Below, piece by piece: positions 1 to 64,000 of a DNA stretch of 64,000 nucleotides. The translations under genes were made by a program, and so were the position numbers. The notes under the pieces are model-generated. The model was not told where the DNA came from, did no database searches, and saw only the letters and a program-made list of their open reading frames with translations. How positions within the stretch are numbered: the first letter of the stretch is position 1; each line of letters starts with the position of its first letter. The DNA is from Eledone cirrhosa. Taxonomy: Eukaryota. The stretch lies in NCBI GenBank assembly GCA_964016885.1, contig OZ024749.1, positions 806,001 to 870,000 of the forward strand, given 5' to 3'.

Positions 1-129
1 CTTATAGTTCAACCGAGGGGGTAGTGATGAGAGTGCAGGGGAGTTCTATGAGCTGTCAACACCACATAAGCTCACAACATCTTGCTTTGTTGTGCATGAC
101 TTCAATGCACATCTGAGTAAGGAGAGCAG

Positions 130-353
130 TGAATATCCCTTCTGGTACACTGTAAAGTAGACGTGTAAAAGACACGGCAAAAAGCAACCCACACTGTCAA
201 TGTGGTTGGCATTAGGAAGGGCATCTAGCTGTAGAAAACCAGCCAGAAACACTCCTATATGAGAGAGACACGGTCACCCAACAAACTCGCCTCTAAATAG
301 GACCCGCCTAACCCATGCTAGCATAGAAGATGGACGTTAATCGATGATGATGA
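130..353 (+). mobile_element. 3' end of RTE-family element with (GAT)n tail
   Basis: GGTTGGCATTAGGAAGGGCATC...GGACGTTAATCGATGATGATGAT matches the 3' UTR of the other RTE copies. Confidence 0.75.
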
Positions 354-845
354 TACACACGAACTGACGAGGAAAACACACCCCTAACTTACATCATGGA
401 GAATCAGACAAGATATTTTCGTTTTCTTATTTCGGACTTTAAAATAAGGTACCAGTCGCGTTCTAGGGCCAATTTAATCGACTTTCCATCCCTTCTCATA
501 CTGCTGACCTTGTGCATACATTATTTATTTCATCCTTTCATTACCTTATTTTCAACAAAATACACAGCTTATGATTTACAAATAATTTTGAAAATTATCA
601 AGAATTTGTGAGGTAATTAGAATGAGTAAAAAAAACCGAGTTTCACATGAAATTATGATGGGGGATTTAAATAAATATAAACACTTTAAAATAAGGTTTT
701 ATCAGGGACGATTCAATCGATTTTCCACCCTGAAAATGTCTGGCCTTGTGCCCTAATTATAAATTATTCTCTTTCTAGTATCCGTTTACTATAAATTTCA
801 TTGCCTAGATTTTTCTAACTTTCGTATGTTTTTAACTTTATAATT

Positions 846-1027
846 GTTTCTACTTTTGGCACAAGGCCAGCAATTACCCCAGTGCATTACTGGTACTTTA
901 TTTTATCGATCCCGTAAGGATGAAAGGCAAAGTTAACCTCGGCGGGATTTGAACTGAGTCCGTAAAGGGACGTAACTGTGCGTCAAAGCATGGCGTCCGA
1001 CCCTCTACCGATACTGCCAATTCACCA
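846..1027 (-). mobile_element. tRNA-derived SINE (Nin-domain-like), ~185 bp
   Basis: A/B-box-like head and GCCTTTCATCCTTACGGGGTCGATAAA-type core. Many similar copies occur in the window. Confidence 0.85.
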
Positions 1028-2795
1028 TTTTATAATGAAAGTTATATAACATTTAATACAAAACATGCGCCCGCACTAAGTTATAGGAAAATATTAAGTT
1101 AAGTAAAATTTTAGTTTTCAGTGGAAATCGAGTTTTTTTCTCCCCTAGTTTTAAAACATTATCTTAAAGAAATTAAGACAAAGTAAACGGATAACAAAAA
1201 TAAATCGGAAAAAAAATTAAAACATACTACAACAGGGAATGCAGGAGGTGCCCCTTAAACATGTTTCGAGGGAACAAAACACTGGCGAGACTGAAGTGTT
1301 GGAATAGCCAAGTACCCTCATGTTATTAGACAAGTGGATGAGTCAGAAAGATAGGAAATACTTATTACCCTCTAAAAATATTGAGGCAACACGAAACATA
1401 TTACCGCAAGTGATAGCGAGACTGAGGTCCAATAAACAGTCAAGCACCCTCACAAACTAGGTGATACTTCAGAGACGAGAGCCGCCAACGGGGACAAAAG
1501 ACTTATTTGTTTTTTTTTTAATTCCTAAATTAAAGTTATTTGAGAGGATTACAAGTTAAAGTGTCTAATTGTTTCAACTTTAGGCACAAGGCAAGCAATT
1601 TAAGGGGAGGGGAAAGTCGATTAAATCGCCCAGTGCTTTATTTCACCGACCCTCTAAGTATGAAAAGTAAAGCTAATCCGGGATTTGAACTCATATAATA
1701 GCTGGACAAGGGATGGTGACTAATGAAAAATTCACCCAAGCATTTTCCTGTTTGAACTAATTTATTCCAGAGTATTGACGACAGCTGCGGAGGTATTTTT
1801 CTAGAGCTGACCAACAAGACTGTCCTTTTTATACCAAATTCCCTTTAAATCACATAAGATAGGATCACAACAGGGATGTCTTTAATTGTGGGACAATCTC
1901 GGGCTAAATGTTCGCTTTATCTATAGACCTCCAAGTTTTAATATTTCATGTTAAAGAATTACAAACCATTTATAAAATTATGAATGGTTGAGCACACATT
2001 TTCTGGTAAACAAGTCTTAACAATCAACACTTTGAGAAAATTAATTTTTCCTAATAATTGAAAATTCCTAGAACAGAACTGTGATGAAAGTTTAGTCTTT
2101 AAAATCCTATAAGTTATATTTCTCCTCCCATATAATATGTCAAACATTTTCTATAATATTTTGTGCCACGTTTGAAATGTTTTTCACTGCTTCAGAACAT
2201 TTTGGATTTAATCAAAAATATGTGCAAGACATGAGTGTTGCCAGTTTACAGTTAACACCTCAGTCAAATTTCTTTCCTTATAAATTTCTTAATTAGAATT
2301 TTCAATTAAATTTCGCAGAGGTACTTTTCAAAGATTACATTCATGGTCGAAATTTTGTTTTCGCAATAGTTATGCCATATTTAGCTCGATAAGCCTATAC
2401 ATATATATACACACTCATTATACATACACACAAACATATATATATATACTCATTTATACATACACACAAACACATATATATATATATATATACTCATTTA
2501 TACATACACACAAACATATATATATATATAGAGGGGGGGGAATTGGAAATAGCACTGAAAATATATTTACGGGTCTGTTTTTCTCTTTTTTTCCCCCTTT
2601 CTTTGATTCATCAAAGTGGCATTATTGAAATATATATATATATATATTATTACAAATTAAGATAGAATAGATTTCTTAAATCATTTAATAGCTTACATTT
2701 TTTTCAAAGCAACTAATCTAATATATATATATATATTATATATGCACGAGCAGAAGGACGTGTTTTTCCTGTCGGCGACATATCTCAAAATCAAA

Positions 2796-2860
2796 TTTCA
2801 TCTGAGGATACCATTCTCATAACAAATGCATGGGAGAACCGTTGAAATAATTATAATGAA
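2796..2860 (+). ncRNA. Type I hammerhead ribozyme-like motif (degenerate stem II)
   Basis: TTCAT-CTGAGGA-stem II-GAAA, palindromic stem III ATAATTAT, then A and ATGAA closing stem I. Confidence 0.55.
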
Positions 2861-2920
2861 TAAACGATTTATGTAACACCACCATCTTTCTTAATGTTAT
2901 TATTACTATTATATATTATA

Positions 2921-3040
2921 GAGTTCAAATTCCGCCGAGGTTGACTTTATTTTATCGACCCCGTAAGGATGAAAGGCAAAGTACCAGTAATGCACTGAAT
3001 ATTTGCTGGCCTTGTGCCTAAAGTAGAAACAATTATTACT
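2921..3040 (+). mobile_element. 5'-truncated SINE with internal 29-bp inversion
   Basis: Matches the SINE family, but 2949-2977 is the reverse complement of the consensus. Confidence 0.8.
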
Positions 3041-3883
3041 ATTATATATATATAGGTAAGTTATTCCGGGTTGAGATTCCTGATGATTTCTCACGAATGA
3101 AACAGTTCTAGTCCTGTAGAAGCTCTTCTATATATATATATATATAGTATAAGTATTATATATGAATATATATGCATGCATCTATATACATGTACACATA
3201 CAGAACTTTGTAAAAACGACAAAACAGGAAATCGGAACAAAACAAAGTTGAAGAAGCGCCAAATAGTGAGATATCAGCTAAATCTGGGACATTTAAGGAA
3301 AAAAGTTATAAAAGACTGAGTCCATTAGATGTCGCTAAATAAGTTTCCATACCCACCTATTCGGGGCATTTTCTTTCTCGTTGGCAGTATTCTTAGATTT
3401 TTTGATTTCTCTCAAATTAACCATATTTGATTTTAGCGCCAACTGAGCCACCACAGGGAGAGAATAGCTGAACAAGTTTTACTGCAGACCTGCGTAGTGA
3501 GACCGGATGTAGGAGGAGAAAGGGGGTTAGAGGAAGTGTGGAGAGGGAAATGAAGAGAGAAAGGGGGAGTTAAAGAGCGAGATAAAGCGTAGAGAAAGAA
3601 AGGGAGAGATAAAACGTAGGGAGAGTTAAAGAGAGAGATAAAGCGGGGCGAGTGAAAGGGAGGATTAAAGAGAGAAGTTAAAGATAGAGAAATAGTGTTG
3701 TTTGAAATAGAATTCTTTATGTTTTTTTTGTACTTTTATTAATAAAACATATTTAGCTGATAATGGAGAAAGAAAGAGAAAGACAGGATGAACGAGGAAG
3801 GGAAGAAGAGAGAAAGGAAAAGAAAGAGAGAGAGAGAGAGAGAGGGAGTAGATTAAACAGAAGATGGACAACTGATTAATAAT

Positions 3884-4055
3884 TGTTTCTTCTTTTGGCA
3901 CAAGGCCAGCAATTATTCAGTACATTACTGGTACTTTATTTTATCGACCCCGTAAGGATGAAAGGCAAAGTTGACCTCGGCGGGAATTGAACTCAGAATA
4001 GAAAGGGCCGTAACTCTATGCGTCAAAGCATGACGTCCGACCCTCTACTGATACT
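3884..4055 (-). mobile_element. tRNA-derived SINE copy
   Basis: Same family as 846-1027. Confidence 0.85.
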
Positions 4056-4661
4056 GAAGGGATTATGATTGTCATTTAATTTTATTTACTGAAGAGTTGT
4101 GTAAATAACATTGCAAATAATTTTGAAAAGGGAAAGGAAAAAAAAGGAGAAAAGGAAAGAAGAAAAACACACAAGCAGGTAATACACACATCTAGGACCA
4201 CATACAACACACAAGCAGGTAATACATACATCTAGGACCACATACAACACACCAGCAGGTAATACACACATCTAGGACCACATACAACACATCAGCAGGT
4301 AATACATACATCTAGGACCACATACAACACACCAGCAGGTAATACATACATCTAGGACCACATACAACACACCAGCAGGTAATACACACATACAACACAC
4401 AAGCAGGTAATACATACATCTAGGACCACATACAACACACCAGCAGGTAATACATACATCTAGGACCACATACAACACACAAGCAGGTAATACATACATC
4501 TAGGACCACATACAACACACCAGCAGGTAATACACACATCTAGGACCACATACAACACACCAGCAGGTAATACATACATCTAGGACCACATACAACACAC
4601 CAGCAGGTAATACATACATCTAGTACCACATACAACACACCAGCAGGTAATACACACATCT

Positions 4662-4898
4662 TGACTGGAAAATGTAGTTAGCCAACAGATCTCAGTATTT
4701 CAGAATTTTGTTCTGTTCAGCTGCAGATGCTGTGGCTCTCGCCCTTACCACTGCATCCAGGATGTGGGAAGAAACAAACGAGTCGCTAACTGTGACGTCC
4801 CAGATAATCCACTTGCCTCTTAACCAGAGGAACAGGGTAAGACCATCAGGTCTTCTCACATCAATTCTGAATAATTCAGACGATTCCAAAATAGAGGG
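4662..4898 (-). mobile_element. Fragment of CRE-like non-LTR element (restriction-like endonuclease region)
   Basis: RRPDGLTL..W..G..IIWDVT...AAEQNKILKY, homologous to 55870-56105. Confidence 0.75.
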
Positions 4899-5757
4899 TA
4901 CAACACACCAGCAGGTAATACACACATCTAGGACCACATACAACACACAAGCAGGTAATACATACATCTAGGACCACATACAACACACCAGCAGGTAATT
5001 CATACATCTAGGACCACATACAACACACCAGCAGGCAATACATACATCTAGGACCACATACAACACACCAGCAGGTAATACATACATCTAGGACCACAGA
5101 CAACACACAAGCAGGTAATACATACATCTAGGACCACATACAACACACCAGCAGGTAATACACACATACAACACACAAGCAGGTAATACATACATCTAGG
5201 ACCACATACAACACACCAGCAGGTAATACATACATCTAGGACCACATACAACACACCAGCAGGTAATACACACATCTAGGACCACATACAACACACCAGC
5301 AGGTAATACATACATCTAGGACCACAGACAACACACAAGCAGGTAATACATACATCTAGGACCACATACAACACACCAGCAGGTAATACACACATCTAGG
5401 ACCACATACAACACACCAGCAGGTAATACATACATCTAGGACCACATACAACACACAAGCAGGTAATACATACATCTAGGACCACATACAACACACCAGC
5501 AGGTAATACACACATCTAGGACCACATACAACACACCAGCAGGTAATACATACATCTAGGACCACATACAACACACCAGCAGGTAATACATACATCTAGG
5601 ACCACAGACAACACACAAGCAGGTAATACATACATCTAGGACCACATACAACACACAAGCAGGTAATACACACATCTAGGACCACATATAACACATAAGC
5701 AGGTAATACATACATCTAGTACCACATACAACACACCAGCAGGTAATACACACATCT

Positions 5758-5994
5758 TGACTGGAAAATGTAGTTAGCCAACAGATCTCAGTATTTCAGA
5801 ATTTTGTTCTGTTCAGCTGCAGATGCTGTGGCTCTCGCCCTTACCACTGCATCCAGGATGTGGGAAGAAACAAACGAGTCGCTAACTGTGACGTCCCAGA
5901 TAATCCACTTGCCTCTTAACCAGAGGAATAGGGTAAGACCATCAGGTCTTCTCACATCAATTCTGAATAATTCAGACGATTCCAAAATAGAGGG
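5758..5994 (-). mobile_element. Second, near-identical copy of the CRE-like fragment
   Basis: 1096 bp downstream of the first copy, with the same junctions. Confidence 0.75.
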
Positions 5995-7329
5995 TACAAC
6001 ACACCAGCAGGTAATACACACATCTAGGACCACATACAACACACCAGCAGGTAATACATACATCTAGGACCACAGACAACACACAAGCAGGTAATACATA
6101 CATCTAGGACCACATACAACACACAAGCAGGTAATACACACATCTAGGACCACATATAACACATAAGCAGGTAATACATACATCTAGGACCACATACAAC
6201 ACACCAGCAGGTAATTCATACATCTAGGACCACATACAACACACCAACAGGTAATACATACATCTAGGACCACATACAACACACCAGAATGTAATACACA
6301 CATCTAGTACCACATACAACACATCAGCAGGTAATACATACATTTAGGACCACATACAACACACCAGCATGTAATACACACATCTAGGACCACATATAAC
6401 ACACCAGAAGGTAATACACACATCTAGGACCACATACAACACACCAGCAGGTAATACATACATTTAGGACCACATACAACACACCAGCATGTAATACACA
6501 CATCTAGGACCACATACAACACACCAGCAGGTAATACATACATTTAGGACTACATACAACACATCAGCATGTAATACACACATCTAGGACCGCATACAAC
6601 ACACCAGCATGTAATACACACATCTAGGACCACATACAACACACCAGCAGGTAATACACACATCTAGGACCACATACAACACACCAGCATGTAATACACA
6701 CATCTAGGACCACATACAACACACCAGCATGTAATACACACATCTAGGACCACATACAACATACCAGCAGGTAATACATACATCTAGGACCACATACAAC
6801 ACACGAGCATGTAATACACACATCTAGGACCACATACAACACACAAGCAGGTAATACATACATCTAGGACCTAATACAACACACAAGCAGGTAATACACA
6901 CATCTAGGACCACATACAACAATAGGCAGGCGAAAGGAGTTGACAAACAAACCACTACCAGATCACGAGGAGCACTAGAAAAGTTCTCTAATAATTTTTG
7001 AGATGTGTTTATGCCATCATCATCAAAGTTTAATATCTATATTCCATGCTTGCATGGTTTAGACGAATTGTCACGCTATGGGATTAAACTATACATACAA
7101 CGAAATGTACAGAACACCGTACAGTTGCTGACATTAGCCACAATAGTAAGATCTTCTTGCAGATTCTCTTAAAGAGAACATAAAGAATGGTAGAAGAATA
7201 GTGTGCAGATGAACAAATGGGTTTCAGAAGGAAGGTGGGACCAGGGATCAAATTTTTAATATCAGAATTATCATGGAAAAAGCCAGGGTTCTTCTTCAGC
7301 CGAGTTTGCACTTGCAAAGATTCAGCACG

Positions 7330-10300
7330 CTTTCTCCAATCATCCTGGTCATCGATGTTATCAATGTTGGCTTCCCTCAGCAGGGTATCAATGAATGAGA
7401 CGGCCTGTCTTTCCATGCTTCTTCGTCCGACCGCTGGTTTGTTGTGATGCTATCTTTTCTGGATGACAGATGCAGTGCCCAGCCAGTTTCATTCGTCTGC
7501 AGGCAACTTTTTTTTAAGCTGGTGGTAATGACCTGTATAGTTCCCTATTTGTCAGCCTCTGTTTCCAAGAAATGTTGAGAGCCATTCTCAACATCCTTGT
7601 GTAACATCCGTCAAGTCTCTTGCATAGCACTTTGTCAATAGTCCACGTTTCACTGCCGTAAAGTAGGACGGATTTAACTGTTGCTAGGAAGAGGCGATCC
7701 TTGATTTTGCGGTTTAGGTCAGACTTCCACACCTTCAGTAGCTTGTGGCATGCCAACCATGCTAATGCTTTTCTAACTTCAAAGTCCTTGCATGAGCTGT
7801 GCATCCATATGCATCCAAGATACTTAAAGTTCTCAACTGTTTTTATTGTACCATCCTTTGCAAGAACTGGAGCTGGATCAACCTGATCGTAGTGCATGAT
7901 TTCGGTCTTCTTTGCATTGAGATACAGTCCTATTTTGCCTGATTCAACCTCGACATGTGTGAGCAGTGCTTGAGCTTGGCTGATTTCCTCCATGATCAAG
8001 ACAATGTCATCAACGAAGTCTGTGTCAGTGACAACTTTTGGATGGTGATGACAACTTCTCCTTCGATCCAATTTGAAACCCAACTCTTCTTCCTGCCCAT
8101 GAATGGTCTGTCTCATTGCATAATCGAGGACAATTGCAAATAGGAAGGGTGCAAGTGTGACACCTTGGAGAACACCTGCGAGAATCTCAAAGTAATCTGT
8201 GTTTCCATCTGGTGTCAATATGTGAGCTTGTGTACCTCAGACCTATAGCTTCAACTATCTTTTCAGGCATATCATATGCTCTCAGGATCTGGAGCATTCG
8301 CCCTCGGTGGATGCTGTCAAATGCTTTTCAAAAGTCTACAAATGTCATGACAACCTTTAGGTTGTGTGATTGGACACCCTCGATTAATCTCCTCAATGCA
8401 AGAATATACGCAATAGTTGACCTTCCTGGTGAGAAGCCATTCTGGTTCAGACGTAGTTATGGATTGATTTTTGGTCGAATTCTGTTGAGAAGCATTCGAT
8501 TTGCCAATTTGGCAGCAATAGAGGACAAAGCTATTCCCATGTAGTTGTCTGTATAGCTGAGATCACCCGATTTTGGTAGTGGCTTAATATCGCTTTCTGA
8601 CCATTGGTCAGGCTTCTCGCTGACCATTGGTCAGGCTTCTCGCCGACCATCAACTTGTTGCAATGCTTGAGAACTTTCGGGCCGATGCCATCAGATCCAA
8701 AGGCTTTCCCTTCCTTCAGAAACTTCTTGGCTATTGAGTATTCAGCAGGTGTAATTCCTTGAAGTGTGAGTACCATTTCTTCATGCGATCTTAGAGTTTG
8801 CTTTTATTATGGCTTGTTTGACAGATTTTCTCCCAGTGATCTCATTTATTAGCTTCTAGCTTTTTCCATACTTCGATTTCGCATCTGCAGATTCTACTTC
8901 AGCTATCAATTTATCAAGTTCTTCCTCGGAAATAGTGTCATATGCCTTCTGTAGTGTACTCTTGCATCGTTGAAGTTTCTGGCAATTACGCTCTGTTGGA
9001 TTCTCCGTATATGCCCTAGAAGCCTTCCGAATTTTCTCTCTTGCATCGATGACTCACAGATCAGCCGATGTTTGTTTCTTTTTGTTCTTCTTTTTCGTGG
9101 AAGAAGCTCTTTGGCTGTTTCGTAATTTGCTTGAATCAGGTGAGTGTATGTCTCTGTGATGGATTCGTTTTCCGTGCGCAAGCTTGCATACTTGTTTCTA
9201 ACAGAAACAGTATAAAGATTGCTCAAATCAGGATCCATTAGTGAAGCCCAATCATAGTTGACTCTGGTGGATAACGCTTTACTGGTTCTCAAGCTTAATT
9301 TAAGCTTTGCTGTTGTGATTCGGTGATTTGCTGCTGAAAGTGTTGTATGCTTCGCAGTTGTGCACAGAGTTTTTCCATTTTTTGTTGACCATAATGTAGT
9401 CGACTTGAGACTTGGTGCCACTTGATACGTAAGTCCTAAGCTTTCCTAGCTTTTTCTGAAATGAAGTATTGGCAATGAAAAGTCCTTCTTCATCTACATA
9501 ATCACTGATTAGCTTCCCATTGCTATTGCTTAATTCATGAAATGTATATTTACCAACGTTTCTCCCAAGATGTGCAGTCCCCAATCACAACCAACATATT
9601 GTGTTTCAGGACCTCCTTTGCTGCAGCTGCTAACTGATTGTAGTGTTCATCAGCTTCATCACTCCCCTCAACTGATGAGTAATAGACAATAACGTTGAAT
9701 GCTGGGTTACCACTGAAATTAGCAATAATAATTCTTTTGCTCCATGGTTCTACGTTGGATAGAGCACTTTCTACCATTCTTTTGCTAACTAGGCCTACTC
9801 CTCCTGATGATGTGTTGTTGGCGTTTCTACATGCTGAGGATGTAATAATCATTCTATCTTTGACACGTTGGTACAATATATCCTCATCATGTACGATTTT
9901 GTGGTCCACAATACCCAGTTTTGGGACTGTATGAGTTCTGCAGTTGTTCGCTAACTCGTTGCGCTTGCTTTCTAGGTGTAAAGTTCTTATGTTCATAGTT
10001 GCTACATTAGTATACTGTTCGCAGGTCAACAGTCTGCCGTTTGCTCTACTGCCATCCTGTACTAACTTTCCTTTCGGCTTTGGAAGAGCATATTCATGAA
10101 TCTGTGTAGACTTTGCAGTGCGGCAAAGACAAGAAGAACTAGGGCCGCCCCTAGGAGCATTGGATTTGGTGTACTTCATATTTGTTTCAGTTGCTGAATA
10201 CAATTAGGGGTTGCTGCTTCTCCTGAAGGTCAATAGTTCTCTTCTAACTCGAGCGGGAGCTCCTTTCCATTGTCAATTTGGATTGATCATCTGCAAAGCC

Positions 10301-10565
10301 GCATTGTTCTCAGAACCACTACACCAGTCTTTCGATGCATGCAGCTAGAACTACTGTCCCCATTGATTTGGCAGGTTTTTTTTATTTTTTTATGGCCGTT
10401 GACTCTTATGAGTTCTACCCTTTGCCAAGTTTTGTTTTTTGTTCTACAGGGTTCCAAAATCACCCTCCTCACCAAGTAAACTTGGTATGGTAAGGCTGCC
10501 GGTTTAGTCGCCGACAACCCGACTATGTGACAGGTTGTACTGGGTTACATGCTACCAGTAGCACT
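7330..10565 (-). mobile_element. Decayed near-full-length RTE-like LINE (second family, no PHD insert)
   Basis: APE remnants (ATMNIRTL, SQVDYIMV) and RT remnants (GVLQGVTLAPFLF, DFVDD, FKYLG, LLYGSETW) broken by frameshifts. Confidence 0.88.
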
Positions 10566-10599
10566 CAAGAGTGACCTGACAATTTAGCATTTGTATTAC

Positions 10600-10908
10600 A
10601 AAAAGACATTTGACTCTGTATTACATTCAATGCTTTGGAACATATTGAAGAGGATTGGATTAAATGGCACAATGGTGAAATTAAATTATTAAAGAATCTG
10701 TATGACGAGAAACAAGCTGCAGTCTGAGAAGAAAAAGAGCTCACAGAATGGTTTACTGTAAACAGGGGAATTGGACAGGGATGCCTGGTGTTGCCTTTGG
10801 CAGTCAATCTTTACTCTGAGGAGGTGATGAGAAAGTCAGCAGATATGCTCTCCTGGATCGGGGTTACTATTGGTGGGAAAGAGATCAACAACCTGCGGTA
10901 TGCTAAAA
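10600..10908 (+). mobile_element. Non-LTR RT fragment
   Basis: TEWFTVNRGIGQGC...NLYSEEVMR...IGGKEINNLRYA. Confidence 0.7.
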
Positions 10909-10909
10909 A

Positions 10910-12170
10910 CATGTTGGTGTCTTGTGTGGTGATGTTGTCACTCCATTTTTGCTTCCAGATCTCTCTCTTGATCTTTTTCCAGTTAGCCTTGTGAGAGTTA
11001 AGGCTGGATAAGTTCCCGATGCTTCTTAATGGTTGCGTCTCTGTTGACTCTCTCAGACCACATATCATTAGTTCTACTAACTTATGATCTGAGAAAATCG
11101 TTGGTGTCACCTTTACATTGTGGATGAGCACTGTGTTGTTTGTAAAGCAGAGATCCAGGACATTCTCGCCTCTTGTTGGGAGGTGTACTGCTTGTTCCAT
11201 GAACAGCCTGTGTGTGAGGGCCAGCAGGGACTCCGTCTCTCTCTGTGTGAGTGATGTCATTCCAGGGAGGAGGTGGCCCTCAGGCCATTTGACCTTTGGC
11301 AGGTTGAAGTGTCCCAGCAGTAGAATATTGAGACCCTGGACCAGTTTGTCAAGGACCTCTTCTATCCTACTGAGACTATCCTCAAATTTACCCTCATGAC
11401 TGGGGGCATCGGGCGGCCGATATGTGACACATATTACTGTTTTTAGTTGCTTCATATGTACTATCAGTGTGTCACAGACTGAGTTTGAATGTGTCAACAG
11501 TACAATTGGTGTGACATCTTCATGGATATACAGAGCAACCCCACCATGAGTTCTCTCCTTCCTGTCCGAACGAAATACAGTTTATTTCGCTATATGTATT
11601 TCTGCATCTGCTATACTGCTTGTCAGGTGCGTTTCGGTTAGTGCCATGCATAATGCTTGATTGCTTATGGCTAAGTCTCTCAGGTAGGGAATTTTACTCA
11701 TGTGAGTCAGTTTCACCAGACCTCTGACATTCAACAGCAGCACTGGTATGACTTTGGGGGTGCCAGCAATGGCTGTTGGTGTGGCACCTGGCCTGGTGTC
11801 AACGTTGGCTACCCTGAGTCCCTTGATTGTGGTGGTCTCGAGTGCTGGTGTGAGTGACCCTGGCTCTGAAAACGATGCAGCCAGGTCAGCTGTCCCACAA
11901 TCTTCTCTGCCATCTCTAAAAAATTCATTTGTTCTGCTGCCCCTGTCTGTATCTCATCTGTATATGCGTGCCTTCTCTTTGTTGGGGTGGCACTTGTAAC
12001 ATCAGCATACTTCTGGGACAGCTTGCATCGATCTTTGTTTGGTTGTGTAGTTTGGGCGTAGCTCACTTGGGGCCTGGGGTGAGTGAACCTACAGCCTATC
12101 CCTGTTTCTCCATACCAGCAGGTCCCGGTCATCATCATCATTTCATGTCCGATCCGTAGATGAAAGATCA
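10910..12170 (-). mobile_element. CR1/L2-group LINE fragment (end of ORF1 + APE endonuclease)
   Basis: LTETHL, GGVALY, YRPPD, GHFNLP, PTRGENVLDL, SDH. Upstream CWYGETGIGCRFTHP resembles a CCCH finger. Confidence 0.8.
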
Positions 12171-12204
12171 AGGAAAACCATGCTCAATCTGTTTCAAGAG
12201 AGCT

Positions 12205-12315
12205 TATTTAGTATAAACAAGGTTTTATACACTTGACAGGTATGTGCTACAATGGTTTCGAAACCATTGGTAGCTCATACATGTTAAGTGTATGAAACCT
12301 TGTTTATACTAAATA
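12205..12315. repeat. ~110-bp near-perfect palindrome centred on TTTCGAAA
   Basis: TATTTAGTATAAACAAGGTTT...AAACCTTGTTTATACTAAATA, with few mismatches. Confidence 0.9.
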
Positions 12316-12910
12316 TATATCTATGTTGCACCCTTGCAAGAAGGGAAAAGCAGGCGCAAAATGATGATGATATATATATTTGACTTCCCCTAAATTGTTG
12401 ACCTTGAGCCAAAGCTAGAAATCAATATTATATTCAACTGATGAACTGACCCCTCCCCGCTAACTTCAACTGCTCCTGGAATTTGTGTATGTTTCACTAC
12501 AATGTACCTTATTAATTTATTTAATTTTTCTATTTCATATATTCAACTAAACACTGTTCAGAAGATCTATACCCTTCAGTTATGCCCTTTTTCATTATTA
12601 CCCCCTAATTTCAAATTGAAACAAATGTTATGTATACATTACTGGGAACATCACACTACTATGGATGGACATTTTGATTTAGTCCATCATATCGATCCCT
12701 GCATATATATTTTCATGACTGATACGTATGAATAATTTAAATAATTTAATCATTTTAAGAAAAACAATATGATGAGCTTCCAAACAGATTATGTGAAACC
12801 AGTTTCCCTCTCATAAACGACACTTGCCCAAGGCTGTGGAATCGAACCTGAGACCTAATGATTGCAAAGCATGACTATTAGGTCATGCTAATTATAAGAT
12901 CTTATAAGAA

Positions 12911-13098
12911 TTGTTTCTACTTTTGGCACAAGGCCAGCAATTATCCTAGTGTCTTGCTGGTACTTTATTTTATCGATCCTGTAAGGATGAAAGGCAAAGT
13001 TAACTGAGATTGGATTTGAACTCAGACCGTAAAGGGTCGTAACTCTATGCCACAAAGCATGGCGTCTGACCCTCTACTGATAATGCCAATCCACTGCC
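12911..13098 (-). mobile_element. tRNA-derived SINE copy
   Basis: Same family; degenerate TSD TTAT(AA)GATCTTATAA. Confidence 0.85.
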
Positions 13099-14769
13099 TT
13101 ATGATCTTATAATAATGATCAGGACATGATGCAACCATGTCTTGGTAGTTGATCTGAACACTGAACACTTTTATTCGTGTCTTCTTCAGTCTTCCTTTGC
13201 CCCGAATAGTTTACTTGCGCTGTCTGAATATGTCATATATGTTTCTCAAAACTTATTGTCTACTATTTTTGTTCTCTTTCTAACACTGGCAGAAGGGCAA
13301 GAATAGAATTTTGGAGGACGGAAGAGTCAATTATATCGACTCCAGTACTTAACTGGTATTATTATGAAAAGCAAATTTGACTTCGGCGGGATTTGAACAC
13401 ATAACATAAAAGGCAGTAACTAAATGCCACAAAGTTAGACGCCCTAACAATTTCATGTTCAACTGACGGAGTTATCTACCTTACTTATCACAGCTATTTT
13501 CTCATCTTCTTCAATATAGCAAATTCCTACATCTTTTCATTATGTATTGCCTTTGTTTATGAGATCCAGTATCCTGATATCTTATCTGAACAATAATTTT
13601 TACCGTGTCTTCTTCAGCAATCCTTTATTATGATTAATTTACATCGTCAGAAACACCAATCTTTATATTTATCAATGCAGTAGTCTCCCCTGCACTACCT
13701 CACCATTTTTCTCGGCTTCTTTTTAATTCTTATATTTCACGTTCAATAGAATCGATAAGATTTAAATAAAAACAAAAATGTATGGTATGGCTCAGCGTTC
13801 TTCATCATATTGATCTTTGTAGTACACCTGCCTTTCCATACTGGGATAGGTTAGATAAAACTTTTGAGGCAGGGTGTTTTTTCTATAATCAGCAGCATTG
13901 TACTGACGCCAACTCATACTTTCAATTATGATTACATCACAAACAGTTGGAAAACCTAAGCTGGAGGAGGTACTGTTTATGCAGGTCATAAACAAATACA
14001 TTCTGTTTGGAAATCGTAATCATCATCGTTTAACGTCCATTTTTAGTGATAGCAAGGGTTATACATGTCACAGATCAATCAGTAGTCAAGCGGAACCTCG
14101 GACCAGGAGGGGGGGGGGGCATACGATCCTGCGCTCTACCGAATATATTTTCATCATATTAACACTAGAGAAGTTGCTATGTCTTTCATACAACTGAAGA
14201 TTCTTCTCGATCTTTTGATTGCCAAGTTTTCTACAGGTGGTTTCCTTTCCTATCACCACACTCTTACTGACTGAGGAAATGCTGGGACACCACACTCTTT
14301 TACTGACTAAGGCCACGCTGGGGCACCACACTCTTTTACTAGTTTCAGTCATTAGACAGTGACCATGCTGGGGCACCACATTCTTTTACTGGTCTCAGTC
14401 AGTGGACATAAGTATCATAAATTAATTAACAAGAATATTATAAAATTATCCTTCTTGGCTACTCCTAATATAGCCACACATTAAGCAACAATAGAGATAA
14501 AGAAACAGATACAATCCCCTACACTGAACAATCTTAGAACACAGGACATGTCTAGTGATAATAACCTTTCAACCCACAATAACATACGCACTGAGCCACA
14601 TAGATACTAGATTAAATGAAATTAACTCCATTAGCACCATGACTACACAACCTGGATCTAATAATGTACACAAGTAGAAACACCCCAGGAAATAGTATAA
14701 ATGATAACTCCACAACCAGCTACGTCACTGCATGGATACCTATCTAAAAAGCAATCTGGAGACAACAAC

Positions 14770-15040
14770 AACCAATGTTCGCTGACTAACTGCCCTATCC
14801 AAGACACAGGTATGTGCCAGTAGACACATGTGGTATACCAGATTAAATGCAACAAATGTAAGGAGTTCTACATTGGTAGCACAACTCAAACACTCCAACT
14901 CGCATTAAAGAACACCTCAACACATGTTCATCCTCATTCAAGAAACACATTGACAAATGTAGAAACATCAACCAACATATTACTGCCAGTACTGAAGCTA
15001 GAGATAGAAATGTGGGCAATTTAAGAATTATGGAAGCCTT
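14770..15040 (+). mobile_element. Penelope-like GIY-YIG endonuclease relic
   Basis: VVYQIKCNKCKEFYIGST...RIKEH. Confidence 0.75.
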
Positions 15041-15109
15041 GGAAGAATGGACGTAAAACAGTGATAAGGATGATGATGATGATTGCTCATATGTAGACTC
15101 AACCCACAA

Positions 15110-15730
15110 ATAATTTGACAACTTGCTACCGGACGAACAGAAAGGATGCCGGAAGAAGTCCCGTGGTACAAAAGACCAGCTACTTATTGATAAGATGGTA
15201 ATGAGGAATTGCAAGAGGAGACACACTGATCTTGCCATGGGATGGATAGATTACAAAAAGGCATTCGACATGGTATCTCATTCTTGGATAACCAAAACCC
15301 CAGAGATCTTCAAGGTGGCAGATAACATCAGACAGTTGTTGAGCAAAAGTATGAAGTCCTGGGAAACAGAGTTAACATTGGGTGGAGAATCCTTGGGAAG
15401 TGTGAAGATCAAGAGAGGTATCTTCCAGGGAGATAGTTTGTCCCCTCTGTTGTTTGTCCTTGCCCTGATACCCCTGATCATTATATTGCGAAAAGTGAGA
15501 GAAGGATACAAGTTGGGAAAAGGAGAGCTTACCATCAACCACCTCCTCTTCATGGACGATCTTAAACTCTTTGGGAAGAGTGAGAAGGAGTTGGATGTAC
15601 TTGTTGACACTGTCCGTATTTTCAGCAATGATATATATATGGAATTTGGTGTTAATAAGTGTGGAGTCCTAGTGAAGATGGGTAAATTGAGCAGAAGCAA
15701 CGGAATCCAGGTACCAACAGGTGAGATGAT
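15110..15730 (+). mobile_element. R4/Dong-like non-LTR RT fragment
   Basis: [53 protein letters not shown]. Confidence 0.85.
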
Positions 15731-15737
15731 ATATATA

Positions 15738-17016
15738 CAGGGTGTGGACGATATTTGTTCGCAATTTTCAACTGCTAATTTTATGCAAATTCTTTTTACT
15801 TCCATTGTCACTCTTGTCTTCATAAAAACAGTGACTATATTTCCATTATTTATTTTCAGAATAATTGATTATGAATAATTGTGAACCTCCAAATTTGTGG
15901 AATCCGCGCCGGGAGGACAAATAAGGAAATTTTAGACTTTCTCAGCGTCACCAGGAGAATGGTGGAAAAGGTCAGAAAGGAATTGAAAGATTCAGGATTC
16001 GACTTCGAAGCAACATCAGAGGGAAAACACACGATCGACGATCTGATGCCTTCAGAATGCCCGAGTTCGTCGCTGAAGTTCAGGATATCATCAACAATGA
16101 ACTTAGCAAGTCGATGCGTGCCATTCCAAAGGAGAAAGGCGTGGATGAAAAGCTCATTAGGCTGGTGGTACATGAAGACATTCGCTACATTTCATACAAA
16201 ATGAGGAAAGGACAATTTCTGTCAAAGGTGATGCAAGAAAAGCGATTGAAGCACGCAAAGAAGCTGATCAACAAGTTGAAACACCCACTGGAGCCAGACA
16301 TGCTGTGGTTTTTCTCCGACGAGAAAAACTTCTGCTAAGACCAGAAGATCAACTCCCAGAACAGGTGGCTCGCTGTCTCATCCAAAGACGTGCCCAGAGT
16401 CATGCAGACAAAGTTTCCAGCGACAACATTGGTCTTAGGTGTCGTCAGCAGTCAAGGTGACGTCATGCCACCTCACTTCTTCCCTGAGGCCCTCAAGCTG
16501 AACACCGATGGCTACATCCGCGTTCTGAGCGAGGTAGTAAAGCCCTGGATCGACCAGATAGCTGCAGGTAGACCGTACGTGTGGCAGCAAGACTCAGCGT
16601 CCTGACATACCAGCCGAAAGACCCAAGCCTCGCTGTCAGAGAACTTCGTCGACCACACTTCACCTGACATCTGGCCTCCCAGCTCGCCTGACTGCAACAC
16701 CCTCGATTTCTTTGTGTGGGCGCAGTGGAACGAGACACCAACAGATCTAGCTGCAATATGAAAGACGATCTGAAGGCCAGGATCACAAGTGTCTTTAGGG
16801 GCCTGAGTCGGGGGACAGTGACGAAGGCCTGTAGCCGGTTCCAAGGCCGCCTTGAGGCCGTCATCAAAGCCAATGGCGGGTTTATCGAGTGAGATCGAAA
16901 GAACAAGTCATGAAGACAAACTGACCCAAGTTTGATAAATATATCTTAAAAAATAAAACTATTGTGTTAATTTTTCCTAGACAGTAATCTTGTGAACAAA
17001 TATCGTCCGGACCCTG
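15738..17016 (+). mobile_element. Tc1/mariner DD37D (maT) transposon with defective transposase
   Basis: TIRs CAGGGTGTGGACGATATTTGTTC / GAACAAATATCGTCCGGACCCTG with TA flanks. Motifs FSDEK, QQD-x37-D (WPPSSPDCNTLD). Contains stops and frameshifts. Confidence 0.92.
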
Positions 17017-18860
17017 TAGATGCAATTATATACGAAAGGATAATATTTTCTATTACCCAATTACCAGTAAGAAAATTAGCTGAATGTAAAATATCAGATA
17101 TACTACAGAGCAGAAATACAACATAGAAAACAATCAAATTTTTGTTTAATGCATTTAATTGCTGACGATCTTTTCTTCCAGACAAATGTCAGGAATCATT
17201 GGAGCATATACAATGTTAAAACAAGTAATTAAATTCCTAACCTTCAGAACATTCATTAAGATACATTATAATTAATAGTGTTAGTGACATTATATCAAAG
17301 AGCAAGAAGAACAAAATAATATTACATTGAAAAGATAGTAGAATATTGTGAGGTAATATAAAGAGAGTATTACTTAAAGTCAATATATCAAGCAAAACAT
17401 ACAAAGAATGTTGATAATAGCATGCAATAAGGTAAGACAGATGTGTAATGATAACATACATGTTATGTAAACATTATATGATGAATTAGTTACAAGCAAA
17501 GATGTTTATGGAGGAGGTTATATAAAAAGATTAATTTAGAAAATGTAAATATTATAGTTGTGACGTGTGTAAGCAATAAGTATAGAGTTGTAAAGTTCAA
17601 ATAAATATATAAAACAAACATTTAATCCAAAGGTATGGGTTATAAGGTACTTCTTTAATATTCTTCTATAAGGTACTTCTTCTTTAATATTCTTCTATAA
17701 GGTATTTCTTCTTTAATGCGATGTTCTTGTTGTTGTGCCATAATCGGTGTTTGAATAATAGCCTAGTTGACATTCCTCAAAGTAATACACCGATTTAGAT
17801 TATGGTTAAAGTCTAAACATCAGCTTGTACGAAACCTTAAGGTTGTGATGGTATTGAGATGTTGATAATAACGATTGGATTTTGAAAAAGTTAATCTTTT
17901 TATATAACCTCCACCTTCATCATATAATGTCTTGATATTTCAATTCCAGTATTGGCAGTGAGTTATTTCATCAAATCTCAACATTTATGTACCACAAATA
18001 ATAATATGATAAACTTAAAGAACAAAAGGACCTGGAGCGAATTAGAGATATAAGAGGTGTAAAGAAGAGGAGATGAAAGAAAAAAATAAGAAAAATAAAA
18101 AAATACATATATAAATATTTAAATGAATAGATGGGTGAATAGAGGAAGAAATATATATGAAAAAGAAGAAAGAAGAAATAACGACAAAAGAAATGGGGGG
18201 GGGGGGGGAATAGGTAGAAAAAAACGTTGTTTTCAAATATTAGGTCAATTGAGGCAACCAATCAATCAATCAATTATCATAAATCATTGAATATCTCTAG
18301 TATTTGGTTATGGTTAAGCTAATTATACTTATATAATATATCAAAATTAATCAATATACATTACTTTTCATAGCCGTCACATTTTTATTTAATTAAAAAT
18401 TTATATAATTTAACTCATTATAGATTTTAATTTCTGGTTTAGGTAATATATTCCATAAGTATTTTGTTACAATTTAAAAAAAATTTACATTTTAGTTATA
18501 TTTACTCTCAAAAGTTTTATTTCGTTAATTTATATTTACTTCAGTAATTACAAATTATTACAGTTTCCTTTTAAAGAAATTCTTATATTATTCAACTATA
18601 TAATTTATGTCAAAAATTAAAATAGCAAGCTATTCAAACAGAATAAAAATATTTACGAAGAATGTAAACAAAAGTAAGATAACTCATTCACCATATGTGA
18701 GCATTAAACAATATATCTACTCTGAAATCTAGTGATATTTCTAAACCATAAATCAACAATTGTCAAGTTAAATATTGAACTGTCCTGATCAAAACGTAGG
18801 ATACAGAGACTCATAATGAAATTATTATAATAGATAAAACATCAATACATTATTACTCCA

Positions 18861-19041
18861 TGGATTGGGAGTATCGGTAGAAGGTCAGACACCATGCCTT
18901 GCAGCATAGAGTTACGGCCCTTTATGGTCTGAGTTCAAATCCCACCGAGGTTAACTTTGCCTTTCATCCTTACGGGGTCGATAAAATAAAGTACCAGTAA
19001 TGCACTGGGTAATTGATGGCCTTGTGCCAAAAGTAGAAACA
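18861..19041 (+). mobile_element. tRNA-derived SINE copy
   Basis: Same family as 846-1027. Confidence 0.85.
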
Positions 19042-19083
19042 GTAAAGCAAAAATTATAAATATATTTAGAAAATTATTAATTG

Positions 19084-19340
19084 TCAATAATTTTTTAGAA
19101 ACTTGTACAATGCTTGGAATGTTTTATCGGCTCTATGTTGGCAGCTGCTAAATAATTCATTCCTCTGGTTAATTAAATTGTCATAATTTGTAATTATCAA
19201 CAGAGTCTCGAGATTGCAAAGATTGCAATTTGGCGATAGGAATTGGCATTCTTTAACCGTGTCCAAGAGATGGAGTATTTAATATTCTTGTTGGTTTTTG
19301 TTTTAGGTTCCCTGTAAATGCATTGTTAATGCCATTGTTT
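19084..19340 (-). mobile_element. Penelope-like C-terminal relic
   Basis: CNLCNLE..LII...LINQRNELFSSCQHR. Confidence 0.65.
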
Positions 19341-19498
19341 GATTAGTCGCTCCCTTGCACATTATTTCGGAGGCATTCTTTTTCCCGTCTGGTTGTTTGA
19401 CAGAAAAAAACGAGTGGGTTTATTTTCTTTTTCCCTTGTGTTCGAGGTATTTCCTTATTTCGGAGACACATTTTTTGTCGCTTAATGAGATTGCACCA

Positions 19499-20190
19499 AT
19501 GGCATCTCATTCTGTTCTCCCTACTTACACGGGTGACGTGAGATTATGGTTCACTCAAATGGAAGCATCTTTCGAGGCCAACGGCATCGCTGAGGTACAG
19601 CAACGTCCCCGCGTCCTTAGTGCAATTCCTCCGGCACTTATCCCAGCGATTAAGGATCTCATATTGGAGACACCTACTGACGCGACTTACAAGTCGTTGA
19701 AGTTCAACATACTCAGCCGGACTGCACAGTCTGCCAAGAAACGATTTAGGGCTCTGATCCATCTGGAGCATATCGGGGATGGCACTCCATCGAACAGAAG
19801 GGTCGGTAGCGGAAACTGCGATGTTGAAGCAGTTGTTTTTCTCGCGTCTACCGACCAACGTCTAAGCAATTTTGGCCCTCATTAGGAATACATGCTCTGT
19901 GGACCAACTTGCCGCCTCTGCGGACAAGGTTTTTAATGTCACGGGACCTGGAGGCAGCGAGGCCCTTGCCGCTGTTTCTCACCCAGCTCAGTCTACACCT
20001 GGCCATGCCACCTGTGCGGCAACTCATACAGACAGCGCAGCTATAATAACTATGCAGAAAGCCATTCAGGAATTCCCCCTGGCGCTCCAGAAGCTGAAGG
20101 CTTTTGTGGTGCTCATTCGCGCTCGCGTAACCGCGGTGCATCTTACTCTTTTAGACGCCGCCCCAGGTCACCAGCTTCATCTTTATGCTG
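19499..20190 (+). mobile_element. Gypsy-type gag fragment (decayed)
   Basis: LPTYTGDVRLWFTQMEASF...YKSLKFNILSRT...LAASADKV, GC-rich. Confidence 0.7.
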
Positions 20191-20192
20191 GT

Positions 20193-21126
20193 ACCAAATC
20201 AGCAGTGGTGGAGGGTGTTCTGAAAGTACAGTAGCCAGAGTCAGAACGGGATGGAAAAAGTTCAGAGAGCTTATACCGCTGTTGGCCACAAAAGGTTTCT
20301 CTCTAAAAATGAAAGGCAGATTGTATGTTGCCTGTATACGAAAAGCAATGCTACATGGCAGTGAGACATAGGCATTACGTGCAGAGGACCTGCATAGACT
20401 GGAAAGGAACGAAGCATGCATGCTCCATTGGATGTGTAATAGTAATATATGTGAATGGCAAAGCATAAATGAACTAAGTGAGAAATTAGGTATAAGAGAG
20501 ATCAGATACTGTTTACTTGAGAGAAGACAATGTTGGTATGGTCACGTGATGCGCATGAAAGACAACAGCTGTATACAAAAGTGCAGGGCGATCAAAATTG
20601 ATGGTAGTTATGGAGTAGGTAGACCCAGAAAAACCTGGGATGATCTGATAAATTCAGACCTCACACACATCTCTCTAAGACAATGTCTCTGGACCGAGAT
20701 CTCTGGCGCTACGCAGTAATACAGAAGACTCGCCTTGCCTATGTACAAAGCGAAACCTACAGTCAGTAGGCACCTCTTAACCAAATATACACCCCAATCC
20801 ACTACCCCTACCCTATCCTCCCACTCCCACCAACAGCACGAGAAAACGAGATCGAAATCGTGTAGGTGTCACGACAAAAAAACACACACAGTCCAAGCTG
20901 TAATGTGGCCGTGTAGGTAACACGGTAAAAAGTTCCCAGTTCCACACGGTAAATGTGGTTGGTGTTAGGAAGGGCATCCAGCCGTAGAAAACCTGTCAGA
21001 TAGTCCTATATGAGCGAGACACGGTCACCCGACCAGCCTTGCCTTCAAGTGGGACAACTCCCGTCTAACCCATGCTAGCGTGAAAAATGGACGTTAAACG
21101 AAGATGATGATGATGATGATGATGAT
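20193..21126 (+). mobile_element. 5'-truncated RTE copy
   Basis: RT C-terminus, 3' UTR and (GAT)n tail. Confidence 0.88.
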
Positions 21127-21525
21127 ATACATACATATATATATATATATACACACACACATTCAACATAGAGTAGAGAGTTTGGCAACAGGTCAGTGAC
21201 TTTAGTCTAGATAGAGTAATGACTTGTGTAAATGTAAATGTGAGATGTATCTAGTTCATTTGTCCGTTTTCCTCTCTTTTCAAAATTTGAATTTTTAGCC
21301 ATGTTGCATTGAGATGGAAGTAAATGTAAAATGTAAATAAAGATTGCTCTGGGAAAATATATGAAAATATTTGTGGAACTTCCACAACTTGTCAGGATAT
21401 TTCTCGAGTCTAGTGAGCAAACATTTTGTTGTATTATGATGTTTCAGAATACAAAAATTAATCAAAACTTAATCAAATGTATTCTGAAACATCAAAATAC
21501 AACAAAATATATATATATATATATA

Positions 21526-22774
21526 CACACAAAACCGCCTCTGCGAAATGGCCCTGCTCAGTGTGCAGAGAAGTAGTAGGTAGAAATTCCATTCTATGTA
21601 CCAAATGCAAGCAATGGGTACACAAGAGATGTAGTGGGATCTCAGGCAGGCTAACAAAGATTGTAGGTTTTGCAGGTACACAAGGGCAGTAAGTAACAAG
21701 AACCCTCAGGATACAACCACCTTCAAATGCTCAGATGGCTCAGTTGAAGTGGGAGATAGTTTCCATTATCTGGGTGACCAAATCAGTAATGGGGGAGGGT
21801 GTTCTGAAAGCACAGTAACCAGAGTGAGATCGGGTTGGAGAAAATACAGGGAGCTACTACCGTTACTAACTACAAAAGGTTTTTCCCTGAAAATGAAAGG
21901 CAAACTGTATGGTGCATGTATACGAACAACAATGTTGCACAGCAGCGAGACCTGGGCACTGTGTGGTGGACCTGCGAAGATTGGAAAGAAATGAAGCCTC
22001 CATGCTTCGCTGGGTGTGCAATAGCAATATACGTGAATGGTAAAGTATAAATACACTGCGTGAGAAATTAGACATAAGAGGGGTCAGTTGTTACATGCAG
22101 GAGAGGAGATTGTGTTGGTATGGACATGTGATGTGTATGAAGAATGACAGCTGTATAATAAGGTGCAGAGCACTCAAAGTTGATGGAAACCCTGGTGTGG
22201 ACAGACTTGGGATGAGGTAATAAAAGCTGACCTTGTACAATTACACCTCACTAAGGCAATGACTCAGGGACTGTGACCTCTGGCGCTATGCAGTTTTATG
22301 GAAGACCTGCCCTCTATTGTTCTGGGGATGAGGTTTATACCTAGTAGGCAACACCTTCCGCAACCTGTTATCCCCTCTCATCCACCTCCCTTAGCAATAA
22401 CCATGTCTCCCCTACTACCCTGGCCACATCTTTTAACCCCCCCCCCCCCCCAAGCCCCTCTACCCTCCCTAGTCTCCACTATGTTGTGTTGGTGACACAA
22501 CAAAGGTACCCAGTCCCCACTGTAAAGAACATCCAGTCCTCACTGTAAAGTGGACATGTAAAAGACACGACAAAAAGTACCCACCACACACTGTCAATGT
22601 GGTTGGTGTTAGGAAGGGTATCCAGCCATAGAAAACCAGCCAGAAACTCTCCTATATGAGCGAGGCACGGTCACCTGACCCAACTTGCCTCTAATTAGGA
22701 CAAAACCGTCTGGCTCATCCTAGCGTAGAAGATAGATGTTAATCGACAATTATGATGATGATGATGATGATGAT
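21526..22774 (+). mobile_element. 5'-truncated RTE copy including the PHD insert
   Basis: KWPCSVCREVVGRNSILCTKCKQWVHKRCSG; (GAT)n tail. Confidence 0.88.
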
Positions 22775-22920
22775 AACAAAAGACTTCAGTACAGTTTTTT
22801 TCGAGAAAAGTTCAATAATGAAACATTGATCAACTCAAGAATATAATAAATATTTACCAAAGACACCAGATAAAGAAATTGAAAATAGAGCCACCTGATT
22901 CCAAAGAGATATTCCTAAAT

Positions 22921-24997
22921 ACACAGCTCTACCTGGTGGTAGTTTACTGTAGGTACCTCACAGTAATACCTGGTGGTAGTTTACTGTAGGTACCTCACAG
23001 TAATACCTGGTGGTAGTTTACTGTAGGTACCTCACAACTATAACTGATGGTAGTTTACTGTAGGTACCTCATTACTATCCCTGGTGGTAGTTTACTTTAG
23101 GTACCACACAGCTATCCCTGGTGGTAGTTTACTGTAGGTACCACACAGCTCTACCTGGTGGTAGTTTACTGTAGGTACCTCACAGTAATACCTGGTGGTA
23201 GTTTACTGTAGGTACCTCACAATAATACCTGGTGGTAGTTTACTGTAGGTACCACACAGCTATCCCTGGTGGTAGTTTACTTTAGGTACCACACAGCTCT
23301 ACCTGCTGGTAATTTACTGTAGGTACCTCACAGTAATACCTGGTGGTAGTTTACTGTAGGTACCACACAGCTATCCCTGGTGGTAGTTTACTGTAGGTAC
23401 CACACAGTAATACCTGGTGGTAGTTTACTGTAGGTACCACACAGCTCTACCTGGTGGTAGTTTACTGTAGGTACCACACAGCTATCCCTGGTGGTAGTTT
23501 ACTGTAGGTACCACACAGTAATACCTGGTGGTAGTTTACTGTAGGTACCTCACAGTAATACCTGGTGGTAGTTTACTGTAGGTACCACACAGCTATCCCT
23601 GGTGGTAGTTTACTGTAGGTACCACACAGTAATACCTGGTGATAGTTTACTGTAGGTACCACACAGCTATCCCTGGTGGTAGTTTACTGTAGGTACCTCA
23701 CAGTAATTCTTGGTGGTAGTTTACTGTAGGTACCTCACAGTAATACCTGGTGGTAGTTTACTGTAGGTACCTCACAGTAATACCTGGTGGTAGTTTACTG
23801 TAGATACCTCACAGTAATACCTGGTGGTAGTTTACTGTAGGTACCACACAGTAATACCTGGTGGTAGTTTACTGTAGGTACCTCACAGTAATACCTGGTG
23901 GTAGTTTACTGTAGGTACCTCACAACTATAACTGGTGGTAGTTTACTGTATGTACCTCACAGTAATTCTTGGTGGTAGTTTACTGTAGGTACCTCACAGT
24001 AATACCTGGTGGTAGTTTACTGTAGGTACCTCACAGCTATCCCTGGTGGTAGTTTACTGTAGGTACCTCACAGTAATACCTGGTGGTAGTTTACTGTAGG
24101 TACCTCACAGTAATACCTGGTGGTAGTTTACTGTAGGTACCTCACAACTATAACTGGTGGTAGTTTACTGTAGGTACCTCACAGTAATACCTGGTGGTAG
24201 TTTACTGTAGGTACCACACAGTAATACCTGGTGATAGTTTACTGTAGGTACCACACAGCTATCCCTGGTGGTAGTTTACTGTAGGTACCTCACAGTAATA
24301 CCTGGTGGTAGTTTACTGTAGGTACCACACAGTAATACCTGGTGGTAGTTTACTGTAGGTACCTCACAGTAATACCTGGTGGTAGTTTACTGTAGGTACC
24401 TCACAACTATAACTGGTGGTAGTTTACTGTAGGTACCACACAGCTATCCCTGGTGGTAGTTTACTGTAGGTACCACACAGTAATACCTGGTGGTAGTTTA
24501 CTCTAGGTACCTCACAGTAATACCTGGTGGTAGTTTACTCTAGGTACCTCACAGTAATACCTGGTGGTAGTTTACTGTAGGTACCTCACAGCTATCCCTG
24601 GTGGTAGTTTACTGTAGGTACCACACAGTAATACCTGGTGGTAGTTTACTGTAGGTACCACACAGCTATCCCTGGTGGTAGTTTACTGTAGGTACCACAC
24701 AGTAATACCTGGTGGTAGTTTACTGTAGGTACCACACAGTAATACCTGGTGGTAGTTTACTCTAGGTACCACACAGCTATCCCTGGTGGTAGTTTACTGT
24801 AGGTACCTCACAGTAATACCTGGTGGTAGTTTACTGTAGGTACCACACAGCTATCCCTGGTGGTAGTTTACTATAGGTACCTCACAGTAATACCTGGTGG
24901 TAGTTTACTGTAGGTACCACACAGCTATCCCTGGTGGTGAGTTTACTGTAGGTACCACACAGTAATACCTGGTGGTAGTTTACTGTAGGTACCACAT
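22921..24997. repeat. 37-bp minisatellite (CCTGGTGGTAGTTTACTGTAGGTACCTCACAGTAATA), ~56 units
   Basis: Direct 37-bp periodicity with a few interspersed variant unit types. Confidence 0.95.
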
Positions 24998-26125
24998 AGT
25001 AGTGGCCTCTATCCGTCAACTACGACCCCTTTTCTCTATCATATATTACTATATTGTCCTCTCTTTCTCTTTGTTTTCTCTCACTTATCCTCTAAATGTA
25101 TTCCTTATACCTTCTCCGGTTGTTGCTAGCTCCTCTCTCTTTATCTTTTTTTCCTCACTGTTCTCTTTTTCTCTTTATCTTTTTTTCGTCGTCTCTTCTC
25201 CCTCCATTTATTTCTCTTCTCTCTTCCCTCACTCCTCTCTTATTCTATTTATCTCTCTTCCCTCACCCCTCTCTTATTCTATTTATCTCTCTTCCCTCAC
25301 TCCTCACTCACTTTTACTCTATCTGCTGTCCTCATACCTCTTTATTGATCAACTCCAACCCCCCACCTCTCTCTATATATATCTATCTATCTCCAGTATA
25401 CAAAGAACGAATTAGATTATCTTCTTCGTTATTTCTCCTGTCCCCATATCTATCTATCTATCTCTCTCTATCTATATACACCTATTTACTATAGACTGAC
25501 CTCACAGATCTTCTGTCGATATGAATCATAAAGGAAATTGTTGCTGAATGTAAGCAATGATCAGGAATGCTAGAATAAAATAAATACAGAGAAATAGGTG
25601 AAACTAAAACCAAACACAGACACAAATAAAACTAGGTTAGTGAGGATAAAGAATTAGAGTTGAATAAACTGAAAGTATAACTAAAAAGAAACGTCGTTAG
25701 TATATAGTTATAGAAATACTGATTAGCCCACGCACTGCCAACTAACAATACTTTAATAAGTTTAACGAGTTGAGACTTGCCTGGATTTTATCAGTCTCCA
25801 AGACCCTGCTATATCTTTACAGCTGCGGTAAGATTTCAATAACTACTTTTCTATGATCTAGCTTATACTCATAAACACATGTATTATATACATACACACA
25901 CAAACATATATTACATACATACATTCCACAAACACATCTATTACATATACATACATGTATTACATACACACGGAAACATGTATTCATACGCATACACACA
26001 GAAATATATTTACACAAACACATACGTAACCATGTACAAATACATGTATTTACACACGAATACATGTATTTATACACACATTTAGTTCTGTTAAATACGA
26101 AGTAAGAAGCAGTATAAGTTTTAAC

Positions 26126-27004
26126 AGTACATCAGAACCTCGCAGTAGCCATTGTACGAGGAATTTGCTGTATGAGCCGAAGCAAGTGCGAATGTTTGTC
26201 TTGTAGTAGGAGTGTTAAACCGCATTACTAGCAAGTGTCTTACAAGTGACCACTAGTCGGCGCTCACATCACGTGTTTATCTCGTTGCAGCATATCTATT
26301 GTTTTTCCCAGTGTTATTTTTTAGTTTTGTGCGTTTTTTGCTATTATTTTATAATAATTAGTTGTGTTAGCCATGGGTCCTAAGGTCAGTGCTGAGAAGA
26401 AGAAAAGGCTGATTACGATAGAATTGAAGAAGGAAATCGTTGATAAACATGAGAGAAGAGTGCATGTAGTTAACATTGCACGTCAATACGACCGAAGCAC
26501 GTCGACGATCTGCACCATCCTGAAGAAAAAGGACAATATTAAGGCCATTACAACAGCAAGGGGTGTCTCCAGGCTCTCCTAGCAACGCACATCTGTCCTC
26601 GAAGAGGTGGAAAAATTGCTTTTCCTGTGGATCAACAAGAAGCAACTAGCAGGGGATATGATTACGGAGACCATCATCTGCGAGAAAGCAGCAGTATTTG
26701 GATGCATTGGAAAAGATTGTTTCCCCGGAGGAGGAAATTGTAGCGGAGAAGGCTATCTCTACAAGTGACATAAAGGCAGTGTTGACAAAGTGGCAGGATG
26801 TTTCTGAATTTGTAGAAAAAAAATCATCCTGAAAAAGTATCTACAGCTGCTTTATTTAATGGCACTGCTCTGACACATTTTCGTAACATTTTGAAAGGCA
26901 GAAAAAAACGGATTAATATTTTAATTAATTTCAATGGTGAAAATTGATTTGTAAAGCAAGTTCAGTCATGGAACGAATTAAACTCATACTGCGAGGTATC
27001 ACCG
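26126..27004 (+). mobile_element. Tigger/pogo-like transposon relic, internally deleted
   Basis: CENP-B-like HTH: ITIELKKEIV...IARQYDRSTSTICTILK...EVEKLLFLWI. Degenerate ends ACCTCGCAGTA / TACTGCGAGGT. Confidence 0.8.
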
Positions 27005-27089
27005 TATGACTCAAGTTAGTTGGTTGATGTTTGGGGTGTGTCTGCGACATTACTTTGTATTAAGTAATCTAAGACACTCAAAACATCAC

Positions 27090-27600
27090 TCGACTATGGG
27101 TGGTGCAACTTTATGCTCCAAATAAAGTTTCCGAATACAGCGTTAGATGTAGTTAAGAATGAGTCATATATCTTGATGGGAGACTTCAATGCACATGTTG
27201 GCACTGACCACCTGACATGGAAAGGAGTGATTGGAAGGAATGGCGACCCCGATCTAAATACGAATGGAGTGGCTTTACTAGAACTCAGTTCTAGCAATGG
27301 ACTCTCTATTATGAACACCTTCCAGCACAGAGACATCCATAAATATACATGGAGAATCTGGGACAGAGATCAATAATTGATTTTGTTATTGTCTTTGATC
27401 TCTTTGATTCTGTGCTGGATGTTCGTATTAAGAGAAGGGCTGAACTGTTAACTGATCATCTAGTTATCTGCAACTTGAAACTACCTAAAGCCAAAGAAGC
27501 CTATAAAACTGGGGTGTCCAGGGCGACCTACAGGATGAAGTGGGAAGCGTTGGTGGATAAGGAAGTCAGGACCAGGTTTGCAGATACTACTGCAATAAAT
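27090..27600 (+). mobile_element. RTE-like APE endonuclease fragment (mirrored at 63510-64000)
   Basis: MGDFNAHVG, NTFQHRDIHKYTW, IDFVIV, TDHLV. Confidence 0.8.
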
Positions 27601-27713
27601 CTTAGAAGTAAGTCCTCCTTGTTGCACTTGCGGTACAAGCAGGCATGAAGAATTACAGTAGAGACAGTAAAGGCATCCAAAGTTAAGATACACGTACATA
27701 CTTATATATATAT

Positions 27714-28277
27714 ATATATTTATAAAGAGGAAACTGCGAAGTTGAAGATGTTAGAGTCCCTTATTAATTGAGCTGTTATACATATTTCCATGACGATAGA
27801 TAACATGATTTCTGTAGACAGCAAAAGTTGGTTAAAAGGTAACATTTCCGAGGCAACCCTGGGTGGAAGGGAGCGGACTAAAAAATGTATGTTTTTGCTT
27901 TGGGTGTCTGCTCCCTTCTAACTTACAGAACATCCTGACAGCCCTGCACAGACGTGTGGTTGGCTGACCACTCAGCCACCGCCGTTATTTGTTCTCTCCG
28001 ACAACCCCATACGGTCAGTAGGAGTTCAAACCAGTCAAATCTTTTCACTGCTAGCTTTGATGACCAGCAGAATTTCAGTGCATTCGTACCTGTTACCCAT
28101 TTATGGTGGGACCATCAACCCCAAAGTGAGAAAGTTACCTACTGCTATGGTTAATATAACTTATCATAGAAAATATTTAAAGTTTCACAAGCCGAAAATG
28201 GTCTGTATATTATTCTGCCAACAATTAATAAGGGACTCTATAATCTTCAACTTCGCAGTTTCCTCTTTATAAATATA
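27714..28277. mobile_element. Non-coding element bounded by ~56-bp inverted repeats (mirrored at ~62833-63396)
   Basis: TATATTTATAAAGAGGAAACTGCGAAGTTGAAG... at 27714-27770 is reverse-complementary to 28222-28277. Confidence 0.65.
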
Positions 28278-28799
28278 CTCCATCATCCTTGTTGTCAAGA
28301 AGTAATATGACTTCGAGTGGTAGAAGTGGATTGCATCCTTGTATACCGAATATATATATATATATATATAAGGAAAAAAGATGAAATCGAAAATGCAACT
28401 GGAGTCTTTTTTTTTAAATATATATTTATTTGGTTCCTTTACCGGTTTCGCAGTTCTGCTTTTCAAAAGTAGAATTGAGATGGAGGGTTTGTGGTTTTTC
28501 TCACACATATATATATATATAACCTAATATATTCTTTCCATACTCTGTACCGATTGTGTTGTTATTTCTGTTTACCTTTTATATATATATATATTATTTA
28601 TATAGGAAAATGTTTAACCCCGACGGCTATTTCTGGACTCAGAATAGCCGTCGAAATGGCTTGAGCTTCTGCCGTCGGGGTTAAACATTTTCTTATTACC
28701 CACTCTACTACCCTAAGTATTGAGTACTCTGGTGCGTTATGGTCCATCTGGTTCCCTACCACACTTCCTGCGTTATTATTTATATATATATATATATAT

Positions 28800-29048
28800 A
28801 TCATCATCATTCCATTTTACGTCCGCTTTTCCCTGCTTGCAAGGGTGGGACGGGAACTGATTCTGGCTTGATTTCTAAAGCTGGATGCCCTTCCTAACAC
28901 CAACCTCATTTACAGTGAGTGCTGGGTGCTTTTTTGCCGTTGTACCTCCACGACCACTTTGCAGTGGAATGATATGGACCCCAGTCCCTATCATCTCATT
29001 TCTACAGCTGAGTAAACTGGAGCAATGAGAAATAAAGTGTCTTGCTCA
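28800..29048 (-). mobile_element. Headless copy of the RTE-tailed SINE (paralog of 62008-62321)
   Basis: RTE-type 3' end. Homology stops at CTTGCTCA followed by (TA)n. Confidence 0.8.
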
Positions 29049-29220
29049 TATATATATATATATATATATAAAGGCAACTTATTTTACATATTTCATTCAT
29101 TCTTTTACGATCGTTTCGGAGGGTTGATCATATTAATGTATTAGAGAACTGTATACTATCAGACAGCATATATGGGTTCGATCATACCGTCTTCTTCAGA
29201 AACAAACTATATATATATAT

Positions 29221-30562
29221 TACGCAGATGATCTAATGCTCATAGCTGAATCAATGGCTGAACTAGAGAAGAAATTCCAAACATAGAAGCATGGCCTAGA
29301 ATCAAAAGGTCTTAAAATTAACTTGTCTAAGATTAAAGTTCTAGTATGTAGGAAGGAAAATAGGGCACTGGTCCCCTCTGGGAAATGGCCATGCCCAGTG
29401 TGTAGGAAAGGAGTAGGCAGAAACTCCATTTTATGTCCCAAATGCAGAGTATGGGTGCATAAAAGATGTAGTGGGATCACAGGTAAGCTAACTAAGAACA
29501 TAGATTTTATATGTGGCCGGTGCTCAGGTGCAATAAGTAGTAGCAAGTGCCCACAGGATACTACCTCATTCCATTGCCCAGATGGTTCTATAGAAATAGT
29601 GGATACTTTCCGTTACCTGGGTGACAAAATCAGCAGTGGTGGAGGGTGTTCTGAAAGTACAGTAGCCAGAGTCAGAACGGGATGGAAAAAGTTCAGAGAG
29701 CTTATACCACTATTGGCCGCTAAAGGTATCTCTCTAAAAATGAAAGACAGGCTGTATGATGCCTGCATACGAACACCAATTCTACATGGCAGTGAGACAT
29801 GGGCATTGTGTGCAGAGGATCTACACAGACTGGAGAGGAACGAAGCTTGCATGCTCCGTTGGATGTGTAATAGTAATATATGTGAACGGCAAAGCATAAA
29901 TGAACTAAGTGAGAAATTAGGAATAAGAGGGATCAGATGCTGTTTACTCGAGAGAAGACTACGTTGGTATAGTCACGTGATGAGCATAAAAGACGACAGC
30001 TGTATAAAAAGTGCAGGGCAATCAAAATAGACGGTAGTTACGGAGTAGGTAGACCCAGAAAAACCTGGGACAACTTGATAAATTCCGACCTTACACACTT
30101 ACACATCTCCAAGACAATGTCACTGGACCGAGATCTTTGGTGCTACTCAGTAATACAGAAGACCTGCCTTGCCTAAGTTCAAAGTGAAACCTACTACAGT
30201 CAGTAGGCACCTCTTAACCAAAATACACCCCCGTTCCCTATCCCCACCCCCATCTACACCACCCCTTTCTCTGTAAAGTTATGTTGGTACCACAACATCT
30301 AGTCCTAAATAAATGAGGTTATGTAGGTGTCACAACAAAAACACACACAGTTCACGCTGTAATGTGGCCGTGTAGGTAACAGTAAAAACCTCCCAGTTCC
30401 ACACTGTAAATGTGGTTGGTGTTAGGAAGGGCATCCAGCCGTAGAAAACCTGCCAGACAGTCCTACACGAGCAAGACAACCAATCTTGCCCCAAGTGGGA
30501 CAATTGCCGTCTAAACCCATGCTAGCGTGGAAGATAGATTAAACGATGATGATGATGATGAT
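29221..30562 (+). mobile_element. 5'-truncated RTE copy (from YADD to tail)
   Basis: RT, PHD insert and 3' UTR, with stops and a frameshift. Confidence 0.9.
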
Positions 30563-31006
30563 ACATCTGTATACAGTGAAATTATAATGAAATTCACAAG
30601 GTATAAAAAATTTATTGTAATGAAAAATTCTTTATAACAAGATTGACCTAACACATCTGGAATGTGGCAGAAGATTGTAAAAAATGTTGTTATAATGCTA
30701 TTTGTTATAACGGAATTTTACCTATATATATATTGACTAGTCTGCAGCATTAAAAGAATGCTTATAGCCTACAGCAGACCCCAAAGTGTCACCCGGGGCT
30801 GACTGTCCCCCTCAAGCTACACTACTGTACACAACACACACATGTACGTACACACACATATATACACATACATATGTAATGGGGGTGGCAGGAGGAGGAA
30901 AGTGGGTGTGGGAAGAAGGTGGGGAAGAGGGAAGTATATCTGTTTTACAGTTCTGGAAGTAAAACTGGTTTATAGGCTCTGTAAGTGGCATAGATTTTGT
31001 ATATAC

Positions 31007-31355
31007 CAAAGGTTCTCAAACTTTTGGGGCCACCACTCCACTTACTGCCACGTAATGCCCTCAGCAACCCCACCCCTATTTCTAGACCTGCCTACACATA
31101 AGTTGTAAATAATATATGATAAATAAAATTGTTAATTTATATATAATAAATAATACAATATATACTATGTATAAATAAATAAATCTATATTTTTTATTTT
31201 ACTATATTTATATATAATATGTATCATTTGATATTTAATATAGTATTATATCATCTCTATCGCACCCCACCTCCACCGCACCCATAGGTCCCAGTGCCTC
31301 CTGGACCTTCTCAACGTCCCTTGGGTGGCGGTAGCGCCCACTTTGAGAATCTCTG
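31007..31355. mobile_element. hAT-type MITE
   Basis: TIRs CAAAGGTTCTCAAA / TTTGAGAATCTCTG; degenerate 8-bp TSD GTATATAC/GTGTACGC. Confidence 0.65.
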
Positions 31356-31800
31356 GTGTACGCAGTTCAGGCAACATCTGGTAAGTTTGTTCTGGATGAA
31401 GCCCTTGGCAAATAATATCTTGTAGCTTTCAGAGATACATAAATCACAACCCACATGTTGCCCTGTGTATGAGCCTGCTTTTTTGGAGTGTTTTCCAAAT
31501 GAGGATGAAGTATTTGTTCTTAAGGTCTCATACAGAGGTGGCCTGTGCGGTTTGGTTTGTCCAGTCTTCTGAGGGAGTGGGTATGGGCATACCACCAGGT
31601 CTTGAAACTATATAGCATAGTATATATGCCTTATTCAAAAGTCCCATGCCACACTTTGAGACTCCTGGTCTATAAGTTGTGTGTAGTATATTCGTAGATT
31701 TGTTAAATTACACATACATATTAATAAACACACTGGCACTTCTTTGTTGTAGCACAGATTTTTAAACAACCCTCTTTATTTTATTTTATTTTACTTTATT

Positions 31801-33528
31801 AATCAGAGAGCGAGTTGATCTAGATGAAATGCAGTTTGGGTTTGTGTCAGGTAAAAGTACCACAGACGCTCTTTTCCTTGTATGACAACTACAGGAGAAG
31901 TACTTAGCTTTTGTAGACCTGGAGAAAGCCTTTGACAGAGTCCCCCCGCTCCATTATCTGGTGGGCTCTTAAAAAACTAGGTGTAGATGAATGGCTTGTG
32001 AGAGCTATACAAGCTATGTATAAAGAAACAGTCAGTAAGGTTAGAATTAACAATGAATATTGTGAAGAATTTAGTGTAAAAGTTGGTGTTCATCAAGGCT
32101 CTGTCCTTAGCCCCCTCCTATTTATTATTGCCCTTCAGGCTATAACAGAGGAGTTCAAGACCGGCTGCCCATGGGAACTCCTATATGCAGATGATCTAAC
32201 TCTCATAGCTGAATCTATGGCTGAACTAGAGAAGAAATTCCAAACATGGAAGCATGGCCTAGAATCAAAAGGCCTTAAAGTTAACTTGTCTAAGATTAAA
32301 GTTCTAGTTTGTAGAAAGGAAAACAGGGCACAGTGTGTAGGAAAGGAGTAGGCAGAAATTCCATTTTATGTCCCAAATGCAAACTATTGGTACATAAAAG
32401 ATGTAGTGGGATCACAGGTAAACTATCTAAGAACGTAGATTTTATATGTGGCCGATGCTCAGGTGCAATCAGTAGCAAGTGCCCACAGGATACTTGCTCC
32501 TTCTATTGCCCAGATGGTTCTATAGAAATAGTGGATACTTTCCGTTACCTGGGTGACAAAATCAGCAGTGGTGGAGGGTGTTCTGAAAGTACAGTAGCCA
32601 GAGTCAGAACGAGATGGAAAAAGTTCAAAGAGCTTATACCACTATTGGCCACAAAAGGTTTCTCTCTAAAAATGAAAGGCAGATTGTATGATGCCTGTGT
32701 ATGAACAGCAATGCTACATGGCAGTGAGACATGGGCATTACGTGCAGAGGACCTGCGTAGACTGGAAAGGAACGAAGCATGCATGCTCCGTTGGATGTGT
32801 AATAGTAATATATGTGAACGGCAAAGCATAAATGAACTAAGTGAGAAATTAGGAATAAGAGCGATTAGATGCTGTTTACTTGAGAGAAGACTACGTTGGT
32901 ATGGTCACGTGATGCGCATGAAAGACGACAGCTGTATAAAAAAGTGCAGGGCGATAAAATTTGATGGTAGTTACAGAGTAGGTAGACCCAGAAAAACCTG
33001 GGACGATTTGATATATTCTGACTTTACACACTTGCACCTCTCTAAGACAATGTCACTGGACCGAGATCTTTGGCGCTACGCAGTAATACAGAAGACCCGC
33101 TTTGCCTAAGTACAAAGCGAAATCTACAGTCAGTAGGCACCTCTTAACCAAATATACCCCCCAATCCACTACCCTACCATATCCTCCCACTCCCACTAAC
33201 ATCACCCTCTCTCTGTAAAGTTGGTACCACAACATCCAGTCCAAATAAATGAGATAATGAGATCGAGATCGTGTAGGTGTCACAACAAAAAAACACACAG
33301 TCCACGCTACAATGTGGCTGTGTAGGTAACACGGTAAAAAGTTCCCAGTTCCACATTGTAAATGTGGTTGGTATTAGGAAGGGCATCCAGCCATAGAAAA
33401 CCTGCCAGATAGTCCTATATGAGCGAGACACGGTCACCCGACCAACCTTGCCTCAAGTGGGACAACTCCTGTCTAACCCATGCTAGCATGGAAAATGGAC
33501 GTTAAACGAAGATGATGATGATGATGAT
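31801..33528 (+). mobile_element. 5'-truncated RTE copy
   Basis: RT (MQFGF...LYADD), partial PHD, 3' UTR and (GAT)n tail. Confidence 0.9.
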
Positions 33529-34179
33529 AGTCTCATTTTAAAATCTTAACATGCTGTACCACATGAAACTGCATTATCAAGACATTCTTGAAAAGTATAA
33601 AACAGTACTATGACCGCATCACACTAAAAAATTAAAGTCTTTTCTCTAATAAACATTTTATCAATATAATCGTAATCTACACTCTTGAAAATATATCTCT
33701 GTAAAGTTTCATTACACAAATATGTTTTATAGACAAATTTACGAGGAGGCAAAATTAAGTGGTGGAGTTTAACTGTAGTTGCTTTGTTGATTGATATGCC
33801 CTGTTCCGAAATGTCTTGTTTTCTCAAAGGGCCGGTGTCACAAGTATGAAAATACACTTTTGACAGGTGCAATATGTTCGAACACGGAAGAGCCAAACTC
33901 TCACCATCATCGCCCCCATCTCTCTCATCTTCCCCATCTCTCTGTATAGTGAGCAAATGGGGTCCCACATACTGGCTGCCCCACAGCCCCGGCGGGAAGA
34001 ATGGAGAAAGTGTTTCTCCGGAGGATGGTAAGGGAGATGCGCTGGAAGAGCCATTCCATCTCGTGAGGCTCACACCTGCGGCTGGTCAGCTCATTTTTAC
34101 AATTTGTCCACTGGTAAAGATGCTATAAACATTTGAATTAACAAACTCATTTGTGTGTGTGAGTATGTATGTATATATA

Positions 34180-34790
34180 TCGTCATTATCATCACTGATT
34201 TTACGTCCATTAATCCATGCGCATGGGTTCGACAGGTCTTTTTTCAGCGCAGCATCTCTCCACCGTGTTCCTTTGTCATCTCAGCAATTTGAGATCAGTT
34301 CTCAACACTTCGTCTCAGGTTTTCCTTAGTCTATCTCTACTGTGGTTTCCTGCTACTGGGATTTCCTGGCACATCTTCACCCAGCAATCATCATCCATAC
34401 ACATCACATCTCCATACCAATGCCGTCTTCTCTTTTGCACACCACTTCAGATTCTTCATAAACCCAGTTTCTCCCTCAGTTTATCCAAACTCATCAATTC
34501 ATCCTTTCTCTCACATTTACATTGCACATCCAATGAAGCCTGGTTGCTTCATTTCCCTCCAATCACTGCCCATGTTTCACTACCATGCAGTATCGCACTT
34601 CGCACACAAACATCATAGTCATCCTTTTGTAAGTAGGGAGAAACCTTTTGATGTCAACATTGGGAGTAGCTCTCTAAACTTCTTCCATCCTATCTTTATT
34701 CTAGCTATTATGTTCTCAGGGCACCCTCCTCTGGCTGCTAATTAGGTCACCTAGATAGCAGAAGCTATCAACCAAGTTCTATGGATCCTT
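34180..34790 (-). mobile_element. Older RTE-family fragment
   Basis: FCYLGDLISSQRRV...LHGSETW...WYGDVM on the minus strand. Confidence 0.7.
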
Positions 34791-35469
34791 CCTGTGACGC
34801 TCTTCCACTTGTTTACCATTGTGCATCTACATACCAAGTCCTCCTCAACAACATTGATGTACACACTTTCCATAGGAGTGTATCATCATCATCATCATCA
34901 TCGTTTAACGTCTATTTTCCCTGTTAGCATGAGTTAGACGGGTTGTCATGTTTGAAGCAAGTCAGGTGAGGTGACAGTGTCATATTCATACAGAACTGCT
35001 ACTGACTTGATCTCTACATTTGGATGCCCTTCCTAATGCCAACCACATTTACAGTGAGCACGGTGCATTTTGTCATCACACTTACAGACCGCTTGAATAT
35101 GCAATATGTTTATGTATAATAAACATGAGTTTTGCTGTGAATATTTTAAAATCTGTGACCATGTCACAGCTATCTCTCTCTTTTACTAGTCAAGTACTGT
35201 ATAAACCTCTAAATATTAGAGAACCAATAATTAAACTATTTATATAAGTTTGCCCTAAATGTAAATGATCCTCTCCCACCAATGTTTTATATACAAAAAC
35301 CATATCAGTTTTAACCTTTTTTTATTTCAGTAGTGAGAAAATGTCACTGATGATGGATAAAAATCCAGAAATAGCTGATATTCTCACTGCTGCTGAGAGA
35401 GCTGTCATATGATCACAGCTTTCAGAAATATCAGAGCAAAACTCTTGTGTGTATATTATACATAAACAT

Positions 35470-36298
35470 TGGCCACGTGATGCGTATGAAAGACGACAGC
35501 TGTATAAAAAAGTGCAGGGCGATCAAAATTGATGGTAGTTACGGAGTAGGTAGACCCAGAAAAACCTGGGACGATCTAATAAATTCCAACCTTACACACT
35601 TGCACCTCTCTAAGACAATGTCACTGGACCGAGATCTTTGGCGCTACGCAGTAATACAGAAGACCTGCCTTGCCTATGTACAAAGCGAAACCTACAGTCA
35701 GTAGGCACCTCTTAACCAAATATACACCCCAATCCACTACCCTACCCTATCCTCCCACTCCCACCAACAACACCCTCTCTCTATAAAGTTGGTACCACAA
35801 CATCCAGTCCAAATAAATGAGATAATTGTTTCTACTTTTGGCACAAGGCCAGCAATTATCCCAGTGTATTACTGGTACTTTATTTTATCGACCCCGTAAG
35901 GATGAAAGGCAAAGTTAACCTCGGCAAGATTTGAACTCAGTCCGTAAAGAGACGTAACTGTGCTGCAAATCATGGCGCCCGACCCTCTACTGATACTGCC
36001 AATCCACCGCCCAAATAAATGAGATAATGAGATCGAGATAGTGTAGGTGTCACGACAAAAAACACACAGTCCACGCTGTAATGTGGCCGTGTAGGTAACA
36101 TGGTAAAAAGTTCCCAGTTCCACACTGTAAATGTGGTTGGTGTTAGGAAGGGCATCCAGCTGTAGAAAACCTGCCAGATAGTCCTATATGAGCAAGACAC
36201 GGTCACCCAACCAACCTTGACTCAAATTGGGACAACTCCCGTCTAACCCATGCTAGCGTGGAAAATGGACGTTAAACGAAGATGATGATGATGATGAT
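35470..36298 (+). mobile_element. Short 3' RTE copy interrupted by a SINE
   Basis: GHVMRMKDDSCIKKC plus 3' UTR and tail. Confidence 0.85.
35827..36010 (-). mobile_element. Full SINE with 18-bp TSD (CCAAATAAATGAGATAAT)
   Basis: TSD at 35809-35826 and 36011-36028. The empty site is visible in the RTE copy at 33241. Confidence 0.9.
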
Positions 36299-36597
36299 TG
36301 TTATAAGCTTTCATGTACACTCCTATAATGAACCATATTATGTTAATGCCACTTCCTATGTATTCATTTTTATACAAGTGTCTTGAATAACGCTGGTTTT
36401 GGTGAGGAAAACACTGACTATATAAGATGTAGGGCCACTGTATCAGCTGTTCAAATACAAATGGAAGCTTTCTAACATAAATGTTTGTAAGAAACATTTG
36501 TTAAGTTCTAAACACCAGCTGAACAATGAAAAAGTTATTTTACCAAATTCTCTTAAAATTCCCGTTTATTTATATACAATGACTGCTACTTCTACAA

Positions 36598-36875
36598 ATT
36601 GAGAGAGCACAGCTCCGATACTATGGACATGTGGTTAGAATGTCTCAGGAGAGAATTGCTGGACAGATTTTACGGGAAACACCAACAGGCAGGAGACCCA
36701 GGAGTAGACCCTGAGCAAGATGGTTGGATAACAACCATGAGCTTGGCTGGTCTTGCTTGGGGATCCAGCCAGATCAGTTGGGGACAGTTGCTTCTGACAG
36801 GACCCGCTGGAGGGAATATTTAAGGTCTCTGCCTCCACGACCCTCTCAGGAATAACTGGACAAAGAAGAAGAAGA
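36598..36875 (+). mobile_element. 3' end of another RTE-like LINE with (GAA)n tail
   Basis: RAQLRYYGHVVRM...GRRPRSRP. Confidence 0.65.
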
Positions 36876-37432
36876 CTTGTACCATGGTAAAGTTTAGGGC
36901 TTGGGTATAAAACATTTCAGACCAAGTTCATTTAGATGTCTTCAATTAAATTAACAACTTCGATAATAAACTACCCTTGGTTCTATAATAATTAGCTCTT
37001 TATTTCAATATTGTTATATTTTTATTTTAAAACATTTTATCATAAGCTGTGCACGTGTAAAAATGAAAAAAATGTTTATATTACTAAATCCCTCCAAATT
37101 CTTGATTTTCAAAACTATTTGAAAATAATTTCCACCCATCAACTTCATTGAAGTCTTTAAGGCAAGCTTGTTTCATTTTCTAGCTTGACAAACTCAAACT
37201 TTCATTATGTTAACTTTTTGGCCTTATCAACAGTCAGGTTTAGAATTTCTGCATACTTCAACCATGGATTTCAATATCTTCTGGTTGGCAGTGTATTTCA
37301 TAAGAAATATAGTAACAAAAAGGTTAATGTCTACAATAATGTTTTAAAATAGTAAACAGAGTTTTTGCATTGAAATTATTTTCTAAATTTTCTTTTTATA
37401 TTCCATTTTCTCCAGATACTACCGAATACAAG

Positions 37433-38590
37433 ATGGACTCAACAAAACCGAACCAACAAATTACTAACCTTGCTACCTCAGTAGATCATTTTACATCAAT
37501 TCTTTTTCAAAGTGTAGCTACAGGAACCAATGAAAATGTCTTCATGTCACCATTCAGTGTTGCTACAGTTTTATCAATGGTTTATTTAGGAGCAAAACAA
37601 AATTCTGCCAAACAGTTGGAAGATATTTTGAAGATAACTTCAACACCAGATTCTTTAGGTTTGGCTTTTAAAGAATATTTTTCAACGTTGAAGAACACAA
37701 ATGAACATATCACATTTAATTCAGTGAATCATTTGTATGCTAATGAAAAATTCCATCTTTCAGAAGATTACAAGAAGAATATTTCAAAATATTTCTCTTC
37801 GGCTATTGAAAATGTAGATTTTATGAAAAATCCAGAAAAAACAAGAGTTGATATCAATGAGTGGGTTAAAAGTAAAACAAATAACAAAATCACTGATTTG
37901 TTACCAAGTGGTAGTTTGACAGCTATGACAATGTTGGTCCTTATTAATGCTGTTTATTTTAAAGGAATCTGGGCTGAAAAATTCCCAGAACAAGGAACAT
38001 CATCTAGAGAGTTTTATTTAAGCTCTAGTTCAAAAGTACTTCATAATTTCATGTATATATCTGAAGATTTCAATACAAAGGTAGACGAGACATATAAAGT
38101 TGTAGAGCTACCTTATATAGGAGAGACCTTTAGTATGTTTGTAATTCTTCCCAATGAAATCAATGGTCTTGCTGACTTAGAGAAGGAAATTAATGCACAA
38201 TTTCTCAAAGATATTATTGACAGAAAAGGATTCCAAATGTTATATCTAGAATTGAATATGCCAAAATTTCGTTTAGAAAGCAGTTTTCAGTTGGCTGATA
38301 CTTTGAAAAAGCTTCATCTTTCTGACATTTTTGATGGCAATAAAGCTGATTTATCTGGAATGACTGATGGTCAAAATAATATATATGCAAGTGAAATGTT
38401 TCATAAAGCATTTGTTGATGTTAATGAAGAAGGAACGGAAGCTGCAGCTGCAACTGGAATGGTGATGACACTAATGTGTGCTCAAATAGGCTTGAAATTT
38501 GATGTTAACCATCCATTTATGTTTCTGATAGTTGACACCCAAGCTAAAATGATTCATTTCATTGGTAAAGTAACGAATCCTACAATATAA
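37433..38590 (+). CDS. Serpin copy A (intracellular, clade-B/leukocyte-elastase-inhibitor-like), 385 aa, single coding exon; predicted P1-P1' Met-Cys
   Basis: Motifs ENVFMSPFS, INEWVKSKTNNKI, LINAVYFKGIW, hinge EEGTEAAAAT and C-terminal FDVNHPFMF. No signal peptide. A polypyrimidine tract and CAG acceptor end at 37415 just before the ATG at 37433, so the TTG start in the ORF track is intronic. Confidence 0.95.
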   Translation: MDSTKPNQQITNLATSVDHFTSILFQSVATGTNENVFMSPFSVATVLSMVYLGAKQNSAKQLEDILKITSTPDSLGLAFKEYFSTLKNTNEHITFNSVNHLYANEKFHLSEDYKKNISKYFSSAIENVDFMKNPEKTRVDINEWVKSKTNNKITDLLPSGSLTAMTMLVLINAVYFKGIWAEKFPEQGTSSREFYLSSSSKVLHNFMYISEDFNTKVDETYKVVELPYIGETFSMFVILPNEINGLADLEKEINAQFLKDIIDRKGFQMLYLELNMPKFRLESSFQLADTLKKLHLSDIFDGNKADLSGMTDGQNNIYASEMFHKAFVDVNEEGTEAAAATGMVMTLMCAQIGLKFDVNHPFMFLIVDTQAKMIHFIGKVTNPTI

Positions 38591-38877
38591 GATGATATTT
38601 GCCCTGTTCAAGATTGAAGATGTTTCCTCCAAAGTCACATAACATTATCTCAACACCTTAGCTGAGTAAATATATTTAGAAGTTGCTTTAGTTAAATAAC
38701 TGAGGTCATTATATTATGCTGGACCTAGGTGATACTTTCCCAAAGAAAGATTATGAAATAGCTTTAATATAAAACATAACTAGAAATACTTTACATCTTC
38801 AGCAAAATATTACATAATCTGAAATATATTCTATAAACATGTTTTTTATTTGAAAATTATAAATAGTGTGAAAACAT

Positions 38878-38981
38878 TCCTGCCGAGGTTAACTTTGCCT
38901 TTCATCTTTATGGGGCCGATAAAATAAAGTACCAGTAATGTACTGGGTAATTGCTGGCCTTGTACCAAAAGTAGAAACAAT
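38878..38981 (+). mobile_element. 5'-truncated SINE in the 3' flank/UTR of serpin A only
   Basis: SINE 3' half; absent at the homologous position in copy B (~50905). Confidence 0.85.
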
Positions 38982-41061
38982 TATTTAAATAAAGTAAATT
39001 GAATATTTATGTTTTATTTCAATTGTTTATTTAATATTCTAATGTTATCTATGTGTGCGATTTAGTTGCATCTGGCCTTTTTGAGTTTCATTTTTAACCT
39101 AGATGTCCTTCCTAACGCCAACCATATTTCAGTGTGAACTGGAAGCTTTCTTTGTACACAGGCACTACCACATTACAGGGTGGATTGGGTACTTTTTGTC
39201 ATGGTACCAACACTACCACACTACAGGCTGAATTGTGTGCTTTTTGTCATGGTACCAGCACTACCACTTTACAGGGTGCATTTTTGTAATTGAGGTAATT
39301 AGGGTAAGGGATTGCATTTGTTATTTCATGAAACCTTTGCTGAGTATCAAGTTGTTTTGAGCCTTCAGTTAAAAACAAACACCGCCATCAATTCCTGTTT
39401 CTCGTCCTCCAAGTATAGTAAATGTTGTGTCTACATTAATGCTTCTCTCCTATTCTCGCCTACCCGTATTTATTCCCTTTCTTTCATTACGCGTAACACG
39501 TTCCAGCCACTTATTGACCACTCATCGGACAATCACACACAGTCTTCATATTGATTGGTTCGCCCGCCCAATAAGACCTGGGACACGCATGTGAACGTGA
39601 CACTATACTCTGTACATCGTGCTTTGCTTGTGGCTCCGTGCCATCCTGCGTACAGTTATACTTACGTTGTTTAATACAACTTCCTACCGTCTTTACACTT
39701 GTTCTTACTTGGGAACCCGTACACAACAGTAACCAAAACATATTCAAAGTAAGGGACATAATTCAATTCTCTTCCGATGCTCATTTCTAAGTTGTCTCCC
39801 TTGGCTTCTCGACACTTTTTTGTTTTTGCTTGCTTGTTATCTAGTAGTCGACGCTAATACCAAGACCCCCACAAGAGAGGATAAAGTTGTTTCAATTAAA
39901 CTAAAGATTGTTAATATAAGGCCGAGGATCTTAAAGAAAGTTACCACCCGACTCAAGTAGTCAGCGACCTGCATGTCTTGATATCCATGGAATTCATGCT
40001 ATTTGTCTCTAATTTCTCTGAAATTTGTGTTGTTCAGTGTACAGCATCAATATTGCAAGGTATCTCTATATTTTCAATATTATCCTCTGATGTTGAAATC
40101 TTGCTAAGGTCAAGATTGTCTTTCATCCTTCTGGGTGTCAGTAAAATATAGTACTAGGGTTGATTTCATCAATTTTGCTGGTTCCTAATTAGAAATCAAT
40201 GTTATCTTCTAATTCTAACAGTTTTCTATAAATGCCTCCACCATACCAGTATTTCTGCCATGTCAACCTATGCCAAGAATTTCGCAGCTTCAGTTTGACA
40301 ATTCTTATGTATTTGGACATATATTTATTATTGCTACCAACCAGAAAGATAATGTTGCTACCCTTTATTTCCAAGCTTGACTTTAAAACATCTGCTTAAC
40401 TGTAATTACTTTTACTCTTGTACACTCTTTAAAGTGGTTAGTGATAGGAACAGCATTCAACCATAGAAAAACCTGCCAGACAAAGCGACAGGAGAACTCT
40501 TCAGCTGCATCAGTAGACATGACAACTTCCATAGTGCTGGTGCTGTGATAACATACACTCAGTAGAGTATGGTAATGTAGGTGTAGGCGATGTCTGAACA
40601 TTCAGTAGAATGTAGGAACATATGTGAGCAGGATTTGAACTCAGAATATGAAAAGCCAGAACAAATATCGCAATGGAACTTTATCTGACGATCTAACAAT
40701 TCTGCCAATCCACCACCAGAGTTTCTAATATTGCTGATTTATTGAGGACACAACCTCTTCTCTAGTACTGGTTATCATGATAAAATGTACTCAGTAATGT
40801 CTCTAAAGTGACTGATAGTGGAAGGGCATCCAGCCTTAGAAATCATTACGAAATTAGATTTGAGGGCAACAGGGTGCCCTTGCCTGACAAGGGGGTAGTA
40901 ACCATCAGTAATTGCAAAGATTGATTTTCGAGGCAAATTTAAGCAAAAAGTTGTTAATCATCGAAATGGATGACAAAATCTATGATAACAGCAATAGGCG
41001 TGCCTGTCTGGTGAAAAGGATACTCACAATGTGGTTCTAGGTTCAAACATGCTGGAGACTT

Positions 41062-44000
41062 TTCTTCTACTATAGCCTTGGCTTGACCAAGTGTCTTCTA
41101 TAGCCTTGATTTGACCAAGTGTCTTCTATAGCCTTGGCTTGACCAAGTGTCTTCTATAGCCTTGGCTTGACCAAGTATCTTCTATAGCCTTGGCTTGACC
41201 AAGTGTCTTCTATAGCCTTGGCTTGACCAAGTGGCTTCTATAGCCTTGGCTGGACCAAGTGTCTTCTATAGCCTTGAGTTGACCAAGTGTCTTCTATAGC
41301 CTTGAGTTGACCAAGTGTCTTCTATAGCCTTGGCTTGACCAAGTGTCTTCTATAGCCTTGGCTTGACCAAGTGTCTTCTATAGCCTTGAGTTGACCAAGT
41401 GTCTTCTATAGCCATGGCTTGACCAAGTGTCTTCTATAGCCTTGAGTTGACCAAGTGTCTTCTATAGCCTTGGCTTGACCAAGTGTCTTCTATAGCCTTG
41501 AGTTGACCAAGTGTCTTCTATAGCCTTGAGTTGACCAAGTGTCTTCTATAGCCATGGCTTGACCAAGTGTCTTCTATAGCCTTGAGTTGACCAAGTGTCT
41601 TCTATAGCCTTGAGTTGACCAAGTGTCTTCTATAGCCATGGCTTGACCAAGTGTCTTCTATAGCCTTGAGTTGACCAAGTGTCTTCTATAGCCTTGGCTT
41701 GACCAAGTGTCTTCTATAGCCTTGAGTTGACCAAGTGTCTTCTATAGCCTTGAGTTGACCAAGTGTCTTCTATAGCCATGGCTTGACCAAGTGTCTTCTA
41801 TAGCCTTGAGTTGACCAAGTGTCTTCTATAGCCTTGGCTTGACCAAGTGTCTTCTATAGCCTTGAGTTGACCAAGTGTCTTCTATAGCCATGGCTTGACC
41901 AAGTGTCTTCTATAGCCATGGCTTGACCAAGTGTCTTCTATAGCCTTGAGTTGACCAAGTGTCTTCTATAGCCTTGAGTTGACCAAGTGTCTTCTATAGC
42001 CTTGGCTTGACCAAGTGTCTTCTATAGCCATGGCTTGACCAAGTGTCTTCTATAGCCTTGAGTTGACCAAGTGTCTTCTATAGCCTTCGCTTGACCAAGT
42101 GTCTTCTATAGCCTTGAGTTGACCAAGTGTCTTCTATAGCCATGGCTTGACCAAGTGTCTTCTATAGCCTTGGCTTGACCAAGTGTCTTCTATAGCCTTG
42201 AGTTGACCACGTGTCTTCTATAGCCATGGCTTGACCAAGTGTCTTCTATAGCCTTGAGTTGACTAAGTGTCTTCTATATCTTGGCTTGACCAAGTGTCTT
42301 CTATAGCCTTGGCTTGACCAAGTGTCTTCTATAGCCTTGGCTTGACCAAGTGTCTTCTATAGCCTTGAGTTGACTAAGTGTCTTCTATATCTTGGCTTGA
42401 CCAAGTGTCTTCTATAGCCATGGCTTGACCAAGTGTCTTCTATAGCCTTGAGTTGACCAAGTGTCTTCTATAGCCATCAGTTGGCCGAGTGTCTGCTATA
42501 GCCTTGAGTTGACCAAGTGTCTTCTATAGCCTTGGCTTGACCAAGTGTCTTCTATAGCCTTGGCTTGACCAAGTGTCTTCTATAGCCTTCGCTTGACCAA
42601 GTGTCTTCTATAGCCTTGAGTTGACCAAGTGTCTTCTATAGCCTTGGCTTGACCAAGTGTCTTCTATAGCCTTGAGTTGACCAAGTGTCTTCTATAGCCT
42701 TGGCTTGACCAAGTGTTTTCTATAGCCTTCGCTTGACCAAGTGTCTTCTATAGCCTTGGCTTAATCAAGTGTCTTCTATAGCCTTGAGTTGACCAAGTGT
42801 CTTCTATAGCCTTGGCTTGACCAAGTGTCTTCTATAGCCTTGAGTTGACCAAGTGTCTTCTATAGCCATCGCTTGACCAAGTGTCTTCTATAGCCTTGAG
42901 TTGACCAAGTGTCTTCTATAGCCTTGGCTTGACCAAGTGTCTTCTATAGCCATGGCTTGACCAAGTGTCTTCTATAGCCTTGAGTTGACCAAGTGTCTTC
43001 TATAGCCATGGCTTGACCAAGTGTCTTCTATAGCCATCAGTTGGCCGAGTGTCTGCTATAGCCTTGGCTTGACCAAATGTCTTCTATAGCCTTGAGTTGA
43101 CCAAGTGTCTTCTATAGCCTTGGCTTGACCAAGTGTCTTCTATAGCCTTGAGTTGACCAAGTGTCTTATATAGCCTTGGCTTGACCAAGTGTCTTCTATA
43201 GCCTTGGCTTGACCAAGTGTCTTCTATAGCCTTGGCTTGACCAAGTGTCTTCTATAGCCTTGAGTTGACCAAGTGTCTTCTATAGCCTTGGCTTGACCAA
43301 GTGTCTTCTATAGCCTTGGCTTGACCAAGTGTCTTCTATAGTCTTCGCTTGACCAAGTGTCTTCTATAGCCTTGGCTTAATCAAGTGTCTTCTATAGCCT
43401 TGAGTTGACCAAGTGTCTTCTATGGCCTTGAGTTGACCAAGTGTCTTCTATAGCCTTGAGTTGACCAAGTGTCTTCTATAGCCATGGCTTGACCAAGTGT
43501 CTTCTATAGCCTTGAGTTGACCAAGTGTCTTCTATAGCCATGGCTTGACCAAGTGTCTTCTATAGCCATCAGTTGGCCGAGTGTCTGCTATAGCCTTGGC
43601 TTGACCAAGTGTCTTCTATAGCCTTGAGTTGACCAAGTGTCTTCTATAGCCTTGGCTTGACCAAGTGTCTTCTATAGCCTTGGCTTGACCAAGTGTCTTC
43701 TATAGCCTTGAGTTGACCAAGTGTCTTCTATAGCCTTGGCTTGACCAAGTGGCTTCTATAGCCTTGAGTTGACCAAGTGTCTTCTATAGCCATCAGTTGG
43801 CCGAGTGTCAGCTATAGCCTTGGCTTGACCAAGTGTCTTCTATAGCCTTGGCTTGACCAAGTGTCTTCTAATACAGCTTTCAGTTGACGAAGTGTTTTCT
43901 ACTAAAGCCTTGGGTTGACCAAATGTCTTCTACTATAGCTTTTGTTGACCAAGTGTCTTCTAATATAGCCATGGCTTGACCAAGTGTCTTCTATAGCCTT

Positions 44001-44255
44001 GGCTTGACAAGGTGTCTTCTAATATAGCCTTCAATTGACCAAGTGTCTTCTACTACAGCCTTCACTTGACCAAGTGTCTTCTACTATAGGCTTGGATTGA
44101 CCACATGTCTTCTAATATAGCCTTCGTTGAAGAAGTGTCTTGGACTATAGCCATCAGGTGACCAAGTGTCTTCTACTATAGGCTTGGGTTGACCAAGTGT
44201 CTTCTAATATAGCCTTCAGTTGACCAGTGTCTTTTACTACAGCCTTCAGTTGACC
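41062..44255. repeat. 28-bp minisatellite (CCAAGTGTCTTCTATAGCCTTGGCTTGA), ~110 units, with 31-bp units at the edges
   Basis: Direct periodicity; edge units carry an extra CTA. Confidence 0.95.
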
Positions 44256-45025
44256 AAATGTTTTTGTTCCCGTTCTATTTTATGGTATTCTCCACCATCA
44301 CTAGGAATCAAGAAAAATTTAGCTCACCTTTTCTTCAATTCTCTTGATAAATGTATCCCAGAAACATATAAATATAGTAGAATTTTTAATAGACATACAA
44401 TTAAACTCTCTATGAATATTGTCCAAAATATAGCTAAAATCAATAATAGAAACCTTGTAACTATTCATACGGAATTAACACCTGATGATAATCACTAAAA
44501 GAATAAATAATTTCTCAGTTAGCAACAATTATACCAATAACATAGATGATGAAAACCTTATGAACTACGAATACAGAGTGGCATCATTAAATAACAGCGT
44601 AGGTAATTGTAATTATAAAAATAGTTATTCTTGCCCATTAATTAATAAGACTCTTGACTGTAATTTAGTTTGCAAATGCATTGTTAAAACAAAAGATAAG
44701 TCTTATAATTATATTGGTGCCATTTCCTCTCAATTTAAAGAAAGGTGGTATAATCACTGCCACACGTTCAAAAGAGAAAACAAGAGATTTAGTACTGCTT
44801 TATCTGAATTAATTTGGTCACTTAAAAATAATAATATAGAATATTTTCTTTCTTGCACAACTTTCTAATGCTTTACCTTATATAAATTCTTCCATTTCTA
44901 AGAGTTGTAACATATGTACCACTGAAATTCTTTATATTTTTAATAATAGGAAAATAATTATTAATAAAATATCTGAGATCTTCAGCTCATGCCTCCATTG
45001 ATTCTCAAAAACGTTCCATAGTTAA
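44256..45025 (+). mobile_element. Penelope-like element relic (post-RT region + GIY-YIG)
   Basis: RSILWYSPP, IFNRHTIKLS, CPL...YNYIGAISSQFKERWYNH...STALSELIWSLK...CNIC. Confidence 0.8.
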
Positions 45026-46459
45026 GTTTTAAAATAGATAATATAATAGTGAATATTCCTTTATATATAGTTTTTAATTCTTGCCACTGCCTATTCTCGA
45101 ATACATTTAGAGTTTTTAGTTAAGCTTTATATATATATATAAAATAATAAGATAGGTATTACTCCTTTATATATAATTTTTAAGTGATTGTGTTACCTTT
45201 ATTTAAAAAATCTAGATTATATGACAAAATAACTAATTTTTCAATCTACTTTAGCTTTAGGTTGTATTTAAATAAATTAAATTTAATATAAATTGATAAA
45301 TTCGGCGATAATACATACATTTTTTTCTCTCTAAATAGTTACACAAAGTATGTACAGTCTCTCCTATACTACTTAAATAAGATTGTTGAATTGATAAATT
45401 TTACCTCAGTAATTATTTCCCTTCTTTTGAACTAAATAATTTACCTCATAACATTATAACCTACTCAGTTATATATAAAAAAAACATATCAATTATCAAA
45501 TACTTTTCTACTCAATAATTTCAAAATCTAATTATACATAAACAAAGATAACTTACCTACAAATTCTGTAATTCAAATTCTTTCCCCCTTATTATATTTT
45601 CTAAATACTACTTTCATTTCCTAGAATATTTTTTCCTTTGATATAATATATAATATATAGACTGAATAATGGTCAACTTTTGTTTTGTTTTTTGACCAAT
45701 CTAATTACGCTGTATTTTAAATAATTTGATAAACATTTAAACCAACTGTAATTATTCTCCCAGTCACGTAACCTCCTATGTTTTTTCCTATTCATATGCT
45801 CGGTGGTCACATTATACATCTCCTATGTATTGTGTGCTCTTATGTATTCATATGCTCGGTGAACAAATTATACATCTCCTATGTATTGTGTCTGAGGAGG
45901 ACGTGTTGTGGTTTTTGTTATACATAAAACTTTACATCTTCGAAGTATATATCTTTTGTTTATTACACACACACATATATCTTCTACACGTCTGTTGTTG
46001 GTATCATGAAGTTGCCCCTCCAGCTCACATATCCAGCATTGTCATGTGAAGTTCCCTTGCCTCCAGCTTAGTATCCTTCAGTGATGTTTGGTCTCTCAAC
46101 TTGTCTGCATAAATCTGGTTTCTAGAGAACTCTGCCAGCAGGTCCATTGTAGGGTTTCACATGTCCAGCTAATGCAAGCCTCCATTGCCCTTTGATGTCA
46201 GAAAGGTGAGGATGTAAACCATAGAGCAATTTATTTCCTACATGTACTGCTCTAGATCTTTCTCAGCATTTACATGTATGTGCCATTTATCTTTGTGTGG
46301 GTTTTTGTTAATGTCCATGATTCACATCCATAGAGGACAAATAGGTTCAACTGTTGCTTTGAATAGCCTCATTTTCATTGTTTTTGTGTTTGGAGATACC
46401 CAGACTTTTGATAGGGAATTGAGAGCTCTCTCGTGCCTTGTCCATCCTGCTGATATCCC

Positions 46460-46990
46460 AGCTGGGCATCTCTCCTAAATTGATTATATAACTTATAGGA
46501 AACGATGGAGAAACATCATGATCGTCATGTGGAGCAGAGTGAGGAACCTGGAATGTTCCACACTGAACTTGGTGTTGGAAGACTCGAATATCTTGGTATT
46601 CTCCCAGGAGGATGTGACGATGAGAATATCATCCACATATCTAGTGAAGAAAGTGCACGTATCGCAAGAGCTGAGTACTCTGCGTTCGAATCTGTTCATG
46701 TAGATGGCCAGTAAACCCGACAGGCTGAATCCTATGGATAGTCCCAAGGCCTGTCAGTAGGTTCGGCCCAGGAAGCTGAAAAAGGCGTTGACAATGCATA
46801 GGAGCTGGTATGTTGGTGGTGGTGAGACCGAAACAATCCAGGTTGTTGGAACCAACACATTCAGTGAGTATGTCCACAGCTGGGGGTACAGGTATCGATG
46901 TGAATAGGGATACTATGTCTAGGCTGAAGGTATACCTGTTGAATTTGCAGGTCAGATTCCTTACTGGCTTTAAGTGGTCATCTAGCAGAC
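46460..46990 (-). mobile_element. Penelope-type RT fragment
   Basis: SLDIVSLFTSIP...GLSIGFSLSGLLAIYM...FTRYVDDIL. Confidence 0.78.
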
Positions 46991-47387
46991 CAACTACACA
47001 CGCACACCTTTTACTCCCTTACCCTGTTCCCCACTACATATATCATATGTGGGTATGGTGTGGCGTGCGGTGGCCGGAAGCTGGGGAGTGCTCGACCGGA
47101 AGAGCCAGCAGATCGGCCTCTCTCTAGTGGTGACCAGGAACGGTGTGGACGCGAGTTTTGGCAGCTCCCGGTGTTAATGAGTTGGACGCACATGGAAGAG
47201 GAAAAACCAGCAATGGGATTTAGCGGCGTCTATGAAAAGCGGTAAGTGAGATAGCTTTTTCTAACCACATCATACACATACTCTAACACGTTTCCTTACG
47301 CAGATGCACAAACACTAAACTTTAACGTTTTTTCATTCATTCAAGTTAAATTGAACAGCCACCCACGGCTTCCCTTTTAATAATAAT

Positions 47388-47552
47388 TGTTTCTACTTTT
47401 GGCACAAGGCCAGCAACTAATTCAGTGCATTACTGGTACTTTATTTTATCGACCCCGTAAGGATGAAAGGCAAAGTTAACCTCGGCGGGATTTGAACTCA
47501 GATCGTAAAGGGACGTAACTATGCTGGGAAGCATGTCCGACCCTCTACCGCC
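47388..47552 (-). mobile_element. tRNA-derived SINE copy
   Basis: Same family as 846-1027. Confidence 0.85.
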
Positions 47553-48194
47553 ATAATATAATATAATGACCAGTATGTAGATTTAGTTGAGAATTTTAGT
47601 GTTGACATATATGAAATAAATAAAGGTAAAGTAAAAATGAGGTTGGAGATGACCATTAAGTAAACAAGGAATACATCACAAGTTTAAAATAAATGGTACA
47701 GAATTAGAAACAAAGGGCAGAGAAAAAAAACACAGGAAGAACAAAAAAGTGGGATGTGCGAAAAGTATCAACACCTAATATATCTCACAAAATTGATAGT
47801 TGTACAGAGATAGAATATAAGAAACGTATAAAAATTATATATGCAAGGAGGAAATGGAGGAATTCCAAAGAAAAAAAGTAATGAGGCAAGGCACGAGTCC
47901 TATCGTGATGTATTCAGAGATAAAGCGCCCTCTTCACAGTCTCTGACCATAGCACTAGTATAATGGAGAGAATGAAGTATTAGGTACTTTTTTTATAGAA
48001 ATTTAGGACTCAGAATAGAAATAGACCCTAATAGGAAAATTATTAACTTTTTAGACACTACTTTAATACTCCTACCACAAACCTAATGAAAAGCTAGTAT
48101 ATGTTAATGCTAAGGCCAACCATCCTAGGTCAGTTATCAAGGCCATAGTTAAGAAGATAGCGAGTTAGGCTTTTATACCTACTCCCTTCTAATT

Positions 48195-48690
48195 ACTGAA
48201 GCTGGTGCATTACTGCCACAGCACCTGCAATTCTTGCACTTAATTCAGCCTCTTGCCTTCCATCACCCGTGAACACGGCCCCAAGATACTTGAACTTCTC
48301 TACCTGCTTCAGTGGAACTCCATTTACATGTAGAGTACACTGCACAGGCTTCCTTGAGTGAATGTGTCTGTCTTTGCAGCACTGATTTTCATTCCAGCCA
48401 TGCAGCACTTGGCATCAAACCTATCAAGTCTAAGTCGGAGATCACCTGTCATCTGTAAATTCCAGCTGACTTTTACACCTGCAGGCCATACCACATCCAA
48501 CCAGCTACACATGTCAATCCTGTTCATGTAAATAACAAACAAGAGAGGTGTCACTATGCACTCTTGACAGTCTGACTCCCACATGGTTTTGATTTAGTAC
48601 CATTTACTCAAACTTTGGCATTTGTAGAGCGACATCAGAGCATCAAGGTGACCATTGATTCCATACTCCTGCAGAACCCTATATAGCAGG
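48195..48690 (-). mobile_element. Decayed RTE-like RT fragment
   Basis: PLLFVIYM...LKQVEKFKYLG. Confidence 0.65.
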
Positions 48691-49472
48691 ACCCCAAAAA
48701 GAGGTGAGATGTATATGTACATATATATATGTGTGTGTCTGTATTCACATTTGTATCTATGTTTATGTCCCAAAACTTAAGAGGTTTGCAAAAGAAAAGA
48801 GAGATTGATAAAATAAGTATCAGGGTTGCTATGATTGACTAAATCAAAGCAATGTCCCAGCATGGTCTTACTGAAACCAGTGTAAAAAAATAATAATAAG
48901 TTATGAGGATACAAATTCAGTATGGAGGCACTAAACTGTAGATATACCAATAAATAATCAATAGTTCTGGGATCATGGGGATGATTGATTGGGTCTAACT
49001 TCTGAATATTTTGGAAGGGAAATATTTAAAAACTTTTCACTCCATTCTCCTTTTAGAAACAACCCCTTTCACTTCCACACATTTGGTTGAAAGCTTACCA
49101 CGTGTTGTTATTTCGGTGAACAGAAATGACACGACAGGGAATAAATAAAAAAAAATGCCATACTTTCAGCTTGGAAGAAGAAATAATAAAAGAAAAAAAA
49201 AAAAGATGGTTTAACTCCAAATTTGGTAATCTTTTGTTTTAAATATTACAGAAGAGAAAGAAGAAAATGAAATAAACCAGCAATAATTGGCAAAACTGAA
49301 TGGTACTTAAATTATTGTTGTATGTAAACTACAAATTATTTATTAGTGAAATATGAAAAAAAGATTATGCCTCAAAAATGTCTTGTCCATGGGTTGGACA
49401 AGACATTTTTGAGGCAGTGGTTTTATATGTCCAGTTCGTTGGATGATTTCAATTTAATATTTTTAATGTTAA

Positions 49473-49677
49473 CCCTTTAGCTTTTACATTACTCTATATA
49501 TACTCTTATATTTTCATGGTAAATGCTTTACCTCACATATTAAATCTATGAGATTTTGATATTAATTATTTTGAGAACAATACCTTAACATCAGTATGAG
49601 CAGCTGCTTATGGCTGGTTTGAACAGAAAGAAGTGAGAGAATTCTGGCCGGATACGGCTGGTTTAAATGCTAAAGGG
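49473..49677. mobile_element. piggyBac-type MITE
   Basis: TTAA-CCCTTTAGC...GCTAAAGGG-TTAA. Confidence 0.85.
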
Positions 49678-51180
49678 TTAAGAGTGATTGGCAGAATTAG
49701 TAGAGCGTCAGAGAAAATAGAAAACAATATGGTCAGATAATGTTAAACTGTTCAACAAATGATAGATTTTTTTTCTTTTATACTGCAAGTAAGCTTTTTA
49801 ATATTACATTCACAATGTTGGTGGATTGATAGAATTGGTAGAGCATCGGGTGGAATACGAGTGTGCTATTTGTTTTAGCTCTTTAAATTCCACCAAGAGT
49901 CAACTTTGTTTTTCATCCTTCTGTGAAGTATTAAGGTTGATTTAAGTTTCAGCTAACCCCATTCATTGGTTTTGTGCCAAAATAAGAAATTAATATTTAG
50001 CTTGGTACATTGAGGTGGATTGGCAGAAATGGTAGAGCATCAGTTTGTTCTGTCTTTTAGCATTCTGAATTAAAATTCCACTGAGGTCACCTTTGTATTC
50101 CATCCTTCTATAGTTACATTGAGGCCACCTTTGTATTCCATCCTTCCATAGTTACACTAAGGTTACCTTTGTATTCCATCCTTCTGAGGTTGATAAAATA
50201 AAGTACTAATTAATTACTGGGGTTGATTTAATCAAATTTTCCACATCTCTAAATCTACTGACCTTGTGCCTAAATTAGCAATCAATAGTTAGGTTAATAA
50301 TGAATCAGATGTAAGTGCTCAATGTTCTCACATGAAATATACCATATATAGTTGTAAAGAAGCCGAGAAATGTGGGACAAAAACACCAATATTAGGGGAG
50401 GGGGCCCATAATCAAGGTCAATATTTTGCCAATTTTCACCAACTTCAAAATTCTATGACCAAGGAAACTTGTATAATACATGCTAAACAAAGGGTCAAAG
50501 GACTCTTCAGGTGTATCAAAGACATGACAACCTCCCTAACGCACTCTGTAAATGTCACATGCTGGCATCTAGGTGCATTTTATTGGGGTACCAACATTAG
50601 CTAATTTACAGTGTACTAGGTGCATTTGTGGCATCAACACTGCTACAGTGTACTAGGTGCATTTGTGACATCAGCTCTACCAAATTACAGAGTGTGTTGG
50701 GTGTATTTTATTGTGACACCAGCACTACTACAGAATGTACATAATAATTTAATATTTCGACTGAGATAACATATAAACAACTGAAATAAAAAAAAATATA
50801 TATATATATAAAGACCAGATGCAACTAAATCGCACACATAGATAACATTAGAATATTAAATAAACAATTGAAATAAAACATATAAACATTTAATTTATTT
50901 TATTTAACCAGTAAATACCACACTATTTATAATTTTCTAATAAAAATACATGTTTATAGAATATATTTCAGATTATGTAAAGTATTTCTAGTTATGTTTT
51001 ATATTAAAGCTATTTCATAATCTTTCTTTGGGTAAGTATCACCTAGGTCCAGCATAATATAATGACCTCAGTTATTTAACTAAAGCAACTTCTAAATATA
51101 TTTACTCAGCTAAGGTGTTGAGATAATGTTATGTGACTTTGGAGGAAACATCTTCAATCTTGAACAGGGCAAATATCATC

Positions 51181-52338
51181 TTATATTGTAGGATTCGTTA
51201 CTTTACCAATGAAATGAATCATTTTAGCTTGGGTGTCAACTATCAGAAACATAAATGGATGGTTAACATCAAATTTCAAGCCTATTTGAGCTGACATTGC
51301 CATCATCACCATTCCAGTTGCAGCTGCAGCTTCCGTTCCTTCTTCATTAACATCAACAAATGCTTTATGAAACATTTCACTTGCATATATATTATTTTGA
51401 CCATCAGTCATTCCAGATAAATCAGCTTTATTGCCATCAAAAATGTCAGAAAGATGAAGCTTTTTCAAAGTATCAGCCAACTGAAAACTGCTTTCTAATC
51501 GAAATTTTGGCATATTCAATTCTAGATATAACATTTGGAATCCTTTTCTGTCAATAATATCTTTGAGAAATTGTGCATTAATTTCCTTCTCTAAGTCAGC
51601 AAGACCATTGATTTCATTGGGAAGAATTACAAACATACTAAAGGTCTCTCCTATATAAGGTAGCTCTACAACTTTATATGTCTCGTCTACCTTTGTATTG
51701 AAATCTTCAGATATATACATGAAATTATGAAGTACTTTTGAACTAGAGCTTAAATAAAACTCTCTAGATGATGTTCCTTGTTCTGGGAATTTTTCAGCCC
51801 AGATTCCTTTAAAATAAACAGCATTAATAAGGACCAACATTGTCAGAGCTGTCAAACTACCACTTGGTAACAAATCAGTAATTTTGTTATTTGTTTTACT
51901 TTTAACCCACTCATTGATATCAACTCTTGTTTTTTCTGGATTTTTCATAAAATCTACATTTTCAATAGCTGAAGAGAAATATTTTGAAATATTCTTCTTG
52001 TAATCTTCTGAAAGATGGAATTTTTCATTTGCATACAAATGATTCACTGAATTAAATGTGATATGTTCATTTGTGTTCTTCAACGTTGAAAAATATTCTT
52101 TAAAAGCCAAACCTAAAGAATCTGGTGTTGAAGTTATCTTCAAAATATCTTCCAACTGTTTGGCAGAATTTTGTTTTGCTCCTAAATAAACCATTGATAA
52201 AACTGTAGCAACACTGAATGGTGACATGAAGACATTTTCATTGGTTCCTGTAGCCACACTTTGAAAAAGAATTGATGTAAAATGATCTACTGAGGTAGCA
52301 AGGTTAGTAATTTGTTGGTTCGGTTTTGTTGAGTCCAT
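51181..52338 (-). CDS. Serpin copy B, 385 aa, inverted paralog of copy A; predicted P1-P1' Met-Ser
   Basis: Same serpin motifs. The protein differs from copy A at 4 residues (one M/L plus three in the RCL). Splice acceptor precedes the exon start at 52355. Confidence 0.95.
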   Translation of the reverse strand: MDSTKPNQQITNLATSVDHFTSILFQSVATGTNENVFMSPFSVATVLSMVYLGAKQNSAKQLEDILKITSTPDSLGLAFKEYFSTLKNTNEHITFNSVNHLYANEKFHLSEDYKKNISKYFSSAIENVDFMKNPEKTRVDINEWVKSKTNNKITDLLPSGSLTALTMLVLINAVYFKGIWAEKFPEQGTSSREFYLSSSSKVLHNFMYISEDFNTKVDETYKVVELPYIGETFSMFVILPNEINGLADLEKEINAQFLKDIIDRKGFQMLYLELNMPKFRLESSFQLADTLKKLHLSDIFDGNKADLSGMTDGQNNIYASEMFHKAFVDVNEEGTEAAAATGMVMMAMSAQIGLKFDVNHPFMFLIVDTQAKMIHFIGKVTNPTI

Positions 52339-52614
52339 CTTGTATTCGGTAGTATCTGGAGAAAATGGAATATAAAAAGAAAATTTAGAAATTAATTTCA
52401 ATGCAAAAACTCTGTTTACTATTTTAAAACATTATTGTAGACATTAACCTTTTTGTTACTATATTTCTTATGAAATACACTGCCAACCAGAAGATATTGA
52501 AATCCATGGTTGAAGTATGCAGAAATTCTAAACCTGACTGTTGATAAGGCCAAAAAGTTAACATAATGAAAGTTTGAGTTTGTCAAGCTAGAAAATGAAA
52601 CAAGCTTGCCATAA

Positions 52615-52833
52615 CCCTTTAGCATTCACATTACTCTATATTTACTATTGTATTTTTGTCGTAAAGGCTTTATCACATAATTATCCCACATAATATCAAA
52701 TTTATGAGATTTTGGTATTATTTATTTTGAGAACAATAATTTAACATCAGTATGAGTAACCAGTTATGGCCAGTTTGAACAGAAAGAGGTGAGAGAATTC
52801 TGGCCGGATGTGGCTGGTTTAAATGCTAAAGGG
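52615..52833. mobile_element. piggyBac-type MITE upstream of serpin B only
   Basis: ATAA-CCCTTTAGCATT...AATGCTAAAGGG-TTAA; a single TTAA empty site is present in arm A (~37157). Confidence 0.88.
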
Positions 52834-54319
52834 TTAAGGATTTCAATAAAGTTGATAGATGGAAATTATTTTCAAATAATTTTGAAAATCAAGAATTTGG
52901 AGGGATTTAGTAATATAAACAATGTTTTCACTATTAAGTTAAGGTTTCCAAACAAAAGTTTGTTATATTCAATTCTGGTTGTATGAAACAAAACCCATTT
53001 TAATGGGTTCCAATTTAAATAAAAAATCTTCCAACATAATTTCATACAAGAACCATACGATAAGTTACAATATTAGTAATGAAATAAAAATAATTCTATT
53101 AAATCCTTCACAATTCTTCATTAATTAATTGAAATAGAGAGTATTTCATTAAAAATATGGTAAAAAAAAAAAAAGCGCTAATTAAATATATATTAATGAG
53201 GACATTAAAATTTCCACCAAAGATAGAGAAGAAAAACAAAAACCTGGTGGCAATTCTTACCCTCAGTACTCCACTCAGTTCATTAAAACATTTTAGAATC
53301 CTTGTTATATATATTTAGGAGATGGGTTTATTGAAGTTTGGGGCCATATGTGTTTTATTTGTTTCTTAATTCTAGATGAAGCTGTAGGGGGCCATCCAGA
53401 GTGTCTTGGGCAGTTTTAACCCTGGCAAAGTCTATCTCTCTCAATGTTAGAACATGGTGGGATGGACAGGTTTTCACAGACCAAGACAGTACTTGCTCAT
53501 ATACTTATAATATATCCTCATCAACATGTTCTCTTTGCCAGCAAAGATTAGACAGGTCTACACAGACCAAGTCCAAGACTTGCTCACATACAAACTTCAT
53601 CAATGAAATAAGCTGTTCATGAAATTAATGTTTAAGTGGCTGAGCATCACATAGAAACGTGCACCCTTAAAGTAATTTTTATGGAGATTCAGCATAAATC
53701 ACAGATACAGTCCACCTGATGGGCTTCCAAACAGTTTCTGCCTACCCTATTTTACTCACAAGATATGGGTTTAACTGAGGCTAGAGTGAACAATTGTTGC
53801 CTTAGATGTGTATTACTTTCGTGGGACTCATTATGTGGATCTTGTCACCAACGCTAACATTAGAAAGAGACTGCATGTTTGGCTAACATGTAGTGCTGAG
53901 ATCTTCCCATGGAATAATACAGAGACTATGACTATTGATACCACTGGAAGGTGGGGTGCATTAGCAGAATTGTTAAAGTGTGAGACAAAATGTTTTGCAG
54001 TATTTAGTTATGGCCTTTTACATTTTGAGTTCAAATCCTGCTGAGATCGATTTTGTTTTTCATCCTTCAGGGGTCGATAAAATAAAATACCAGTCTTATA
54101 CTGGGGTATGAGACTAAGACACCTGAAACATCACTTGATTAACTTGTGACCGAGTTATTATTAAGGCAATTTTTTTTAGACCCTAAAAATGTTTATACCT
54201 TATATAGACCTAAAGATATAAACTTCAGTTAACTGAAGATCTTTATTATTCATAAAAAAAAACAGCATCAAGTGATAAAATCCAAACTATTTACATATTA
54301 TACACTGCTGTAATATAAC

Positions 54320-54505
54320 TGTTTCTACGTTAGGCACAAGGCCAGTAATTACCCAGTGCATTAGTGGTACTTTATTTTATCGACCCCGTAAGGATGAAAG
54401 GCAAAGTTAACCTTGGCGGGATTTGAACTCAGAATGGCAAGGGCCGTAACTCTATACGTCAAAGCATGGCGTCCGACCCTCTACCAATACTGCCAATCCA
54501 CCGCC
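54320..54505 (-). mobile_element. Full SINE with 16-bp TSD (ACTGCTGTAATATAAC)
   Basis: TSD at 54304-54319 and 54507-54522. Confidence 0.9.
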
Positions 54506-54624
54506 TACTGCTGTAATATAACATTTCACATTCTCGGGAGAAAGAAACTCTTAGTATTTTATGGAACATTGAAATACTATGCTCAACACTAGTTGGTGTA
54601 GGACACTTAAACAAGATATTGACA

Positions 54625-54910
54625 GTTTTCTATTTGGTACAACCCCACTTCAACAGAACTGTATCAACACCAATAGCTAGGACTTACTTTAAATTGTTAA
54701 ATAAACACTTTCCCACACAACATAGGTACTACACTTTATTTGATAGGAACACAATTAGACTTTCCTACTCTACTACACCCAACTTAGCTCAACACTACTA
54801 AAGTAAATAGGCCTACTACCTCTGAAACCCAAACCTGGACAGGAGCCTTGTGTAATTGCCATAATAACGAAGTGTGCCCACTTGAAAACAAATGCTTGAT
54901 GAATGACATC
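54625..54910 (+). mobile_element. Penelope-like fragment
   Basis: FKLLNKHFP...LFDRNTIRLSYSTTPNL...CNC...CPLENKCL. Confidence 0.7.
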
Positions 54911-54992
54911 GTAAAAAATATAATATGTATAAATAAATATTATATATTTTTTATTTTACTATATTTGTATATATGTATCATTTGATATTTAA

Positions 54993-56158
54993 TCCTCAAC
55001 CACCCGGCTTCTCAACACCAACAGCTGATCGACCTGTTCCCAGAGTCCTTCCCTTCCATCGCGGTCCTCCCCCGTCGGCTTGGTGCTCCTTAGGAGCCCC
55101 AATCACAGACCTGGCCTTCGAGTCAATCTTCCAATCAAAGATGGTTGGCCTTGAGCAGCTGCTGAGGAATATCGAAGTTATCGAACCCCATCAAAGTTTC
55201 TTTATACTCAGGAACTACTTGTCTATTCCTAAGCTTCTGTATCTGCTCAGGGTCAGCCTCTCTCACAGATTTCCGTCCCGCCTCCAACGCTTCGACGACC
55301 TAATCTTCGAGAGACTCGAGTGCCTGGTCAATGTTAGATTCTCTCCAGAGTCCCGCGATTTGGGGGTCTTTGTCTTCGTAAGTGTTCGTCACCCTCTCTC
55401 CCCTACTTCCTTTCCTCCACCCTCGTGAGCAGCATCCTCTCCTCTCCAGCATAGACTAGTTCCAACAGGGAGCTGGGTGAAGCTCTCCAGCAATGGAGTG
55501 AGTTGGGCTTGTCTCTTCCTGAGAAGGTGGAGGACAGTCGAAGTCAGAGAACTTGGGACAGCATAAGTTCGAAGGCCACTTTCGTCTCCCACTTCATCCA
55601 ATCAGATCAGTTTGCAAGGTGCCGCTTACTATCTGCCAGCACCAAATACTCAGGCGACTGGGTCGATGCCCTACTCGTGGCCTTCTGAGCCTGGATGAAC
55701 TTCGTGTCTCCATCACCCTCAGAGTGGGAGCTGACGTCTGAATGGTTTTGAGGTGCCGATGCGGCAAACTCCTTGACTCCACAGTCTTTCTAGCCGCCTG
55801 AATGCCGGCCGCTTTGCGCGTCACACGGAGCTAAACCTCATTCTGAAGAGAGCTTTGGCCCAGGCGAATATCCCCTCAGTCTTGGAACCATCTGGGTTGT
55901 CCAGAAGTAACGGCAAAAGACCTGACGGTCTTTCCCTGTGCCCCTGGTCGAGAGGCAGGTGCCTTGTCTGGGACATCACTGATAGCGACTCTTTTGCTTC
56001 TTCCCACATCCTGGATGCTGCAGTTAGGGCGAGAGCCACAGCTTCCACAGCCAAGCAGAGTAAGACCCTCAAATACTCTGATCTGTCAGCCAGCTACATT
56101 TTTCAGCCTGTGGCTTTCGATACGTTTGGGGGTGTCGGGGCGCTGACTGCGGGGTTCC
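54993..56158 (+). mobile_element. CRE-like non-LTR retrotransposon C-terminal relic (restriction-like endonuclease)
   Basis: LGAPI, PKLLYLLR, SGDW, H..LN.ILKRAL, EPSGLSR..GKRPDG...WDIT...KY...FQPVAFDTFG. Confidence 0.78.
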
Positions 56159-56159
56159 T

Positions 56160-56329
56160 GGCCATTTCCCAGAGGGGACCAGTGCCCTATTTTCCTTCCT
56201 ACATAATAGAACTTTAGTCTTGAACAAGTTAATTTTAAGGCCTTTTGATTCTAGGCCATGCTTCTATGTTTGGAATTTCTTCTCTAGTTCAGCCATTGAT
56301 TCAGCTATGAGCATTAGATCATCTGCGTA
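56160..56329 (-). mobile_element. RTE fragment paralogous to the 5' end of 29221-30562
   Basis: Shares the 5' junction and a premature TAG with the left-arm copy. Confidence 0.85.
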
Positions 56330-56819
56330 ATATATATATATAGTTTGTTTCTGAAGAAGACGGTATGATCGAACCCATATATGCTGTCTGATAGTATACA
56401 GTTCTCTAATACATCAATATGATCAACCCTCCGAAACGATCATAAAAGAATGAATGAAATATGTAAAATAAGTTGCCTTTATTATCATTGTTAAACTAAT
56501 ATGTAATTTATATATATATATATATAGTTATGTAATAAAGAACATAAGGCAATTATTCCATTTACCAGTGGTTTCTTAAAAGCAAAAAATTTTGCTTTCA
56601 ATCCTCAGAATGAAAAAACCCTGGTCTGTTTATTGAATTTGGATTTTAAAAACAAAAATGCAATCTATATGAAAGTGAGGCTGGAGAAAGAAGGAAAGGA
56701 AAAATAAAATAAAACCACACATGCGAACACACACACACGTGTATATAAATACACACATACATACATACATACGCACATAAATATCAACACATCCATACAT
56801 ACACATACATATATATAAC

Positions 56820-56865
<46 letters not shown>

Positions 56866-57137
56866 CATGCATACGCATACATACATACAATCATACCTAT
56901 ATACACACGTACATACATACACATACATAAATGCGTACATATGCATGTACAAAATTAGAAAAATATACACACCTCTACATATTCACACACGCAAATAAAT
57001 ATAAGAAAAAATATATATAAAAAATAAAATAATTATACAGTTGACAGCGATACATGCGACGAGTAGATGAACAGACACGCGTGGTAAGCAATACACACGA
57101 ATGCACGTACACATACGTACGAAAAAAGTAAATACAT

Positions 57138-57180
<43 letters not shown>

Positions 57181-57285
57181 AAAGTTGTAGGGATACAAGT
57201 AAATATTTTTATAACTGATATAAAGCACTCGAGAAATTTTTGGAGTAGATATACAATATTAATAAATGGAAACATTTATAAAACC

Positions 57286-57361
57286 ATATTTATTTCATTA
57301 TACATATTTCAGGGATACCACATTAAATTATGGTATGTCTTCATCAGACAAAATACAATAT
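57286..57361 (-). ncRNA. Type I hammerhead ribozyme candidate (mirror copy)
   Basis: Same motif in the left palindrome arm. Confidence 0.6.
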
Positions 57362-57609
57362 ATAACAGTTTTACAAATAGGTTTGACGTACCCTTTAAAA
57401 TACAACCATTACTTTTGGAGGCTGTCTGGATAGTGATTTGTTTATATAATAAGTCATAGTGTTAAGACGTCTTTTTTCTTTCTCTCCGTCTTTTTCTAAT
57501 AGTGCTTAACACTATGACTTATTATATAAACAAATCACTATCCAGACAGCCTCCAAAAGTAATGGTTGTATTTTAAAGGGTACGTCAAACCTATTTGTAA
57601 AACTGTTAT

Positions 57610-57685
57610 ATATTGTATTTTGTCTGATGAAGGCATACAATAATTTAATGTGGTATCCCTGAAATATGTATAATGAAATAAATAT
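57610..57685 (+). ncRNA. Type I hammerhead ribozyme candidate
   Basis: TATTTTGT-CTGATGA-hairpin II-GAAA, self-complementary ATATGTAT, then A and ATGAAATA closing stem I. Confidence 0.65.
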
Positions 57686-57728
57686 GGTTTTATAAATATA
57701 GTTTCCATTTATATATATATATATATAT

Positions 57729-57760
<32 letters not shown>

Positions 57761-57768
57761 ATATATAT

Positions 57769-57800
<32 letters not shown>

Positions 57801-57808
57801 ATATATAT

Positions 57809-57840
<32 letters not shown>

Positions 57841-58170
57841 ATATATTATATATATATATCATCATCATCATCATCATCACCGTTTTACGTCCGTTCTTCC
57901 ACGCTAGCATGGGTTAGACGGGTTGTCCTGTTGTGGGCAGTGTCTGGTCGGCTGACCATGCCTTGCTCATACAGGAACTGATCTGGCTTGATTTCTACAG
58001 CTGGATGCCCTTCCTAACACCAACCTCATTTACAGTGAGTGCTGGGTGCTTTTTCGTGGCGCCTACACGTCCACTTTACAGTGTGGGCTGGGTGCTTTTT
58101 TGCCGTGGCACCTCCACGACCACCTTGCGGTGGGGGGGGGGGGGGGGGGGGGGCATATTGTTTATATGCT

Positions 58171-61100
58171 TCAGCATGTACCCATGGGAGGTCGGGTACC
58201 CTGTATTACTGCGTGACGCCAGAAGTCACGGTCGTGTGTCATTGACTTTGAGAGGTGTAGTTGGGTAAGGTCGGCTTTTATCACCTCATCCCAAGTCATC
58301 TTGGGTCTCCCCACTCCGCGGTTTCCATCAACTTCTAGTGCTCTGCACCTTTTTATGCAGCTGTCATCCTTCATACGCATCACATGTCCATACCAGCGTA
58401 ACCGCCTCTCCTGCACGCAGCATTTGATTCCTCTTATGCTCAGTCTCTCTCTCAATTCATTTATGCTTTGTCGTTCACGTATATTACTGTTACACATCCA
58501 TCGGAGCATGCAGGCTTCGTTTCTCTCTAATCTACGTAAGTCTTCCACCTTCAGCGCCCAGGTCTCACTACCATGCAACATCGCTGTTCGGATACACGCA
58601 TCATACAGTCTGCCTTTCATTCTGAGGGAGAAGCCTTTTGCAGCTAGCAGTGGTAGTAGTTCCCTAAACTTCTTCCATCCCGTTCTTACCCTAGTTATTG
58701 TACTTTCTGAGCACCCACCTCCGTTGCTAATTCGGTCACCTAGGTAGCAGAAGCTGTCTACTGTTTCTACAGGGCCCTCCCAGAGATTGGTGGTACTTGT
58801 TTCCTGTGGCTGTTTGCTTGCTGTTTCAGCACAGCTGCTGCATGTGAATCCTACATTCTTAATTAAGCTTCCTGAGATCCCGCTACATCTCTTGTGTACC
58901 CATTGTTTGCATTTGGGGCAAAGAATGGAGTTCCTACCTACACCTTTCCTACATACTGAGCAAGGCCATTTCCCTGAGGGGATCTGGGTTCTGTTTTCTC
59001 GTCTACTTATAAGGACCTTAGTCTTTGTCATGTTGACTTTGAGGCCCTTTCTCTCTAGTCCCTGCTTCCAGGTTTGGAATTTATTCTCTAGTTCTACCAT
59101 AGATTCAGCTATGAGTGCGAGGTCATCAGCATACAGGAGTTCCCATGGGCATCCGGTCTTAAACTCCTCCGTTATTGCCTGCAGGACTATGATGAACAGG
59201 AGAGGGCTAAGAACAGAGCCCTGGTGGACCCCAACCTGTACGCTAAATTCCTCGCTATACTCATTGCCAATCCTAACTTTGCTGACTGCTCCCCTATACA
59301 TGGCTTGTACCGCTTTCACAAGCCATTCATCTACTCCTAGTTTTCTAAGAGCCCACCAGATTACTGCACGTGGAACTCTGTCAAAGGCTTTCTCAAGGTC
59401 GACAAATGCCAAGTAGAGTGGCTTACTTTTAGCTAGGTACTTTTCCTGTAATTGCCTCACAAGGAAGAGCGCATCAGTGGTGCCTTTCCCTGGAACAAAC
59501 CCAAATTGCATCTCGTCTATATTCACCCGGTCCCTAATCAGCTGTGCTATAACTCTTTCTGTTACTTTCATGACCTGGTCCATCAACTTTATACCTCTAT
59601 AGTTTCCTCTATCTAGTGCATCGCCTTTACCTTTGTAGCAGTTGACAATGATGCTACTGCACCAATCTTTTGGTATGGCCCCCTCTAGTATTACCTGGTT
59701 AACGATACGTGTGGTTATAGTGTGACCTACAGACCCAGATGCCTTCAGCATCTCGGCAGCTATACCCGATGGACCGGTTGCCTTCCCTATCTTCATATCT
59801 CTGATTGCCTTACTTACTACGCTGCCGCTGACTTGTACTGCTGGTCCCTCTATAGGGTCTACGTGGGGTAGGGTCTCTTCTTCCCATGCATTCTCCTCAT
59901 TTAGTAATCTATCATAATGACTCTTCCATGCATCTTTCTTCTCAGCACTTGTGAGGGCAAGCTCACCTTTATCATTCCGGATACACTTCTCTCCAATGAC
60001 ATCACAACTATCTCTGACACACTGCCTCGCAATCTTGAATACCTCCTGTTTCTGGTCCTCACGTTGTAAAACATGCTTGAATTTTCTATCCTCTGCTTCC
60101 CTCCTAGCTAAGTATACTTGTCGCCTAGCTTCCCTCTTGGTCTCTATGTAATGTACCCTGCTCCCCCCGTTCTTCCATTCTTTACATGCCTGTCTCTTGG
60201 CCTTGACTGCTTCATCTACCTTATTGTTCCACCACCAAGTCACTCTCCTCCTGCTTGAGGTCTTACTCCAGCCACAAACCTCATCCGTCGCCTCTAGTAA
60301 GTTATTTTTTAGGAACTCCCAGTTCTCTTCTACGTTAAATGTCTCTATCTGTTCTTCTTTACTGTCGTAGGCGTTGAGTAAAATATCTTTAAATCTGTTA
60401 CTGGTTGAGGGGACTTTCAGCTTCCAGATCTTTCTTCTCCAGGTTGGCCTCTGTTTCAGGGCTCGTCTAGTTCTGACCGTGAGGTCGCTGACAACTAAGC
60501 TATGTTGGGATGTACATTCCTCACTAGGGAAGGCTTTTGTGTTTACGACCGTCCATCTGTCACGTCCTCTGATGAGGATAAAATCTAACTGACTAGAGTG
60601 CTCCCCTGATCTATAGGTGATCAGGTGGTTGTCGGGTTTTTTAAAGTTTGTGTTACATATCGACATGTCATTGGCGTCGCAGAATTCTAGAAGTCTGAAT
60701 CCTTCCTCATTCCTTGTGCCAACTCCATGGCCTCCATTGAAGCCGTCGCAGTGTTTACCTACGTGTCCGTTAAAATCTCCTGCAATGATTAGGAAGTCCT
60801 TGTCGTCTGTTAGAGCAGTAGTGTGTATTAGGGACTCGTAAAACCTATCCTTAAGTTCGTCTGGCAGCCCCGATTGGGGTGCGTAAGCTGATATTATTGT
60901 GGTAATTGTCTTATTCAGGACTAGTCTGAGTTTAATGATTCTTGCATTTACCCTGTACACTGAGATTACTTTATCTACCCACTTGTCAGCTAATAGTATA
61001 CCTACACCACCCATCCCATCGTCATTTCCCACCCAGAAAAATTTGTAGCACTGGCTTTTTCCTACAAGGACTCTAGCAGACCCTCCTCTCCATCTAGTCT

Positions 61101-61281
61101 CTTGCACACAGCATACATCAACTTCCTTTCGCTCTAGCATTTCTACGATTTCTCCTGCTCTTCCTTTCATTGAGCCTACATTGATGGTACCAACTCGGAG
61201 TTTTGGGCATTTGTCGACACTCGTAGGGGAGGGTCTCTGGGTTGGCGCTTCACGTGGGTGCTTGGTAGCTCGCAGATTCAT
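58171..61281 (-). CDS. RTE LINE polyprotein: APE endonuclease + reverse transcriptase + PHD-type zinc finger
   Basis: APE motifs VQETRW, SAYAPQ, GDFNGHVG, QLDFIL. RT motifs QFGF, FVDLEKAFD, GVHQGSVLSP, LYADD, FCYLG. C4HC3 finger. No stops or frameshifts. Confidence 0.93.
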   Translation of the reverse strand: MNLRATKHPREAPTQRPSPTSVDKCPKLRVGTINVGSMKGRAGEIVEMLERKEVDVCCVQETRWRGGSARVLVGKSQCYKFFWVGNDDGMGGVGILLADKWVDKVISVYRVNARIIKLRLVLNKTITTIISAYAPQSGLPDELKDRFYESLIHTTALTDDKDFLIIAGDFNGHVGKHCDGFNGGHGVGTRNEEGFRLLEFCDANDMSICNTNFKKPDNHLITYRSGEHSSQLDFILIRGRDRWTVVNTKAFPSEECTSQHSLVVSDLTVRTRRALKQRPTWRRKIWKLKVPSTSNRFKDILLNAYDSKEEQIETFNVEENWEFLKNNLLEATDEVCGWSKTSSRRRVTWWWNNKVDEAVKAKRQACKEWKNGGSRVHYIETKREARRQVYLARREAEDRKFKHVLQREDQKQEVFKIARQCVRDSCDVIGEKCIRNDKGELALTSAEKKDAWKSHYDRLLNEENAWEEETLPHVDPIEGPAVQVSGSVVSKAIRDMKIGKATGPSGIAAEMLKASGSVGHTITTRIVNQVILEGAIPKDWCSSIIVNCYKGKGDALDRGNYRGIKLMDQVMKVTERVIAQLIRDRVNIDEMQFGFVPGKGTTDALFLVRQLQEKYLAKSKPLYLAFVDLEKAFDRVPRAVIWWALRKLGVDEWLVKAVQAMYRGAVSKVRIGNEYSEEFSVQVGVHQGSVLSPLLFIIVLQAITEEFKTGCPWELLYADDLALIAESMVELENKFQTWKQGLERKGLKVNMTKTKVLISRRENRTQIPSGKWPCSVCRKGVGRNSILCPKCKQWVHKRCSGISGSLIKNVGFTCSSCAETASKQPQETSTTNLWEGPVETVDSFCYLGDRISNGGGCSESTITRVRTGWKKFRELLPLLAAKGFSLRMKGRLYDACIRTAMLHGSETWALKVEDLRRLERNEACMLRWMCNSNIRERQSINELRERLSIRGIKCCVQERRLRWYGHVMRMKDDSCIKRCRALEVDGNRGVGRPKMTWDEVIKADLTQLHLSKSMTHDRDFWRHAVIQGTRPPMGTC

Positions 61282-61587
61282 ATTTCATCTATTGATTCAG
61301 AGTTGCTCGTGTATTCCCAGCTCATCCATCCCTAACGGTGGTAAAATTGAGGGCTAGAAGGACAGTGGTGGTGGGGTAATGGCAGGGTGTGTTGGGATGC
61401 GCCAGAGGAGGAGAGAGTTAGTTAGGCAGGTAGTAGCAGCAGCAGCAGTGGAAATGGCATGCTAGGTTTGATTGGTCGAATAGACTATGGTGGTGTGTGG
61501 GGGTGGGGGGGAGGGAAATTGTGAGGTAGGAACTGAGGGTCGCATGGTAAATATCCAAGTTAATACTACATCAGTAAAATTAACAAT

Positions 61588-61928
61588 AATAACGTCATGA
61601 AAAAAGCTACTAAGAGAAACCCTCGAAAATTTATCGCTAATACAGCAGGGAAAATTTAACGCTAATACAGCAGGGAACATCATAATATTAACGACATGAA
61701 AAAGCTACTAAGAGAAACCCTCGAAAATTTATCGCTAATACAGCAGGGAAAATTTAACGCTAATACAGCAGGGAACATCATAATATTAACGACATGAAAA
61801 AGCTACTAAGAGAAACCCTCGAAAATTTATCGCTAATACAGCAGGGAAAATTTAACGCTAATACAGCAGGGAACATCATAATATTAACGACATGAAAAAG
61901 CTACTAAGAGAAACCCTCGAAAATTTAT
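61588..61928. repeat. 98-bp tandem repeat (~3.4 copies) at the 5' end of the intact RTE
   Basis: GCTACTAAGAGAAACCCTCG recurs at 61606, 61704, 61802 and 61900. Confidence 0.92.
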
Positions 61929-61950
61929 ATATATATATATTATATATATA

Positions 61951-62007
<57 letters not shown>

Positions 62008-62009
<2 letters not shown>

Positions 62010-62321
62010 GGAGGCACATGGCTTAGTGGTTAGAGCATTGGCCTTGCAATCGAAAGGTTGTGAGTTCAATTCTCAGACTGGGTGATGTGTTGTTTCCTTG
62101 AGCAAGACACTTTATTTCACATTGCCCCAGTTTACTCAGCTGTAGAAATGAGATGATAGGGACTGGGGTCCATATCATTCCACTGCAAAAAAGCACCCAG
62201 CACTCACTGTAAATGCGGTTGGTGTTAGGAAGGGCATCCAGCTGTAGAAATCAAGCCAGAATCAGTTCCCGTCCCACCCTTGCAAGCAGGGAAAAGCGGA
62301 CGTAAAATGGAATGATGATGA
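62008..62321 (+). mobile_element. tRNA-headed SINE with RTE-derived 3' tail
   Basis: A box TGGCTTAGTGG and B box GAGTTCAATTC. The 3' part matches the 3' UTR of the intact RTE and ends in (GAT)n. Confidence 0.85.
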
Positions 62322-64000
62322 TATACATAAATAATAACGCAGGAACTGTGGAAAGGAACCAGATGGACCATAACGCACCAGAGTACTCAATACTTAGGGT
62401 AGTAGAGTGGGTAATAAGAAAATGTTTAACCCCGACGGCAGAAGCTCAAGCCATTTCGACGGCTATTCTGAGTCCAGAAATAGCCGTCGGGGTTAAACAT
62501 TTTCCTATATAAATAATATATATATATATAAAAGGTAAACAGAAATAACAACACAATCGGTACAGAGTATGGAAAGAATATATTAGGTTATATATATATA
62601 TATGTGTGAGAAAAACCACAAACCCTCCATCTCAATTCTACTTTTGAAAAGCAGAACTGCGAAACCGGTAAAGGAACCAAATAAATATATATTTAAAAAA
62701 AAAGACTCCAGTTGCATTTTCGATTTCATCTTTTTTCCTTATATATATATATATATATATTCGGTATACAAGGATGCAATCCACTTCTACCACTCGAAGT
62801 CATATTACTTCTTGACAACAAGGATGATGGAGTATATTTATAAAGAGGAAACTGCGAAGTTGAAGATTATAGAGTCCCTTATTAATTGTTGGCAGAATAA
62901 TATACAGACCATTTTCGGCTTGTGAAACTTTAAATATTTTCTATGATAAGTTATATTAACCATAGCAGTAGGTAACTTTCTCACTTTGGGGTTGATGGTC
63001 CCACCATAAATGGGTAACAGGTACGAATGCACTGAAATTCTGCTGGTCATCAAAGCTAGCAGTGAAAAGATTTGACTGGTTTGAACTCCTACTGACCGTA
63101 TGGGGTTGTCGGAGAGAACAAATAACGGCGGTGGCTGAGTGGTCAGCCAACCACACGTCTGTGCAGGGCTGTCAGGATGTTCTGTAAGTTAGAAGGGAGC
63201 AGACACCCAAAGCAAAAACATACATTTTTTAGTCCGCTCCCTTCCACCCAGGGTTGCCTCGGAAATGTTACCTTTTAACCAACTTTTGCTGTCTACAGAA
63301 ATCATGTTATCTATCGTCATGGAAATATGTATAACAGCTCAATTAATAAGGGACTCTAACATCTTCAACTTCGCAGTTTCCTCTTTATAAATATATATAT
63401 ATATATAAGTATGTACGTGTATCTTAACTTTGGATGCCTTTACTGTCTCTACTGTAATTCTTCATGCCTGCTTGTACCGCAAGTGCAACAAGGAGGACTT
63501 ACTTCTAAGATTTATTGCAGTAGTATCTGCAAACCTGGTCCTGACTTCCTTATCCACCAACGCTTCCCACTTCATCCTGTAGGTCGCCCTGGACACCCCA
63601 GTTTTATAGGCTTCTTTGGCTTTAGGTAGTTTCAAGTTGCAGATAACTAGATGATCAGTTAACAGCTCAGCCCTTCTCTTAATACGAACATCCAGCACAG
63701 AATCAAAGAGATCAAAGACAATAACAAAATCAATTATTGATCTCTGTCCCAGATTCTCCATGTATATTTATGGATGTCTCTGTGCTGGAAGGTGTTCATA
63801 ATAGAGAGTCCATTGCTAGAACTGAGTTCTAGTAAAGCCACTCCATTCGTATTTAGATCGGGGTCGCCATTCCTTCCAATCACTCCTTTCCATGTCAGGT
63901 GGTCAGTGCCAACATGTGCATTGAAGTCTCCCATCAAGATATATGACTCATTCTTAACTACATCTAACGCTGTATTCGGAAACTTTATTTGGAGCATAAA
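62099..64000 (-). repeat. Right outer block of inverted duplication (runs to the window edge)
   Basis: Reverse complement of 27110-29048. Confidence 0.93.

Follow-up and report, generated by a model that had tools for sequence, protein, structure and literature searches.

Paired serpin exons and their relatives

Within the 64,000-nucleotide stretch of Eledone cirrhosa DNA analysed here (hereafter the window), we identified two intact serpin coding exons of 385 aa each, arranged tail-to-tail across 11.7 kb: copy A on the plus strand (37433..38590), with the P4-P1' loop residues M-T-L-M|C, and copy B on the minus strand (51181..52338), with M-M-A-M|S. Both encode a full-length serpin domain (PF00079; E about 1e-108; residues 17-383) and retrieve PDB matches from 1.9e-69; the AlphaFold model of the serpin, with a mean pLDDT of 43, was too poor to use. 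P1 was assigned to Met348: this residue aligned with the final position of short, cleaved-form antichymotrypsin chains, and ungapped extension placed it at the ends of 1hle_A, 7b2t_A and 7zas_A as well. Inhibitory serpins follow a consensus rule of small residues in the hinge, and the hinge E-E-G-T-E-A-A-A-A-T is common to both copies. The two proteins differ at 4 of 385 residues, three in the loop and one in the scaffold (scaffold identity 99.7%), and the exons, with 12 coding differences overall, are 99% identical outside an 11-base patch of the loop.

A pyrimidine tract followed by CAG (37390..37413, plus strand), predicted to form a splice acceptor, is identical in copy B (exon start 52357), and the codons after it agree with the residues found at the junction in Octopus relatives that have a leader. 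Intracellular clade-B-like serpins have no signal peptide, and neither open reading frame encodes one; a leader is nevertheless present in some relatives, and both copies conserve the acceptor. A search for a signal-peptide exon by tblastn and two scans of the window gave nothing convincing in the 37 kb upstream of A or the 11.6 kb upstream of B (best score 2.4, versus 23.5-45.2 for four leaders of the same group and 8.8 for that of a paralogue), a result to be read in the light that a diverged, split or non-coding exon would escape such searches. By tblastn, the window contains no third serpin copy or fragment. A retrocopy origin of either serpin was rejected on the basis of the shared 356 bp upstream of the acceptor and the shared sequence beyond AATAAA.

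Protein searches returned no relatives above 76-79% identity (83% over the C-terminal region). The Octopus "leukocyte elastase inhibitor-like" serpins P0003-P0015 belong to the same subfamily as the pair (71-79% identity) and likewise combine a conserved scaffold with a divergent loop: paralogues from the same Octopus species are ~90-95% identical in the scaffold, often sharing just 1-3 of 13-16 loop residues. Compared with these paralogues, the window pair forms its own branch (100/100 support) and shows far fewer loop differences. O. bimaculoides P0004 has a loop type in common with O. sinensis P0003 (11/13), but nonetheless groups with P0005 of its own species (97/95 support). Across the P7-P6' segment, copy B agrees with Argonauta at 11 of 13 positions and with O. 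vulgaris P0007 at 10 of 13, the corresponding values for copy A being 8 and 7. Given these matches to Argonauta and Octopus relatives, the loop of the minus-strand copy B (M-A-M|S) is likely ancestral and that of the plus-strand copy A (T-L-M|C) derived.

Layout of the inverted blocks

Sequence alignment revealed three inverted, colinear and nested blocks that face each other in the window, with similar axes (42,775-45,555). Block 1 pairs 27110-29048 (arm A, plus) with 64000-62099 (arm B, minus). It comprises an outer block of nested transposon fragments (27110..28755, plus; mirror 62355..64000, minus, which runs past the window edge), and an inner part of repeat/SINE sequence (28756..29048, plus; mirror 62099-62354). 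Block 2 consists in arm A of a unique stretch plus an RTE fragment (29068-29391, plus; 7/324 substitutions), and its mirror (56159-56482, minus) ends where a junction cuts the RTE fragment short. Block 3 (37058-39080, plus; mirror 50810-52936, minus) includes 356 bp of putative intron end, the serpin exon, and a 3' region with AATAAA. The positions of the three blocks in the preliminary description were essentially correct, as was its spacer of ~11.7 kb, measured here as 11,729 bp. Its proposal of a duplication of at least 37 kb is borne out insofar as the three blocks are real; 37 kb is however the outer span, and no more than roughly a third of either arm can be aligned (34% of arm A, 31% of arm B; 4,116 alignable columns with 45 substitutions). 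An inverted duplication that was afterwards restructured many times, and homogenised recently at least once, is supported.

The unaligned middles comprise, in arm A, mostly RTE and SINE copies (29392..37057) and, in arm B, AT-rich DNA, SINEs and decayed retroelement fragments (52937..56158), no mirror being found for either. Also specific to arm B is a segment between blocks 2 and 1 (56483..62098) holding TA runs, a foldback element, a full-length RTE and a SINE head. Among six shuffle-controlled local alignments searching for hidden homology between sub-regions of the unaligned middles and of the two spacer sides, four were at background and the other two corresponded to SINE-family fragments. 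Private insertions had been proposed for each arm, and private sequence does exist, but some of it reflects deletion in the opposite arm: the SINE head kept in arm B (~62009-62098) has been lost from arm A, and the arm B junction at 56159 cuts two retroelement fragments in a deletion-like manner. Of 63 ORFs of at least 65 aa from the unaligned regions compared against Pfam for other genes, none scored above cut-off; three gave weak sub-cut-off matches (RT, HTH, and one likely due to chance).

Two further elements were considered, and rejected, as clocks. A B-only MITE (52615..52833), which we take to be of piggyBac type, has short terminal inverted repeats and a TTAA site with one flank mutated, and its sole relative found within the window is 81.5% identical. 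A truncated SINE in the 3' region of copy A (38871..38984, minus) faces a 12-bp remnant-like stretch in arm B rather than a clean empty site. The spacer (39081..50809) contains no N, a 28-bp satellite (41066-44206) present in one orientation (102 forward, 0 reverse), and transposon fragments; it showed no internal mirror and no non-transposon Pfam match.

Stratified identity between the arms

The stepwise identity noted previously was borne out beyond chance, with the identity profile resolving into discrete strata. The outer block differs from its mirror at 1 of 1,646 positions (0.06%), versus 15/580 (2.6%) in the adjoining transposon-derived sequence of the block 1 inner part (8/256 substitutions, with two indels) and block 2 (p=2e-8). 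Five TA runs in the outer block are equal in length between arms, and the next run is unequal. The longest stretch without a difference in the non-coding alignment (2,939 columns, 33 substitutions) is 1,311, a length reached in 0/20,000 permutations, and in 2/20,000 after clustered changes had been collapsed to 22 events; dispersion tests on the merged set were weaker (702/20,000 and 90/20,000). Substitutions are clustered outside the loop too: leaving out four at a ragged edge, 35 non-loop substitutions define 34 gaps, of which 11 are no longer than 10 bp. The outer block has likely been homogenised very recently, and it is the one part of the arms for which recent conversion is well supported.

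Over the serpin, the earlier suggestion of recent conversion tracts is weakly supported and unproven. Within block 3, the outer edge (37058-37160) carries 10/103 substitutions and the other edge (38985-39080) 4/96, versus 1/253 in the upstream exon flank (37161-37413) and 2/261 in the downstream flank (38591-38870); the edges differ by 5-10% and the sequence just inside by 0.6%. The step is located at the MITE, the coordinates of which had been given exactly. The near-total identity claimed for ~37160-38790 does not hold, as 37161-38790 has 14 substitutions, six of them inside the 11-bp loop patch. With boundaries set post hoc, the exon-flanking non-coding sequence (3/514, 0.6%) is less divergent than the block edges (10/184, 5.4%; p=2e-4), and also less than the block 1 inner part and block 2 (p=0.015). 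Outside the loop, the exons differ by five synonymous changes and one non-synonymous change, corresponding to 5/~230 synonymous sites (2.2%) and 1/916 non-synonymous sites. This synonymous divergence equals that of the block 1 inner part and block 2 (2.6%; p=1), so that conversion over the exon is not needed; for most of the coding identity, purifying selection is by itself a sufficient explanation. The low divergence of the flanks remains as weak support for conversion there, and constraint could also produce it; the divergence of the edges may reflect mutation near indels.

A divergence peak in the reactive-centre loop

Half of the coding differences (6/12) are packed into 11 bp of the reactive-centre loop (38469..38479, plus, in A; 51292..51302, minus, in B); these six substitutions alter P3, P2 and P1' and leave the P1 Met in place. 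Such clustering of coding differences was obtained in 0/200,000 permutations, identifying a significant local peak at P3-P1'. The preliminary description made no mention of this patch, which is the main feature of the locus. The changes form two contiguous runs of four and two bases, and the nearest other differences lie 197 bp upstream and 259 bp downstream, leaving the peak without shoulders. The three loop codons each differ at two bases, and the stop-free route from TCA to TGT requires a silent step. Two silent steps in ~2.5 sites at the 2.2% divergence of the scaffold have a probability of about 0.0015, and by this excess the loop looks older than its flanks, with the caveat that no more than one silent step is unavoidable and that a CpG transition is among the candidate steps. 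Five of the six new bases in A fall within a 4-bp hairpin stem, a feature that 21 of 504 alternatives also showed. Searching the 64-kb window for a donor of the patch, with tolerances of 1 mismatch in 11, 2 in 15 and 4 in 19, gave none. Deriving the patch from the B segment by micro-inversion, reversal or complementation was rejected too, as the best of these leaves 4 of 6 differences.

Origin of the pair

With about even confidence, and judging from sequence comparison, we consider the locus to be a real, decaying inverted duplication in which occasional arm-to-arm conversion likely keeps parts alike and selection has likely retuned the loop of copy A to fit a different protease. After a single inverted duplication, deletions and the movement of transposons would have reduced the alignable sequence to three islands. 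Large heterologies, the MITE among them, would stop conversion tracts, of which one, over the outer block, would be very recent; selection would purge tracts crossing the new loop of A, so that divergence would accumulate there alone. The two proteins would act through the suicide mechanism that is standard for serpins. With its Met-Ser bond, B would inhibit elastase- or chymotrypsin-like proteases, and Leu at P2 and Cys at P1' predict a specificity shift for A, possibly towards papain-like cysteine proteases given the subsite preferences of the latter.

A less probable, though serious, alternative is that the copies are real young paralogues at ~2-3% neutral divergence that need no conversion over the serpin, only the outer block having been recently homogenised, and that the loop patch arose in one step, either copied from an unseen third paralogue by short-patch conversion or created by a single multi-base mutation, then tolerated or selected. 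The similarity of synonymous divergence to that of the other blocks agrees with this alternative, and clustered substitutions are common in the arms. The two contiguous runs, the ~200 bp free of differences on either side and the hairpin match also point to a single event, and the shoulderless peak is easier to reconcile with a one-step event than with a loop shielded from conversion over a long time. An imported patch would accord with the published account of serpins, which attributes reactive-centre hypervariability to conversion plus selection (PMC3966226). Against it, the window holds no donor and no single micro-inversion fits, and the exon-flanking non-coding sequence is less divergent than the block 1 inner part, block 2 and the block edges.

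Two separate duplications, the first of a 2-kb inverted unit containing the serpin terminal exon and a later one of the inverted outer transposon nest, appear unlikely. No homology joins block 2 to block 3 (7.7 kb versus 3.2 kb), and block 3 closely coincides with the exon, acceptor and poly(A) region, as this scenario would have it, but the three inverted blocks nest within one another in colinear order, with similar axes, and two overlapping deletions explain the gap, in keeping with the deletion-like junction at 56159. Such a history is compatible with either reading of the loop.

It also seems improbable that two alleles were joined head-to-head, or copies blended in polishing, such that the identity steps are haplotype blocks and the loop a balanced allelic polymorphism. 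Divergence of 0.06-3% is within the allelic range, and the outer block is a near-perfect match to its mirror, microsatellites included. False heterotype duplications are described as arising at diverged haplotypes, in tandem with a gap or on separate contigs (10.1101/2020.05.22.110833), whereas the copies here are inverted, without N. Furthermore, two thirds of each arm is non-homologous, the 11.7-kb spacer lacks an internal mirror, its satellite shows no strand switch, and both ORFs are intact.

Very improbable is an invertible specificity cassette, in which near-identical outer arms inside intron 1, a placement consistent with the search finding no leader exon in the 37 kb upstream of A or the 11.6 kb upstream of B, undergo crossovers that flip the interior and swap the exon (T-L-M|C or M-A-M|S loop) joined to each promoter and leader; were one side alone to have a promoter, or the two promoters to differ in tissue, inversion of the palindrome would switch serpin specificity in an octopod, in the germline or somatically.

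Relation to known systems

The pattern represents a known kind of serpin evolution, and as the underlying phenomena are known, the surprise is moderate. In the account of PMC3966226, as in our pair, differences are concentrated in the reactive centre and include silent and replacement steps; here the scaffold is 99.7% identical, the peak spans 11 bp only, and the copies are inverted, unlike the tandem, alternatively spliced exons of the insect serpin in that account. Human SERPINB3 and SERPINB4 are also young duplicates whose loop differences track their targets (cysteine versus serine proteases), but according to PMC4136820 they are 92% identical overall with selected sites outside the loop too, whereas the octopod pair has a single scaffold change. 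The red/green opsins and Drosophila CG18281/CG17637 likewise combine a local, selected peak at a functional site with low paralogue divergence, and large insertions disrupt pairing in these converting paralogues; their peaks span an exon or ~200 bp and were demonstrated with outgroups, in contrast to the shoulderless peak reported here (PMC3924837, PMC2588116). A limited literature search found no cephalopod case of this kind and no report of concerted evolution in octopod serpins, to which the pair, if real, points.

If real, the pair would offer an unusually clean natural experiment, its members being one scaffold and three loop residues apart with the ancestral state provided by relatives, so that how P3, P2 and P1' influence the choice of target should be directly assayable. 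It would also make testable the old question of whether loop hypervariability arises via stepwise selection behind a conversion barrier or via short-patch import. At the scale of the whole locus, primate X palindromes similarly have inverted arms around a spacer, instability at the spacer and inner arms, and preserved genes, with arms of 8-140 kb and average arm-to-arm divergence of <0.2% (PMC8327919). Relative to a palindrome of that type (arms of at least 8 kb at near-total identity), the window presents 1,646 bp at 99.94% identity, the remainder of the arms being patchy and two thirds unalignable.

Inverted blocks and identity profile

Self-BLAST of the window recovered the three inverted blocks of the preliminary description, namely an outer block 1 (27110-29048 / 64000-62099) running beyond the window edge, block 2 (29068-29391 / 56482-56159) and block 3 (37058-39080 / 52936-50810), which together enclose a spacer of 11,729 bp between left arm A and right arm B. 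The proposed 37-kb duplication holds for the outer span but not for the duplicated sequence itself: global alignment of the arms pairs 4,116 columns as homologous, 45 of them substituted, and covers 34% and 31% of arms A and B, respectively. Identity was also correctly described as stepwise, with segments ranging from 1/1646 substitutions (outer block, 27110-28755) to 10/103 (outer edge of block 3, 37058-37160), and intermediate values for the inner part of block 1 (28756-29048; 8/256), block 2 (7/324), the DNA directly before the serpin exon (37161-37413; 1/253), the serpin coding sequence (37433-38590; 12/1158), the proximal 3' region (38591-38870; 2/261) and the inner edge of block 3 (38985-39080; 4/96). 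Permutation tests agree: the longest identical run, 1,311 of 2,939 non-coding columns carrying 33 substitutions, was equalled in 0/20,000 permutations, and in 2/20,000 with substitution clusters merged to 22 events, although dispersion tests on the merged events gave weaker results (702/20,000 and 90/20,000).

Serpin genes and the reactive-loop patch

Block 3 contributes an intact 385-aa ORF to each arm (copy A, 37433-38590, plus strand; copy B, 52338-51181, minus strand). Both are full-length PF00079 matches in Pfam, and by sequence belong to the serpin family. Of 8,000 candidates scored, 6,491 matched, and since the best among the 120 listed were Octopus and Argonauta proteins (71-79% identity), we infer an octopod origin of the DNA. 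Serpins act by suicide inhibition, as copies A and B presumably would. Each copy has a predicted splice acceptor 19 bases ahead of its ATG, and the codons in between are similar to the junction of leader-bearing Octopus proteins. Searches of the window turned up no leader exon (top score 2.4; four leaders of the same group scored 23.5-45.2 and that of a paralogue 8.8), nor any third serpin within the 64 kb; in unaligned regions, 3 of 63 ORFs gave weak Pfam matches, all below cut-off. A splice-donor match (53256-53264, minus strand) lies ~900 bp upstream of the copy B acceptor, the sole match to three strong donor patterns on that strand within 52400-56158, and might mark the end of a non-coding first exon belonging to this copy.

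The main feature of the serpin region, overlooked in the preliminary description, is a patch in the reactive-centre loop. Six of the 12 coding differences are packed into 38469-38479, and 0/200,000 permutations clustered so tightly; the other six comprise five synonymous changes and one M/L. Codons 346, 347 and 349 each differ at two bases (A/B residues T/M, L/A and C/S). Both copies have Met at residue 348, which aligns to the C-terminus of cleaved-form serpin chains and is therefore P1, placing the replacements at P3, P2 and P1'. A Met-Ser bond would suit elastase- or chymotrypsin-like proteases, and Leu at P2 may favour papain-like enzymes. The loop segment of copy B matches Argonauta at 11/13 and O. 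vulgaris P0007 at 10/13 (copy A, 8/13 and 7/13); given this greater proximity, the copy B loop is likely ancestral, with all three replacements on copy A. The patch requires at least one silent step, plausibly two; because two are improbable at 2.2% divergence (p ~0.0015), the patch either predates its flanks or came in as one block.

Probable gene conversion between the arms

Conversion, previously suggested by the patchwork identity, is upheld best in the outer block. Its divergence is 0.06%, versus 2.6% in adjoining, equally transposon-derived DNA (p=2e-8), and its five TA runs have the same length in both arms, so this block was likely homogenised very recently. Across the serpin the case is weaker than claimed, since synonymous divergence (5/~230 sites) equals the 2.6% of other blocks (p=1); non-synonymous divergence is 1/916. 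Some conversion here is nevertheless favoured by the low divergence of non-coding DNA flanking the exon (3/514 versus 10/184 at block edges; p=2e-4) and by closer likeness in the 3' half and proximal 3' region combined than in the 5' half (p=0.03), both with boundaries set post hoc, and by an identity step, its boundary chosen with the data in view, at the MITE correctly placed at 52615-52833.

The reading we favour, at about even odds, is that the patch predates its flanks: selection retuned and protects the copy A loop while conversion levels the surrounding DNA. A single inverted duplication of a serpin-bearing region would have been followed by wear of the arms through deletions and transposon traffic; the copy A loop would have changed under selection, and arm-to-arm conversion would have evened out the flanks, with selection shielding that loop. 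Arrival of the patch in one step, by import or mutation, is a possible though less favoured explanation. It would account for a divergence peak without shoulders, with ~200 bp of difference-free DNA on each side, and close substitutions also occur outside the loop (11/34 gaps <=10 bp). At 38468-38479, 5/6 A-specific bases fall in a perfect 4-bp hairpin stem, as in 21/504 stop-free alternatives, a weak hint of template switching; against a one-step origin, neither donor nor micro-inversion was detected within the window.

In Octopus, an indirect sign at protein level points to paralogues evolving in concert while their loops are protected. In a scaffold-only tree (22/24 rows; fragments P0014 and P0015 omitted) the window's pair forms its own branch (support 100/100), and Octopus paralogue scaffolds tend to cluster by species despite cross-species loop types (N-Y-M; A-M/L-S). 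P0004 and P0005 group at 97/95, yet the P0004 loop matches 11/13 of O. sinensis P0003, and P0015 shares 285/303 residues with own-species P0004 versus 272/303 with O. vulgaris P0007 of the same loop type. Support is uneven among species groupings (O. vulgaris pair, 89/93).

History of the arms

Some of the private insertions reported earlier stand, including the arm B MITE, whose TTAA site is unoccupied in arm A. Others are instead deletions in the opposite arm: arm A is without a SINE head that arm B retains, and the arm B junction at 56159 truncates two retroelement fragments. The arm B site corresponding to the arm A SINE at 38871-38984 is not cleanly empty, and no private element in either arm was usable for dating the duplication. 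From the colinear nesting of the blocks around similar axes we infer one inverted duplication, eroded afterwards by deletions and transposon traffic; two separate duplications are unlikely. Mis-joined alleles are unlikely too, as the copies are inverted, the window is gap-free (N count 0), the spacer is unique and its satellite has a single orientation. An inversion switch swapping coding exons behind a leader is highly improbable. Overall, the earlier observation is partly confirmed, and its interpretation partly supported.

Comparison with known systems

The process is already known, and the locus is another instance of it. Serpin reactive-centre hypervariability has been ascribed to conversion plus selection (PMC3966226); the window's pair appears to work in a similar way, and likewise to be comparable with SERPINB3/B4 (PMC4136820) and with selected divergence peaks in converting paralogues (PMC3924837, PMC2588116). 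The locus is similar to the unstable middle part of primate X palindromes but, as far as the window reaches, lacks their defining long near-identical arms (PMC8327919). Among the papers listed, with most subscription journals outside coverage, no title or opening of an abstract dealt with cephalopod serpin loop diversification. The locus offers a clean, testable case of a known process, with an assembly caveat remaining.

Other repeats

Pfam confirmed only the RT, endonuclease and PHD domains; the SINE, MITE, piggyBac-type, RTE, CRE-like, Penelope-like and Tigger-like labels are ones we presume from sequence features. An apparently full-length non-LTR retroelement (~57860-61560) has an intact frame of 1,037 codons (58171-61284, minus strand) encoding endonuclease, RT and a PHD-like finger, with a (TGA)n tail running into a TA run, and was likely active recently. 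An RTE bearing a zinc finger has been reported in O. vulgaris (PMC9115989). Several RTE 3' fragments, similar to one another at 84-94%, are concentrated along arm A and in upstream DNA (20193-21120, 29221-30562, 31802-33531, 35470-36298), reflecting either independent insertions or local duplication.

A 40-bp satellite (4166-6930) is interrupted at 4665-4898 and 5761-5994 by a 234-bp retroelement fragment 77% like 55873-56106, suggesting higher-order duplication of the array. Further satellites comprise 37 bp x 56 (22930-25001) and, in the spacer, 28 bp x 111 (41066-44206). Foldback/MITE-like elements include one with 56-bp terminal inverted repeats (27715-28277) and a short hairpin element (~28607-28690), both inside block 1, and a 680-bp self-palindrome (57148-57825; 83%). 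A second TTAA-flanked MITE (49473-49677) is related to that in arm B, and a DNA-transposon-like helix-turn-helix fragment (26358-26645; Pfam HTH_29, below cut-off) is presumably Tigger-like.

Follow-up and report, generated by a model that had tools for sequence, protein, structure and literature searches.

The window analysed here, a stretch of 64,000 nucleotides of an octopod genome, contains two nearly identical serpin genes, copies A and B, which lie in an inverted duplication of about 16 kb (Table 1). The outer flanks of the two arms are unrelated and the spacer between them is distinct. One private segment of the right arm (56486-62098) encloses a LINE-type open reading frame of 1037 codons, and the homology between parts of the private segments of both arms (36300-37060 versus 52930-53960) was weak and not above that of shuffled sequences. 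A 760-bp element, located at corresponding positions of the two arms, is 99.7% identical to a third copy about 73 kb away and appears to be a young insertion common to both arms. Each arm also carries an insertion of its own: the B-only element isolates 103 bp (52834-52936) that differ by 9.7% from the counterpart in A (37058-37160), and the A-only insertion isolates a 96-bp block (38985-39080), which is 4.2% diverged.

Table 1. Features of the inverted duplication and its two serpin copies (positions in the window)
Feature	Position	Strand	Basis
Left arm: 37-bp satellite, block 25286-29391, private repeat-rich segment 29392-37057, serpin block 37058-39080	22921..39080	+	arm comparison
760-bp element, same place in both arms	26149..26908	.	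arm comparison
Serpin copy A, 385 aa from first ATG, whole domain in one exon	37433..38590	+	pairwise comparison; PF00079; fold model
Loop codons P3-P1' of A, Thr-Leu-Met/Cys, with 6 of 12 differences	38468..38479	+	pairwise comparison
A-only repeat insertion, about 110 bp	38871..38984	.	arm comparison
Spacer between arms, 11.7 kb, 28-bp satellite at 41066-44206, 0 N gaps	39081..50809	.	sequence
Right arm, running on to about 67737 past the window; private segments 52937-56158 and 56486-62098	50810..64000	-	arm comparison
Serpin copy B, 385 aa from internal ATG	51181..52338	-	pairwise comparison; PF00079; spliced run contig
Loop codons P3-P1' of B, Met-Ala-Met/Ser	51292..51303	-	pairwise comparison; type found in X1/X4 contigs
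In-window part of B's 19.2-kb first intron, leading to signal-peptide-like exon	52356..64000	-	exon scan; splice junction in X4 contig
B-only element, about 220 bp, terminal inverted repeats, TTAA site; empty site in A	52615..52833	.	arm comparison

The 1158-bp reading frames of A and B differ at exactly 12 positions and by no indel, and both 385-aa frames are intact. Six of these differences (38469-38472 and 38478-38479, a span of 11 nt) fall in the reactive-centre loop, where A has ACA, CTA and TGT and B has ATG, GCA and TCA at P3, P2 and P1', respectively; the remaining six comprise five synonymous changes and M165L. The original prediction, made by eye, of about 12 differences, six of them in 12 nt of the loop and about six others scattered, five of these synonymous, was thus confirmed almost to the letter, as was its view that divergence is focused on the loop. 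The differences are by no means evenly spread: when 12 differences were placed at random 200000 times, a cluster of six within 11 nt or less never arose, and a binomial estimate gave P = 5e-4 even with a background divergence of 10%. Two further claims had to be qualified. There are indeed two changes per codon at P3, P2 and P1' and all three codons change the amino acid, but TCA and TGT can never be connected by two amino acid-changing steps, because one path leads through a stop codon and the other includes a synonymous step; at least one step in the loop difference must thus be silent. The extent of 1158 bp holds for the open reading frame, but the coding sequence of B also includes a spliced signal-peptide-like exon, and the B exon starts at 52355, directly past a splice acceptor. 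Outside the loop dN was 0.001 and dS 0.022 (by direct count, which is equivalent to a sliding window at only 12 differences), and the scaffold of both copies is under purifying selection. Inverted repeats of 4-5 bp are visible by eye around both loops; stems so short are common, and a template-switch origin of the loop cluster was set aside.

Both copies match positions 3-370 of the 370 positions of the PF00079 profile with 364 bits (cut-off 27; E 9e-109 for A). A structure model of A (pLDDT 73, pTM 0.77), in which the loop (332-351) is unstructured and of low confidence, has SCCA1 (2zv6) as its best Foldseek match (TM 0.87, E 7e-39), and sequence identity to solved serpins is only about 25-35%. 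The P17-P8 hinge reads EEGTEAAAAT in A and B and aligns with that of SERPINB3/B4. The hinge consensus of inhibitory serpins is of the type E-E-G-T-E-A-A-A-A-T, with small residues at P12-P9, and the identification as serpins with an inhibitory-type hinge was upheld. Counted from the EEGT hinge alone, P17 is E332 and P1 is M348 in both copies, so that the loops read GMVM-TLM/CAQIG in A and GMVM-MAM/SAQIG in B (the slash marks the P1-P1' bond). Vertebrate clade B (ov-)serpins have no cleavable signal peptide and their coding region is split into several exons. Here, by contrast, one exon holds the whole domain, and a signal-peptide-like exon is joined to it by splicing; 'serpin B' and 'leukocyte elastase inhibitor-like', as used for relatives, are similarity labels. 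The best PDB sequence matches were SERPINB3/B4 and antithrombin with nearly equal scores, and vertebrate serpins are absent from our trees. A and B are predicted to be suicide inhibitors with a P1 Met, directed against elastase- or chymotrypsin-like proteases, and judging from their loops they probably differ in protease specificity. The proposed difference in oxidation sensitivity cannot stem from P1, which is Met in both copies. The serpin fold and the inhibitory hinge are shared with alpha-1-antitrypsin, whose Met358 resembles the P1 Met of B. In A, P2 Leu and P1' Cys would shift or widen the range of targets by analogy to SERPINB1, where the adjacent Phe343/Cys344 provide two sites (PMC11327461), a possible model for P2 Leu/P1 Met of A. 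Unlike SERPINB1 and alpha-1-antitrypsin, A and B have a single-exon domain, and B has a signal exon in addition.

This exon (25 codons plus 1 nt, donor G/GTAAGT) is located at G000:C9:877600-877675, beyond the end of the window (71600-71675 in continued numbering). It was found by a scan, has one match in the genome, and accounts for the loose end at 52358 of a contig from sequencing run X4, in frame with B. Since it is hydrophobic and similar exons occur in Octopus proteins, it probably functions as a signal peptide. It lies outside the duplicated arm and upstream of B only, the duplication ending about 3.9 kb short of it; no convincing equivalent for A was found in 137 kb upstream among the 12 listed of 17 candidates. 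B would thus be secretable, and A, if expressed, cytosolic.

The loops of both copies have counterparts in other octopods. Compared at the protein level with 25 loop types of Octopus and Amphioctopus proteins, the A loop over P7-P5' is identical in 11 of 12 residues to the Octopus TLM/S type GMVMTLMSAQIG (carried by P0027 of O. sinensis and by P0032 and P0035 of O. vulgaris) and differs in four residues from GMVMMALSAQIG. The latter is the MAL/S type of O. sinensis and O. vulgaris (P0013, P0029, P0031, P0033), with which B shares 11 of 12 residues, B being two residues away from the TL type; A and B are identical at only 9 of the 12. The loop of Argonauta hians P0010 is GMVMMAM/SAQMG, i.e. MAM/S, and B keeps it over the stretch GMVMMAM/SAQ. 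The P1' Cys of A is absent from its three TLM/S relatives, and the change from Ser to Cys is likely a later, lineage-specific step. The proposal that the loop was rewritten by recent positive selection fits poorly with these matches: B has the Argonauta loop, and four of the six changes in A yield the Octopus T-L motif.

The scaffolds tell a different story from the loops. With the loop removed, A and B form a clade (support 100/100) at a distance of 0.27 changes per site to the closest sequences of Octopus. Between the TL and MAL scaffolds of Octopus, identity is 95.7-97.8%, as against 77.6-78.9% between either of them and A or B; the Octopus paralogs with the T-L motif, in particular, have scaffolds only about 78% identical to A. 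Forcing a TL clade (p-AU 7.7e-8) or B together with the MAL type (p-AU 5.6e-12) was rejected with the loop excluded. Scaffolds thus group by lineage, and loop types match across lineages. For a second candidate trans-species loop type, (T/S)-N-Y/M (P0002 versus P0001), a single clade was not rejected at 0.05 (p-AU 0.051), which speaks against the old-loop reading. Of the 16 listed runs from other organisms, two were compared with the locus: X5 has no coverage over the loop, and X10 shows, among the rows listed, one gapped and different loop.

A donor from which the A loop might have been patched, as had been suggested, was not found in the assembly by protein, DNA or hinge-loop pattern searches, and a donor since lost from the genome is possible. 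At least four matches among 12 candidates were retrieved at the protein level: A, B, and two serpins of 44% and 27% identity, whose loops are unrelated to those of A and B. The DNA search returned two of two matches (A and B) and the hinge-loop pattern two, with no third near-identical copy, and all of these are minimum counts. The search for short proteins bearing such a loop yielded one of 1291 candidates, a representative protein search yielded no close octopod sequence beyond P0015, and an exact look-up in the protein collection contained neither the A nor the B protein.

Divergence between the arms is a mosaic. The core blocks differ at 3/3300, 1/272, 6/1146 and 2/261 positions (0.1-0.8%), and the insertion-isolated blocks at 7/327, 4/96 and 10/103, with isolated arm edges diverged by 4-10% (edges versus flanks, Fisher P = 2.5e-6). 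The B-only and A-only insertions are younger than the duplication, and the young 760-bp element is present in both arms. Diverged isolated edges next to a near-identical core point to gene conversion instead of a fresh duplication, and conversion between the arms has likely homogenised the scaffold. Of the two explanations originally offered for the similar scaffolds, arm-to-arm conversion fits this mosaic better than recent duplication does. The presence of the 760-bp element in both arms suggests conversion tracts of kb length, to which a model with an old loop must add short or patchy ones. Beside the loop there is no silent shoulder, with no differences in 38273-38468 and 38480-38737 (about 208 neutral sites). 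In a rough simulation with mean tracts of 30, 100, 300 and 1000 bp, the probability of a missing shoulder was 0.12, 0.04, 0.04 and 0.0025 for an ancient protected loop, and 0.14, 0.11, 0.06 and 0.04 for a young loop.

We lean towards the reading that the T-L and M-A loop types are older than the split from Octopus, that inter-arm conversion evens out the scaffold, and that selection acts against those conversion events that would erase the loop difference; the loop of A may have persisted where it is or been copied in from a paralog no longer present. A bolder version, which we put forward only tentatively, is that ancient loop 'cassettes' may outlive the genes that carry them, an 11-base island persisting while scaffolds are about 22% diverged between lineages and overwritten within them, and that the duplication also split localisation between a secretable M-A and a signal-less T-L form. 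The match to Octopus could instead be convergent, the reading nearest to the original proposal, A having fixed T, L and C under positive selection after a moderately old duplication of a MAM/S gene whose copies stayed alike through conversion or youth. A sharp peak without shoulder fits a young loop better (about 17-fold at 1-kb mean tracts), no TL type other than that of A has Cys at P1', and of 16 other loop classes three have T at P3 and three have L at P2. Fast loop change after duplication is, moreover, known from SERPINB3/B4 and rodent clusters (PMC4136820, bioRxiv 2025.01.07.631777). However, A would have had to arrive at the same two adjacent residues as the nearest Octopus type in an otherwise unchanged frame, for which the chance is about 4% (0.035-0.04, from the other 15-16 loop classes). 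It would also need six substitutions, at least one of them silent, while the scaffold gained a dS of 0.022, and with tracts of 300 bp or less the missing shoulder favours a young loop only about 3-fold or less. We consider convergence possible, if rather doubtful.

It is improbable that A is a silent, decaying partial duplicate whose loop cluster stems from a one-off multi-base mutation (e.g. template switch) and has no selected function. The end of the duplication short of the signal exon, the lack of a convincing signal exon for A in the region searched, the lack of an A-loop contig in the spliced run X4, and the contiguity of the loop changes (4 nt plus 2 nt) would agree with decay. However, the frame of A is intact with one amino acid change against five silent ones outside the loop (which conversion could also preserve), and the cluster falls exactly on the bait codons and recreates an Octopus loop type. 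Even less probable, and in our view highly unlikely, is an assembly artefact, in which A and B would be alleles of one locus set side by side or the A loop a consensus error. The core divergence lies within a range plausible for alleles, and runs X1 and X4 (the latter taken as RNA from its splice junction only) each yielded one contig across the coding sequence, with the B loop; the A loop was not seen in either. However, variants are merged in Logan contigs, which are informative on presence alone, and absence of the A loop there is no evidence of absence. In addition, the assembly has no N in 264 kb around the locus, the arms are inverted between unrelated flanks and a distinct spacer, and errors are unlikely to produce a motif known from other species; support for the A loop consists of the assembly and the match to relatives. 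The contigs show A-type letters at coding positions 84, 309 and 493 and B-type letters elsewhere, which may reflect variants common to both copies, although bubble collapse looks alike. The extra change of X4 at 51307 is silent and likely allelic; RNA editing was discarded for it, as it is a G-to-T change on the coding strand, not A-to-I.

Hypervariable reactive centres in serpin clusters were reportedly noted by Hill and Hastie in 1987, Ohta in 1994 and Barbour in 2002. As in A and B, scaffolds are alike and bait loops different in rodent SERPINA1/SERPINA3 and human SERPINB3/B4 (PMC3966226, PMC4136820, bioRxiv 2025.01.07.631777). Ohta invoked conversion followed by selection, to which a silent-step signature such as that seen here was also ascribed (PMC3966226). 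The A/B scaffold is 99.7% identical as compared with 92% overall for SERPINB3/B4, and unlike in those systems both copies have the same P1, their loop types recur in another lineage, and A and B are known from sequence alone. Divergence peaks under interlocus conversion were treated by Teshima and Innan (2008; reviewed in PMC3924837), with red/green opsin exon 5 as a case, and further cases are RH exon 7 (PMC3966226) and the Drosophila block Pre28 (PMC2588116). As in such a peak, outside it paralogs are closer than orthologs (the A+B clade with the loop removed) and inside it orthologous types are closer (11 of 12 versus 9 of 12 residues between A and B, at the protein level only); the peak here spans 11 nt without a silent shoulder, and in published cases it is as wide as an exon or a window of 200 bp. 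The general pattern has thus been known since the 1980s-90s from rodent serpins and opsin-type divergence peaks. For cephalopod serpins, we found no report of loop diversity or conversion in the literature covered (subscription journals mostly outside it, supplements excluded).

The closest known system is a cluster of 'leukocyte elastase inhibitor-like / serpin B-like' genes in Octopus (XP_029647967-73 and XP_036367074-82 of O. sinensis, CAI9736902-13 of O. vulgaris, XP_014778358 of O. bimaculoides), to which P0010 of Argonauta hians also belongs in type; A and B are 71-76% identical to their closest database proteins. The same TL and MA loop types and both signal-peptide and signal-less forms occur there, as many paralogs on one chromosome, compared with at least two near-identical, inverted copies in this genome, and A differs from the Octopus TL serpins by Cys at P1'. 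The results also suggest that Octopus has a diversified serpin cluster not yet described. If loop types are indeed inherited across octopods, clustered amino acid changes in near-identical paralogs can be old, preserved variation and not the result of recent positive selection, and the locus would allow theories of conversion versus selection to be tested on an exceptionally narrow target. A and B also represent a natural two-protein experiment: with one scaffold difference, three loop differences and the same P1, they should show directly how P3, P2 and P1' affect specificity.

The twin serpin genes A and B, which face each other within the inverted duplication, differ at exactly 12 of the 1158 positions compared, without indels, and six of these differences fall within 11 nt, at P3, P2 and P1' of the reactive-centre loop (TLM|C in A, MAM|S in B; the bar marks the P1-P1' bond). 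The others are five silent changes and M165L, which bears out the original count of about 12 differences, with six packed into these loop codons and five of some six scattered ones synonymous. None of 200000 random placements gave such clustering. Outside the four loop codons, dS amounts to 0.022 (5/229.7) and dN to 0.001 (1/916). Both proteins contain a full serpin domain (PF00079), the hinge EEGTEAAAAT and, by hinge counting, Met348 at P1; the structure predicted for A has a serpin fold. The P1' Cys of A is absent from TLM|S relatives and likely newer; the P1' codon change between the copies involves either one silent step or the mutation of two bases at once, a doublet.

Features of the serpin pair and the duplication (window numbering; G000:C9, own-genome contig)
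Feature	Position	Strand	Remarks
Serpin copy A	37433-38590	+	1158-bp frame
Serpin copy B	52338-51181	-	1158-bp frame
Serpin L003	G000:C9:53570046-53571173		single exon, same contig as pair; inhibitory hinge, AVAMNR|CAM loop
Serpin L004	G000:C9:29289210-29290298		single exon, same contig as pair; without inhibitory hinge
Left arm	about 22921-39080
Right arm	about 67737-50810		runs past window end
Spacer between arms			11.7 kb
Element at TTAA site			~220 bp, B only; empty site in A
Repeat insertion			~110 bp, A only
760-bp element	26149-26908; partner about 64202-64962		equivalent site in each arm; a third copy lies about 73 kb upstream
37-bp satellite	22930-25001; about 66004-67737		outer ends of both arms
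LINE-type frame	58171-61284	-	open, 1037 codons; in B's intron, right arm only
Signal-peptide-like exon	71675-71600 (window-equivalent; G000:C9:877675-877600)	-	76 nt; exon scan; donor G|GTAAGT

Among octopods, serpin scaffolds (the protein without its loop) group by lineage, whereas loops group by type. The database proteins closest to A and B, from Octopus and Argonauta, share 71-76% identity with them, which points to an octopod outside the O. vulgaris/sinensis/bimaculoides group. In the Octopus and Amphioctopus proteins compared (P0001-P0056, excluding P0010, P0017-P0024 and truncated loops), 25 distinct loop types occur. At the protein level, P7-P5' of A differs at a single residue from GMVMTLMSAQIG (O. 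sinensis P0027; O. vulgaris P0032, P0035), as that of B does from GMVMMALSAQIG (O. sinensis, O. vulgaris, O. bimaculoides); because Argonauta hians also has a MAM|S loop (GMVMMAM|SAQMG), the B loop is likely the ancestral state. In a loop-removed tree of 42 rows (P0030 and P0044, which are fused models, entered with their first domain only; P0029 and L003 dropped), A and B form a clade (support 100/100) that lies 0.27 from the closest Octopus rows. Octopus scaffolds with TLM|S (TL) and MAL|S (MAL) loops are 95.7-97.8% identical, each about 78% to A and B. On a subset of 18 of these 42 rows, constraints for a TL clade and a B+MAL clade were rejected (p-AU 7.7e-8 and 5.6e-12, respectively). A T/S-N-Y|M loop type is common to P0002 (O. 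bimaculoides) and P0001 (O. sinensis), and the P0002 scaffold clusters with a same-species paralog carrying another loop; the P0002/P0001 clade test for this second candidate for sharing between species was borderline (p-AU 0.051), which counts against inheritance.

The arms form a mosaic, with 3/3300, 8/290, 7/327, 10/103, 1/272, 6/1146, 2/261 and 4/96 differences in successive blocks, whose limits were set after the data had been seen; in the 103-bp block, four of the ten differences lie within the first 15 nt. Copy-specific insertions separate the two most diverged blocks from the gene, and the 264 kb examined contain no N. Of the two causes originally proposed for the likeness of the scaffolds, arm-to-arm conversion fits this mosaic; a single recent duplication would leave the diverged isolated blocks unexplained, whereas an older duplication with later conversion would account for them and for the common 760-bp element. 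This element is a young mobile element; it ends in a short A run, lacks terminal inverted repeats and is 99.5-99.7% identical among its three copies, with 99.7% identity to the distant one. Since the 37-bp satellite forms both outer arm ends, the duplication breakpoints may lie inside or adjoin it. The LINE-type frame presumably encodes an endonuclease and a reverse transcriptase, and fragments of its family are dispersed over the window.

With slightly better than even confidence, we favour an explanation in which the T-L and M-A loops would be old types, arm-to-arm conversion would even out the scaffold and selection would keep the loop difference. Positive selection on the loop, as originally proposed, thereby retains a role in holding the difference; as the source of the A loop, by convergence, it is now a possible but clearly weaker rival, the loop types being matched in Octopus and Argonauta. 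Loop composition gives a chance of about 0.035-0.04 for independently arriving at a P3 Thr and a P2 Leu, a figure that weighs against convergence and was also counted against inheritance. Convergence may be favoured over inheritance by the lack of a silent shoulder, the ~208 neutral sites flanking the loop showing no difference. A rough simulation of one lineage drew tracts of geometric length, rejected events that touched the loop and took the best of four rates, with 150-300 runs for each cell. With mean tracts of 30, 100, 300 and 1000 bp, the probability of zero flanking differences was 0.12, 0.04, 0.04 and 0.0025 if the loop was ancient, and at every length higher if it was young (0.14, 0.11, 0.06 and 0.04). 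For an ancient loop to be kept in place, tracts must thus have been short or patchy, or a paralog since lost must have supplied a micro-patch. The latter is what is left of the earlier idea of a loop patched from another paralog: own-genome searches, whose counts are lower bounds, found no loop donor, only A, B and two distant serpins with unrelated loops, L003 and L004, the second likely non-inhibitory given its missing hinge.

It seems improbable that A is a silent, partial duplicate that underwent a burst of mutation, and an assembly artefact is more improbable still. The sequencing runs X1 and X4 each yielded one contig across the coding sequence, evenly covered at depths of 14.1 and 120.6. 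Both contigs carry the loop of B together with letters of the A type at CDS 84, 309 and 493, and that of X4 has an extra silent change at 51307. As contigs collapse variants, they neither confirm nor refute the loop of A; X1 is possibly the assembly's own sample and thus not independent. Two runs from other organisms, X5 and X10, yielded no loop codons that could be used.

Some Octopus relatives carry an N-terminal signal peptide, and an X4 contig departs from the serpin exon at 52358 with the letters of a matching signal-peptide-like exon, single-copy in the genome, whose junction to the B serpin exon is in frame. The right arm stops about 3.9 kb before this exon, so that A has no copy of it, and none of 17 candidates upstream of A is a convincing substitute. 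With a signal exon for B only, B is predicted to be secretable, and A, if expressed, would be signal-less. At the splice acceptor (52356) the main X4 contig stops, and the depth of the signal-exon contig seems to be about half as great (arithmetic from bin depths), a hint that a second 5' exon may give rise to a form lacking the signal. An identical 23-residue signal peptide opens P0001, P0033 and P0038 (O. sinensis, annotated as isoforms X1-X3 of one gene) and P0002 and P0003 (O. bimaculoides), although their loops differ (SNY|M, MAL|S, VGF|C). This may reflect the splicing of a single signal exon to alternative terminal exons, each encoding a whole serpin, or else reads assigned wrongly during annotation.

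Antitrypsin uses Met358, and by analogy proteases of the elastase or chymotrypsin type are the targets suggested by Met at P1. The P2 Leu of A may provide an adjacent site, modelled on SERPINB1, where two adjacent residues are reported to serve two protease classes (PMC11327461). Two further sources, whose serpins need not be orthologs of A or B, report serpin transcripts in O. vulgaris haemocytes (PMC4199593) and a gastric ganglion 'Serpinb10' that goes up with Aggregata load (PMC5736919). The A/B pair is a genuine and clear-cut case of a known phenomenon, to which it adds loop types common to separate lineages and a signal exon for B only. Serpin reactive-centre hypervariability was reportedly treated by Hill and Hastie in 1987, Ohta in 1994 and Barbour in 2002, and a divergence peak under interlocus conversion by Teshima and Innan in 2008. 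Loop hypervariability via conversion plus selection was reviewed by Ohta (PMC3966226), divergence peaks under conversion were reviewed (PMC3924837) and found in Drosophila (PMC2588116), tandem serpins diverged functionally in SERPINB3/B4 (PMC4136820) and woodrat SERPINA3 (bioRxiv 2025.01.07.631777), and insect serpins diversified through splicing and duplication (PMC10513286). Our literature search, which covered few subscription journals, found no work on how the loops of cephalopod serpins evolve. The Octopus/Amphioctopus serpins are a larger and richer case than the A/B pair: several of their loop types have insertions of 2-3 residues and basic or Cys-rich baits, and the scaffolds of the O. 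sinensis/vulgaris cluster are mostly 89-99% identical.
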